This document shows, piece after piece, positions 1-64,000 of a stretch of 64,000 bases of DNA; position 1 is the stretch's first letter, and every line of letters begins with the position of its first letter. This DNA is from Hypanus sabinus (taxonomy: Eukaryota): positions 140,244,001 to 140,308,000 of the forward strand of contig NC_082709.1 in assembly GCF_030144855.1 (NCBI RefSeq), given 5' to 3'. Both the position numbers and the translations under genes were made by a program. Below the pieces are notes generated by a model that saw only the letters and a program-made list of their open reading frames with translations, was not told where the DNA came from and searched no databases.

Positions 1-36
1 TCGCTCAGTGGCACTTACATCTACTCTGAAGTGTTT

Positions 37-1171
37 TGTAAGGTTGGTATCATAAGGTGGGTGTTGGGAGCGGACCCAAAAGCAAGACACAGACACTGAA
101 CTACCAGGAACAGGACAAGGCGTGAGAAAAAAGCAAGGAAAGTGGGGAAGAAAGAACGCTGGACATGACACAGGCCCTGGGCGAGACAAAGATTCTGGGC
201 CTGGCCTAGGACTTGACTAGGATTGCAGAACCAGGACATGGAACTGGGAACTAGGAGCCTGGGCTAGGACTCCAAGCCTGAGACTGGACAAGGACCCAAA
301 AGCTGGGTCTTGACTCGGGCTCAGACTCCAGAACTAGGTGAGGACAAGGTGTGGCTACAGGATGAGGAGAGACAACAGGACTGGACTTGAAACTCATGGT
401 CAGGAAAATGGAACCCCAGCACAGGACGAGTGAACCCCAACAACAGGCTGAGCAAGGGACTCCTGGGCTGGGCGAGGCACGTGGACAAAATGAGAACACA
501 AAGCCAAGGCTTGGTCAGGACAAGGTTCTTGGACGTAGCTAGGACTGGACAAGACCCCGAAGCCTTGGTCGGGGAAGAGACAGGAACTGGAAATGAGAGC
601 TGGGACCCCTCCTTGGGTACAGGACATAGGGTCGGGGCTCATACACAGAATGCTGAATATGACCAAACAGTTCCTAACACAAGGTAACAGCAGACAGCTG
701 GATCTACCTAGTGAAGGTGTGGACACAGAATGTTCCCAACACTAGGTAGCAGCAAATGGCTGGACCTATCTAGCAAAGGCAAGGACACAAAAACGGTTCC
801 CAACACTAGGTAGTGGGAAACAGCCAGACCTAACTAGCAAAGGCATGGACACAGACAGTTCAAAACAATGAAAGACAGTTCCTTATCTTGCTCCAGTGGT
901 TGACCTTGACAGCGGTGAAGGCAAGGCTCCAGGCCAGGCCAGGTGAGGTGAGGCAAGGCTCCAAGAGGAAGGTGAAGAGAAGGGATACAGACAGGGGGTT
1001 TGGAGAGGAACAATCCAACAGCCAGAGGCTGAATCCTGAAGCTATTTATGAAGCCAGCCCAAACGAGAATCAGCTACCTCAACAGAAACTGGGGAAACCA
1101 GAAAACCTGGATTAAGGTACATAGACCGGACCATGAACCAGAATGTGGATCTCATGGACCGGACCATGACA
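37..1171. mobile_element. LTR-retrotransposon-like repeat (LTR/UTR-like, internally repetitive)
   Basis: TG...CA-like ends and many degenerate GGAC-rich internal repeats; no TSD or coding domain recognised. Confidence 0.35.
667..870 (+). repeat. ~63-bp degenerate tandem repeat, ~3.2 copies
   Basis: Units of the form acagttcc-aacac-aggta...ggacacag start at 667, 730, 793 and 857. Confidence 0.8.
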
Positions 1172-1199
1172 GCTGGTCATGGTTGGTATCAAATCCTGC

Positions 1200-2202
1200 T
1201 TGATCAAGGACTTGGAACTGCTGCAATTTTCCTATCACCACAATAAGTCTAAAGTGAATACAATCTCACTGGCTCTCCACTTGGCCTTGGATCACCTGGA
1301 CAATAGTCATACCTACTTCAGGTTGCTATTTATTGATTACAGCTCAGCATTCAACATGATCTTACCCTCAGTTCTAATCAACAAGTTCCAAATCCTGGGC
1401 CTCTGCACTTCCCTTTGCAACTGGATCCACGACTTCCTCATCGAGAGACTACAGTCTGTGTGGATTGGAATTAACATCTCCTCCTCACTAATAATCAAAA
1501 CTGGCACACTCTGTGATATGTGCTTATTCCACTGCTCTACTCTCTCTACACTCACAATTGTGTGGATAGGCACAGCTCGAAAACCATCTATTGTTAGCAG
1601 AACTTCAGATGGTGATGAGAAGGCATACAGGAGAGAGGTAGATCCATTGGTTGAGTGGTTCTGCAACATCAACCTTGTGCTCAACATCAGTAAGACCAAA
1701 GAATTGAGTGTGGACTTCAGGAAGGGGAAGTCAAGGGAACACACACCAGTGATGGATCAGCAGAAGAGAGGATAAAGAGTTTCAAGTTCCTGGGTGTCAT
1801 CATCTCTGAAGGTCTATCCTGGCTTAAATATATTGATGCAATTACAAAGAATGCATGACAGCAGCTACCATGGAAAACATTCTAACTGGTTTCATCACCA
1901 TCTCATATGGAGGGGCCACTGCACAAGATCAGATAAAGCTGCAGAAAGTTGTAAACTGAACAAGCTCCATCATGCTCAACATTTCAGGAACAGCTTCTTC
2001 CCTCCACTGTCAAATTTCGGAATTGACAATGAATCCATGCACACTATTCATTATTTTACCTCTCTTTTTGCACTACTTATTTAAATATATATATAATTCT
2101 TTCTGTATTTTTAAATTATGTATTGCAATGTACTGCTGCCACAAGACAACAAATCTCATGATGTACATATATTAGAGACATTAAACCTGATTCTGATTCT
2201 GA
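1200..2202 (+). mobile_element. Rex1/Babar-type LINE, 5'-truncated decayed RT and 3' end
   Basis: ORF 1179-1775 reads LFIDYSSAFNMI...LCNWIHDFL...LNISKTKELSVDFRK; (ATTCTG)n tail at ~2188-2202. Confidence 0.85.
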
Positions 2203-2204
2203 TT

Positions 2205-3250
2205 AGGGGTAGTCAACATTGCTGTGTGCATAGTTGATCATATCTAACCAATCTTACAGAATTTTTTGAAGAGGTTACCAGGAACATTGATGAAGAAAAG
2301 GCAGTGGACAGTATGTTGTTCATATTCCCTTTAGCACCGTGTTTGATGAAGCCCATCATAGGAGGCTAATCAAGAAGATTGAGATGCAAAGGGCCTGCTG
2401 CAACTTGGCTGGTTGGATTAAGAACTGGCTTGCTCAGAAGACAGAGGGTAGTGATTAAAGGGATTTATCCGAGCTGATTAAAGGGATTTATCCGAGCTGA
2501 AGGTCAGTAAGTAGTGGTGTTCTACGGGGATCTGTGCTGGGAACTCTGCTGTTTGTGACGTATAAAAATGATCTGGATGAAAATGTAGATGGGTGGGTTA
2601 GTAAATTTGCAGATGATACCAAGATTGGTGGAGTTGTAGACAGTGTAGAAGATTGGCTAGAATACAGCACGATACAGATCAGTTGTAGATTGGGATAGAG
2701 AAATGGCAGATGGAGCTTAACCCAGGTAAATGTGAGGTGTTGCACCTTGATATGGCAAATGCAGGGAGACAGTACACTAACAAGGGCAAGGTCCTTAATA
2801 GTGACTTAATAATGCTGAACAGAGAGATCTTGGGATCCAAGTTCATAGCTCCTTGAAAGTGGCTACACAGGTCACTAAAGTGCTTAACAAGACTTGTAGA
2901 ATGCTTGTTTTTATTAATTGATGCATTGAGTTCAAAAGTCAAGAAGTTTTGTTACAACTATATAAAACTCCCATTAGGCTACATCTGGAATATTGCACAT
3001 AGTTCTGCTCACTCCACTGTAGAAAGGATGTTGAGGCTTTGGAGAGGGTGCAGAAGAGGTTTACCAGGATGCTGCCTGGTTTAGAGGGCACGTGCTATTA
3101 TGAAAAGCTGAAAAACATGGGTTGTCTTCTCTGGAGTGCTGGAGGCTAAGGGGAGATCTGATAGAGGTTTATTAGATTATGAGTGGCATAGATAGAGTAG
3201 ACAGGGAATATCTGTTTCTCAGGGTTGAAACGTCTAAAACTAGAGGGAAT
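2205..3250 (+). mobile_element. CR1 LINE RT fragment
   Basis: KFADDTKIGGVVD at ~2603-2641 followed by typical CR1 3' sequence; multiple stops. Confidence 0.85.
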
Positions 3251-3257
3251 GATGACA

Positions 3258-3390
3258 GATGAGTCCTGACGAAGGGTCTCGGCCCAAAACATCGACAGTG
3301 CTTCTCCCTATAGATGCTGCCCAGCCTGCTGCGTTCCACCAGCATTTTGTATGTGCTGTTGGAATTTCCAGCATCTGCAGATTTCCTAAT
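3258..3390 (+). mobile_element. Penelope-like element (PLE) terminal fragment with degenerate hammerhead
   Basis: gtc-CTGACGA-agggtctcggccc-AAAAC-ATC-gac; core GAAAC/GTC mutated. Confidence 0.75.
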
Positions 3391-3399
3391 GATGTACCA

Positions 3400-3894
3400 G
3401 ATATTGTTTCCTAATAGCATTAGACAAAGGTCTAAAATAAGAATTATCTGGTCACACAAAGTATTTTTGAGGTATAACATAACTAAATATGAGAAGGACA
3501 GCGTGGGGGGGGGGGGTAGAAATGTTGCAGAGTAGGGGCAGGTGTCAACATAAGGAACTGAGATTGTATCCATGCTGGTCTTGGCAGAAATAATTATAAC
3601 TAAGCAATAATGATTTTACATCTAATTGTATCTTACCTTGTGATCGAAACTATTCTAAAACTGTATTAACTCGTGTAATTATAATATTTCCTGTAATGAT
3701 TGCTGTTATAAATTGTGTGGAATTGTGTCCGGGGATGGAAAGTGTCGGACTGTCTCTTTGGGAGATCAGTCTGTAACTTTCTCCATAGCATGCTAGGAAT
3801 AAAAAGTGAAGTTTGACAAAGTATTGCTTGTTTTATGGTTTAATTGAATTTGTGGTACCTTGTGTTATTGCATCGGATCGATCCACCTTTGACA
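3400..3894 (+). mobile_element. Putative LTR (3523-3894) preceded by a polypurine tract
   Basis: G-run/purine tract immediately before TGTTG at 3523; internal AATAAA near 3798; ends TGACA at 3894; sits between CR1 pieces. Confidence 0.4.
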
Positions 3895-4730
3895 GAGGGA
3901 CATGAATATTGTGTAGGTTGGGGGGGGGATTAGTGTTTGGGTATTTTTGATTTGATTTTTAGCTTGTTTGGCACAACATTGAGGGCCAAATATTCTGTTC
4001 CTGTGCTGTACTGTTCTATGTTCTAGAACACTGGTGAAGTTTAATCTAGACTGTTGTGTGCAGTTCTGGTCATCTACCTACAGGAAAGATATCAATAAGA
4101 TTGAAAGAGCATGGAGAAAATTCACAAGGTTATCACTGTGACTTGATGATCTGAGTTATAGGAAAAGGTTGGATACATTAGGATTTTATTTCCTGGAGCG
4201 AAAGAGTATGAGGGGAGATTGGATACAGGTATACAGAATTATGTAGGCTTTTTCCACTGAGGTTGGATGAAATTATAACTAGAGGTTATGGGTTAAGGGT
4301 GAAAAATCAAATGCGGGGAATGGTGGGGGAGGGGGGGTGTCACTTTGCTGCTTGTGCATGGGGGGGGAGCTGGGGGGCTTTGGGGTTCTACCGTTTAACT
4401 GTTGTTCATTCTTTAGGGCACTCCTCTGTTTTCATGTATGTTTGCGAAGAAAAATAATTTCAGAATGTATATTGTATACATTTTTCTGACATTAAATGTA
4501 CCTATTGCACCTTTCAAACATGAGGGGGAGCTTTTTCACTGAGAGGGTGATGTGAATGTAGAATGAAAGTGAAAGTGGTGGACAAGGGTTTAATTGCAGC
4601 ACCTCAGAGAAGTTTGGATAAGTGCATGATGGGAGGGTTAGGATTCTGATGCAGGTAGATGGGACTGGGCAAAAGAAAAGTTTGGCATGTGCCGGATAGG
4701 CTGAAGAGCATTTTTTTTGGTCTCTATGAC
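3895..4730 (+). mobile_element. CR1 LINE 3' fragments
   Basis: CR1 C-terminal and 3'UTR-like text (ctggtc...aagattgaaagag, gactgggc...ggctgaag). Confidence 0.7.
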
Positions 4731-5033
4731 TCTAAATGACCCCTGTCGGAAATCCATGACAGGGATCATTTATGTTGAAATCTTTAAAATGTCTGTGTGA
4801 AGATACCAAACTTGTATAAGTATCCCACTATTCTCCGCCAACATGCTACGAGGTCCTCAGGGCGCCCCAGAAAGGGGAAGCTCATCCAAGAGAAACTTAG
4901 TTGATTATGCAGATAAACGAGGGAACTGCTCAAAGTGTCTCTTGCAGATCTTGACTTCTCCTGTTACCTCTGTGCCCTGGCTTGCGCGTTTTCTGTCCTC
5001 ACCCTTTAAAGCTCAGTTGCTTAAGTCATCTTC

Positions 5034-5071
5034 GATAACACTGATAACACTTATCAGATATCTGATAACAC
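5034..5071. promoter_or_regulatory. GATA-site cluster with perfect 18-bp palindrome
   Basis: GATAACAC at 5034, 5043 and 5064; TTATCAGATATCTGATAA at 5051-5068 is self-complementary. Confidence 0.45.
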
Positions 5072-5784
5072 TGAGTGCTGTGTTGCGACTTCTTGTCGAA
5101 GTTCAAAAGGTGAAACGTGCCTAGTGCAGTTCAACTGGTAACACTGTACGTGAAACTTTTTCAATCAGATCACAGTTTCTGACTTAGACCTTGGAACAAT
5201 TAGTCAGAAAAATCTGTAATCGTTTCATCGACGATTACAGTTATCTGCCGGGTTCCAATCCTTGGTACCAGGACTCCCTCTGTTCCACGACCGTGATAAT
5301 CCGATTGTAGTTGATACTCGTATTCCAGATTGACAGTTTAGTATCAGCGATTAAAGAGAACAATACACTGAGAAAGGGTGAGTTTTGCAATATGCATGTG
5401 TTGATGTTAAATATTTGAAATATAATTCCCTTTACATATATTGGTTTGCGTTATCCATTTTATGATTTTCATTTTATAATGCACAGAATTTACACATTTC
5501 TCACTCGGAAATGTCAAATACCCAGACTTTGTAATTGCATTAAAGTTGCCTGAATGATAGAATATATACCGTTAGGCAATTGAACCTGTTTTCCGTTTTC
5601 ATCCGTAGCCATTATTACTATGCCATTGCATCTTTATCGGAATCAAATGGGTTAATCATGTTCAAATTACTGAAATAAATTCGAATGACTGAATTTATGT
5701 AGCGTTCTTATGTGTACTGTATTTCTTCTTCGGAAGCGGCAAATGAACAGACTCCGGTTCACAATTACCTTTGTCTTTTCATAG

Positions 5785-5931
5785 TGGGAATTGCTCATCA
5801 GAACTTTGCACGCTGTTCCTTTCTTGTATATCTGTGGCCACATTAGGGTTTGTTCGGTAATTCGTTTACTCTCCTGTCATGCAATAGAGCTGATTAATCC
5901 TACATTTGCTAGTTCAGATGCAAAGATTATG
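5785..5931 (+). other. Candidate 5'UTR exon of the Ig receptor gene
   Basis: Acceptor ttgtcttttcatag| at 5784 and donor ATG|gtaagt at 5932; a further upstream donor AGG|gtgagt at 5378. Confidence 0.45.
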
Positions 5932-6974
5932 GTAAGTGTACAGAACATATTGTGAATTAATTCTAATGCATCGGCCGTTCAAGAAACTGGATAAGTTAGT
6001 AATTTTAGTTATTTATCACCGGTCCGCTATTTTCACACCCTGTTTTCCCATGGATTGGTTGGGTTCGCACTTCTAGAGTTAACTAACAATTAAGAGATGG
6101 GAAGCTGTCAGTCAGTATACGAAATTAATACAGAAGAGACGGTTGCGTTGAAACCAACTGGACTCATCTTGAACTGGAACTGTGGTGTTTTTTAAGTAAA
6201 TACTGGAAATACTCACTAGGTCTGTGGAGAGAGAAACAACGAACTTTTCATGTCGATGACCCTCCGGCAGAAAGGTTCTGAGATTAAGTTATTAAACTGA
6301 AATATTGGATCTGTTTCTCCCACATGCTGAGTATTCCCTCATTTATTTTTGCTCTCCACTATCTGCGCAATGCTTTTACGTTTCAATTCCAGTTTCCTGT
6401 TGGTGCCCTGTTACTTCTTAAATTGACGCAGTGCTTTATTAATTCCCGACGGCTCAAGTTAACATATGTGTCAAATACAAACTCTTAAATTAATTTCTGA
6501 TCATTTTCGGATCATTTCCGACGTTTTCTAATTGTCCTGCAGAGTCAGGTGGAGTTATATCTTCCTGCCTGCTGTCTGAAACACAGAAATTGCAGTTAAA
6601 CATTGTAAATACATCCTTAAGGATGATTTTCATTGTTGAAGGTGATATGTATGAAGTATTTACAGCACATTGCATCTCACAGTGGATCTAAGGGAAATAA
6701 GCCGCAAGCAATTCTAAAGGCGAACTCTTCTCCAGTTTTGAATATCCATCCTGCTTGACCTAACCAATAATTTTCTTTCTTTGCAGAAGCTACCTGTTCT
6801 ACTGAATGTTTCTCGCACTTTTCCCGTTTTTCTTCTATAACAACTCGTCTTGATTTTGAATAAGCATAAACTCCGAGAATTGAGTTTTTATGATTCTAAT
6901 TCAAGTTGTTTTAAGAAAATCGCCGATTGCAATTTCGATTGCGGCATCATAAAAAATGTGATGTTCTTTCAGAC

Positions 6975-7075
6975 AATACATACAAAATGCTGGAGGAACT
7001 TAGCAGGCCAGGCAACATCACTGGAAAAGAGTAAACAGTTGACATATCGGTTCGAGACCCTTCATCCTGTTTGTG
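6975..7075 (-). mobile_element. PLE terminal fragment (degenerate)
   Basis: acaaaatgctggaggaacttagcaggcc...gagacccttcatc, antisense to the PLE at 10522-11148. Confidence 0.7.
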
Positions 7076-7551
7076 ATGTTCTTTCAGAATTCGCCACCCC
7101 AATTTTTAACCCTAGATGTGGAGGGACGAATTTAGAGATTCGGCTGCATTTCTACCGAGACCCGACGCTCTGGTGCAATTGTATTCCACTCATTGAATAA
7201 ATCTAAATCCACTGGATATTGTCTAGGCTTGCTTCCCCGTAGGAGCGATATTGTCTTCTAGGCTTACACAAGTACACTGCAGATACGGTGGTCAAATCAA
7301 CACGTTAGTGTTGAATTGTCTAGACTTGCCTCCCCGTGCGAGCGATATTGCAATCTGATTGCCTTTCGTGCAATCTGATTGCCTTTCGTGCAATCGCTGG
7401 CTAAGCCTTTAATATTTCCCCTGCACACTGACATTTAAATTCCGTGATTCGCCCTTTCTTTTACCCGAGCAGAGGCGGGAATTAGTTGCTGATGCTACGG
7501 GACTGCACCAGCTGTATTAACGCGACCAACTGAGGATACTGAGGCTCAACG

Positions 7552-7606
7552 ATGGAGTGGTCCGGAAAGTCCACGATGATGATATTCTGCGGTTGTTGGC
7601 TGCAAG
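7552..7606 (+). CDS. Ig-superfamily receptor, coding exon 1 (signal peptide N-part, MEWSGKSTMMIFCGCWLQ)
   Basis: ATG at 7552 with upstream in-frame TAG at 7483; phase-1 donor CAAG|gtaagc at 7607; joins the next exon in frame to give a leader ending VVLQVAVIETS. Confidence 0.8.
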
Positions 7607-7711
7607 GTAAGCCATGGCCGATACACTGGTCACCTTTGTCTCTTTTTTGTCTATACTCGCTTGGGGTATTAATCAGTTTTTTTTTAAAATCCTGTGCTCG
7701 GTTATTTACAG

Positions 7712-8056
7712 TTGTACTGCAAGTGGCAGTCATCGAAACGAGTTCTAACGTTTTAAACGGAACGGTCACTGGGAATATATTCCTGCCAGTACCAGTCACG
7801 GGCATTACTGAACAGATACAGACAGTGGAATGGAAGTATTCGAATGGGAGAAGTTCGAGCAACGTCGGCAAGTTGATATTGGATGCAGGCAATTCGAGCA
7901 CTTTTCTCTTCAACTATTCACACCGGGCTTCTTTGTACCCGGACGGCTCACTCTCGCTCAGAAATCTGCAGATGAGTGATTCTGGAAATTATTCCTGCAC
8001 TGTCACGGGTCAGAATGGAGAAGAGTTCACCCAGTTTACCAAAGTGAACGTGTTCA
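7712..8056 (+). CDS. Ig V-set domain exon, CD2/SLAM/CEACAM type
   Basis: Acceptor gttatttacag|, donor TTCA|gtgagt, phase 1-1, 345 nt. Reads NGTVTGNIFLP...VEWKY...RASLYPDGSLSLRNLQMSDSGNYSCTV, with Trp C-strand, DxGxYxC motif and no B-strand Cys; four N-glycosylation sequons. Confidence 0.92.
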
Positions 8057-8644
8057 GTGAGTTTGTCGATATGTGCTGTTAGACTCTTTAGATGGTTAAT
8101 AAACATATCTGTTTCTTTATTTTAATAAAATAAAGCTATTGGGGGAAAAATAAAAAATGCTCAGCTAGTTAATTAGTACTTGTGGAGCTAGAAACACAGT
8201 TTAACGCTTCAGGTTGTTGGCCTTTCATTAGAGAAGGGAATAATACACAAGTATTAGGGTCCAGAATACAGACGGGCGTGGGCGGGTGGGTAGGGCAGTA
8301 CAAAGAACAGCACGATCTGTGTTATCGTGGAAGCTAGGAAAAGCTGAACAATGATAGTGGTGCTGAGTAAAGATGGTGGTAAAGATTAGTGACAAACTGG
8401 AGGGGTATTGGGGAGTACACAAAATCAGGAAAACAAGTTAAATCTGAAATCAGAGATGCACAGTTGTAATCTGTGTTGTAACGCTTTCTTTTGCTGGGGT
8501 GGGGGGGGGGACAGTTGTAAGAAGCATGCAAAGTACCAACACTTAAGCAAAGAGGCAAGAAGGTGACAGAAAACAATGTGAAGTTGTTCACTTCAGCGTG
8601 AAAAATAGACAAGCAATGTTTTAACCAGTGAGAAATTAGTCGGT

Positions 8645-8840
8645 GGCACACACAGAATGCTGGTGGAACACAGCAGGCCAGGCAGCATCTATAGAGAGAA
8701 GTACAGTCGACGTTTCGGGTTGAGACCCTTCATCCTGACGGCCCGAAACGTCGACTGTGCTTCTTCTTCCAGGTGCTGCCTGGCCTGCTGTGTTCCACCA
8801 GCATTCTGTGTGTGTTGTTTGAATTTCCAGCACCTGCAGA
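8645..8840. mobile_element. Inverted pair of PLE terminal fragments
   Basis: Arms ~8649-8718 and ~8741-8812 are reverse complements; both hammerhead cores are broken at the junction. Confidence 0.8.
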
Positions 8841-8994
8841 TTTCCTTGCGTTTGCGGGAAGTTAGTAGGTGTTGGTGCATAAAGGGATCTGGAAATGATG
8901 GCACATGAGCAGCAGAGAGAATCCCTGCTGTGCAGAAGGCACCTGGTAAACTGGTATTTGTTGCAAGGGCGATTGAATATAAAATTGCAAGAGC

Positions 8995-9170
8995 AAACAC
9001 GAGGAAATCTGCAAATGCTGGAAATTCAAGCCACCCGCACAAAATGCTGGTGGAACACAGCAGGCCAGGCCTTCGTCCTGACGAAGGGTCTCGGCACAAA
9101 ACATCGACAGTGCTTCTCCCCATAGATGCTGACTGGCCTGCTGTGTTCCACTAGTATTTTGTGTGTGTTG
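8995..9170. mobile_element. Second inverted pair of PLE terminal fragments
   Basis: aaaatgctggtggaacacagcaggcc ... ggcctgctgtgttccactagtatttt, with a degenerate hammerhead at 9075-9108. Confidence 0.75.
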
Positions 9171-9269
9171 TATAAAATTGCAAGAGCCTTGCTGCAGTTG
9201 TGCAAACTGCATCTGTTTTGCTGGGACTTTAGGGCTCCACTGATGATAAAGGATATACCTGCTTTGGAA

Positions 9270-10015
9270 TCAGAATAAAACTAGATTGATCACTGGGAAG
9301 AACAGTTTCTTCCATAAGGAGAGGGAATACAAGATGTCAGGTGATAGGTGAAACCAGGTGAGGGGAAGGTAGGTGGCTGGGGGGAGGAGGAATGAATTAA
9401 CAAGTTGGGAGGGGATAAGTGGAAGAGCTAGGATCTCCCGTTCAATTGGACTTCCCATTTCTGATCAATCATGTCTGTCCATGGCCGCCTCTGCTGCCAC
9501 AATGAAGCCACTCTCAGGCAAGAGGGAGAACACCTCATATTCTGCCTGGGTAGTCTCCAAACTGATGGCATGAACATTGATTTCTCTCATTTCTAGTAAT
9601 TTTTCCACCCTCCCCACTTCTCTCCTTCCCTTTCTTCATTCTGGTTCCCCATTTAATTACCCTTTCTCCTCTTCTCCCATCCCACCAGCCCATCACCACA
9701 CCTGATTTCCCTCCTCCATGCTCCACTATCCTCTCCTATTAAATTCCTTCTTCTTTAGCCCGTTACCTCTTCCACCGATCATATTCCAGCTTCTCATCCC
9801 TCTCACCCACCCTCTTTTCCCCTCACCTGGTCTCACCTATCACCCGACAGCACATAATCCTTCATCTCCCCCACCTTCTTATTCTGGCACATGCCCCTTT
9901 CCTTTCATGTCCTGAAACGCTGACTATTTATTCTGCCATATCTTCTGCCTGACCTCCTGGGTTCAACCAACATTTTTGTGTGTTGCTTAAGATTTTCGGC
10001 ATCTGCAGAACCTCT
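9270..10015. mobile_element. PLE 3' fragments (minus 9270-9430, plus 9430-10015)
   Basis: GIY-YIG C-terminal remnant (EHLIFCLGSLQTDGMNIDFS) followed by a pyrimidine-rich terminal repeat. Confidence 0.7.
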
Positions 10016-10019
10016 TGAA

Positions 10020-10520
10020 TTGATAGTTTGCCCAACAAGGACAGGCTGAGTAGGAAGGACCGCTATCCTGGAGTTTAGAAGAATGAAAGGTGTCCTCATT
10101 GAACCGGTGGCCGGATCAGGATAAATTCTGAGAGACTGCTTCCTTGGACTAGAGTCTAGAACTAAGGAGCATAGCCTCAGAATTTGTGCAACTTGCCTAA
10201 ACGCTGTTAGACTGCACTGCAGCACCATGTGCAGTTCTGGTTGCTACAGTATAAGAAGGATGTGGTTGCTTTGGAGAGAACATGAGACAAATTCACAAGG
10301 AAGCTGCCTAGGTCAAGAGGGCTTTAGCTATGTGGAACGATTTGATAGACTGGACCCATTTTCCTTGCAGAAATGATGTTGTGGAGATGATCTGATAGAG
10401 GAATAATTTACAAGAGGCATGGATAGGATAGATAGTTAAGGTATCTTCCCCACGGTAGTGGACATTAACAAGAGGACATAGCTTTAAGATGAGGGGAAGG
10501 GGTGTTAAAGAGAATTTGAA
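10020..10520 (+). mobile_element. CR1 LINE 3' fragments
   Basis: CR1 C-terminal text (tgcagttctggt...aaggatgtggttgctttggagag). Confidence 0.7.
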
Positions 10521-10521
10521 A

Positions 10522-11148
10522 GCAGGATCTCCCAGTGGCCACACATTTTAATTCCATTTCCCATTCCCATTCTGATATGTCTATCCATGAGATCCTCTAC
10601 TTTCAAGATGAAGCCACACTCAGGTTGGAGGAACAACACCTTATATACCGTTTGGGTAGCTCCAACCTGATGGCATGAACACAGACCTCTCTAACTTCTG
10701 TTAATGCCCCTCCTCCCCTTCTTACCCCATCACTGATTTATTTATTTTCCCCCTCCCCCTTTTTTTCCTCTCTCTGCCCCTCTCACAATCACTCCTTGCC
10801 TGTTCTCCATCTCCCTCTGGTGCTCCCCTCCCTCTTTCTTTCTCCCTAGGCCTCCCAACCCATGATTCTTTCCCTTCTCCAGCCCTGTATCTCTTTCACC
10901 AATCACCTTTCCAGCTCTTAGCTTCACCCCACCCCCTCCGGTCTTCTCCTATCATTTTGCATTTCCCCCTCCCCCTCCTACTTTCAAATCTCTTGCTATC
11001 TTTTCTTTCAGTTAGTCCTGACGAAGGGACTCGGCCCGAAACGTCAACAATGCTTCTTCCTATAGATGCTGTCTGGCCTGCTGCGTTCCACCAGCATTTT
11101 GTGTGTTTTGCTTTAATTTCCAGCATCTGCAGATTTCCTCGTGTTTGA
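10522..11148 (+). mobile_element. Penelope-like element 3' end: GIY-YIG endonuclease C-terminus plus terminal repeat
   Basis: Translates QDLPVATHFNSISHSHSDMSIHEILYFQDEATLRLEEQHLIYRLGS/QPDGMN (one frameshift), matching the PLE GIY-YIG C-terminus; hammerhead at 11015-11048. Confidence 0.85.
11015..11048 (+). ncRNA. Minimal type I hammerhead ribozyme motif (core intact, stem I mismatched)
   Basis: gtc-CTGACGA-A-ggg(actcgg)ccc-GAAAC-GTC-aac; the first stem I pair is C.A. Confidence 0.6.
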
Positions 11149-12331
11149 GGAGGGCGTCTTTTTTGTTACTGCACGCAGATTTGGAAGGTGCTGACAGGGG
11201 AAATGGTAGAATCACATATAATCCCTACAGTGATATTTAGGCAGGTAATTAAATATACAAGGCATCAAAGGATTCAAGCCTATTTTGGGCAAATGTGTTG
11301 ACATGGAAAAATGTCAGCATTGACATGAAAACCACAGGGCTATTTCTGTGCTGTACAGTTCTATGCTGTGATAAGAGGTTAGCAATTTGGGTATGAGAAG
11401 TTATAAATCTTTACAATACCCTCTTCAAAGGTTGTGGAAGCTTAGAACATAAATCTATTCAAGACGTGAGACTGAAGCATTTCTGGACGGTAATGGAATC
11501 AGGCAAGATGGCAAGTGGGCCGAACATGGGATGATATATGTGATCAGCCATGATTTTAATGAGCAGCAGAGGAAGCCCCTAATGTCACAGAGAATATTCA
11601 TTTTATTTCTTCTGTGTTCATGTAGGTTAACAGTAGACCCTTGTGGGAGCAGTGACATCAATAGTTAGAGCATGCCTTATGCACATTACCCTATGCTTTT
11701 GAACATCAAGCTTTTGCACATTGATTCGTTTATCAGTCTCAACAATTAATCCATTCTGAAATCATTATTTTAAATAATCTTTCCTGAACACACCTTAGCT
11801 TGGATTTCATACGTATTTCCATTTCAAGTTTCTTTTTAGCAGACTATTTTTTCGGGGGGTCTCAGTGGAATCAATTGGCCAAGTATTTTACTTTAGAATT
11901 CTTCTAGCATACAGTAATGTTCAGGTATATTCCAGGACCAGCATTGTGACTGAAAGGGTTTGTGCCAGATATGATCCCTATTCTCAGGCTGATCGGGAGC
12001 CTCCCTGACTCAGCAGTGGGTCCTGCTGCAGGGTAGCACATCACTCGCACTGACCAGTGTAGTCAGTACCTCGGTGTCACAACATGAATAATAAGAAGTG
12101 CTGATCTATGGGTAAAACATACCTTGTACTTCTCTTTTATGAAATTCTAAATAATAGTAAGTATAATCCAAAACACACCTGGCCTGCTTGAATGACTCCC
12201 CTTGTGGCTGACCTGTGTGCATTAACTCTCACATCTGATAGGATGAGTCCCTGGGAAATGGGTAGTGTAGCCCAGCGATGAGTCACACCCAGCTCCAAAC
12301 TTGACTCATCTTCCTAACGGTATTTTTTCAG

Positions 12332-12400
12332 GGTTTTGCAAGTCTTCTCATTCGCATTCCCCAGCCCGTCATGCAGAGTTTCTCCACTGTTCTGGAGCAG
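12332..12400 (+). CDS. Candidate optional stalk exon (RFCKSSHSHSPARHAEFLHCSGA)
   Basis: Acceptor tattttttcag|, weak donor CAG|gtagca, 69 nt, phase 1-1, open in frame. Confidence 0.25.
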
Positions 12401-12639
12401 GTAGCAAAGATGTGGGAGAATAACTAATCATGCTCAACTTATGACCATTTCCTAATTAGAACACAGAGAAAGGCTTCCACACAATGTTGGGCTAAACTAA
12501 TTAAGCTAAAGTTACCAAATTAAACTAATCTGTACTTTTCTGCTCATGATCCATATCCCTCTTTTCTCTGCCTGTGCTATCACTCTGGGCAGCATTTTCT
12601 AGCAACCCGCCACTCTGGGTAACAATAAACTTTCCTGTG

Positions 12640-13520
12640 CATAGAGTCATAGGGTACTCAAGCACAGAAACAGACTCTTTGGCATATCTAGTCCATGCCG
12701 AGCTATTAATTTGTTGAGTTGTATCAGCCTACAATCTAGGTCGTAGGCCCTAGATCATTGCCCTTCATTGCCCTCCCATCCATGTACCTATCCAAATTAC
12801 TCTTAAATGTTGAAATCAAACTCACATCCACCACTTCCACTGGCAGCTCATTCCACACTGTCACTACCCTCTGAGTGTAGTAGCTCCCCCCATGTGCTCT
12901 TTAAACATTTCACCTTTCACCTTTAACCCATGACCTCAAATTCTAGTCTCACCCAACCGCACCCAAGCGTATCCAACCTGCTTTCAGTTACCCTATCTAT
13001 ACCCCTCAAAATGTTGCATACATTTGTTGTCATAATGTTGCTATCAAATCTTCTCTCATTTTTCTACACTCTAGGGAATAAAGTCCTAACCTAATCAACC
13101 TTTCCTTATTACTCAGGTCCTCAAGTCCTGGCAACAGTTTTCTAAATTTTCTCTGCACTCTTTCAATCTTATTGACGTCTTTCCTGGTAGTAGGTGACCA
13201 ATACTGTACACAACACTCCAAATTAGGCCTCACCAATATCTTAATACAACTTCAATATAACATCCCATCTCCTGTACTCAACAATTTGATCTATGAAAGT
13301 CAACAGGCCAAAAGATTTCTTTATGACCCTATCTACCAGTCACACTATATTGAAAGAATTCTGGATCAGTATTCCCGGATCCCTTTGTTCCACCGCACTC
13401 CTCAGTGCCCTACCACCCACTGCGGTACCCTGGACTTACCCTGGTTTTTCTTCCCAAATTACCTCACACTTGTCTAATTTAAATTCCATCTACCATTTTT
13501 CCCTAGCTTCCCTGGAAGAG
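12640..13520 (-). mobile_element. CR1 LINE 3' end
   Basis: ORF 13030-13236 reads VRPNLECCVQYWSP...IERVQRKF...GLYSLE. Confidence 0.85.
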
Positions 13521-13539
13521 TGTCTGATGATCATGCATC

Positions 13540-16500
13540 ATCTCCAGTGATCATCCTATTTCTGGCCTCACTAGCACATGGCATGGATAGCAATCCTGAG
13601 ATCACAATTCTTGATGTCCTATCATTTCACTTAGCACATAGCTCCTTGAAATCACTTTACAGGGCCTTATCATCCTTCCTACCTATGTCATTGATATTGA
13701 AGTGGACCACAATGTCTGGCTGCTCACTGTCTCAATTAAGAATGTGATGATGAGCACATCTCATTTGAATTTTCGCACACTCACCTTAAAATGCATCTCT
13801 TGAAAATCTACATGAATAACATGATGCCCATTCATGTTTCTCATTAATTTCTCAAAGGAGGTGATGATTTTGAGAGAACAAAGACAGAAGATAAAGAATG
13901 GAGTACAGAAGCAAAGTTCAACCTATCCCACCATCTCAAAAACAATGGATCTAAAGGTAAAAATGATAGGTTTCAATGAGATCCTCACTCATTCTACAGA
14001 ACCCTAGTGAGTAAAGGCCCAGAGCCATCAAGCACTCCTCATATGATAAGCCTTTCAATCCCAGAATCATTTTGTGAACTTCCTTTGAACCCTCTCCAAT
14101 GCAGGCACATCTTTTCTTAGATAAGGGGCCCAAACTACTCACAATACTCCAAGTCAGGTCTCATCAGTGCTTTATAAAGCCCCAACGTTACATCCTTACT
14201 TTTATATTCTGGTCATCTTAAAGTGAATGCTAACATTCTATGTGCCTTCTCCACACTGACTCAATATCCTAATCTTTAGGGAATCTTGCATGAGGGCTCC
14301 CAAGTCCCTTTGCACCTCAGATGTCAAAGTGCATGGCAGTACACTTCATCTGCCACTTCTTTGCCCATTCTCCTAATCTAAGTCCTTCTGTAGTCTCTCT
14401 GCTTCCTCAATTCTACCTCGTCCTCCACCTATCTTTTTATTGTATGCAAACTTGGCCACCAAGCCAACAATTCCATCACCCAAACCATTGATATATAATG
14501 TTAAATGTAGTGGTCCCAACACAGACCACAGTGGAATACCTCTAGTCACTATCAGCCATCCAGAAAAGGTTCCCTTTATTCCCACTCTTTGCCTCCTGCC
14601 CATCAGCCAATCTTCTGGTTCATGCTAATATCTTTCCAATAATGCCATAGGTTCTTATCTTGTTAAGCAGCCTCCTGTGTTGCACTTAACATCTGAAATC
14701 CAAGTTCACAACATCCTTTGTCTAACCTGCTTGTTATTTCTTCAAAGAATTCTGACTGATTTTTCAGGCAATATTTTCCCAATATTTCCATGCTAACTTC
14801 AGCCTATTTTAGCATGTGCCTTAATATACCCTGAAACCACATCCTTAACAATTGACTCCAATAACTTTCCACCCACTGAGAACAGACTAACTGGCCTATA
14901 ATTTCCTTTCTTCGGCCTCTCTCCTTTCTTGAAGAGTGGAGTGACAATTGCAATTTTCCGGTCCTCTGGAACCATGCCAGAAATTAGAGATTCTTGAAAG
15001 ATCATTACTAATGCCTTCACAATCTCTTCAGCCTTGTCTTCTGAACCCTGGGATGTAGACCATCTGGTCCAGGAGACTTAGCAAATTTCAGAACTTTCAG
15101 TTTCCCAAGCACCTTCTCCTTAGTAATGGCGACTTCAGTCATCTCTGCCCCCTGACACTCTCACACTTCCAGCATACTGTTTGCCTCTTCCACAGGGAAG
15201 ACTGATCCAAAAATACTTATTCAGTTTATCTGTAATTTCTTTCTCCTCCTTTACTTCCTCCTCAGCATAAGTTTCCAGAAGTTGATACCTACTCTCACCT
15301 CTCTTTTACACTTTATATACTGTATCTGAAGAAGCCTTTGGTTTCCCCTTTAATTTTGTTGGATAGCTTGCCCTTGTATTCCATCTTTACTTTCTTTATG
15401 ACTTTCTTAGTTACCTACTGTTGGTTTTTAAAAGTTTCCAAATCCTCGAACTTCTGACTAATTTTTGCTTTATTTCATGCACTCTCTTTGGCTTTTATGT
15501 TAGCTTTGACTTCCCTTGTCAGCCATGGATGCATCATTGTGCCTATAGAATACTCCTTTCTTTGGGATGTATCCATCTTGTGCCTTTTGAATTGCTCCCA
15601 GAAATTTCAGGCATTGCTGTTCTGCCATCATCCCTGTTAGTGTCCCCTTCCAATAAATTTTGGCCAGCTCCTCTCCCATGCCTTTGTAGTTCCCCTCCAA
15701 TTTAATTCTGATACGTCTGACTTTAGCTTCTCCTTCTTAAACTGCAGGGTAAATTCTATCATATTATGATCACTGTCTCCTAAGGGTTCCTTTACCTTAA
15801 GCACTCTAATCAATTCTAGTTCATTGCACAATTCCCAATCCAGAACAGCTGCTCCCCTAGTGGGATGAACCATGAGCTGCTTTAAAAAGCTGCATTGTAG
15901 GCATTCTACAAGTTGCCCTGTAGGCATTCTACAAGTCACCCCTCTTTGGACCAGCATCACCCTGATTTCCCCATTTTACCTGCATATTGAAATCCCCCAT
16001 GACTATTGTAACATTGCCCTTTTGACCTGCATTTTTTAAAATCTCCCATTGTAACCTGTAGACCACATATTTGCTGCTGTTTGGTTGACCGTGAACAACT
16101 TCCATCAGGTTCTGTTTACCCTTGCAGATTCTTAACTCTACCGATAATGATTCTACACTTTCTGATCCTACGTCACTTCTTTCCAATAATTTGATTTCTA
16201 TTTCTTTTTAATCATCTGAGCCACACCACCCCCTCTGCCTACCTGTCTATCCTTTCAGTACATTGTGTATTCTTGGACTTTAAGCTCCCAGCTATAATCT
16301 TCTTCCGGCCACAATTCAGTGATGCCTACAATGTCATACATTTCAATCTGTAGCTGTGCTGGAAGTTCCTTATTCTGTATACAGTATGCATTCAAATATA
16401 ACACCTTCAGTCCTGTATTCAACACCCTTTTTGATTTTGTCACACTTTTATGTTGCAACTCTTCCCATTGATTGCAATTTTGCCCTAGCATCAGCCTGTC

Positions 16501-16920
16501 TTAGCGAGCCGTCTCATTACATACTGCCTCTGTTTGTAAACCAACCACCCCATCCTCAGTCCTATCACTCTGGTTCCTATCCCCTGTCAAATTAGTTTAA
16601 ATCCTCCTGAATAGCTCTAGCAAACCTGCCTGAAAGGACATTGGTCCCCCTCAGGTTCAGGTGTAACCTCTCCCCTTTGTACGGCTTGTACCTTCCTTCG
16701 AGGAGATCCCAATGATCCAGAAATCTGAACCTCTGCCCCTGCACTAATCCCTCAGCCACACATTCATCTGCCAAATTGTCCTATTCTTACTCTCACTGGG
16801 GCATGACATAGGCAGCAATTCAGTGATTACTACCCAGGAGGTCCTGCTTTCTACCTGGCTCTGTAAAATCACTCATCTTCAACTGGGAGAGGAATTTGGG
16901 GAGATAAATTTGGAGAGATA
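13540..16920 (-). mobile_element. Long decayed CR1 LINE (ORF1 esterase remnant, ORF2 EN-RT)
   Basis: FRFLDHWD...RLHLNLRGTNVL (SGNH-esterase-type ORF1, 16592-16774), KVLYLNAYCIQNK (EN), KKGNYRPVSL and GIPLWSVLGP (RT); many stops. Confidence 0.88.
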
Positions 16921-17517
16921 TTGTGGGTATTCTACCACACCTGTGTGATGCTCAGTGCTATTGCGTTAGAGTAGAACTCCAATAACCTGCTGTTTCCCAC
17001 ACTCCCTTTAAATTTACCGAGGGACTCATTTCCGATGATCCCTTTAAATCTACCAGGATCCTGTGCTCCCTTTAAACTACCACTCAGTTTCCCATGCTCC
17101 CTAGAAACTCAAAAATTCACTGGAAAATTTATACTACCATGTTACAGCTGAACAGTGTGAATAATGTATACTGGGGTGTTAATGGGAATATCAATCAGGT
17201 CTCTAAACAGTCCACAAACTCATGAACACAAAGTTATTCCCCTTTTGAACTATTTATTTGTTTTATGTTTTTATTGCAACATATAGTAACATTTTAATGT
17301 CTTGCATGGTACTGCTGCCACAAACAATAAATATCACAACATGCAACAATGTTTCTGATTTTGATTTAACTTCCAATAGTCCAGAAAGTCTGCCAATTCA
17401 ATGCAACCAAAATTGAGAGTGTCAGATTGCCAGAGCTGTATTTAATCTCTTGAATGAATTTTTTACTGATATGATGTATTTTAATCAAAAATTTTCATCA
17501 ATTATCTTCTTTCATAG

Positions 17518-17637
17518 GTCACACTTCAGCAAATTGTGTTTACATCGGCATACTTGCTGGAATGGCAACAGGATTGCTGATCATCGTTTTAGTGTGGGCT
17601 GTTCTGAAGTGTTATAAGACAAAGTCAAGCAGGCAAG
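17518..17637 (+). CDS. Transmembrane exon of the Ig receptor (SHTSANCVYIGILAGMATGLLIIVLVWAVLKCYKTKSSRQ)
   Basis: Acceptor ttatcttctttcatag|, donor CAAG|gtaaaa, 120 nt, phase 1-1, in frame with the V exon; 23-residue hydrophobic stretch followed by basic stop-transfer residues. Confidence 0.88.
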
Positions 17638-18149
17638 GTAAAATAAAAGCCATGTTGCTCTGTTATTAAGAGAAAGATTTATTCTATACTAAATACAAAC
17701 TAAAGACTCAGCAATACATAAAGGATCAATTACATCTAGATTTAAAAATAAAATAGAAATGCAAAAAAATTGATATCTGTGTAACACATTCTATTGGTAG
17801 ATTTCTGTAAGAATTCATCAAGTTCACTAATGTCCTTCATTGAAAAAAAAACAGTTATTCACATCTGGCCTGTAAGAATTCCAGTGTTGGCCCTTAACTG
17901 GCTCTTGTAGTGAACTGGCAAGGCAGTGCATCTAATAGATGATGAAATAGTTGAGGAGAAACTCCAGTCCCATTATCCTGTAAGAATTAATAACAACTAC
18001 GGTCTGATGTTCAGGTCTTGGGATAAGTTAAATAAATGATCTGCAAATTAGTAATATAATTTCTGCCTTAATATAAACAATTTAACCCTAAGACCACACT
18101 TTTCACTTTATTCCTAAGCAGTCAGTTATAATTAGTTTGATGTAACAAC

Positions 18150-18395
18150 GAAGATTTTTATTTATTTAGAGATACAGCTTAACAACAGGCCAAACCACCC
18201 AATTACACCCACCTGACCAATTAACCTTCCAATCTGTAGTTCTTTGGAATGTGGGAGGAAACTGGAGCATCACAGGAAACCCACATGGCCACAGGGAGAA
18301 TGTTGAAACTCCTTATAGACAGCGGTGTGAATTGAACCCCGGTCACTGGTGGTGCAATCGTGTTACACTAACCTCAACACTACTGTGCTGCCATG
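18150..18395 (-). mobile_element. tRNA-derived V-SINE/HE1-like SINE
   Basis: Reverse complement has a ggcagcacagtagtg head, B-box-like ggttcaattc, and the V-domain-like tctccctgtggccatgtgggtttcc...gctccagtttcctccca. Confidence 0.7.
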
Positions 18396-19390
18396 AAAGG
18401 CGGTTTCCTGAAATGGTTTAAACATGAATAACTGGGTCATGAGATTTTTTTTTAACTGTTCTCCTAACATGGGTGGAAAATTTGTGGAAAAGTCCCCAGG
18501 AGATAACATCTCAATGTTTAAAAGAAACAAATGTGCTTCTATTTAGTAGGAATATCCTACTTTCTCTGTGTCGGTTTTTGGGTCTCAATAACAATTACAT
18601 GATAAAAGCGCTAAATAGAAAAATATTTGTTTCTTTTAAACATTGAGATGTTATCTCCTGGGGACTTTTCCACACATTTTTCTCCTATGTTAGGGGAACA
18701 GTAAATAAGGTGGAAGAAGTGACGTTAAAATAATAAATGCATTAGATTGAAAGAAATCATATTCAGATCAGATATTTAACTGTTAGCAAAATCATTTTGA
18801 CAATAGACAGGTGTGATTGCATTGGGATGAATGAACAGTGTTGCCTTTAAAATCAAAGATCAAATAAATGCAAGTGCTAGAAATGAAAGCAAAAATATGA
18901 TGATAACAATCAACTCTTCAGGTTTTAATGAAGTGTCTTTGACCTGAGATAGTAATACTGGTTTTCTTTTCCAAGCGTGGCCTGACCTACTTATGGTTTC
19001 CAGCATTGTCTTTTTTCATTACCACTTTAGTAGATGTGTGAGAATGTCATTGTTGGTTGTGTCTACCCAATCTAACTGCATGGAGAATCCAGCAACATTT
19101 TAGCATATCCCAGTAACCATTAAAGATAACTGAAGATGCTATTGACTTTGAAAACTGAAACAGAGGTTTCTAATTTTGATCCTGCAGAATTTTATATTAT
19201 TAACAAGTACATCAGTAATGAATTAGAAGTAATAGTCACTTCAGTTTATTGATAATAAATTTGGTTGTTGTGTAATATTGGAAAATATAGAACACATCAT
19301 AGATTTCAACCACAGACATCTCTTGGGCGGAAAAACCACAAGAACGTTCAACGTTTATTTTTACATGATATTCTTTACATTGCTGTGCAG

Positions 19391-19404
19391 ATATGGAAGT
19401 CTAG
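19391..19404 (+). CDS. Candidate proximal terminal exon (DMEV*)
   Basis: Acceptor ttctttacattgctgtgcag|, phase 1, TAG at 19402-19404, AATAAA at 19605-19610. Confidence 0.35.
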
Positions 19405-19719
19405 CAATGACCCCACATCTATACAAAGGAATGGACTATAAAGGATGGCGTGCAATACAGAAGTCAATTCTGTGAATGATTCATACAGAGAATATGAAAT
19501 AACTCATTCTATCAATTTCTGAACAAGTAAATGTCATAAAGAAAATTTAGGTAATACCAGTATGTGAACCAGTATCAGTGCTAAAGACAAAACAATTTCC
19601 TTTGAATAAATACAGCTTAACTTATGTACAATCTTGGCACTCCTACTAACCTAATATAATGTAAACAATATATTCACTTCAGGAAGCATAGCGTTTCTGG
19701 AACACCTTTATAAGTTACA

Positions 19720-21480
19720 CAAGCACAGTCAAGACTTATTGTCCCTGAAGCTCCAAGCTGTTAAAGGCTTAACATGCCTAACTAAACAAATTGCCTCTGC
19801 CTACACAATGTCCATATCCTTCTATTTTCTCCACATTCATGTGCCTATCCGAGAGCATCTTGAACATCTCTGTTGTATTTGCCTTTACCACCACCACTAT
19901 CACCTCACACCATCGTAAAAATAACTTACCCCACCCATCCCCTTTGAATTTACCCTTTCTCACCTTAAATGAGTGATCTCTGGTATTAAAGATTTCAACC
20001 TGAGAAAAATATACCAGCTCTATATCTATGTCTCTCAAGCTTATCTACGTTTAGCCAAGGTACCAGTACAGATCCCTGCAGAACACCACAAGTCACAGAA
20101 CTCTACCGAATAAATCACATCAGCCACTGACTTGCCCTTAATAAAACCATGCTGATTATATCTAATTCAGTCATGGTTTTCCAATTACTCATAGATACTA
20201 CCCTGAAGAATCATTTCAGTAACTTCCTTACCACTGACGTGAGACTCATCAGTCTATAGTTTCCAGGATTAACCCCATTTCCCTTAAAAATGGAACAACA
20301 TCAGTGACTTGCCAGTCCTCTGGGGCCTTGCCTGTGGTTAGACAGAACAAAAGTATTGGTCAAAGCCCCAGAGGTGTCTTCTCTTGCTCTTTCAATAACC
20401 AGGGATATATTCCAATAGGCTCTGGAGACTTATCTGCCTTAATGCTATTAAGAGACCCAACACTACATCTTTTATCTTGAAACACCTTTGCAAGTTAGCA
20501 CAACCCATACAGCTCACTCTATCCTCCACATCCTTCTCCTTGATAAATACTGATGCAAAGTACTCTTTTAGGACCTCACCCACATCCTCCACCTCCAAGC
20601 ACATGTTCCCTCCTTTATCCTTGTGTGATCCTACCCACACCCTCTTTAGCCCCTTGCTCTTGATGTATAGAATGTTATGGGACTGTCTTTAATCTAACTT
20701 ACCCAAGCACCTTTCATGGCCTCACTTGGCTTTCTTAGTTATCTTTTCTGGCTTTGTTATAATCCTCAATGGTTCTGTTTGGAATTTAGCTACCCAACCC
20801 TTACATGTGCTTCCTTTCTCTTCCACTAGGCCATGTGGAAGAGGCTACCATTATGCCCCTTTGAATGCAGCTGTGCTATTGCCCCTGATTAATAGCATTG
20901 CTTCCCTGCCATCCACTCCCCACATGCCCCACTTTTTACTCCCAGATCTATCTTTTCTAAAACATTAAAACCCTGGAACATTAGGCACCCATTGATCTCC
21001 CTCTCTCAACCAAGTTTCTGCTACAGCCACAACATCAGTTCCATGTACTGATCCATGTACTAAATTCATTACCCTTGCTCATAATATTTCCAGCAGCAAA
21101 ATGTACAAAATTGCAACCCATCTGTCCAATTGTGTCTATCACTCTGCTCCTGCCTCTTCCTGACATCTACCTTTCTCGCAGTTCTTCTACTTTCTGATCT
21201 GGTGCTCTGCTCTCCACCCTTGCCAAAGTAGTTTAACTCCCTCCAAGGAGCACAGATGAACCTCCCAGTCAGAATATTGACTCCCATGCAGTTAAGGTGC
21301 AGTCTATCTCTCTTATCAAGGTCACCCCTGCCCCTGAGGAGGTTCCAATAATCCATTCTAGACTGCAGCATCCAGGAGGCAACACATGCCATGCTGTCTC
21401 TTTCACAGCCACAGAGTGAGTGAGTCTGTCCCCTTAACAAGTCTTCCATCACTATTGCCACAAAATGGCCACTCCACTTA
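19720..21480 (-). mobile_element. Composite CR1 LINE fragments including an ORF1 esterase remnant
   Basis: HSFKVRKGKFKGD (3' end), EVLKEYFASVF (ORF2), DYWNLLRGRGDLDKRDRLHLN (ORF1). Confidence 0.8.
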
Positions 21481-23937
21481 TGCTAGCTTTTTTTACTGTC
21501 TGCTGCTAATTACCTTATTAGCCAATCAAGTATTAACTATCAATTTACAAATGTGCCTCTTTTTGGGTCCTTTTAAGCAAGTCCTGAGACATACTTCTTT
21601 TAAAGTGATACAACTGAAATTGACCAGAAGGTAGATACTCTGGAATCTTCAGGCAGAATCTACTTTCATTCTTTACCGCATATAGCAAGCCACTGACACG
21701 GTGTTCCAAGGCTATTGAGGGAAACAGATATTAGGAATGAACACTCATAGATACACTTCTGGAGCTTTAAAAAATAAAATTGGTCCAGGGCAGATATCAA
21801 AGCATCAAAATCTTGGACTATATTGCCACTGAAATGGAAATTTAGAAAGCAAGCTGGATAAGAGCTTAAGAGGAGCTACTCTGACTGAGTTTCAATGTCA
21901 AATAGTAATGATAATAATTCACCCACAGCCAAGCTACAGCAGTTGCCAAAACAACCATCTTACCTGAGTTACAATTAGTTATTTGGATTTTTTCGTTTTG
22001 GTATTCTTTTGATTTTCAAATATTCGACATTGGCATTTATTTTTTTTAAACAAATACTTCACATTTGGTCTTTTTTTTTTGAAAATTTTCCAGACAGTAC
22101 ATCTTCAAGTGTCATACCTAGGCACTCTTTGTATTCCCCCATTGGTATGAAGGCTCCCACCAGATAATTTCTCACATCTCCAAATTTCAGTGGTTTCCAC
22201 TATCAGATCAAGACCCAACTCCCAGATTTAAACATAGTTTTCACATTGAGCTAAGCAGGCATAAAATGAAATTGGAAGTGTTAAGGATTAGTCTGAGAAA
22301 CGGTCCTCATTTTTTAACCACACCCCTCTCTCAGCTGATGGAAAGAGAAGACAGGAAAAGACCTGATGATCTGATGCCAAGAACAAGGAGTTGCCCACTT
22401 AAGGTAAAGAGGAACAGGAATTTATTTTCTTAGAAAGCTGTAACTCTTTGGACTTCTCAGCACCAGAGAGTAGTGGGGGTTGACAAGCTGTTTGCTCTTT
22501 ACTAAGCTGTTGTCAGTGCCACGTCAAATTAGTACTATCTGCACTTTTAAAAAAACTAATGGACTTGCTGATGGCACTTCCTTTAAGATAACACAGCCGA
22601 TAAACATATAGATTTATAAAAACATAAGAAGTGTAACAGGATTAAGCCACATAGCCCTGTGACCTGCTTGACCTTTCAGTAGAGTATTGACATCAGATCT
22701 CTGCCTGTTCACCATTGCCCAAAGGCCAGTAACCTCTCCAGCTCAAACTCCAATATATTCAATCTTTACTGCTCTCACTGGGGGAGAGAATTTGCAAGAT
22801 TTTCAGCACTTCAGGAGAGGACATTTAACACTTTTAACCTTGTTCTGGAAGTTTGCAAGTTTTAGATTTCCACACAAAGAAAAACACATCAAGCAAACAT
22901 ACCTTTTTAAATATGGAAAGCAAAACTAGAAGTAGTGCTCCAGGCATGCTCTTTCAAGCACCCAGTGGAATTTCAACAAAAATTCCCTACCTTTACATTC
23001 CATTCGCTTTGCAATAAAGATTAACTTTCCATTAGCCTCCCTAATCACTTCCTGTACCTACAAGTTAATTTTGTAGAATAGCCAAATCGCTATGAAGAGT
23101 GATGCTCTGGGTTCTATTTAAACAGTAATATTCTGCAAAAGTGAACAACCATGTCATACAAACTTTTGCTGACTCATTCATCCCAGCATTTATCTTTGCA
23201 GACTCTTTGCATCCCTTTATATCACCAGTAAATTTTACTCCAGTATAGACCCTTTATCCAAGAGATTATTAAAAATTACAAATAGGTGAGACCCCAGCAA
23301 TTAACTCTGTGGCAGATGCTTTTAGTTAAAGTTTTCAAAGCTGATACTGAAGTGATGATTCATTTGTCCACTCTTTCTACTTTGTGTTGAGTCAACATTC
23401 TATTACCCTGCTGCAGTCTTGTTCCCACTTCCATCATTTTTCATTTTGTGCAGTGGAGGTTGACAAATATTTGCTCTTTGCTAAGCTGGTGTCAGTGCTA
23501 AGTCAAATTATTAGAATCTGCACTTTAAAAAAGAAAACTAATCGACTTACATTACGATAACACAACCAATAAACTTTATATATATATTCTTGGAAACATA
23601 TGCAGCAACCATATAAGAAGCACAAAAAATTATTTTACATCTATTTGTTCCAATTAATCTACTCTGCTTATTGTATTCACAAAGTCTAAATGGATTGCAA
23701 CATCTTCCCAAAGATGGATGTGACCATCTGTCTTGAAGTCCAGTGCTGATGCCACTACTCCACCAGCTGGCCGCTACGGTGTCATTTCCAGTCAGTTGGA
23801 ACATTTCCAGAATTAGTTATGTGCTTTTAGCAATTAAATTACTGGCCAAGCATCAAGATTTAAAGGCTTGAAATTGAATCCATAATACAGGTGTAAAATT
23901 CAAATGCAAGTAATTAACCAAATCTTCTTGAAAACAG

Positions 23938-23972
23938 AATCAGAAGTGGTGGCTGTGAAAGTACCAGACTGA
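23938..23972 (+). CDS. Candidate alternative terminal exon (ESEVVAVKVPD*)
   Basis: Acceptor aatcttcttgaaaacag|, phase 1, TGA at 23970-23972, AATAAA at 23973-23978. Confidence 0.2.
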
Positions 23973-24252
23973 AATAAAAATGCTTCTGGTTCACTGGTGA
24001 CCTCGAGGAATGTTAAATTCCTCTTCAATTTAGAGTAATTAAGGGTGCACTGTACATGCTGCTCATCGTGGTGAGGTTATATGCCTTGAATTAATAAATT
24101 TTAGGAAAATTTGGGAATTTTGGAAGAACACTTTTGATACTGCAGCTTTTCATTTAGTCCACTCTGTCTATGCGAACTACTAAGTATTCAGCTCTACTAT
24201 TCCCAATTACCAGCACTTAGTCCATGAATTTCTATGTGTTGATGATTTAAAT

Positions 24253-26901
24253 CAATGGTTCCATATCGCCTTACCCCAGGGTTACTGGGAGTTTCTATGG
24301 GGATGTTGAAGAAAAAGGGTCAGTGGAGGGGTGCTTGGTAGCAATGGGGGTAGCTGAGGGATTACAGGCTTAATTTAAGCAAGGAAATACTTACTATAAG
24401 CACTTGAACCTCAGTGTCTCATAATTGATTACAATAATCACCGCGGCTCTTCCTAATCTACTGCTCTCTTGTACTTTGCTCGAAGTGTGTTCTAGTTGTT
24501 GAAAAACAATGTGACACTTCAGTATTTGGCATATCTAGACTGAAGAAATCAGGTTATTTCTGGGCCCAGCCCACCTATCATTGCTGTTCTCTACTTTTGT
24601 AGTGTTATGTAATACGATTCCCATTCTGTAATCACAAAGAGGCACAAACCTTGCGAAATAAAAAATGGCATTGAATCTGCTCCAGCTCACAGCCAACCAA
24701 AATATTGCTGCCCCACTTTATGTACCTTCAGTTAGAGTGTCAGGATTTGCCTGAGCTATGTGCAGTCATAACTTTCCCCTTTATTGATCCTAGCACTTGA
24801 CGTTGGATTTAAACAATAGGTGATTGACCATGGTCATTAGTCCATAACAAAAATGGCAGAAGCAGATCAAACAATAAAGAATTGTACACAGTATGGTGTG
24901 CAGTATCTGAAATCATAGATTTATACCAGCACAAAGCAACCAGCAGTGGCCAATGTGTCTGTGGTGTGAAAAAGCTTCTTCAGATGAGGCAATAAAACCA
25001 GCTAGGTTATTTTACCATTTGAAGAGAATATACTCTGATAGAGCAAACAGGAACTTGGTTTATTTTCAGACACTTCATGAAAAATTTCAGAAAAGGAAAG
25101 CACTTCAAAACATGCTTGTCAGAACATCACAACAAACCAGTAATGGTTTGCATGCTTCATACAACATTTTATTGCTCATTGCTAAATCCGGAAAACCTCA
25201 TACAATTGGAGAAGAGCTGATTCATCCAGCAGTAAGAGGTTCTGAGTGCAGTTAACCCTATTTAAGTGGACCTTTTCCAATTTCCAAGCCTCTCTCCGTT
25301 GGAAGAGAAAGAAAGAATACCAGAAGATGATTTTCAAGTATACTGTGTCCACTTGAGTGAACCGTATAAAGACATGTTAAAGAGATTTCAGAGTTTTCTC
25401 TCAATCCAAATTCCTGATTGGGTAACAAATGCCATCCTGAGCACTTGTAATGAGGAATTAACAGGAAGAATAGAGGAAGAACTGATCTCACTACAGAATG
25501 ACTTTGAGCTGAAGTAAGGGTTCAAAAAAAATCACGTCAAAACTTCTCCTTGCAGAAAGAAGATGGTGCCAGCTACCCATGTGACCAATGAGGAAATGCT
25601 GCAAACAGCTACTTCTACACCTTCTTTTAAATATGCTTCTTTTCTGAACTGCGATCAATTGCGGTCGGTAGTTGCAATGTTTCTCTGTGTTTTTGGGCCA
25701 ACTGAGCAATCTGGCACTCTTCCTGTTTCCTGGGGAACTTGGCAAGGTTGGGAGGAGAGCGTGTAGCCATCATTTCTCTATGGCGAAATGCAAACCCATG
25801 GCCAGCTCTATTACTACTTGCCAATTAAAAGGTCAAGCAAGATTGAAATCAACAATGATGAGAGTGGAAGATGAGTGGGTGTTCAGCATTTGACTCGTCT
25901 CCCTCTTGTTGCTGCTGGAGGGAGGTGTATGCTTGAAAGCCTTGGTGCCATGGCTCGTGGCTCTGGGGCGGTATTAGGCAACATTGCAGTTTGATGTTTA
26001 ATGTCCTCAGCACTGAATGCACTCCGTGGTTGTGGACTTGTTTTGCAGGACTTTGCAATTCATGTTCCATGAGTTTCTGTTGTTTTGTTCTTTTTTTGTT
26101 ATTTGCGCAATTTGATTTAAGTGCTTTTGGTGTGGAACCAAGTTTAACACAGCTCTAATTTGAACTGACTCCACTCCTGGACCATTCTAGGGACTATGCA
26201 GATTGTGCTTAATTTTCTGCATGCTATTTGCCTGCTTTTTTGCTGTATGCATGATTTGTTCTTTTCTCATGAACTGGGTGTTTGATGTTTTCTTTAAATA
26301 GATTCCATGGTGTTTTTTTTCCCCTGGCTTTCTGTGGGAGGACAAGTCTCAGGGTTGAATACTAAATACGTATTTTGATAATAAATATACTTCGAAACCT
26401 TGTTTCTTTGAAATCTGTAACTCTGAACACAATCCTGCACTGTGGAAAAAGGGTAAGGTGTTATTTATTGCCTTTCCAATGTCACATTGAGTGGAGCGCA
26501 ATTTCAATGCAGTTGCCCAACTTCTTTCAAAACAATGAAATGGAATGCAAACTACTGAATATGGGGATCTGAGACTCCTTCTGAGTGCTATTTAACCTGA
26601 TGTTGAGAAGCTGATATCACTGTGCCAGGCCCATTGAAAAGCAATGAAGTAGTTAATGGTTGGACTACTACTGCACGTTCTAAAATTGTTGATGAAAATA
26701 GTTTTTACTGCAAATGAATACAGAAATAATGTTATTTGTAGCTTTTAGTAGATTTGATAATTTTTGCAATTATTTGCCACAACTTTAAATTTGCAGTTCA
26801 TCCTATTTTCTTTCACTGTGAATTGTAAATCAAAATTCTTTATAGATTTTATGTAATGGCCAGAAAGGGGATGGTAACCCAAAAATGTTTGGGAGCCATT
26901 G
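24253..26901 (+). mobile_element. hAT (Buster/Charlie-type) DNA transposon, internally deleted
   Basis: TIRs CAATGGTTCC / GGAGCCATTG; 8-bp TSD ATTTAAAT (24245-24252) / ATTTAAGT (26902-26909). Transposase N-terminus CLWC...KPARL..HL...IAKSGKPHTIGEELI directly abuts the C-terminal QIPDWV...EELISLQND. Confidence 0.85.
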
Positions 26902-28039
26902 ATTTAAGTAGTCTTCTGGATACTTCTTAAATGCAGTGAGATTAGCACCCTCTCAGACACTGCATTCCAAGCTCCAATCACCCTCTGGGAGAAAAGAAAT
27001 TCTTCCTTGTATTCCACCTAAACCTGTTATTTTTTAACTAAGTCTATGCTCTCTGGTTATGAATGCTATGTTGTGTGACAAGGTTTACCACTACAGTATC
27101 TACCCGATCTATTTCCTCACAATTTTGCACATTTTGATGAGGTCCCCCTATTCCCCATTTCAGGAGAAGGAATCCCAGCCTGCTAAATCTCTCCACCTAA
27201 CTGAGACATTTCATTCTTTTTTACTGGGTGTCTCTAGAAAAGCGGCTTATTAGCCCCTCGCTAACAGCCGCTTGACCCCATGGCGAGAAACCCACCTTTC
27301 TCAAGCTCCACACGTCAAGGGTGCATACGACTTTGGTCCTGTCAAACCCAAGAGGTGGGGATGCCTCGCCAACCCACATGCCGGCTTGTGTGAATACTGC
27401 GTGATTTAATGCCCCATGCAATCACCCAGCAGCAAGAAATAACGCTGCATAGAGTATATTTATGAATGTTAACTTAACCATAGAGTTATTCAAGAAAAGA
27501 AAGGAAAAAAATAAAAAAGGACCCATTAACTAATCAGTCAAATGTGCACAGGTGGAGCTCAAATCTCCCAAAAGCCACTGTGTCTGACGTGTACTCACTG
27601 CACCAACTCATATTCACTGCTCCCCAGTAGAAGTTCCCCTCCTGGGCTCCGTCAGATCGCATGTCCCCACTGGATCAAATCCTACAGCCAGTTCTCTCCA
27701 GCTTCTTCTCTCTCCATCTCTCCCATCTGCTCCCCCAGCGTTCTTTCAAATCTTCTCCCAGTTCCACCCTCCTGATTGAATGACACACACATTCCGAAGC
27801 ATTGCTTATCTTTAACAGTAACCCAAGCACTGCCGGTGGAACACACTGCTTCTACAGAAAAACCATTACATGAGATTCCCTGCAACATTAGCAGTAAAAC
27901 CTTCACCTGGGTATTACACTCTCCTCCCACCAAAAATTTATCAACCACTCATTGATAATACAGTTTTCAAAGGAATTTTGCAAGTGCCCCATCTCCAGCT
28001 TAATTACAACTTTTTTTTCATGAACATAATAATCCTAAT

Positions 28040-28800
28040 ATGTTCTAATTAATAATTTTTACTAATAACTGCAATGTGACATCCTAACTCATGTATTCAA
28101 GAAGCAGGTATGCCTTACACTTTTTTCATCACCCTGTCCTAATGTGTTATATGTTCAAGGAACTATGCATGTGTACGCCTAGGTCTCTGTTCAGTAACAC
28201 TCCCCAGGACCCTGCCATTCACTGTGCAAGTCCTGTCCTGGTTTAACTTACCAAAATACATCGTTTTACACCTGTGTGAATTTAACTTTATCTGTCATTT
28301 CGTCTGCCCACTTTCCCAATTGTCCAAATCCTGTTGTAACAAACAACCTTCTTCCTTATCCATTACACCACAAATGTTGGTGTCATCCACAAACTTAATA
28401 ATTATGCCATGTACTTTTTCATCCATATCATTAATGTAAGGCCATAAGTCCATAAAATATATTTCTGACAAGCAACAGTGGACCGGACACTGATCCCTGT
28501 GGCACACCACTTATGGCTGACATGAGAGGGCACAGTTTTAGGGTGCTTGGAAGTAGGTTCAGAGGAGATGTCAGGGATAAGTTTTTTATGCAGAGAGTGG
28601 TGAGTGTGTGGAATTGGCTGTTGGCAACAGTGGTGGAGGTAGATACGATAGGATCTTTTAAGAGTCTCCTGGATAGGTACATGGAGCTTAGAAAAATAGA
28701 GGGTTATGAGTAACACTAATTTCTAAAGTAAGTACATGTTCAGCACAGCATTGTGGGCTGAAGGGCCTGTATTGTGCTGTAGGATTTCTATGTTTCTAAG
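28040..28800. mobile_element. Two oppositely oriented CR1 fragments nested in the Gypsy element
   Basis: Minus: GVPQGSVSGP and KFVDDTNICG; plus: RGHSFRVLGSRFRGD 3' end. Confidence 0.75.
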
Positions 28801-31800
28801 TCAGGACTGGCAATCCATTTGTAGATGGTAGTGACATATCTCACGCGGGGGATTGGAGTAACACTCTGTTCCCTTGGCACAACATATGCCAGCCTGTCTG
28901 GGGGTTTCCTGACTCCTTATCACATCATCTACTTGTTCAGTCTCAGACACTGCTTGGAATCCTTCCTGTCTGCTTGGAGAGGCCTCACCCTGTCCAGTTC
29001 TCATGCCATCTGGCGACTCAGCTCCCCCATCACTCAACTGATCTCAGCTTCATCCCCAAATACTTTGGGGCCCAGTTTCCCTTCACTGTCCAACTGGAAG
29101 CCTGCCTGTCCACTGCCTAGTCCCCCAGCTACATCCACATCAGCATGGGGAGGTTCAGGAATCTCTTTATCAATTATGGGGAGTTTGTATAAGGTAACAT
29201 ATTACACATCCCCATTTCCTCATCTTCTGAGTCTGTATATCATTTAGTTGTTAAGTCCCCTTTGGGTCTCTCCAGTGATTATCTTTCTGTTCTCCCACGT
29301 TGGTGCCAAGTCCTCCTACTAGGCGTAGGGTCCATGTCAAGCTCTGGGTCAAAAAGTATCTCTTGTCCTAGAGGTGGAAGGCGGGTCCAGTGGAGAATTT
29401 TGACAGGTCCATTCCCGTCTTCTGGCTTCACCTGGGAAACTGGCACATTTAGCATCTGACTCTCCACCACATAAGGTATAGTCACCTAGTGGTCAGCAAA
29501 CTTATGCTTCCTTGTTAGCCCCAAATTTGTTATGAAAACTCTGTCTCCAGGCATCAGTTGGAAGAACCTAATCTTTTGGCCATGTCTCCTCTTATTTCCA
29601 TGATTCTGCTTGGTAGCAGAGACCTCTGCTAGATAATATGCCTTTTACAATTTCCTCCTCATGTCAGCCACATTGGTCTTCTGTGGCAAGTCTTCCACAG
29701 CAGTTTCAAAACAAAGGTTAACAGGCAATCGTCTTTGTGCCCAAACATCAAATAATATGGCGAGTATCCAGTAGCTTCATTCTGTGTACAGTTGTAGCAG
29801 TGGAGCAGATGCCCAAAATGCTGATTCCATTTGTTCTTCTGGCATGTCTAGCAATGTCTGTTTGAACCTCTTGGGCTGGGGATCACCTTGCCGGTGATGA
29901 AGCATAGTCCTCATCTTCTCAACTCCAAGCATGCTCAGTAAATCATGTATGAGCCAACTCTCGAAATCTCTTCCCTGATTTCTATGGATCCATCTAGGAA
30001 GGCCATAATGAACAAAATACTTCTCCCATAACACTTGGGCCAAAGTGGATCCTTTGTAGGGAAGGCTTGAGCATATCTGGTGTAGTCATCTATAATAACC
30101 AAAGCATTCACCATGCCACTGGAATCAGGCACTAGGGAGAGGAAATCCATACATACCATATCAGGTGCCCCATGGGATAAAGGAGAGGCAGCATCTTCCT
30201 CCAAATACATCGAGTACACGACCTAGAGCAGTCCTTGACCACAGGTTTCATTTGGGGCCAGTGGAACCAATCTTGAACCAATCCATAGGATCCATCAAAT
30301 TACAAATGCCCTGAATCATCATGAAGTGACTTCAGCACAATCCTCTTATACCTGTCAGACAAAATGCCATGGCCTGTCTGGAGGAGATGTGACCCAGTGT
30401 ATAAACTGGTTCCTCAACTCTAGTTTGTTCCATTCCCTCAGCAGCAGAGGTATGCCAGGGTGTTGTGTCTTTTCAAATTGGGCCGTATCGTCCATTGTCG
30501 ATGCTTGACCAAATGGTACCTATACAAGGGGCATCTTACTGAGCAGTGGCCACTTCCCCAGGACTCAATGCCGCCAACTGCTTTGTATTCAGAGCTGCCA
30601 GGTTGCAGACTTGTGAAATAGCGCAATCAGAAGCTCCCAAATGATCCATGGCTTGATTCAGCCCTGCCCTTGCTTCTGACTTCTCCGTGGTGGAAAATTG
30701 GCATATTGTTTTAACTCCATCGGCAGGAACGCTCTCCCACTCTCCGTCCACTTCCAGCCCTTCATGCACATGTCAGGACAATACATCTGCATCAATGTCC
30801 TGGCTCCCCGGCCAGTACTTCAGGCTGAAATCATAAGCAGACTACCCCGCCAGCAAACAAAGCATCCAGCTTTGCCAAGGTCAGGATATAAGTCAATGGA
30901 TTATCGTCAGTCCTCATCTCGAACTTGGCACCATATAAATAATCATATAACTTAACTTCTGGCCCATTTCAATGTCAGAAACTCCAATTTGTGCATGGGG
31001 TAGTTTTGCTCAGAGGGTGACAGACTCCAGCTGACAACAGCAACAGGTATCAACCCTGTGCCCTGATTCTGATGGAGAATGCCACCTAAGACCTCTCTGT
31101 TGGTGTCTGTATGTAGTACATAAGACAATTGGGAGTTCGCAAAAGCCAGTACATCTGTTTTCATTAGTAACTGCTTCTGCAACTGAAGAGCCTCTTTGCA
31201 TTTTGCATCCCATCTTACCCCAAAGGGCTATAATAAACTTTACCATCTTCTCTTTTCATCCTTTCTTCTCCAAGAACCGTACAGAAGCTGAATCAAAGGG
31301 TGACTGACTTTGGAGTAGTCCTTCACGAACCTGTCATAGTACCCACAGAATCCAAGGAACGATCATAGAGCACTCATGTTCTTGGCCCATAGCAATGTGA
31401 TCACCGTCTCTATCTTTGACAGACCACGGCTATGCACCCAACATAGTTGACATAACTGGCACTTGTCCTATGACAGTTTTAACCCTTCAGCTTTCAGGTG
31501 GCCTAGCACCTTCAGTAGCCTCACCTCGTGCTCTTCCAAGGTGGACCTGAACATGAGATCATCCAGGAACACCAGCATCTCAAGCAAGTTTATATCCCCT
31601 ACAGTTTTATCCACGACATGCTTGAAAGCAGTTGGTGTTCTTGATATGGTCTGCATCCTTTCAAACTGAAAGAATCCAAATGAACATATGGATGCCTTCT
31701 TCTCCTTGTCAGGCTCACTCATGGATAGTTGATAACACCCACTCCTTAGGCCCAGCACACTGAACCATTTGACTCCACTCAGTCAGGCCAGCGTGTCCTC

Positions 31801-32947
31801 AATCCTTGAAACAGTGTTCTGGTTGGAGACTGAGCATTGGTTCAGTCTCCAATAGCCAACACACATTTGTACCTTCCCATTCCTCTTACTCAGCACCACT
31901 ATGGATGACACATAGGCACTCCTGGACTCAGTGGTAATCCCAGTTTCTGCAGATGCTGCCGAATATCCTCCACCTCTGGGTATGTGCCACTCACCGAGTC
32001 CTTTCTCTGACAGGGGTGTCCTTTGTCACTTTGATGGTGGGGCGAGTACTATTGGAACAACCCACATCAAACTCATCAGTAGAAAAAAACATCTTCAAGC
32101 TTTAACACCTTCTCTGTCAGTCTTTTTTCCCAAGCTCCAGGCACCGGGGAGTCACCAAAGTTGAATGACTTGGCTGTCCACTTTCCCATTCCAGGAGATG
32201 GTCTCTCTCCTGCTTTTCTCACAGGAAAACTAGACATTACAGTCACTGAGGAACACAGTTCCTCATTTCTGCTCACCATCCAGCTTAGGATGGGTTTTCA
32301 CTTCCTCAAATCCAGCTCTGAGCACCAGGTGAATGGACAAGGTTTTCAGAGTACTCTCTCCCAATCTCCCCTTGCAGGCTTCTCGCTATAGGAGTATTTG
32401 TTCCCACAAGAACTGAAGTTTCACCCTTCTCATCTGGGTCTGTACAGACAAACACTAACATATCAAGTAGCCCTTGGAGGTAGCAAAGGGGTTCTCTGCC
32501 ATCCAGGACCGCAGTACTTCAGCAGACGGACCTTTCAGACGTTCTACCAGTTGCTGTCTTTTCACATTATCAGAGCACTGCCACTCATCCAGCATCTGAG
32601 GGGTCTGCTCCACCCAAGTCTCACATTCCTCCTTCCCCTCAGGGGTGGGTTTCACTCCTGAGAACTTTCTCAGCTATTGATAACTTTGACTCTCTGCCGA
32701 TGCTCTTTGCCACTTATCCACCAGGAACATAAGGGGTGATACCAGTTGAGAAGTTTAACCTCTCAGTGGAGGGCTCATTTGGCCTTCAACATCAGACAAC
32801 TCCTTCCCCTCACTCTGCAGAAACAAGAGCAGCTTGTCTTTATAGTCTCTGCCCTCTATGGGAAACTCAGCTTCCAATTTGGCACTCTTGCCTACACTCC
32901 CCTCTCTCTGAAAGTATGGACAGCCCAAGGCCCTGCTTCTCTGGGTA

Positions 32948-33225
32948 CAGGTGCCCCTCCCTTTACAAAGGTAGAGTGTTCCTATGAAACCTTTCTTAAG
33001 CCGAAATGGCGCAAAGCGAAGAACCACTGATTTATATGGGAAAAATTTTCGTAAAAGCAAAGATCCGCTTTGTAATGCGAAAACAGGTTACTAATGTAGG
33101 TCTTTTGTAAAAGCGAAGTGGTGTGAAGCGAACATTTATAAAGCAGGCGACATCTGTATTCTTATGGGTAACAGCTGGATCCATTGATGTCACATCAGTG
33201 CTAGTCTGAACAAACAACACATCTT
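32948..33225 (+). mobile_element. Tigger/pogo-like non-autonomous DNA element (one end seen)
   Basis: TA|CAGGTGCCCC start and repeated cgtaaaagcgaa-type motifs; right TIR not found. Confidence 0.4.
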
Positions 33226-33364
33226 TCCCTGCTGTTCAGTCAAACTGTTGCTCCCTGACCATGACTTTCCCTAATGCTCTAAAAGTACTTAAAAACCTAA
33301 ACAACAATTTATCTGTGCTGCAGATATCCACCTAGCTCACAACACAAGCGTTAGTTACAAGTAA

Positions 33365-33615
33365 GCAAATCACAAACAAGAGAAAATCTCTGGATGCTGC
33401 AAATCCAAGCAACACACTCAAAATGCTGGAGAAACTCAGCAGGCCAGGCAGCATCTATGGAATAAAGAACGATCAACCTTTCGGGCCAAGACCTTCGGCA
33501 GGACTGAGATAAGTGGAAAATGAGTCCAGCCAAAGGGTCTTGGCAGGAAACGTTGACTGTACTTTTTTCCACAGATGCTGCCTGGCCTACTGAGTTCTTC
33601 CAACATTTTATGTGA
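33365..33615. mobile_element. Third inverted pair of PLE terminal fragments
   Basis: Arms ~33415-33505 and ~33520-33612; both hammerhead cores mutated (CTGCCGA; CAGCCAA). Confidence 0.75.
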
Positions 33616-34609
33616 GTTGATTAGTTATGAGTAATCTCTTTGAATCACACCAACACTTAATCACCGTCGTGCCATAACCACGTAACTTAATCATTTTCCT
33701 GGGTAATAATTTAACACAGGCTCAAACACAAGCCCACTTAATCAATTCTTAGGGCAATCACACAGCATTCCACAAATTCAATACTGGAAAATAGCCTCCA
33801 CAATAAAACCCCTTTTTACAGGGCATCTCTAGAAATGTTAGCCCCTTGCTGACAGCCACTTGACTCCTTGGAAAGAAACCCACTTTTTTTAGGCTCTGCG
33901 TGTGTAGGGTGTATACGAGCAACACACACAAAATGCTGCCAGGCCTACTGAGTTCCTCCAACATTTTGTTTAGGTGTTGCTCGGATTTCCAGCATCTGCA
34001 GATTTTCCCTCGTTTGTGATAGGGTGCATGCACTTTTGGTCCCAGCTTCCCCATAAGGTTTGGATGCATCACCCACCCCAAACCCCGGTTTGTGCGAATA
34101 CTACTTGATTTAATGCCCCATCAATCACCTGTCAGCAAGAAATAACAGATCGTATACTGTGTACAATTATATAGAGTGTATATATATGAATGTTAACTTA
34201 GTCAAAGAATTATTAAAGAAAGAAACAACAAAAGGGCCCTCTATAATTAAACAGTCAAATGTGCACAGGTGGAGCTCAAATCTCCCAAAAGCCACTGTGT
34301 CTGACGTGTACTCACTGCACCAACTCATATTCACTGCTCCCCAGTAGAAGTTCCCCTCTTGGGCTCCGTCAGATCGCATGTCCCCACTGGATCAAATCCT
34401 ACAGCCAGTTCTCTCCAGCTTCTTCTCTCTCCATCTCCTACTGAAAAAGACCTCGACCTGCACCAGCATCTGAACACACATTCTGCAGCATCCCTTATCT
34501 TTAACTGTAACCCAAGCACTGCCGGTGGAACACACTGCTTCTATAGAAAAACCATTACACGAAATACCCTGCAAGATCATCAACAAAACCTTTACCAGGG
34601 CATTACCTA

Positions 34610-35070
34610 GGCAACAGCCTGGTGAATCTCCTCTGCAGTATTTCCAGAGTTATCACATACTTTCTATACTGTGATAACCCAAACTGCACTCAACATTCTA
34701 GACGCAGCCTCACCAATGTTTTATAAAGCTGTAACGTAATGTCCCTGCTCTTATATCCCAAGCTATGTCTGATGAAGATAAGCACTTCAAATGTCTTTTT
34801 CTTCAGCCTGTCTTCCAGTTCTTTCGCCTTTAGAGTTGCATGGACTTACATTCCTAGCTCCTTCTGTTCACCAATACCCCCTGTGGCCCTCCTGTGTACT
34901 ATGTGCACTCTATCAATATTTAACCTCCTAAAATGCGTCGCTTGGCATTTATCTGGATTGAATTTCATCTGTGTTGCTCTGCCCAATTTACCAGCTGATC
35001 AATACTTTCTGTTGCCTGAGACTATCCTCCTCACTATTCACAATACTGACATATTAATAACACTTTCCAT
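34610..35070 (-). mobile_element. CR1 LINE fragment
   Basis: Antisense CR1 text (aactgcactcaacattc...ttgaatttcatctg). Confidence 0.7.
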
Positions 35071-35859
35071 ATTGCTGTACATAACAAACAAAAAGCTCTA
35101 AGTTTTTTTTTTATTTTTTATTTTTTTCCCTGCTAGTTTACTTTCACAATTCACGTTATCTTTCTTTATTACTTGCCAGTCATTCTTTGCTGGTTTCTAA
35201 AGGTCTCTCCGTGTTCAAACCTACCACGAACCAAGCACACATATTATATGCAATTCCTTTCAATTTGACACTGAGTTTGAATTCTTTGGTGGGCCACTTT
35301 CGCATCATCCTAATTGTCTTTATCTCTCATTGAAGTATTATGTACTTTAGGGTCGTTCCACTTCTTGCCTACCATTTTACCTTTTCCATTTATCTTCTAA
35401 ATCCATTTTAGCCATCTTGTTAATTGCACATTGCTGTTTGCTTTCTGAAAATATAATCCACTAGGTTCTGACAAAAGAGTTTCACTGTTAAACCGCAAAA
35501 TGTTATTTTAATTATTTAAATATCAATAGTTTATTTTAGGATTATTAGTTAATCCTGTTTCAATGCATATGACGGCATCTTTAATGACTTTTCCCCTTGG
35601 CGGCTTCCACAACATTCAGGCATGGGCTGACACATGGTGTAAATAGCAATCATACCATGAAAGTGCCAGATAACTATCAAAAGAGAATCTAACCAGCAGC
35701 AACTTCTGTCCTTTATTAGTTCTTATCTTTACTCAAACTGACTCTGCATTATGATCATTGGGACAAGGTGATTTTACGTTTCTCATCTGATCTGATACTT
35801 TACTAAAGGGCAACAGCATACTTGTTTTGTTTCCATTGTGGGGTGACGTGATCGTGTAA

Positions 35860-36155
35860 CTGTTAGTGCAATCACTTTACAGTGCCAGGAATCACAATTA
35901 GTGTTCAATTCCCAATGTTGTCTGTAAGTAGTCTGTACATTCTTCCCATGACAGTACGGTTTTCTTCCAGGTGCTCCAGTTTCCTCCCAGATATACTGTT
36001 AGGGTGAGTGAGTAGTGGCATGCTACATTGGTGCCAGAAAAATGCTAACACTTGCGGGCTGTCCCCAGCACAATCTTCAGATTCTCTTGGTCATTCACAC
36101 ATTTCATTGTAGGTTTTAACATTTCCGTATACATGTCACAAATAAAGCTAATCTT
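35860..36155 (+). mobile_element. V-SINE/HE1-like SINE
   Basis: gtgttcaattcc B-box-like motif, ggtgctccagtttcctccca core, aataaagctaatct tail. Confidence 0.65.
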
Positions 36156-36400
36156 AGATCATAATTTTACCAAATACTCTGCCATATTCAACCCTGGTCC
36201 TTAGAAGTTGGCATGTGACAGCTACTAGATCATATCCAGTTATTTCTATTTGTGACATCAGTTCATCCACCTTGTTATGAATGTTATATGTACAGATATA
36301 ATGAGCTTGGAGATTTATCTTTTGATTATCTTCCCATATTGATTCTATTGGAGCCACAGATTGTGTTTGTACATAGTACACTCATAGCCAATTGCTAGCA
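36155..36400 (-). mobile_element. CR1 ORF2 endonuclease start fragment
   Basis: YNIHNKVDEL...GYDLVAVT. Confidence 0.6.
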
Positions 36401-36818
36401 TTGTGGCCTATTTATATCCTGTGGGAGGGCCATACCCAATTGTTCCTTTATTATGCAGGCTTCCCATTACACACGATTTTCCATTTGGAAAGATTACAAG
36501 CCTTGTAGTCTTAAAATTGAAATATAATTCAAAATTACTATTTTAATCTATAGCCCTCTGTTTCACTTGCAGGGTAGTTCTAATACTTGTTAAATTGAAA
36601 ACAGTTTTCAGTGATCCTCAATTCATCTCTGTAACTAAGCGTGTAAAAGCATGACACTCACAATTACTTACAATTGCTCACCAATCAAGGTATTGAATCT
36701 CCTCCAGAAGAATTTGTACTTTGCACTTTATAATCTAAGTTCATTGTGTAAATGTATATATGGTTTTGTCCATTTTGTTTGAAAAGAGTAATTTTGTGGT
36801 ACAATGTTGTCCAAGCAG

Positions 36819-36910
36819 GTGAAAGAAACAAGACTGAACAATCAGATGGAATCAGAAGAAGTGCGAATGATGACATCTATGTAAAAATGGGGAAAGTGCC
36901 AGATTTGTAA
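36819..36910 (+). CDS. Likely terminal exon: cytoplasmic tail GERNKTEQSDGIRRSANDDIYVKMGKVPDL*
   Basis: Acceptor gttgtccaagcag| (modest pyrimidine tract), phase 1 in frame with the TM exon, acidic-flanked Y-V-K-M motif, TAA at 36908, AATAAA at 37323-37328, inside a transposon-free block. Confidence 0.55.
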
Positions 36911-37759
36911 ATGTGAATATATAGATATGGAAGTTTAACTGTGAAATATGAAAAGAAATGACATTGTGCAGGTGAAAATTATTTTCAAGTGTATACATTG
37001 GCTTTGTGCATATTTCTCTGTGAGTTCATGCTTTTGGTTAATATGGTGGTACTGGACGATGTGAAATTTTGTTGTAAACTAGCGCTGCTTTTTTTAGGCA
37101 TCCAGCTCACCCAAATAACATCAAACCTAGTGGAATGCACAAAATTTGTTTCACTTGTTATTTTTAACCATATTAGTATGAACCACAACAGGTTGTGTTT
37201 AGTCACAGAAAACAGATTCTGTTAATACTGAAGTCTCAAGATCAGTGCAACTTTAATGGTCAGACACATCTCCTGCAATTTTAGTCAAACTGCACCACTT
37301 AGCTGGTCTGACAGGTAGTTTCAATAAAATCTCCTTCAAAATCAAGTGGCCAGAGATGTTAGTAGAAATCCTACAGTAAGAGACACAACTCCATTATATC
37401 AGATCAGAAACGGGTAAAAGAATAGGATTTCCCTGACTTTGACCATAAAGGTTGTGCAAGTCTTTACATTTCTGAATAGACACAGATAGTAACGTCTCTC
37501 AAAATCAGGGCAACCTTCACTTTCAAAAACTTTGCCTCAGGATATTTCCAGACATCTCTGCCGAGACTTCTACATGTGACATTTCCCATCTCAATGAACC
37601 TTGTAGAAATCCAAATTGGTTCTTTAAGCAAATTGGCAATCTTTCATTTTAATAAGAATTTTCGATTTTGTTCAGTGGGCGTTTGTGTCTTCTTGGCAAT
37701 TTCCACCCACATGTTGTCTTTGCACAAGGAAACCTGTTTCCTATGTACACCATTCTCCC

Positions 37760-37824
37760 CTATAACTGAAACGGTTGGTGGTGTTGTACTCTGACCCTCA
37801 AAGAGACACTACCTGAGGTGAGAT
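37760..37824 (-). CDS. Candidate terminal exon of a convergent gene (DLTSGSVSLRVRVQHHQPFQL*)
   Basis: Strong minus-strand acceptor ttaacatttccgtcttatttgcaccatttctcacag|; frame chosen to match the phase-1 upstream candidate. Confidence 0.25.
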
Positions 37825-38247
37825 CTGTGAGAAATGGTGCAAATAAGACGGAAATGTTAACCCTATCAAATGCTGCTTTAAAATAGAGCAGGATGTTGCA
37901 TTACATGAGAAACTGCACCACAGCTATTTTGGAACTGGTAAAAATGAATTATGTTTTGGATTTAAAAATTTCATGAAACTTTGATGAAATTGCTGATACC
38001 ATTATAGCAGCAGGAAAATAGTGCAGTTGAACTTCAATCTTAGAAATTCTCAGAAGCATATAATGAGGTCAGTTATGCCAACATATTTAATTTTGTTTTA
38101 ATCAGTTCTTTAGTAAGCCCCATCTACACACTCCTGTTATATTTCAGATTAAGTGCCATAATTCAGCTCGGGAGTGAGATATTGTAGGTCCTAACATAAC
38201 TCCGGAAACCATGGTGTGTTTGTTTTGGCAGAGTTTCCAAACATTAC

Positions 38248-38280
38248 CTCTTATAAAAGAGTAGCAGAGGGCAGCATCAC
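38248..38280 (-). CDS. Candidate ITIM-like tail exon (GDAALCYSFIR)
   Basis: Acceptor ttatttgtcctccacag|, donor GAG|gtaatg, 33 nt, phase 1-1, L-x-Y-x-x-I. Confidence 0.3.
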
Positions 38281-39474
38281 CTGTGGAGGACAAATAATCC
38301 TATAGCCATGCCTGCATTCACTAGCCTGGCCTTGTAGCCAGCAGGGGTATGTACATACCCATTGGCACCCACCAAGCCATGAAGCTCATGGCTTAATACT
38401 GAAATTGTAAAATTCACCATGGAATGTGCTGTGGCCAGCAATAAGGTATCCTAAAATACCACCTGAAGAATTCCAAAGCATTAATTTGTACCTTGACCTT
38501 ATCACACTGAATATTTATGTCCAGAAAAAAAGACTCATATATTAATTATCCAAATTCTGACAAAACTGATTTTTAGCAACGTAGAATTTTACAATGCTGA
38601 AAAAGAAATTTGCTCATTTCCACTTATGTATTTAAAAAACATACAGATTTCTTTCAAAAACTGAAATGTATTTTGCTCTTTTCTCTAGTACATGCAAGGC
38701 AAACAAATACGTTATAATTTTACATACATGACAAAACACAGCTTTTCTCTTGATCTGCTAATTGCTGACTTATGAAGAACGGTTAGTCCCTTTCTATATC
38801 AGAATTTTAAATGCCTAGCAGAGCATCTCTTTACCTGCTTTCTGTTAATTAAGCTTCAGGAACCGTGGTGAAATGTACTTACTGATCTAGATACTATTTG
38901 TTCATTTGCCTTTTATAAATAAAACCTTTTTGATGCAAAGTTCATGTCTTTGGATAATTTCTTATTAATTCTTTTCAGAGCGGAGGTTGAGCTACCAGCA
39001 TAAGTTCTCGAACATAAATTCCCTATTTGCATAACATGTGAAGATAAGGAGGTGCAGAAAAGAGGCTGAAGAATAGATAGATGTTACAGGAATCAGGGGA
39101 GAAAGTGCATAAATTCCAAATTTTCATCAATGCTTCTGGTATTATTTGTCTACTCTGCATCAGAAGTAACGTAAGATACTTTTTCCAATGTGGCTGGTGA
39201 ATCCTGAACACTACCAAACAAAAATGCCTATAAAGGTATATGCAATAGTATCCATTGTAACTTCAGGAAATATGGCCCTTGCTTATCCATCTTATGGATC
39301 TCCTTCCAAAGTTATAGCAAATGGACTGCATAGATATTTAACTACTTGATTTACTTTAAATAAGGTAATTAAGATGAAATTCATGAAACACTAAAATATT
39401 CAGATATGAGCTTCTTAGGTTATCTGGTCAATGGGGGAAAGTTCTGCTCTTCCAGATGTTTCTTTAATAACAAC

Positions 39475-39524
39475 CTGATCCCCCAGTTGCAGAAGGTCCA
39501 CCATTCTCATTGTCATACAGTTCC
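39475..39524 (-). CDS. Candidate tail exon (ELYDNENGGPSATGGS)
   Basis: Acceptor catttattatatccag|, weak donor CAG|gttgtt, 50 nt, phase 2-1, Y-x-N motif. Confidence 0.25.
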
Positions 39525-39639
39525 CTGGATATAATAAATGAACATCAGTTTTGCTCTGAACCTTGGATATTTGATTACTTGTCTCTCACATATTTTGCCT
39601 TTCGAACCAAATAATTTTGAGGCTTGGTTCTCATTCAAC

Positions 39640-41350
39640 ATGACAGAGCCATGGCAGTGGAACCATTTCTGTACTTAATGCAAATGGCCCAACCAATCCA
39701 TTGTCCCCTTCTCTGTTAGGTTTGATTAATTGAAGGTGCTGGGGATCTGGTTTGGAGGAGCCAACAAGAATTGGCTGGAGCAGATTGGGAAGGCACACTA
39801 GAAACTGGGATGATAGGAGGACATTCCCGCTCAATAACTGGGAAGAAATTGGACATCAGGTGTGAAATCCTCTCAGGGATGCTTTACGGTGTGGGTGTGG
39901 TCGACCCTGCCAATCCCACTTGAAAATCTCCCTAACTGTTTTCAAGTTCAGTTGGGAATTCAAAATGGAGTGAGTCAGATGGGTAATGATGCACAAGTCT
40001 CTGGATAACAGGGGCAAAAATGGACCTAATGTTTCCCTCGCGCTGATGACCACCTTCAGGCACTATGTACCACTATGTACTGAGATACAGTCTGTCCCTG
40101 GTATTGTGAAAAATGGGTCTGACCACATTGCCATGCAACATCCCAGACAGTTGAACACTGCCACACCATCTGCCCTTTGTGGAAAGTTCTCCTGGACCAA
40201 CACCTTTGACCACAAGTCCATCAGGTAGCGCTCAGCTCAGAACTTCCTGCAGATACTACAGGAGAAGGTCTCAATGGACTCATTGGTGTGGTTCACTCAG
40301 CAGACTGTAGAAACCAAATGGAAAATGCTTCATCACCGACAGGCAGCCAGGCCTTGCTGGGCTGGCAGTGAGAGGGACCCTCCTAGTCAGATCCATCCTG
40401 CAAGCCTGGAGCATCACTGTCACTGCATATTGCCTGCAGGATGACTGAAAGGTTGAACAAGTTAGGTCTTTATTCTTTGGAGCATAGAAGGTTGAGGGGG
40501 GACTTGATAGAGGTATTTAAAATAATGAGGCGGATAGATCAAGTTGACGTGGATAGGCTTTTTCCATTGAGAGTAGGGGAGATTCAAACAAGACATGATT
40601 TGAGAGTTAGGGGGCAAACGTTTAAGGGTAACATGAGGGGGAATTTCTTTACTCAGAGAGTGGTAGCTGTGAGGAATGAGCTTCCAGTAGAAGTGGTAGA
40701 GGCAGGTTCGGTATTGTCATTTAAAGTAAAATTGGATAGGTATATGGACAGGAAAGGAATGGAGGGTTATGGGCTGAGTGCAGGCCAGTGGGACTAGGTG
40801 AGTGTAAGCGTCGGCATGGACTAGAAGGGCCGAGATGGCCTGTTTCCGTGCTGTAATTGTTATATGGTTATATGTAGTGGGTGTTGCTCACTTCTTTGTG
40901 AACTGTGGGTTTGTGAAGAGTATATGGAGATGTGTGAAAGATGCAAGGGCCTGTATCACACTTCATTCTGTGCAGCTGCACAAAAGCAGACTCTGTGATC
41001 TATGTGATGTTCCCAGGGGTACACAGAGAAACAGACATCAAGTGCTGCTGGAAAATCATCAGCTTGGCGAAAGTCACCTTTTGGTCTGCCTAAAGCCAAA
41101 AGGTTTCCCTGCATATTGTCAGTAGAAGTATGCTTCTGGCTAGCACACTCCAGGCTGCAGAAGTATGTGCTGTGGACACACTGAGGCTCAGTGTAAGGCC
41201 ACTGTGGGGAAGGACCATAGAGCTGGGTTCTTCAAGTTACTGAAGTTGTGGGGGGGGGGGGGGTGTTTGGTTGGATGTAGAAGCCTCTCATTTATCGTAA
41301 TAAATGTAACAGCCCAGAGGACCACATGTGTAGCAACAGTCTTCTTGGTT
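39640..41350 (+). mobile_element. Decayed Tx1-like LINE 3' fragment interrupted by CR1
   Basis: Resembles the Tx1 ORF2 C-terminus with a Cys-rich end; heavily mutated. Confidence 0.45.
40437..40870 (+). mobile_element. Well-preserved CR1 3' end
   Basis: ORF ERLNKLGLYSLEHRRLRGDLIEVFKIM...FFTQRVV...KLDRYMD plus 3'UTR. Confidence 0.9.
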
Positions 41351-41579
41351 TAAGAGATCTAATAGAACATTACTTCATGCATTGTTTATGTTGTGGTCGT
41401 TATTGAGGGACAGTCCAGAGCACACCAGGACTCCAGCATGCAGGATACCTAACTGAACTTTATTGATACCTGTTTGTACACGATGTGAACTCCACCCATG
41501 TGGGAGTAGCTAACTGAGTGTCATAGGAATAACACTATTAACTACCACTACATCTCCCCTTTTTGAAAAAAAAGCAAAA

Positions 41580-42070
41580 CTAGGAATGAACACGAAGAAA
41601 TCTGCAGATGCTGGAAATTCAAACTACACACACAAAATGCTGGTGGAACGCAGCAGGCCAGGCAGCATCTATAAGTAGAAGCACTGTCGACGTTTCGGGC
41701 TGAGACCCTTCGTCAGGACTAACTGAATGGTAAGATAGTAAGAGATTTGAAAGTAGGAGGGGGAGGGGGAAATGCGAAATGATAGGAGAAGACCAGAGGG
41801 GGTGGGATGAAGCTAAGAACTGGAAAGGTGATTGGCAAAAGTGATACAGAGCTGGAGAAGGGAAAGGATCATGGGACGGGAGGCCTAGGGAGAAAGAAAG
41901 GGGGGAGGAGCATCAGAGGGAGATGGAGAACAGGCAGAGTGATGGGCAGAGAGAGAGAGAAAAAAGGAAACTACTAAATATGTCAGGAATGGGGTAAGAA
42001 GGGGAGGAGGGGCATTAACAGAAGTTAGAGAAGTCAATGTTTATGCCATCAGGTTGGAGGCTACCTAGCT
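41580..42070 (-). mobile_element. PLE 3' end (GIY-YIG tail and terminal repeat)
   Basis: Near-mirror of 10640-11148. Confidence 0.85.
41686..41719 (-). ncRNA. Intact minimal type I hammerhead ribozyme motif
   Basis: Minus strand reads guc-CUGACGA-A-ggg(ucucag)ccc-GAAAC-GUC^gac: 3-bp stem I, 3-bp stem II, palindromic ACGU stem III; predicted cleavage between 41689 and 41688. Confidence 0.75.
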
Positions 42071-42199
42071 GGTCTAGAAGGTATATAAGATATATATAAA
42101 CTAGAAATGTACTTCCTATCTAGAGAACTGCACTGAAATTATAGTCACTGAAATTGAGTGATTCAGTTCACTTTACCCACACGTAAACATAAAAAAGAA

Positions 42200-45100
42200 C
42201 TGTCGAGGATGTGGGGTTTCAAGATGGCGGTGCGGTGAAAAGACTGCTTTGCTGAGCTCAGCACTGCAACACCAGTAATTTTGCATATAAACCTCTCTGT
42301 TTCAACCTTTTTTAAAATGCTCAAGTGTCAGATTTAATAACATGAACATTGATGAGTATTTTTTTGAGCTGCTTCAACACCATGCCATTGTAAGGTACTA
42401 AATAGGTGGCCAAGATGGACTGCACAGAGGGCTCGCCCAGGGCTGAGGAGCTCGCTGCTGCTAGCAATGCTAACACGTTGGACCCTGCTTTTCATCAAGT
42501 AATTCAGGAAGTTACTGAGAACGTATCCAAAATGATGGACAAGAAGATGTCTCCACTCTCTCCAGCACTCCAAATCCACACATTGGAGTTTAAAAATCTC
42601 GATACAAGAACGACTGAGTCCGAGGGCTGAGTCTCCGCAGTAGAGACTGTAGCTGATCAGGCCCAAAACTGCATCTGGGCACAGGAGAAGCAAGTTCAAA
42701 GCCTGTCTGACCATATTGATGATCTTCAGAACAGAGGTAGGAGGAAGATCATCGGTCTACCTGAAGGTATAGAAGGCAGCCAACCTGCGAAGTATTTTGA
42801 GGGCTGGCTTTATTTCACCTTTTCATTACTCGACAGCAAGATATCTTATAGGATGGGTAACGTGTTTGTTTTGATTAATACAGTTTCATCATTTGTTTAA
42901 ATTAGCGGTGCTGCTCCTGCCTGAAGGAGTTTAAACATGACGGTAACAAATTGGTGGATTAATAAATTATGCCCTGTTTTCATTTTTGACTATGTTAAAT
43001 GCCATAATGGCAGTGGGCAGAATATGGGGTGCTAGAAGCTTCAGATATCCCCTTCAAGTGTGGGGTAAGTCCTCTTGTTCAGCGCTATTGGCGCTTTGTT
43101 TCTGTGTGTAGTTTTTTTTATTTACTTACCGCTGCTCAGCTGATCTTAAGTCGGGTTTCTTCTCCTCCGGAGTCACATGATTGTTACAAAGGGTTATGAC
43201 CAGTAATATATTGAAATTGTGCACTTGGAACGTTAAGGGGAGTCATTCACCAAGAAAATCCTACTAAGCCTGAGAAAGGAAAGGGTGGATATAGCCTTAT
43301 TGCAGGAGGCACATTTAAATGATAAAGAACATCTAAAACGGCAACAGAGTGGATTTAATCAAGTCTATTTTTCACCTTTTAATACCAGGAGTAGGGGAGG
43401 TGGCCATTTTAATTAGGAAGACCTTACCTTTTAAGTTATTAGACTGCATTAAGGGTAAGTATGGGAGATTTGTGATTGTTAAGGCTTCAATATATGGAGA
43501 GAAATATGGTATTCTCAATGTTTAATGCCCTCCAGCTCATCCTCTCAAATTCCTAACAGATGCTTTTTCCCAATTTACAAGCTTTTCAATACAAAACATT
43601 ATTTTATGTGGGGATTTTAATTGTCTCATGGACAGAGTGCCTCATGGTCCACCATTGCTGTCCTCACAGTCCAAACAAATCATGGGCTTACGTGGAGAAC
43701 TGGGACTTCTGGATGTCTGGAGATTGTTACATCCCTCAGTCAAAGACTTAACATTTATTTCTAATCTACACAAGTGTTACACCAGAATCGACTTTTTTCT
43801 AACCCCCAAAATGCTCCTAGATTTAGTTGTATCCTGCACAATTGGAAATATCACTATTTCTGACCATGCAGCAGTATATTTAAATATTAAGCCCAAAGAT
43901 AATTCAGCACGATCTAGACATTGGAGGCTAAATCCTTTTATTCTAAAAGATAACAAATTTATAGACTACTTCCGAATTCAAAACTTTCCTACCTATTAAT
44001 TCCAAATCAGCTAGTAGTCCATCGATGCTCTGGAAAACCGCTAAGGCCTATGCAAGGGGATTAATTATCTGCTACTCTGCTAGTAAGAAGCGACAAGCTG
44101 CGGAACAGCAGCGCCTAGTGGAAGCAAGGCTTGCGGCAGCTGAGAAGGATTATATTAATAAGCCTTCTGCAGCCAAGTTACAGAAGATCACAGCTCTGCG
44201 CTATACACTGAACTCTTTACTTACACTAGCAGCCAAAAGAAAATTGACATTTGCTAAACAACGATTGTTTGAACATGGTGAAAAAATAGGTAGGTATTTG
44301 GCTTATTTAGCTAGAAAGAAAAATGCCTCTCAGACTATTGCTTCAATTAGGGATGGGACAGGAGCCCTCATTAGTAATTCTAAAATGATTAATGTTGTGT
44401 TTAAGAATTTTTATTCTAAACTGTATCAATCTGAGCAATGTAACGATGGACAAACTAGGATGGAGTCCTTTGTCAGGAATTTAGATCTCCTAGGCATTTC
44501 CACTGAACAAGAGACCCTCCTCAATGCTCCGATATCTATACATGAGATACAGGAAGCTGTGAGACAGCTCCAAAGTGGGAAGACTCCTGGTCCTGATGGA
44601 CTCACTAGTGAATTCTATGAAAAGTTCACAGGGTTATTATCAGAGTCTATGCTAAACATGTTCAATCATGCATTTAATTCTGGTCTCCTCCCACCATCAT
44701 TGAGAGAAGCTATCTCCCTAATTCTTAAGAAAGGAAAGAACCCTGAAGATTGTGCCTCCTATAGGCCTATTTCATTGGTAAATGTTGACTTTAAAATCTT
44801 ATCTAAAACCTTAGAGTTGTGATTAGAAACTGTTACCTTTTATCATAATAGCTGATTAAATATGTTTTGTAAAGGACCATAGATCATCTAACAATATCAG
44901 AAGATTACTTAATGTGATTCAGGCATGTCAGCAACAGGCAGTGGGCAACTTGGTGGTTTCCTTAGATGCAGAAAAGGCCTTTGATCGTGTCGAATGGCCA
45001 TATCTTTTTATCACTTTAGAACAAATTGGTTTGGGCAGTAATTTTACTAAGTGGGTGAAGGTTCTTTATAATGACCCTTTGGCTGTGATTCTCACTAACG

Positions 45101-45955
45101 GTATTAGGTCAGATAATTTTAGTATTCTGAGGGGCAGCCGGCAGGGCTGCCCTTTATCACCGCTACTTTTCATACTAGTGATCGAACCATTGGCCGAGGC
45201 TATTCGGCGAGACCCCAAAATATCTGTTCCAGGCATAGGACTAAAGGCACATAAAGTTACATTGTATGCGGATGATGTTCTATATTTCTTATCAAACCCT
45301 GCTATATCGGTGCACCACCTTATACGATGCATCAGTTCATTTAGCACCTTTTCAGGTTACAAAAGCACCTCTACTAAATCAGAGGCTACGCCTCTGCAGA
45401 ATCTGCAGCAGGTACCTGACACTCAGGGTGTTTTCCTGTTTAAATGGTTGTAGGCAGGTTTGGTTTACTTAGGCATATTTATCACACCTACGTTTGATCA
45501 ATCGTTGAAAGCTAACTTTACACAGTTATTTGACAAAATCAAACAGGATCTTGAGCGATGGAGCACTCTTCCCATTTCTTGACTTGGCTGAATATCCTTG
45601 CTCAAAATGAACATTCTTCCTCGTCTGCTCTACCCAATACGAATGATTCCAGTCATTTTTACCCAACAGATACTTAAAAAAATAAATGACTTGTTTGTTT
45701 CTTTCATCTGGAATCAAAAAAGACCCTGTATTAAAATGTCTAAGTTACAGCTTTCCAGTAGTCTGGGGGGTCTGGATTTTCCAGAGATCAAAAAATATCA
45801 ATTAAGTTCCTTTTTATCTTATGTGGTTGACTGGGTTTGCAGAGAGCCCTCCTCAATTTGGTTAAACATTGAAGCTTCACAACCAAAATGTTCTCTTATT
45901 AATTTGCTTTTCCTCAATAAGATGAATTTGTCACAATCCAATAACAATTAATACA
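42200..45955 (+). mobile_element. L1/Tx1-clade LINE, disrupted ORF1 and ORF2, 3'-truncated
   Basis: ORF1 DDLQNRGRRKIIGLPEGIEG; ORF2 EN TWNVKG...YTRIDFF...ISDHAAV; RT TPGPDG...YRPISL, SLDAEKAFDRVEW, RQGCPLSP, LYADD; stops and frameshifts. Confidence 0.92.
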
Positions 45956-46565
45956 GTCAGGGCTTGGAGGGCGGACAAAGGGTCTCGGCCCGAAATGTCG
46001 GCAGTGCTTCTCCTATAGATGCTGCCTGGACTGCTGTGTTCCACCAGCACTTTGTGTGTGTTGTATCTGGAATTTGAAAGTTTTGTTATGCTGAGCAAAA
46101 AATAAAAATAAAAATAATTTTAAAAAGGAATTGTCAACATTATAACTGTCTTTCTCTTTGTTTTGTTTAATGCTCTCTCTCGCTCTGTTTTCCTTTTTTC
46201 CACTAATTCCTTTTTTTTAAGAACAGACTAATTTTGTGAAATATTTTCAACATTATAACTCTTAAAAAAAACACAAAATCTAAGGAAGGTCTGCTAGACT
46301 ACCTGAACACTCTCGCAAAGTGAGAGGGTTGTTTAATCAATTGCTCTAAGCTACTAGGCTACAGAGTATATCTCTGTGATGGGACAGATAGATGACCCAA
46401 TAAGGTATAGAAAGCGTTGGTGCGGATGGCGATTCTTGAACAGGTGTCCACCTCAGGAAAGTGGTCCTCATCATAACAATCAGGCCACCCTTTTTCTTTC
46501 TCCACCTTTTGTGGACTTCGAAGGCACTCGAGCGCACAACTGTTCCACCTTTGTTAAGTTGTCTC

Positions 46566-47379
46566 TGTTATGCCCGCAGCCCCCTCCTTTGTGAGAATCA
46601 CAAGAGCACTAGTTGAGGGGGGGGTCAGTAGACCCAGGAAATGGGAGAGAGACGTGCCGGATGCCTCGTTCCCCAGCGATGCAAAATAACGTGACATTGA
46701 CCATTGTCTCCTGGAGACCATGTTTGTGGATTGGGGACTATGCTACGTGCAAGCCCTCGGGCAAAGTGGGCTGGTTGAGAGAGAGATTGCATCATCCCAA
46801 CCTGATTGACATCTGAGACGCCGTGAGGAAGTATAAAAGAGGGTCTGGGGGAACAACCCCTTCAGACGCACCAGAAGAAACGCTAACAATCCCGTAGTAG
46901 CGGGAAGCCACTGGAAGGAAGCCACGTGCGTTCGGTTCCCCTTTGCTTGGGAGCCGGTGGCAGGTACCACAGAACCGATGTTCTTGAACTAAAAACGGGG
47001 AACCAATTTCCCCGATTCAACAGATTTGCTTCATAAAAGACCCGGGCAAGTTTCTTTTCTCACAAATCTCTCTCTCTCTCCAACAAGTGAAAACCCAGCG
47101 GTCCCCAAAGGCTGAATCCTGCAGGAACTGAGTGACTTTTATATTTCCATCGGACAATATATTATCCCCTAGACAAACGATCAAGCTGTTTCTTATTGAT
47201 GGTAATTATTAGACCCCCGCTTTTAGATTGAGTAGTGACGACGTATATTATCTGAATGTTTGTATTAATCTTATCTTTGTGCCCCTTTATAAATAAAGAC
47301 TTTTAAAAATAGTACCATCAGACTTCAATGGACCTCTCTATCTTTGCTGGTAAGTGACCTAAGTGAGGGGTATGTAACA
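46566..47379 (+). mobile_element. Solo LTR (814 bp)
   Basis: TGTTA...TAACA termini, 4-bp TSD TCTC on both sides, TATAAAA at 46832, AATAAA at 47292. Confidence 0.85.
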
Positions 47380-48129
47380 TCTCCATGCTGTGTTGTCTCT
47401 TAATTTCTCATTTTGTGCAAGTCTAGTGTACGAGGTTAAAGAAGGGAAGGAAGAATGGGCAGGCTTGTTCCCGTTCTCTGGTCCATTGAGAGCTCTGATG
47501 GAATGTCGCCATTCATAAGAGGTGTGGAGCAATAAGCTGGTAGTGCTTTGTTGAGTTCTTTTGCCTTCAGTAAGAAACTGTTAACAGTTTGCACTGCTCT
47601 TTCTGCTTCTCGATTTGCTTGTGGGTACTGTGGACTTCTTGTCTGGTGTTTGAACTCATAGTCCCTAGCAAAGGCTTTGAATTCTGAGCAGCTGAATTGT
47701 GGACTGTTGTCTGACACAAATGTCTCTGGTGAGTAATATAGATTTCAGGTGCTGCACAACTGCTTCTGAGAATTTAGAGGACAGCCTGGACAACTCAACA
47801 TTCCATGTGTAGTAATCCACAGTGAGAAGATATATCTCTTTTTATCTTGAAAATGTCTGTGCCTGCAATTTTCCATGGAAAATCTGGGAATTCCTTTGGG
47901 CAGAGAGGCTCAGAAAGATTTTTGTGCTGTTTTCTGCATGTCTCACAGTGTTTGACATAATCTCCCAGCTGTGTGCTCAGACTGGACCATTACATGCGGT
48001 GCCTTGCTCTTAGATGGCATTTATCGATGCCTTGATGTCTTTGCTGGACTTGACTGGTGATCTTGGTGTTCATAGAATAGGAATGAGGAGTCTAGAGTCC
48101 CTTAGCAGTAAACCGTCAAGAATGGTGAG

Positions 48130-48575
48130 TGCGTCTCTTTCAAGCCAATGGTTTCTGGGTAGCTTCCAACCTGATGACATGAACATTAATTTCTTGAACT
48201 TTTGGTAGTTGCCTCTCTTTTACCATTCCCCATTCCTGTTTCTCTTTCTACCTTATCTCCTCACCGGCCTATCACCTCCCTCTGGTGCTCCTGCCCCTTC
48301 CCTTTCTTCCATGAGCTCCTGTCCTCTCCTATCAGATTCCCTCTTGTCCGTCCTTCTTTCACCAATCAACTTCCCAACTCTTCACTCCGACCTCTCCCCC
48401 TTTCCCCTAGCACCTACCAGCTTGTACTTCCTCTCCTCCCCCCAACTTCTTACTCTGATTTCTTCTCTTCATCTCTAGTCCTGATGAAGGGTCTTGGCCT
48501 GAAAATTCGACTCTTTACTCTTTTCCATTGATGCTGTCTGGCCGGCTGAGTTCCTCCAGCATTCCGTGTGTCTTG
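48130..48575 (+). mobile_element. PLE 3' end inserted in the Gypsy pol
   Basis: LGSFQPDDMNINF GIY-YIG tail, pyrimidine-rich repeat, hammerhead at 48477-48512. Confidence 0.8.
48477..48512 (+). ncRNA. Minimal hammerhead variant with AAUU stem III and UUC cleavage triplet
   Basis: aguc-CUGAUGA-agg(gucuugg)ccu-GAAAAUUC^gacu; 4-bp stem I. Confidence 0.55.
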
Positions 48576-51500
48576 TATAAGCCTCATTCTGAACCTTTGC
48601 AGACACGGAGGTAAGTCATCCAAGAGCTTCGAGCGGAGGAGGCTGACAAGTAGGAATTTAGTGCCTATCAAATGGCTCTAGCTGAAGTGTTCACAAGCCC
48701 ACACAAAAGCCAGTATCTCCCGTTTGATCTGGGCATAAAGCTGTTCAGTAGGAATCAGTGTTCTTGATGCATATGCCTCTGGTTTCCATACATCACTGCA
48801 GTATTGCATGAGCTCTCCCCCAGACCAAAAGATGAAGTGTCTGCTGAAACCTTGGTTGCTTTGTTCAGATCAAAGAACGCCACTGTAAGCAGAGAGATAA
48901 GCTCTGCTTTAAATGATGAGAATGACTTCTCCTGAGGTGCGTCCAAATATTCCTCTGAGAAACAAGGTCACATAATGGCTTTGTTTTCTCTGCCAAATCT
49001 GGAATGAACTTTCCCAGCTGCTTTACCATACCAAGGAAACTGTGGATCTCTGATACATTTGTAGGTTGTTCCTTGTTCTGAACTCCTGCCAGTTTGTCTG
49101 AAACTGGTTGGACTCCATCTGAGGACAGTTTGTGCCTTCAGAACTCTAACTTTGAAATTTCACATTTCTATTTCTTCAGGGTGTTTCCAACCTGTTCCAA
49201 TTTCTCCACTCTTTTGTCATGTTCCTCATTTGAGCCTCTGAAGATGAATATATCTTCCATGTAGCAAACTTCTCTTTCCAGGTCCCTCCAGATGAGGATG
49301 AACCAAACGTTGAAAGAGTTCAAGGGCTGATAAGATGTCAAAAGGGAATCTCTTGAAGGCGTAGAGCCCATATGGTGTGATAAAGTTTATGGGTACAGTG
49401 ACTCAGAAGCTAAATGGATCTGCCAGAACCCCTGAGTTTGCATGTAGTTTGTTGAAGAATTTTTCCCCACTTAGCATATTCAATGTGAGCTTAGGGGGCA
49501 GAATAAAATTTTCCCATCTCACTGCATTATTCAGTCTTGCATTGAATAATGCAGAATTGTTACATCTGGCTTTTGATCAGGAACAATGCCCGCACACTAC
49601 TCAGTAGGTCCATTCATTCTGGTTATGGTATCATTGCCTCCGATCTCTCCAAGTTCAGTTTTGACTTTGTTCATCAATGGGACTGTTATATGCCTTGCTG
49701 CGGTTAGAGAATAGGGTGTCACTCCTGGTCCCAGTTGGATAAGGTACTCTTCTTTCAGTAATCACAGGCCTGTGAATAGCTCCAGGTACTTGTTCTGCCT
49801 TGAACATTGTTTGAACCAATCCAGCCTTGTAATGAGGTTTAGCTTCTTGATGGCATGTTGTCCAGTAGTGGTGAGAAGCAGTTCTGAACAAAATAGATAT
49901 CCTCATTTAACTGCTAATCATTTTTACAGATGGGTAGTGAACCTTCCTTTCACACTGAGCTTATGTTTCCCTGGCCCCCTTTGCTAAATTTAGCGTAAAG
50001 CCTGTTTTCTTTGCCAGTTTTATGAACCGACATTTGGGGATGGCTGTAACATCTGCCTCAGTGTTTATATTGAACGACACAGCCTCATTTTGCAACTGAA
50101 CTATAGTACACCAGCCTTGTCTATTTAAATATAAAACCCCAATGAAAGCTCTTTCCGTATCTGAATTATGGTCTTCTTTGATCTCCTGAAGAACTGTTTT
50201 GGAGTGACATGGCCATCTCTATTGCACTGGTGGAATTTCTCTTCTTTAGCTGGACAGAGCTCTTTGACATGGAATGAAGAGTTGCCACATCTTCTGCAGT
50301 TGGACATTTTCTCCTGCTCTTTGTTTTGCTTGTCTGTTTTGTTTGAGTTGAACTGTACTGTCACCTCTTTCTGCAGTCTTTCTGACAGCAACTTGTTTAT
50401 ACTGTTCTTTGTGTACAGCTTTGATCTTTACCTCGGCATCATTTTCCTGTCTATATTCTGCCTGTTGCTGATAAACAATCTCACTCCACCTGACCATAGT
50501 CATGACTTTCTCTAGTGTGAGATTTGCCTGCAACTGAAGTCTCTCTGACAATCTGGTGTCTAGTAGCCTGACAATAATCCTGTCTCTAATGAGCTCATCT
50601 CTCAGATTTCCATATGGTGAGTTGTCTGACAGGGCATAAAATGCTGTGACAAACTTATTTTCACTTTCATCTGGCTCCTGTTTTCTGGAGTTGAACTTTG
50701 CCCTCTCATGTATCTCATTTTGTTTTCCTGTGAAATGGTCTTTGAATTTATCCTGCACTGTTTTGTACTCTTCTTTTTTGAGCATCTATCAGTCCTAATC
50801 CACCCATGATATCATCTGCTTTGTCACCAATGCAGTATATCAGTGTGCTTACTTGATGCTCTTCTGAAGCCTGAGTGAGATTGCTTGTAACTCAAAATCT
50901 GTTAAAGTGTCTGAGCCATTTCTTAACATCCCCTGGTTTAGAAAAATCAAATGTCTTATGGGGGGGGGGGGGGGGTATGGTTATTAGGGAAGTAGATGCA
51001 GGTACTCCAGGTATTTGCTCCATTTTCCTGACTTTTTATTTATTTATTTATTATTTGGACTACAAAAGCTTCTTTTCTATCTCCGAGAATTTGACTGACT
51101 GATCTGCTGTGTCTGTATAATTACCCAGGCTTGTGTGCCGCAGATTATTACAGCTGAAGCCTCATGGTGTATACAACTTAGCAAACTAGCATCAACAGTT
51201 TAGCATGATAAGTCTCCGGATGTTTTTCATTGATATATGGGAAAAAGAACAGTATTACTGTAATTCCTTTCGTGGTGGAGATCTCATTTGGTCTGTAGCA
51301 TCGACGATCGACCACTTCTGACACCATGTTGTGTTGGATATTGAGGGACAGTGCAGAGCATACCAGGATGCTAGCATGCAGGATATTTAACTGAACTTTA
51401 ATGACCCCTACTTGTACATGATGTGAACTCCACCCATGTGGGAGTGGCTAACTGAGTGGCCTAAGAAAACACTATCAACTATCACTACAGTTCATTAATG

Positions 51501-52454
51501 TAAGAACGAAAAGGCATTGCGTGGCTTATTCTTGTAAATAATTATTATGAATTATGTTATATGATATAAAATAATCTCCAACTAAAATCCATCCTGATGG
51601 AATGATTTTCTGAAGAATAATCCACGCAATAGTCCCAGAAACACAATTCCATATCAGAAATGTTTTCTCCAAGCGGCGGAATACTCTGTGATTACCAACC
51701 AGTACCATTTCCCTCCACTTTCTTGCAAAGTCCACCTGGAGACTTTGCTGAATTCTACTTTTATCTCTCTATAGCTAGAGCTCGGATGAATATGGTACCA
51801 CATCTAACAGAATTTCCCTGCATGTCTACCCAGTCCTGGCCACCACCAGGTCTGTTGGAGGAATGATTTCTATTCTGCCTTCCTTGAAGCACTTCCCATG
51901 ATACTTTTATACCACGGTGTTTCTGATCCCAGCTGCAGCCACTGCAAATGCTGCTTTCCTTTGGTTTACCCCTCATCTGCCCTCGGTAACATCGGTTTAT
52001 TGGTCCAACCTTTTTTTCTGCAGCTCTTAGCTTACTGTGCTGACTTCAATCAGGTCAATCATTACAATAGTGACCTCTCCTGACTGTTGTCTGCTACTGC
52101 CTTCTTTGGCTCCAGGGCCAGGTTATGACAGTGTTCTGTTCATGTAAGTTGGAAATGTGATCACCCAACAATATATTTAAATAAATTATAGGCCAACAAA
52201 GGGTAATCTGTGTGTTAAATCAGGGCCTTTAACTCAAACATTCAGATTTCTCTGAAAGATGCAAACATATTGTGGTTGAAAAACTATTATCTATACTAGG
52301 TAATATCAGTGCTCAGCATGCAATGAAGCATGATTTACTTCCTGTATGCTGTTTGAACATAGAACATTAATTGTGATCACAGCATTGTATCAGAGCTCCA
52401 AACTAAGTTCCCACTCAGCAAAAAATAAGTACAGCCTCACAGCAGCTGATAAAT

Positions 52455-53636
52455 CCACCCCAGCAGTCTCGCACTCATAGACTCTCCATTCAGCCTTGGA
52501 TCACCAAGACAATAGTAACACCTATGACACGTTGTTTATTGATTACAGCTCAGCATTCAACACAATCAATTCCAATCAGTTCCAATCAACAAGCTCCAAA
52601 ATCTGGGCCCCTGTACCTCTCCCAGCAACTGCAACCTTGTTTCCCTCATCAGAGACCACCGTCAGTGTGGATCAAAAATAACATCTCCTCTTTGCTGGCA
52701 ATCAACAATGGCACACCTCAAGTATGCGTGCTTATCCCACTGTTCACTCTCACTACGCCTATGACTGCGTGGTTAAGCACAGCTCAAAGTTCATCGATAA
52801 ATGTGCCGATGACATAACTATTGTTGGCAGAATTTCAAATGGTGATGAGAATGTGTACAGGAGTGACATCAATCATCTGGTTGAGGGGTATTGCAACAAC
52901 CTTGTACTAAATGTCAGTAAGACCAAGGAATTGGTCGTGGACTTCAGGAAGGGGAAATCAAGGGCACACACGCCAGTTCTCATTGACATGTCAGCAATAG
53001 AAAGGGTGAGCAGTTTCAAGTTTCTGGGTGTCAACATCTCTGAAGACCTATCCTGGGCCCAACATATGGAGACAAATTAAAAGAAAGCCCAACAGCAGTT
53101 GTATTTCATTGGGAGTTTGAGGAGACTTGGCATGTCACCAAATACTCCAGCAAATTTCTACAGGTGTACCATGGAGAGCATTCGAACTGGTTGCTTCACT
53201 GATTGGTATGGATGGGCCACTGCACAGGAGCAGGAGATGTTGCAGAAAGTTGTAAATTCAGCCAGCTCTAGAGTGGGCACTAGCCTTCCCAACATTGAGG
53301 ACATATTCAAAAGGTGATGTCTCGAAAAAGTGGCATCCATCATTTGGGACCCCAATAACCCTGGACATGACCTCTTCTCAGTTCTACCATTAAGGATGAG
53401 TAAAGCAGCCTGAAGATACCTACTCAGTGTATCAGGAACAGGTCCCTCCGCTCCACCATCAGATCTCAGAATGGACAATAAACCAAACAGACTACCTCTG
53501 TTTTTTTTTGCTCTCTTTTTGCATGACTTGTTTATATATCTTTTTGTAATTTATAGTTTTTTATTATTATGTATTGCAATGTATTACTGCTGCAAACCAA
53601 CAAATTTCACAACACATGCCACTGATTCTGATTCTG
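52455..53636 (+). mobile_element. Rex1/Babar-type LINE 3' part
   Basis: LFIDYSSAFNTI, KCADDITIVG, LNVSKTKELVVDFRK; (ATTCTG)n tail. Confidence 0.88.
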
Positions 53637-53679
53637 CCAAATGCTCATTCATGTGGAAGAGCTGTGCACAAGTTGGCCT

Positions 53680-53890
53680 TCTGGAAGTTGGGGAGTTCTG
53701 GTACTTGTTGTGTGAAGTGATACACTTCAGAAGGTCAAACTCGAAGGTGGAGTGCATGGTTAATGGCAGGATCCTTAGCAGTATGACACAAGAGAAGGAC
53801 ATTGGATTCCACATCCACAGATCCCATAGCGTTGTTGCACAAGTTGATAGGGTGATTAAGAAGGCATATGGTGAGTGGGCCTTCCTTATT
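53680..53890 (+). mobile_element. CR1 fragment
   Basis: KCEVIHFRRSN...QVDRVIKKAYG-like text. Confidence 0.6.
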
Positions 53891-54143
53891 GACGTTTTAT
53901 TCACAAAATCCTACATTGGCGACTCTGACGCTCCTGGGTAATTCCAGAGTTGCTCAATGATATGTCAACCAATTTAGTCACTTAAAAGCTGCTGGAATTT
54001 CGGGAGCAGAGTCCATCCATATGGTTTGCACAGACAGGAGCCCAATTTGCACTGTGAGAAATCACGAGAGACATACCAAATTTTACAATGCCATTGCATT
54101 GATGAATAGTTCCACTGCAGCCAGAGTGGTGAGTCTACTAGAA

Positions 54144-55085
54144 CAGGGGTCACCAATCTTTTTTGCACCACAGACCGGTTTAATATTGACAATAATCTTG
54201 CAGACCAGCCAACAAGGGGGGTGGGGTGGTGTTAAACATGACTGGAATACAGTGATTCTCGAAGGAGGATCCTTATGTTCAGTCTATTCCACAACTTAGT
54301 TTGCGTGGCTATTAGCACTTGATTCTGTCCTGCTTGCTCACGTTCTTTCTGCTCAAAAAATTCAACGGGTTTGTTTTTAAGTGCAGGGTCCTTGGACTCA
54401 TGGTAGCGAAGCAGTTTTGAGGGCTTCATTACCTCATTAGACAGCCCCCGGGCCCAAACTCCAGCCTCCCGCCCACCTGCCGCCAGATGCCTTGGCCAGG
54501 TGCAGCTGGTTGTGGGTGGGGTGAGAGAACAAGGTCAGGGCCGTAGGTCCCCATGCCAGGGCTGCAGTGGTTGCAGTCCGGAGAGAGCGACCAACCACGC
54601 GATGAGGAGTGCGACAGGGCGCACACCCTCCCTCTTTGTATGTAGGTAGGATCTATTGGCCGAGAAAAGTTTGGCTCGAGGGATGACTTTCAGTAGATCG
54701 CAGCGAGGTAGCTGCTCTGCTACTTACGAAATGCTGAGCCAAAATTAGGTTGTCTACAAATATTTTAGCACTGGGTTCCGCACGAACATTCAGTGTGGTA
54801 AACAGGTTTAGATGAGGAGCCCATTTGTCCGCGCTCCAGGCCAGTAGCATCGGTACCTCTCACTGGCCAGGGCGACCAATTACCCGAGACCAACCAGTGA
54901 TCCCTGGCGTGAGGGTATCACTGCATTTAGGCAACTGATGACCTCGCATACGTTCAAGTTCAACGGTGCGTGACAGGGAACAAGGAAAGGTGCAGCTGAC
55001 TCATATCATTTCATATTGCCAAACCATATTGTTTTCTCGTGGCCCGGTATCACATGCTTTGTGGCCCGGTGGTTGTGGACTACTC
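54144..55085. mobile_element. Non-autonomous hAT (Buster/Charlie-type) element
   Basis: Left terminus CAGGGGTCACCAA and degenerate right terminus; perfect 8-bp TSD TACTAGAA at 54136-54143 and 55086-55093. Confidence 0.85.
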
Positions 55086-55654
55086 TACTAGAAGATCCAC
55101 CTGTGTGGTAAATAAGTCACTCTGAAAACTCACCTATTACAGACTTTTGAACTGTCTAAGTTTGAGCACACCAAACAGATACTCATTTTGCCCAGCGTGG
55201 CCTACGTTAGACCGCCAGGACTAACGGGCTACCAGCTATTTCTACTAGGCAATCACCATTCTTATTTTATTTTTAAAGAACTTTTTTTTTTGCAACAAAT
55301 GCCTGATCAAGTTCGAATAGTTGTGAAGGATGATGGGGAGCTTGCTCTAATGGACATTCTTATGCAGACAGAGGTGCATTGTCCCTCCTTCTTGACCCGT
55401 ATCAATAAGTCCAGTCTGCAGAGACTCATGCCCATGGCTCCAAACCAGACAATGCCAGCTCTATGTTCTTAACATGCTCATTTCAGCATAAATGCCAATA
55501 AGTGGTGATCACTATGCAGCTTTGACAGTGCCAGGCACATTGGGACATCAGAGGCCAGAGAACACCTGGGGTACCAGCTGCCAAGATAGTCTACTGTTCG
55601 TCAAGGACACCTTTCAGGTGATGCTTCCTGTGTGACACATGCAATCAAGTAATT

Positions 55655-56810
55655 TTGCTGCCAGTATTATTGTCATTATACATAGATACAATGAAACTCT
55701 GTTTGGCTTCCTCTCAGGCAGTTAAAAAAAGCGGTAGATAAAAACAAGACAGTAATAGAAAAACAGTATTAAATAGATAAGCAGCAGAAAATAAGTTGCA
55801 ACAGCAGCAGAATATCACAGTAATGCCCAAAGTGCCGTTAGTGTAAGTATTTGAGTCCTTGTGTGTGCTCACAGTTTCAGTCATTGTTCTGTGGGAGTGG
55901 TGTGATGGAGGCCACAGCTTTGGGTAGAAGCTGTCCCTCTGTCTATTTGTTCTGGCTTTTAGTGTCCTGAACCTTTTGCTGGGCATTAGCGGGTCAGACA
56001 GGGAGTGGCCGGGGTGTGCGGTGTCTCTGGTTATGCTGATTGCTTTCCTCTTGAGTCTGCTGGAATAGATGGTGTCCAGTCCCGGGAGCTCCATCCTGAC
56101 AATTCACTGGGCTGCCTTCACCACACGATGCAGGTCTTGTCGATCAGCGGCTGTACAGCTAGCATACCACACTGTGGCGCTGTTGGTCAGGATGGTTTCA
56201 ATTGTGCTTCTGTAGAAGTTAAGCAACACCTTTTGTGGAAGTTTGGCCTGTTCCAGCTTTCTGATTAAGAAGTGTCTTTGTTGTGCCTTTTTTACAAGCA
56301 GTGAGGTGTTGGTGGTCCATGTCAGCTGTATTGACAGCATAACTCCAATGAACTTTAGGTTTTCCACACTTTCTACTACCGCTCCATGTATATGGAGGGG
56401 GGTGTGTACTCTGTCCTTTGATCTCCTGAAGTCAATGATCATCTCTTTTGTTTTAGAAGTATTAAGGACCAGGTCATTATCCTTACACACTCCGTCAGAT
56501 GATCCACCTCAAGCCTGTAAGTTGTTTCATCCTCATCCGAGATCAGGCCAACCACTGTGGTATTGTCCGCAAATTTAATTATGGAGTTGGAGGTGTAGAT
56601 GGGGGTGCAGTCATGTGTGAAGAGTGTGTAGAGCAGAGGGATCAGCACACAGCCCTGCGGGGTGCAGTCATGTGTGAAGAGTGTGTAGGGCATAGGGATC
56701 AGCACACAGCCCTGCGGGGTGCAGTCATGTGTGAAGAGTGTGTAGAGCATAGGGCTGAGCACACAGCCCTGCGGGGTGCCTATTTTTAAGATGAGGTTGG
56801 TGGAGGGGTG
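55655..56810 (-). mobile_element. Rex1/Babar-type LINE 3' part
   Basis: GTPQGCVLSP...KFADNTTVVGLI, LVLNTSKTKEMIIDFRR, FYRSTIETILT. Confidence 0.9.
56602..56779 (-). repeat. 57-bp tandem triplication inside the LINE RT
   Basis: Units start at 56602, 56659 and 56716 (partial at 56773); in frame, each encodes PQGCVL(S/I)PxxYTLFTHDCT. Confidence 0.92.
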
Positions 56811-57039
56811 CTTACCAACTCTGAATTGCAGTGGCAAAGAACAAAGAACACTCACTGGAGGCCACCAATGGCAGCTAGATACGGACTTATGGGACGTGAT
56901 GCATAATGCTTTGCTTCAGTGGACAATGCTGCATTTGAACTTTATCTTGCTAAAGTTGCCAGATCTCCGGTCTATGCAGATTTCCTGTGCACCAAAACAC
57001 AGTGAGATCTTAGGAACTGCCAAATTGTGAACACAACGG

Positions 57040-57590
57040 GCTCTGGGTCATTACCCTGTACGCCCAGTAAAATTCCATAACAACTCTGTCTAGTGCATGT
57101 ACTACCTGCTGGGCATATTCTGAAGCCTCAGTAAGTCCATTTTCTACTACAGTTACACAATCCAGGGTTGAGCACCGCATTTCCACAGTTTACTCACTGG
57201 TCCATGTGCATAGGCTGGATGCAGAAAAGCTGGCCAGCATGAAGGCTGAATTTGCTAACATGGAAAAGCTTGGCATTGTACACAGGTTGAAAAGCCCTTC
57301 AGCTTCACCTTTTCACATGGTCCCTAAGCCCAATCTTGGTTGCTGTCCATGCGCAATCAGCGCCACCCCCACTCATTACCCAGTCCCACCAACACTTTTC
57401 AGCACGTTTAGCCAGAAAGATATCTTTTTCTAAAGTGGTCTTAGACTGGAGCTACCACCAAGTGTCTGTGGGCACTGGGGATGTTCTGAAAATTGCTGTT
57501 AGAACCCTGTTTGGCCTATTTGAGTTTCTGTGCATGCTATTTGAGCTGAAAAATACAGCGCAGGCACTCAGGCAACTAATGACTCTGTTG
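57040..57590 (+). mobile_element. Gypsy RT fragment (also at ~60470-60870 and ~63700-64000)
   Basis: HRLDAEKLASMKAEF...SPSASPFHMVPK...FSKV...LFGLFEF...LKNTAQ. Confidence 0.85.
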
Positions 57591-60500
57591 CTTGGCAGGG
57601 ACGTAAGAAACCTGAACAATGCATTAGGTCACGATGGACCTTATGCAAAAATATTGGACCTGGTTGGGTCATAGTGAAAGAGGTCTCCCTTGATGGTGCT
57701 CATCAGCCTACTGTCAGCGTATTTAAGACTAATGTCCTGGAGAATGGGTGCCAAAGTCACTTCAGGCCCTATGGAGGTAGTTTCTATATGACAGTGAATA
57801 TTGTAGAGGTTGCCAAAGACAGCCATTGGAGTGGTTGGCTCATTTGAAAGCAACCTCCCAGCGCAGAGCAACAGAATCACAAAAAGGTTAGAATCTTCCA
57901 AGTTCTTCAAAGACAAGTTTATGCAGAGGAAGTACAGTGCATCACAAAGCGGGAACGTCTCCCAATCCAACAATACCTAGTGAACCCTGTTGACTCTGAA
58001 GAATTACTATGAGTTGGCGGATGTATTCAAAGAGCACAATTCACTTCAGAGTTACCTCACCGAGTGTCATTCTAGGTGAGCACTGTGTCACCAGTCTGCT
58101 CATCAGACATTACAGCAAACAAGTATGCTATCAAGGGAGACATTTTCGAATGTGCTATTGTGTGGTGAGACTGTTCTTAAGTCCTTCTTTTGCCAAAGAC
58201 TTAATGAAATGACTATCTGCCTTTTAGTTTCAGTAGTTAACCTGACATCCCATGGATGCCAGGCCAGAGTGTTTTGGCTTCTAGAAGCACTGTTCATTTT
58301 GTATGAACAATTCCTGTATATAATCTGTTTTTTCTTTACTTTATTATTTTTTGCATAGATTAATTTACATATTGACGTGAAGCACGTGCTGTAGGAAGAT
58401 ATTCATCTGAATCCACTCTTCATTTGCCCTTGAAATATCAATATCTGTGAGTCATAAGCTTTCTCAACATTGGTAAGCATTTACAAGATGTATTTTGAAG
58501 GAAGTATTACATTTATCATTTGCTATGAAGCTATTGTTCTGGCACAGGCTCACTCTGATCTACACGGAGTAGTTACGGAATGTAGCGTGAGTGTATTAAC
58601 CGGTTTAACATTGATCATGAGAATAATTGATAGTATTGGTATATTCAGGTGTTAGGTGATTCTGTATTGGATCTAATATGTATTTTATTTACTTTAATGC
58701 AGTTTCAGATGTTTTTCACGTTAAAAGACTTGAAGAAAGCTTCCAGCTTGGGTGGTTTTTGTGAAGGTGTTTAAATCCCTGTGGAGTTTTGTACAAATGA
58801 ACTGCAAGGGCAGTTGAGTACAATATTGCCTAGAGTTTTTAGTGGAGCTGCTCGGGATGTTTCACACAAGTATTGGACCCATTCCCCTTAACAGCTTTAG
58901 TCCCTTGATGTATTTGTTTTTGGCAATATTGTAAAGCACTGGGAATTTTACTTAACTTCATCATAACACACAAGTAACAGTATATGTTTTCCTGTAATGC
59001 AGGCTGCAACCTATTTATCCTAACATTTATAAAGACGAGTGTTCCTACTTTTATAGTTAATCTGGATGCTTTTGAAAACATTCATGCATGCGTTCTTCAT
59101 ATTCATTAACATCATTGTCTCCTGTCCAACACTGATTCTTTATGCCCGTCTACAGTCCAAGGGATACAATTTCTTTGGGCTCTCACTGGATCAGTTCAAG
59201 GTACGTTTAGATCGATATTTCATTCATCCTCCACCTTCAATAGAGGTGTTGGGAACTACCACCTGTGGCAGGACTCCGGTTGAAGCCAACCTCACCAAAC
59301 ACTAAGAAGCGTCTCTTGGCATGGGCCTTGTTCAAACAGGGCCTGGGAAAGGCAGGGGTACAGCATCTAGTTCGTCTTCAGACTCTGGTGCTAATTGTTC
59401 CTTTTCAATCACTGAGATGTTTATACTTCGCCTGTTCTTCCCGTGTTTTTCTCTTTTACTTTTGCTCATTTTCTCTGCTTTTTACAGGATTCATCTGACT
59501 GTTTTTGCATTTCACAGTAACACAAACCACCCTCCAGTCTTACCACAGTTTCCATTCTCTAACACATGTCTGCCGACACTCACAGGGTCCATTCCACCAT
59601 ACAATATAATTATTAATATACTTATTGATCTCTCGTCCATAATTTACAATCATGCCCATTACTGGATTCCTTTAGAGGTCTGAGATAGGTGACTGACGCT
59701 AACATTCACACACATGCACATGTCGCATTCATACATACACACACAAATCACATTCACACACAAGCACAATCAGGGCCCACACACACACAAACACACGCAC
59801 ACACACATACATTCTAGGATTTTTTTTAAAACCATACACTTATCACATTATCAGAGGTAGGTTTTTTAAAGGGGGAGCAGTAAGTGCCTGCAATGCAATT
59901 CAGGGGTGATGGAAAAGGCAGGTACATTAGTGACATTTATGTGATTGCTAGATAGGCAGATGGATAAAAGATAAAATGAAGGGTTCTTGGATGTAGAGAA
60001 TGGAAGGGCTTGATTGATCAAGGAGCAATTTAAAGGAATGGCACAATATTGCAGGCTGAATGGCCTGTATTGTGTTGTACTCTTCTATGTTCTATGCTCA
60101 CCCTATTTTGTTCTTTGCTGTCTCTCTACTGGTGTGTTTTCACATTAAATCTCTTTTGGAAAATCCATTACTTCCAACAACTCCCAAATTTTGTTCCCAT
60201 AAAACTTTTTCGTTGATCCTGCCAGAAAGTAAAAGGGAAACCACAGAATGAATAATTCCTGTTCATCCTCAACTAGGAGGAACTCTTCAAAGTTCTCAAC
60301 ACTGACTGAAGCCTTGACCTGAGTGCTTTGCAATTCCTACTGAAGATCTAGACTTCAGTAGAGCTGAACTCCCCTGTCAACTGTCCAAAGAGAAGGACCT
60401 CCTAGAATACCACAGAGGATTTGTAGTTGTGACCATGTTACAGACATGAGAGATTACATCTCAAGTTGTCACACCTGCTGGGAAAATTCCCAAACCTCAC

Positions 60501-62996
60501 CAGGCCCCCATTTTCCACCACAGTAACAAAGCCTGGGGGTGAGCATCACATTTCCACAACTGGCTCACCGGTCCATGCCTTTGTGCATAGGCTGGACTCA
60601 GAAAAGCTGGCCAGCACGAAGGCTGAGTTTGCTGACATGGAAATGCTTGGCACTGTACACAGGTCAGAAAGCCCTTGGGCTTCACCTCTCCACGTGGTAC
60701 CTAAGCCCAATCATGGTTGTTCTTCATGTGCCACCTTTACGAAGCCAGCACCACCGGTCTCAAAATTGCTGTTGGAACCCTGTTTGGCCGATTTCAGATT
60801 CAGTGCATGCTGCTTCAGCTGAAAAATACAGCACAGATATTTTACCGACTAATGACTCTGTTGCTTGACCGAGACACCATCCCTGCACATAAGGTGCGTG
60901 AACAATACATTAGTTCAGTATGGACCCTATGCCCAAATATTGGATCTGGTTGGGTCATAGTCGATGAATTCTGCATTGATGGTGCTCATCAACCTACTGT
61001 CAGCGTATTTAAGAGTAACATCCTGGACAATGTGTGCCAAAGTCACTTCATACCCTATGGGAGTAGTTTATATATGACAGTGAATATTGTCGATGTAGCC
61101 AAAGACAGCCTTTGAAGTGGCTGGCAAATTTGTAATCAACATCTCAGTGTAGAGCAATGGAATTGGGAAATGTTTGGAATTCTGCTTGATGTTCAAAGAC
61201 AGTTAATGCAGAGGAAGTACATTGCATCACAAAGCAGGAACTGCTCCAAATCCAGCATTACCTTAGTTAACTCTGTTGACTCTGAAGAATTACTATGAGT
61301 TGCAGGATGTATTAAAAGAGCACAATTCGCTTCAGAATTACCTCACCCAAGCATCATTCTAGGTGAGCACTGTGTCACCGATCTGCCCATCAGACATTCC
61401 CACAAACATGTATGCCATGGAGGGTGACATTTTCAAAGCAAGAATGGTTAAGGACTGTGTGGTGAGACTGTTTTTAAGTACTTCTTTTGCCAAAAACTTA
61501 ATGAAATGTCCATCTGCCGTTCAATTTCAGTAGTTAACCTGACATCCCATGGATGCCAGGCTGGAGTGTTTTGGCTTCTAGAAGCACTGTTCATTTTGTA
61601 TGAACAACACTTCCTGTATGTAATTTGTTTTTTTTATTTTATTCTCTTTTTGCGTAGGTTAATTCAGATATTAACTTGAAGCATGTGCTGTAGGAAGATA
61701 TTCATCTGAATCCACTCTTCATTTGCCCTTGAAATATCAATATCTGTGAGTCATAAGCTTTCTCAACATTGGTAAGCATTTACAAGATGTATTTTGAAGG
61801 AAGTATTACATTTATCATTTGCTATGAAGCTATTGTTCTGGCACAGGCTCACTCTGATCTACACGGAGTAGTTACGGAATGTAGCGTGAGTGTATTAACC
61901 GGTTTAACATTGATCATGAGACTAATTGATAGTATTGGTATATTCAGGTGTTAGGTGATTCTGTATTGGATCTAATATGTATTTTATTTACCTTAATGCA
62001 GTTTCAGATGTTTTTCACGTTAAAAGACCTGAAGAAAGCTTCCAGCTTGGGCGGTTTTTGTGAAGGTGTTTAAATCCCTGTGGAGTTTTGTACAAATGAA
62101 CTGCAAGGGCAGTTGAGTACAATATTGCCTAGAGTTTTTAGTGGAGCTGCTCGGGATGTTTCACACAAGTATTGGACCCATTCCCCTTAACAGCTTTAGT
62201 CCCTTGATGTATTTGTTTTTGGCAATATTGTAAAGCACTGGGAATTTTACTTAACTTCATCATAACACACAAGTAACAGTATATGTTTTCCTGTAATGCA
62301 GGCTGCAACCTATTTATCCTAACATTTATAAAGACGAGTGTTCCTACTTTTATAGTTAATCTGGATGCTTTTGAAAACATTCATGCATGCGTTCTTCATA
62401 TTCATTAACATCATTGTCTCCTGTCCAACACTGATTCTTTATGCCCGTCTACAGTCCAAGGGATACAATTTCTTTGGGCTCTCACTGGATCAGTTCAAGG
62501 TACGTTTAGATCGATATTTCATTCATCCTCCACCTTCAATAGAGGTGTTGGGAACTACCACCTGTGGCAGGACTCCGGTTGAAGCCAACCTCACCAAACA
62601 CTAAGAAGCGTCTCTTGGCATGGGCCTTGTTCAAACAGGGCCTGGGAAAGGCAGGGGTACAGCATCTAGTTCGTCTTCAGACTCTGGTGCTAATTGTTCC
62701 TTTTCAATCACTGAGGTGTTTATACTTCGCCTGTTCTTCCTGTGTTTTTCTCTTCTTTTACTTTTGCTCATTTTCTCTACTTTTTACAGGATTTATCTGA
62801 CTTTTTGCATTTCAAGTCAACACAGATCACCCTACAATCTTCTCACAATTACTTTCTCTAAAACACACCCGCAGACACTCACACAGTCCATTCTGCCATA
62901 CAATTATTAACAAGCTAATTGGTCTCTCGTCCATAATGTACAATCATGGCCACTAATGGAGTCCTTCAGAGGTCTCGGATAGGGAACTGACACAAA

Positions 62997-63085
<89 letters not shown>

Positions 63086-64000
63086 TCTTCTATGCTTATT
63101 TTTAAACAATACTTTTCATACTATCAGAGGTAGGTTTATTACACAGCAAGAGGTAAATGTCTGCAATGCATTTCAGGGGGTGATGGTAAAGGCAGATACA
63201 TTAGGTACTCTTTCATGTCAGCTTGATAAACACATGGATGAAAGAAAAAAGAAGAGATTTTGGTTGTAGAGAATGGAATATTGTGGGCTGAATGGCCTGC
63301 ATTGTGTTCTGCTCTTCTATCTCCTATGCTCACTCTTTTCTGTTCTTTGCTGTCTCTCTACTGGTGTGTTTTCACATTAAATCTCTTTTGGAAAATCTAT
63401 TACTTCCAACAACTCCCAAATTTTGTTCCCGTAAAACTTTTTCATTGATCCTGCCAGAAAGTAGAAGGGAAACCACAGAATGAATAATCCATGTTCATCA
63501 TCAACTAGGAGGAACTATTCAAAGTTCTCAACACTGACTGAAGCCTTGACCTAAGTGCTCTGCAATTCCTACTGAAGATCTAGACTTCAGTAGAGCTGAA
63601 CTCCCCTGTCAACTGTCCAAAGAGAAAGACCTGCCAGAACACCACAGGGGTTTTGTATTTGTGACCGTGTTACAGACATTGGACATTACTTCTCAAGTTG
63701 TCACACCTGCTGGGAAAATTCCCAAACCTCACCAACTCCCCATTTTCCATCACAGTAACAAAGCCTGGGGGTGAGCATCACATTTCCACAACTGGCTCAC
63801 CGGTCCATGCCTTTGTGCATAGGCTGGACTCAGAAAACCTGGCCAGCATGAAGGCTGAGTTTGCTGACATGGAAATGCTTGGCACTGTACACAAGTTGAA
63901 AAGTCCTTGGGCTTCACCTCGCCACCTGGTCCACATGGTCCATAAACTGTACATATGGCGGTCACCACCACCTTAATGAGACCAGCACCTCCAGGCATTA
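57103..64000. repeat. Tandem segmental duplication, ~3.2-3.4-kb unit, two full copies plus the start of a third
   Basis: Anchor acctgctggg at ~57103, ~60473 and ~63705; core offset 3299 bp (58381 vs 61680). Confidence 0.95.
63001..63084. repeat. (CA)n microsatellite
   Basis: 34 uninterrupted CA units at 63001-63068, one interruption, then 7 more. Confidence 0.98.

Follow-up and report, generated by a model that had tools for sequence, protein, structure and literature searches.

A predicted single-V membrane receptor gene with a conserved YxxM tail motif in the stingray Hypanus sabinus and other cartilaginous fishes

A five-exon gene and its chondrichthyan orthologs

The window analysed here, a 64,000-nucleotide stretch of the Hypanus sabinus genome (NC_082709.1, positions 140,244,001 to 140,308,000), contains at 7552-36910 a five-exon gene that encodes 236 amino acids (aa); it and all features below lie on the plus strand. 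Exon 1 (7552-7606) contains the start codon and encodes most of the signal peptide; it comprises 18 codons plus one nucleotide, ends in phase 1 at a GT donor and is co-linear with the orthologs P0001-P0005. Exon 2 (7712-8056) encodes a V-set Ig domain with four N-x-S/T sites, in which the B-strand cysteine is absent and the F-strand cysteine is present as YSC. Exon 3 (13858-13956) is 99 nt long, phase 1-1, bordered by AG and GT, and encodes a stalk of 33 aa that carries the glycosylation sites NLS and NGS. The membrane-proximal Cys173, in an 'NC' motif, is encoded by exon 4 (17518-17637) together with an uncharged transmembrane helix at about residues 174-196 (the Kyte-Doolittle maximum spans residues 173-196), a basic juxtamembrane stretch and Cys198. 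Exon 5 (36819-36910) encodes the cytoplasmic tail, whose C-terminal letters are ...NDDIYVKMGKVPDL before the stop codon, and within it the Y-x-x-M motif Y227-V-K-M230 occupies 36878-36889. The first AATAAA 3' of the stop codon, at 37323-37328, is a candidate polyadenylation signal by pattern match alone.

An initial annotation of this DNA had joined exons 1, 2, 4 and 5 into a four-exon gene for a 203-aa protein, and the AG/GT borders, the phase 1 joins throughout and the 203-aa open reading frame are all as it described them. Those exons are real, but exon 3 had been overlooked. As exon 3 is 97% identical to residues 134-166 of the red stingray (Hemitrygon akajei) predicted protein P0001 by tblastn, and 11 of the 12 orthologous protein models retrieved, all of them predictions, include it, the usual product is predicted to have 236 aa, and the 'very short stalk' of the initial annotation gives way to a linker of about 40 aa between V domain and membrane. 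Its phase 1-1 does allow exon 3 to be skipped in frame, and exactly such a skip is found in one model, the predicted 201-aa catshark isoform X2 (P0164), the only match to the short form, but H. sabinus is very unlikely to make the 203-aa short-stalk form as its main protein, given how widely the exon is included among the ortholog models, its intact borders in the window, its identity to the red stingray sequence and the retention of the stalk motif FN(L/Q)(S/T)HH across batoids.

Exon by exon, the five-exon protein is co-linear with that of the red stingray at 90-97% identity, with 91% over the V domain of exon 2 and 97% over the tail of exon 5, and the join of 17637 to 36819 is also present in the predicted proteins of nine other species, as gene models. 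Orthologs were retrieved from 11 chondrichthyan species, the red stingray and ten others that include the basking shark (P0029) and Callorhinchus, so that rays, skates, sharks and one chimaera are represented, with one gene per species in every species retrieved and a five-exon layout in Callorhinchus identical to that of the stingray. The complete ortholog models are 201-236 aa long, each with a single Ig domain, and the absence of the B-strand cysteine, which the initial annotation had noted for the stingray, extends to all 12 sequences compared. Neither a further, paralogous V exon nor a C2 exon was found in the window by tblastn with the model or with SLAM and CEACAM C2 domains, or by a scan for the F-strand motif. 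The lack of a C2 domain agrees with the initial annotation, as does the uncharged transmembrane segment. NCBI labels the ortholog proteins "uncharacterized" or gives them loose "-like" names. Profile searches and a V-domain phmmer search returned no bony-vertebrate ortholog, although the profile searches need shared words and could miss weak single-domain relatives such as VSTM5, and such relatives could also be hidden among the best 150 phmmer matches listed, which are mostly giant multi-Ig proteins. The gene is real and belongs to an unnamed chondrichthyan family for which these searches returned no clear ortholog among described genes, in keeping with what the initial annotation had supposed.

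The V domain, the tail motif and a proposed function

Exon 2 matches the Pfam V-set model at E 7.8e-9 and adopts a V-set fold in an AF2 model with a pLDDT of 84.7. The top Swiss-Prot structural matches are SLAMF6 (TM-score 0.88), SLAMF8, SLAMF5, VSTM5, CEACAM15 and CD48, and in two orthologs the Pfam model Receptor_2B4 exceeds its curated cut-off. These observations support a disulfide-less V domain of the CD2/SLAM/CEACAM/VSTM5 type, nearest to those of SLAM, CD48 and VSTM5 and to CEACAM N-domains.

The tail contains one tyrosine, in the setting D-(I/V/T)-Y-x-x-M; it lacks proline-rich stretches as well as any ITIM, ITSM or ITAM. The initial annotation had ended it at DDIYVKM; the YVKM is in place, but the tail continues beyond it to ...DDIYVKMGKVPDL before the stop. 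Y-x-x-M is kept, as YVKM, YEKM, YESM or YENM, in all ten sequences with a canonical last exon, and this conservation spans the chimaera-elasmobranch split, roughly 400 My or more. It forms part of an invariant block, D-x-Y-x-x-M-G-x-V, with D(-2), Y, M(+3), G(+4) and V(+6) fixed, beyond which a juxtamembrane serine is the sole invariant cytoplasmic residue. On the other side of the membrane there is a conserved cysteine, which in 11 sequences lies directly outside the transmembrane segment; in Callorhinchus it is displaced by four residues towards the N-terminus.

We propose that the product of the gene, a type I membrane glycoprotein of 236 aa with a disulfide-less V domain, a stalk, an uncharged transmembrane segment and a YxxM tail, acts as a co-signalling receptor recruiting PI3K p85, a proposal whose chances we judge to be even. 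Among possible functions that of a co-signalling receptor, possibly dimeric, that would recruit p85 is the most likely on the sequence evidence. Behind its signal peptide the protein would carry a single V-set domain of the SLAM/CD2/CEACAM/VSTM5 kind that lacks the intradomain disulfide, then a glycosylated stalk of ~40 aa that ends in the conserved cysteine, the transmembrane segment and a basic tail of 40 aa. The V domain would bind a cell-surface ligand via its GFCC' face, and this ligand may be either another copy of the receptor or a neighbouring IgSF protein. Through the stalk cysteine two chains could be linked into a covalent homodimer, as they are through the membrane-proximal cysteine in CD28, CTLA-4 and ICOS. 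The tyrosine, in an acidic context and with I/V at -1, would suit Src-family kinases and, once phosphorylated, would be a docking site for the SH2 domains of p85 of class IA PI3K, for which the consensus is pY-[M/V/I/E]-x-M, and the receptor could then co-signal with no need for an adaptor pairing through a charged transmembrane segment. In CD28, CTLA-4 and ICOS the YxxM motif binds p85 (PMC4255484).

The same tyrosine motif could instead serve mainly, when unphosphorylated, as a YxxPhi sorting signal for AP-2 (or AP-1/AP-3), with PI3K signalling secondary or absent and the receptor constantly internalised or kept in intracellular stores, as CTLA-4 is; we consider this unlikely, yet it is the alternative that survives best. 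AP-2 mu2 accepts L, I, F, V or M at +3, whereas in the ten species compared across the chimaera-elasmobranch split the methionine at +3 has never been swapped for another hydrophobic residue, and the position is thus a better fit to a methionine-specific reader such as the p85 SH2 domain. The acidic residues and the I/V at -1, moreover, match a kinase substrate. The motif sits some 28 residues from the membrane, close to the C-terminus, as many sorting signals do, and the stingray YVKM is identical to the motif of CTLA-4, which binds AP-1/AP-2 when unphosphorylated and has a role in AP-2 endocytosis too (PMC4255484). The costimulatory or PI3K role, which the initial annotation had also put forward, is one that we infer from a motif with a second known use, and sorting and PI3K signalling are not strict alternatives, because CTLA-4 combines both roles.

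Relation to described receptor families

The receptor has the N-terminal V-set domain without a B-F disulfide that characterises the CD2/SLAM family, 2B4/SLAM-like in type, and the nearest non-orthologous shark protein carries the name SLAMF5/Ly9-like. It differs from SLAMF5, SLAMF6, SLAMF8, 2B4, CD48 and CD2 in retaining the F-strand cysteine and in its stalk cysteine and YxxM tail, and neither the membrane-proximal C2-set domain (absent from the window and from the complete ortholog models) nor a tail of the ITSM (TxYxxV/I) type for SAP or the proline-rich CD2 type is present. With CD28, CTLA-4 and ICOS it shares, at the level of sequence, the single V domain, the cysteine just outside the membrane, the short tail and the conserved YxxM. 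CD28H and CD28X carry YEDM, and the CD28 family is marked by a canonical disulfide V domain and a CDR3 signature in which YxC is followed by PPP or EIP (PMC11599192). Membership of this family was rejected, as the B-strand cysteine is absent and the stingray YSC is followed by TVTGQNGEEF, without PPP or EIP. None of the ortholog accessions occurs in the supplements of the CD28-family survey (PMC11599192), and no CD28-family structure is among the top fold matches. The receptor thus fails the defining features tested for both families, disulfide and CDR3 for CD28, C2 domain and tail for CD2/SLAM.

VSTM5, a single-V membrane glycoprotein of roughly 200 aa that induces neurons and other cells to form membrane protrusions, is by feature and structure matches the closest named mammalian protein of this architecture, equal in size and in its layout of signal peptide, one 2B4-like V domain, transmembrane segment and short tail. 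That the family represents VSTM5 in cartilaginous fishes, as its ortholog or co-ortholog, with the tail diverged in one lineage, is nevertheless improbable in our estimation. The Heterodontus ortholog is named 'VSTM5-like' by NCBI, in the Atlas feature search VSTM5 clusters score 0.95-0.96 and share up to 206 of 256 features, and the structural matches to human, mouse and rat VSTM5 (E 5e-8 to 9e-8) have the highest identities in the list. These identities are only 23-26% over the V domain, however, not above that to SLAMF8 (23%), and for the C-terminal half of the receptor (stalk, transmembrane segment and tail) the Atlas search with P0001 residues 134-235 lists no VSTM5_C cluster and has an unnamed cluster as its best match (0.84). 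The VSTM5_C model (PF28389) gave no match in the local Pfam copy, which appears older than that model, and VSTM5 is absent at E <= 10 from the profile search, itself limited by shared words. The next gene in Callorhinchus, the one neighbour identified there, is CD200-like, in contrast to what is known of the neighbourhood of human VSTM5 at 11q21, and the tail of mammalian VSTM5 is not known to contain a YxxM motif.

It is more doubtful still that the family is a divergent CEACAM member comparable to CEACAM19, CEACAM3 and CEACAM4, which combine a single disulfide-less N-type IgV domain with a transmembrane segment and a tyrosine-motif tail. CEACAM proteins are the best non-ortholog matches to the family profile (P0169 at 55 bits, with Xenopus CEACAM-related proteins, CEACAM21 and CEACAM4-like proteins next), PDB matches include CEACAM6, 1, 8 and 7 at E 4e-10 to 5e-6, and the stretch R-x-x-(I/L)-Y-P-N-G-S-L...N-D-(S/T)-G-x-Y is common to both. 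This likeness resides chiefly in the E-F strand region, which is widespread among Ig domains, and the structure searches slightly favour SLAM members. The tails of CEACAM19, CEACAM3 and CEACAM4 bear ITAM-type motifs, whereas that of the stingray is YxxM without ITIM, ITSM or ITAM. Cartilaginous fishes are reported to have CEACAMs, and CEACAM19 joins IgV and transmembrane segment to an ITAM tail (PMC13278318), but the rapid gene turnover reported for that family contrasts with the one conserved gene in every species retrieved here. As VSTM5 and CEACAM19 each likewise combine a single disulfide-less V domain with a transmembrane segment and a tail, the architecture is less unprecedented than the initial annotation's 'possibly undescribed' implied, and its orthologs already stand in NCBI as uncharacterized predicted proteins; a literature search by LOC identifier and topic brought up no work on the family.

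Origin and significance

Among living lineages with antibody- and T-cell-based immunity the cartilaginous fishes are the oldest; their co-receptor sets are still being catalogued, and the CD28 family in sharks was reportedly extended only in 2024. The family described here, which runs from chimaeras to stingrays and for which we found no settled name, paper or bony-vertebrate counterpart, combines a binding domain of the SLAM/CEACAM type with a tail motif and stalk cysteine of the CD28/CTLA-4 type. Were it expressed on lymphocytes, it would provide PI3K co-stimulation with a second route of independent origin and be a useful marker for the shuffling of signalling tails among Ig-superfamily receptors; were it expressed elsewhere, for example in neurons as VSTM5 is, it would be an ordinary adhesion-type protein. 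A broader and rather speculative scenario, to which we attach little probability, is that of an ancient receptor of the costimulatory type, no younger than the split between chimaeras and elasmobranchs. It would have evolved within the CD2/SLAM/CEACAM/VSTM5 lineage, separately from CD28, and arrived by convergence at a disulfide-linked dimer and a YxxM tail; it would serve with the adjacent CD200-like gene as receptor and ligand, and would have been lost, or have diverged beyond recognition, in bony vertebrates. Human BTLA lies tail-to-tail with CD200; as a positional counterpart it was set aside, being absent among the sequence and fold matches. JAML (AMICA1), a V-set receptor that recruits PI3K by a tail motif and costimulates gamma-delta T cells, is a recurrent match to the stingray receptor in both sequence and structure, and differs from it by its longer tail and by a pair of V domains, each with a canonical disulfide.

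Gene structure and the stalk exon

The four exons of the initial annotation, all on the plus strand, comprise a signal exon (7552-7606, ending at a phase 1 junction), a V-set Ig exon (7712-8056; Pfam V-set, E 7.8e-9), an exon encoding an uncharged hydrophobic helix that provides the transmembrane segment (TM; 17518-17637), and a tail exon (36819-36910) that ends in NDDIYVKMGKVPDL-stop and contains the YVKM codons at 36878-36889. Their AG/GT borders and phase 1 junctions can be read in the sequence and joining them gives the proposed 203-aa ORF; this initial model is nearly right but lacks one exon. Queried with the V domain, a word-indexed search returned predicted proteins of five cartilaginous fishes, the best match being P0001 from the red stingray Hemitrygon akajei (235 aa, named "uncharacterized protein"), which has 33 extra residues between its V and TM parts compared with the four-exon model. 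These residues map by tblastn to 13860-13958 with 97% identity; the missed exon is 99 nt long (13858-13956, plus strand, AG/GT borders, phase 1-1) and encodes a stalk with two N-glycosylation sites, so that the very short stalk first described does not hold for the usual five-exon product of 236 aa. Identity to P0001 across exons 1-5 is 83, 91, 97, 90 and 97%, which marks the DNA as coming from a near relation of the red stingray. A predicted 201-aa catshark isoform X2 (P0164) skips the homologous stalk exon and equals the four-exon form, which is possibly a minor isoform rather than the usual product. Judged by its sequence, the gene is real, intact and conserved. Intron 1 (7607-7711) is in frame without a stop, so the signal and V exons also read as a single 176-aa ORF (7552-8082), which could mislead ORF-based gene calls.

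Conservation among cartilaginous fishes

Exhaustive phmmer, two profile searches and cluster look-ups retrieved orthologs from about 11 species, with one gene per species in each: the rays and skates Hemitrygon, Mobula, Pristis, Narcine, Rhinoraja and Leucoraja, the sharks Heterodontus, Scyliorhinus, Mustelus, Carcharodon and Cetorhinus, and the chimaera Callorhinchus. In databases they go under "uncharacterized protein" or under a loose label, "VSTM5-like" or "AGER-like". Orthologs score above 260 bits against the profile and the next matches, at 55 bits or less, are tetrapod CEACAM-like proteins; among the matches listed by phmmer and the two profile searches there was no ortholog from a bony vertebrate. 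The literature, searched by topic and by gene identifiers, yielded no paper on the family, and no described ortholog was found, in line with the possibly undescribed receptor first proposed. At the Callorhinchus milii locus (L001) the identical five-exon layout lies within 5.9 kb, making the gene structure older than the chimaera-elasmobranch split.

Across an alignment of 12 sequences, the window included, the B-strand Cys, first noticed to be missing from the window's own V domain, is absent from all 12, and the F-strand Cys is present in all except Narcine. The V domain starts with an NGT site which, like the stretch R-x-x-(I/L)-Y-P-(N/D)-G-S-L...D-(S/T)-G-x-Y, is nearly invariant. Directly outside the TM helix stands a Cys ("NC") in 11 sequences, placed four residues earlier in Callorhinchus, and a cytoplasmic juxtamembrane Cys is surrounded by basic residues. 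The YxxM motif, in the forms YVKM, YEKM, YESM and YENM, is kept in 10/10 sequences with a normal last exon (window counted), with no substitution at D(-2), Y, M(+3), G(+4) or V(+6); the rest of the cytoplasmic part has one invariant position, a juxtamembrane Ser encoded by the TM exon.

The Callorhinchus neighbour, 1.9 kb away and tail-to-tail (L001 17781-25927, minus strand), encodes a 412-aa V + C2-set_2 protein. Its V exon hits CD200 clusters in Atlas (0.98) and, in the PDB, nectin-3 and OX-2/CD200 (E about 1e-13), and is, by these matches, CD200/OX-2- and nectin-like. In the 64-kb window no further cellular genes were seen, only pieces of retroelements (ORFs resembling reverse transcriptase and one resembling gag) in the gene flanks at 1179-1775, 44025-45453, 50246-50785 (minus) and 56439-56855 (minus). 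Retroelement-like debris also occurs in introns, e.g. 14373-16491 on the minus strand.

Fold and family placement

The AlphaFold2 model of the window V exon is confident (pLDDT 84.7), and its top structural matches among Swiss-Prot models are SLAMF6 (TM 0.88, E 6e-10), SLAMF8, SLAMF5, VSTM5 (23-26% identity), CEACAM15 and CD48. Pfam Receptor_2B4 lies above its curated cut-off in 2/5 orthologs, the family profile matches CEACAM N-domains in the PDB, and Atlas gave VSTM5 clusters when searched by features; searched by structure, it gave CD48, SLAMF5, VSTM5 and 2B4. On predicted fold and sequence matches, the V domain falls within the disulfide-less CD2/SLAM/CEACAM/VSTM5 group, with no single member favoured. 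The SLAM-type V domain described at first is borne out, and so is the lack of a C2 domain; membership of the CD2/SLAM family itself fails, as the receptor family has neither its C2 domain nor its tail motif. CD28 membership was likewise rejected: the receptor family lacks the V-domain signatures of a 2024 CD28-family survey and is not in the survey lists (PMC11599192). VSTM5 is the closest named protein of the same layout, and an Atlas search with the stalk-TM-tail half retrieved no VSTM5_C cluster. With VSTM5 and CEACAM19 as precedents, the architecture recombines modules already known and does not amount to a new receptor kind; the initial interpretation is supported in part, by the SLAM-type V without C2, the retained YxxM and the finding of no described ortholog.

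Proposed tail function and deviant C-termini

Besides its single SLAM-like V domain, the conserved type I glycoprotein has a stalk Cys and an uncharged TM, and its tail carries the invariant block D-x-Y-x-x-M-G-x-V; its function is inferred from such motifs. The V domain would serve cell-cell recognition and the stalk Cys may link a covalent dimer, by analogy to CD28, CTLA-4 and ICOS. Acidic residues precede the tail tyrosine and I/V occupies -1, a context that suits Src-family kinases by published kinase specificity; once phosphorylated, the tyrosine would fit the p85 SH2 consensus. The YxxM of CD28, CTLA-4 and ICOS binds p85 (PMC4255484). The invariant Met at +3 speaks for a Met-specific reader rather than AP-2. 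The YVKM of CTLA-4, identical to the stingray motif, is nevertheless bound by AP-1/AP-2 in its unphosphorylated state and by SHP-2 once phosphorylated (PMC4255484), which makes an endocytic role, possibly coexisting with signalling, a live rival.

The two sequences without a normal last exon, the Mobula model (P0002) and Narcine isoform X2 (P0004), have deviant C-termini that are annotation variants. P0002 reads past the exon-4 donor and ends GKIRKAMLLCY, almost the same as the window read-through peptide (17638-17669; G-K-I-K-A-M-L-L-C-Y-stop), a stretch that includes an AATAAA at 17641-17646. A tail-less isoform may exist in myliobatiform rays through intron retention or intronic polyadenylation, or the likeness may merely reflect recently shared intron sequence. 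P0004 terminates in a transposon-like segment, and its predicted tail is probably mis-annotated sequence of transposon origin and not a genuine alternative exon; its aberrant C-terminus ("...SKTKELIVDF...") has short matches in the window at 1683-1769, 52910-53008 and 56365-56463.
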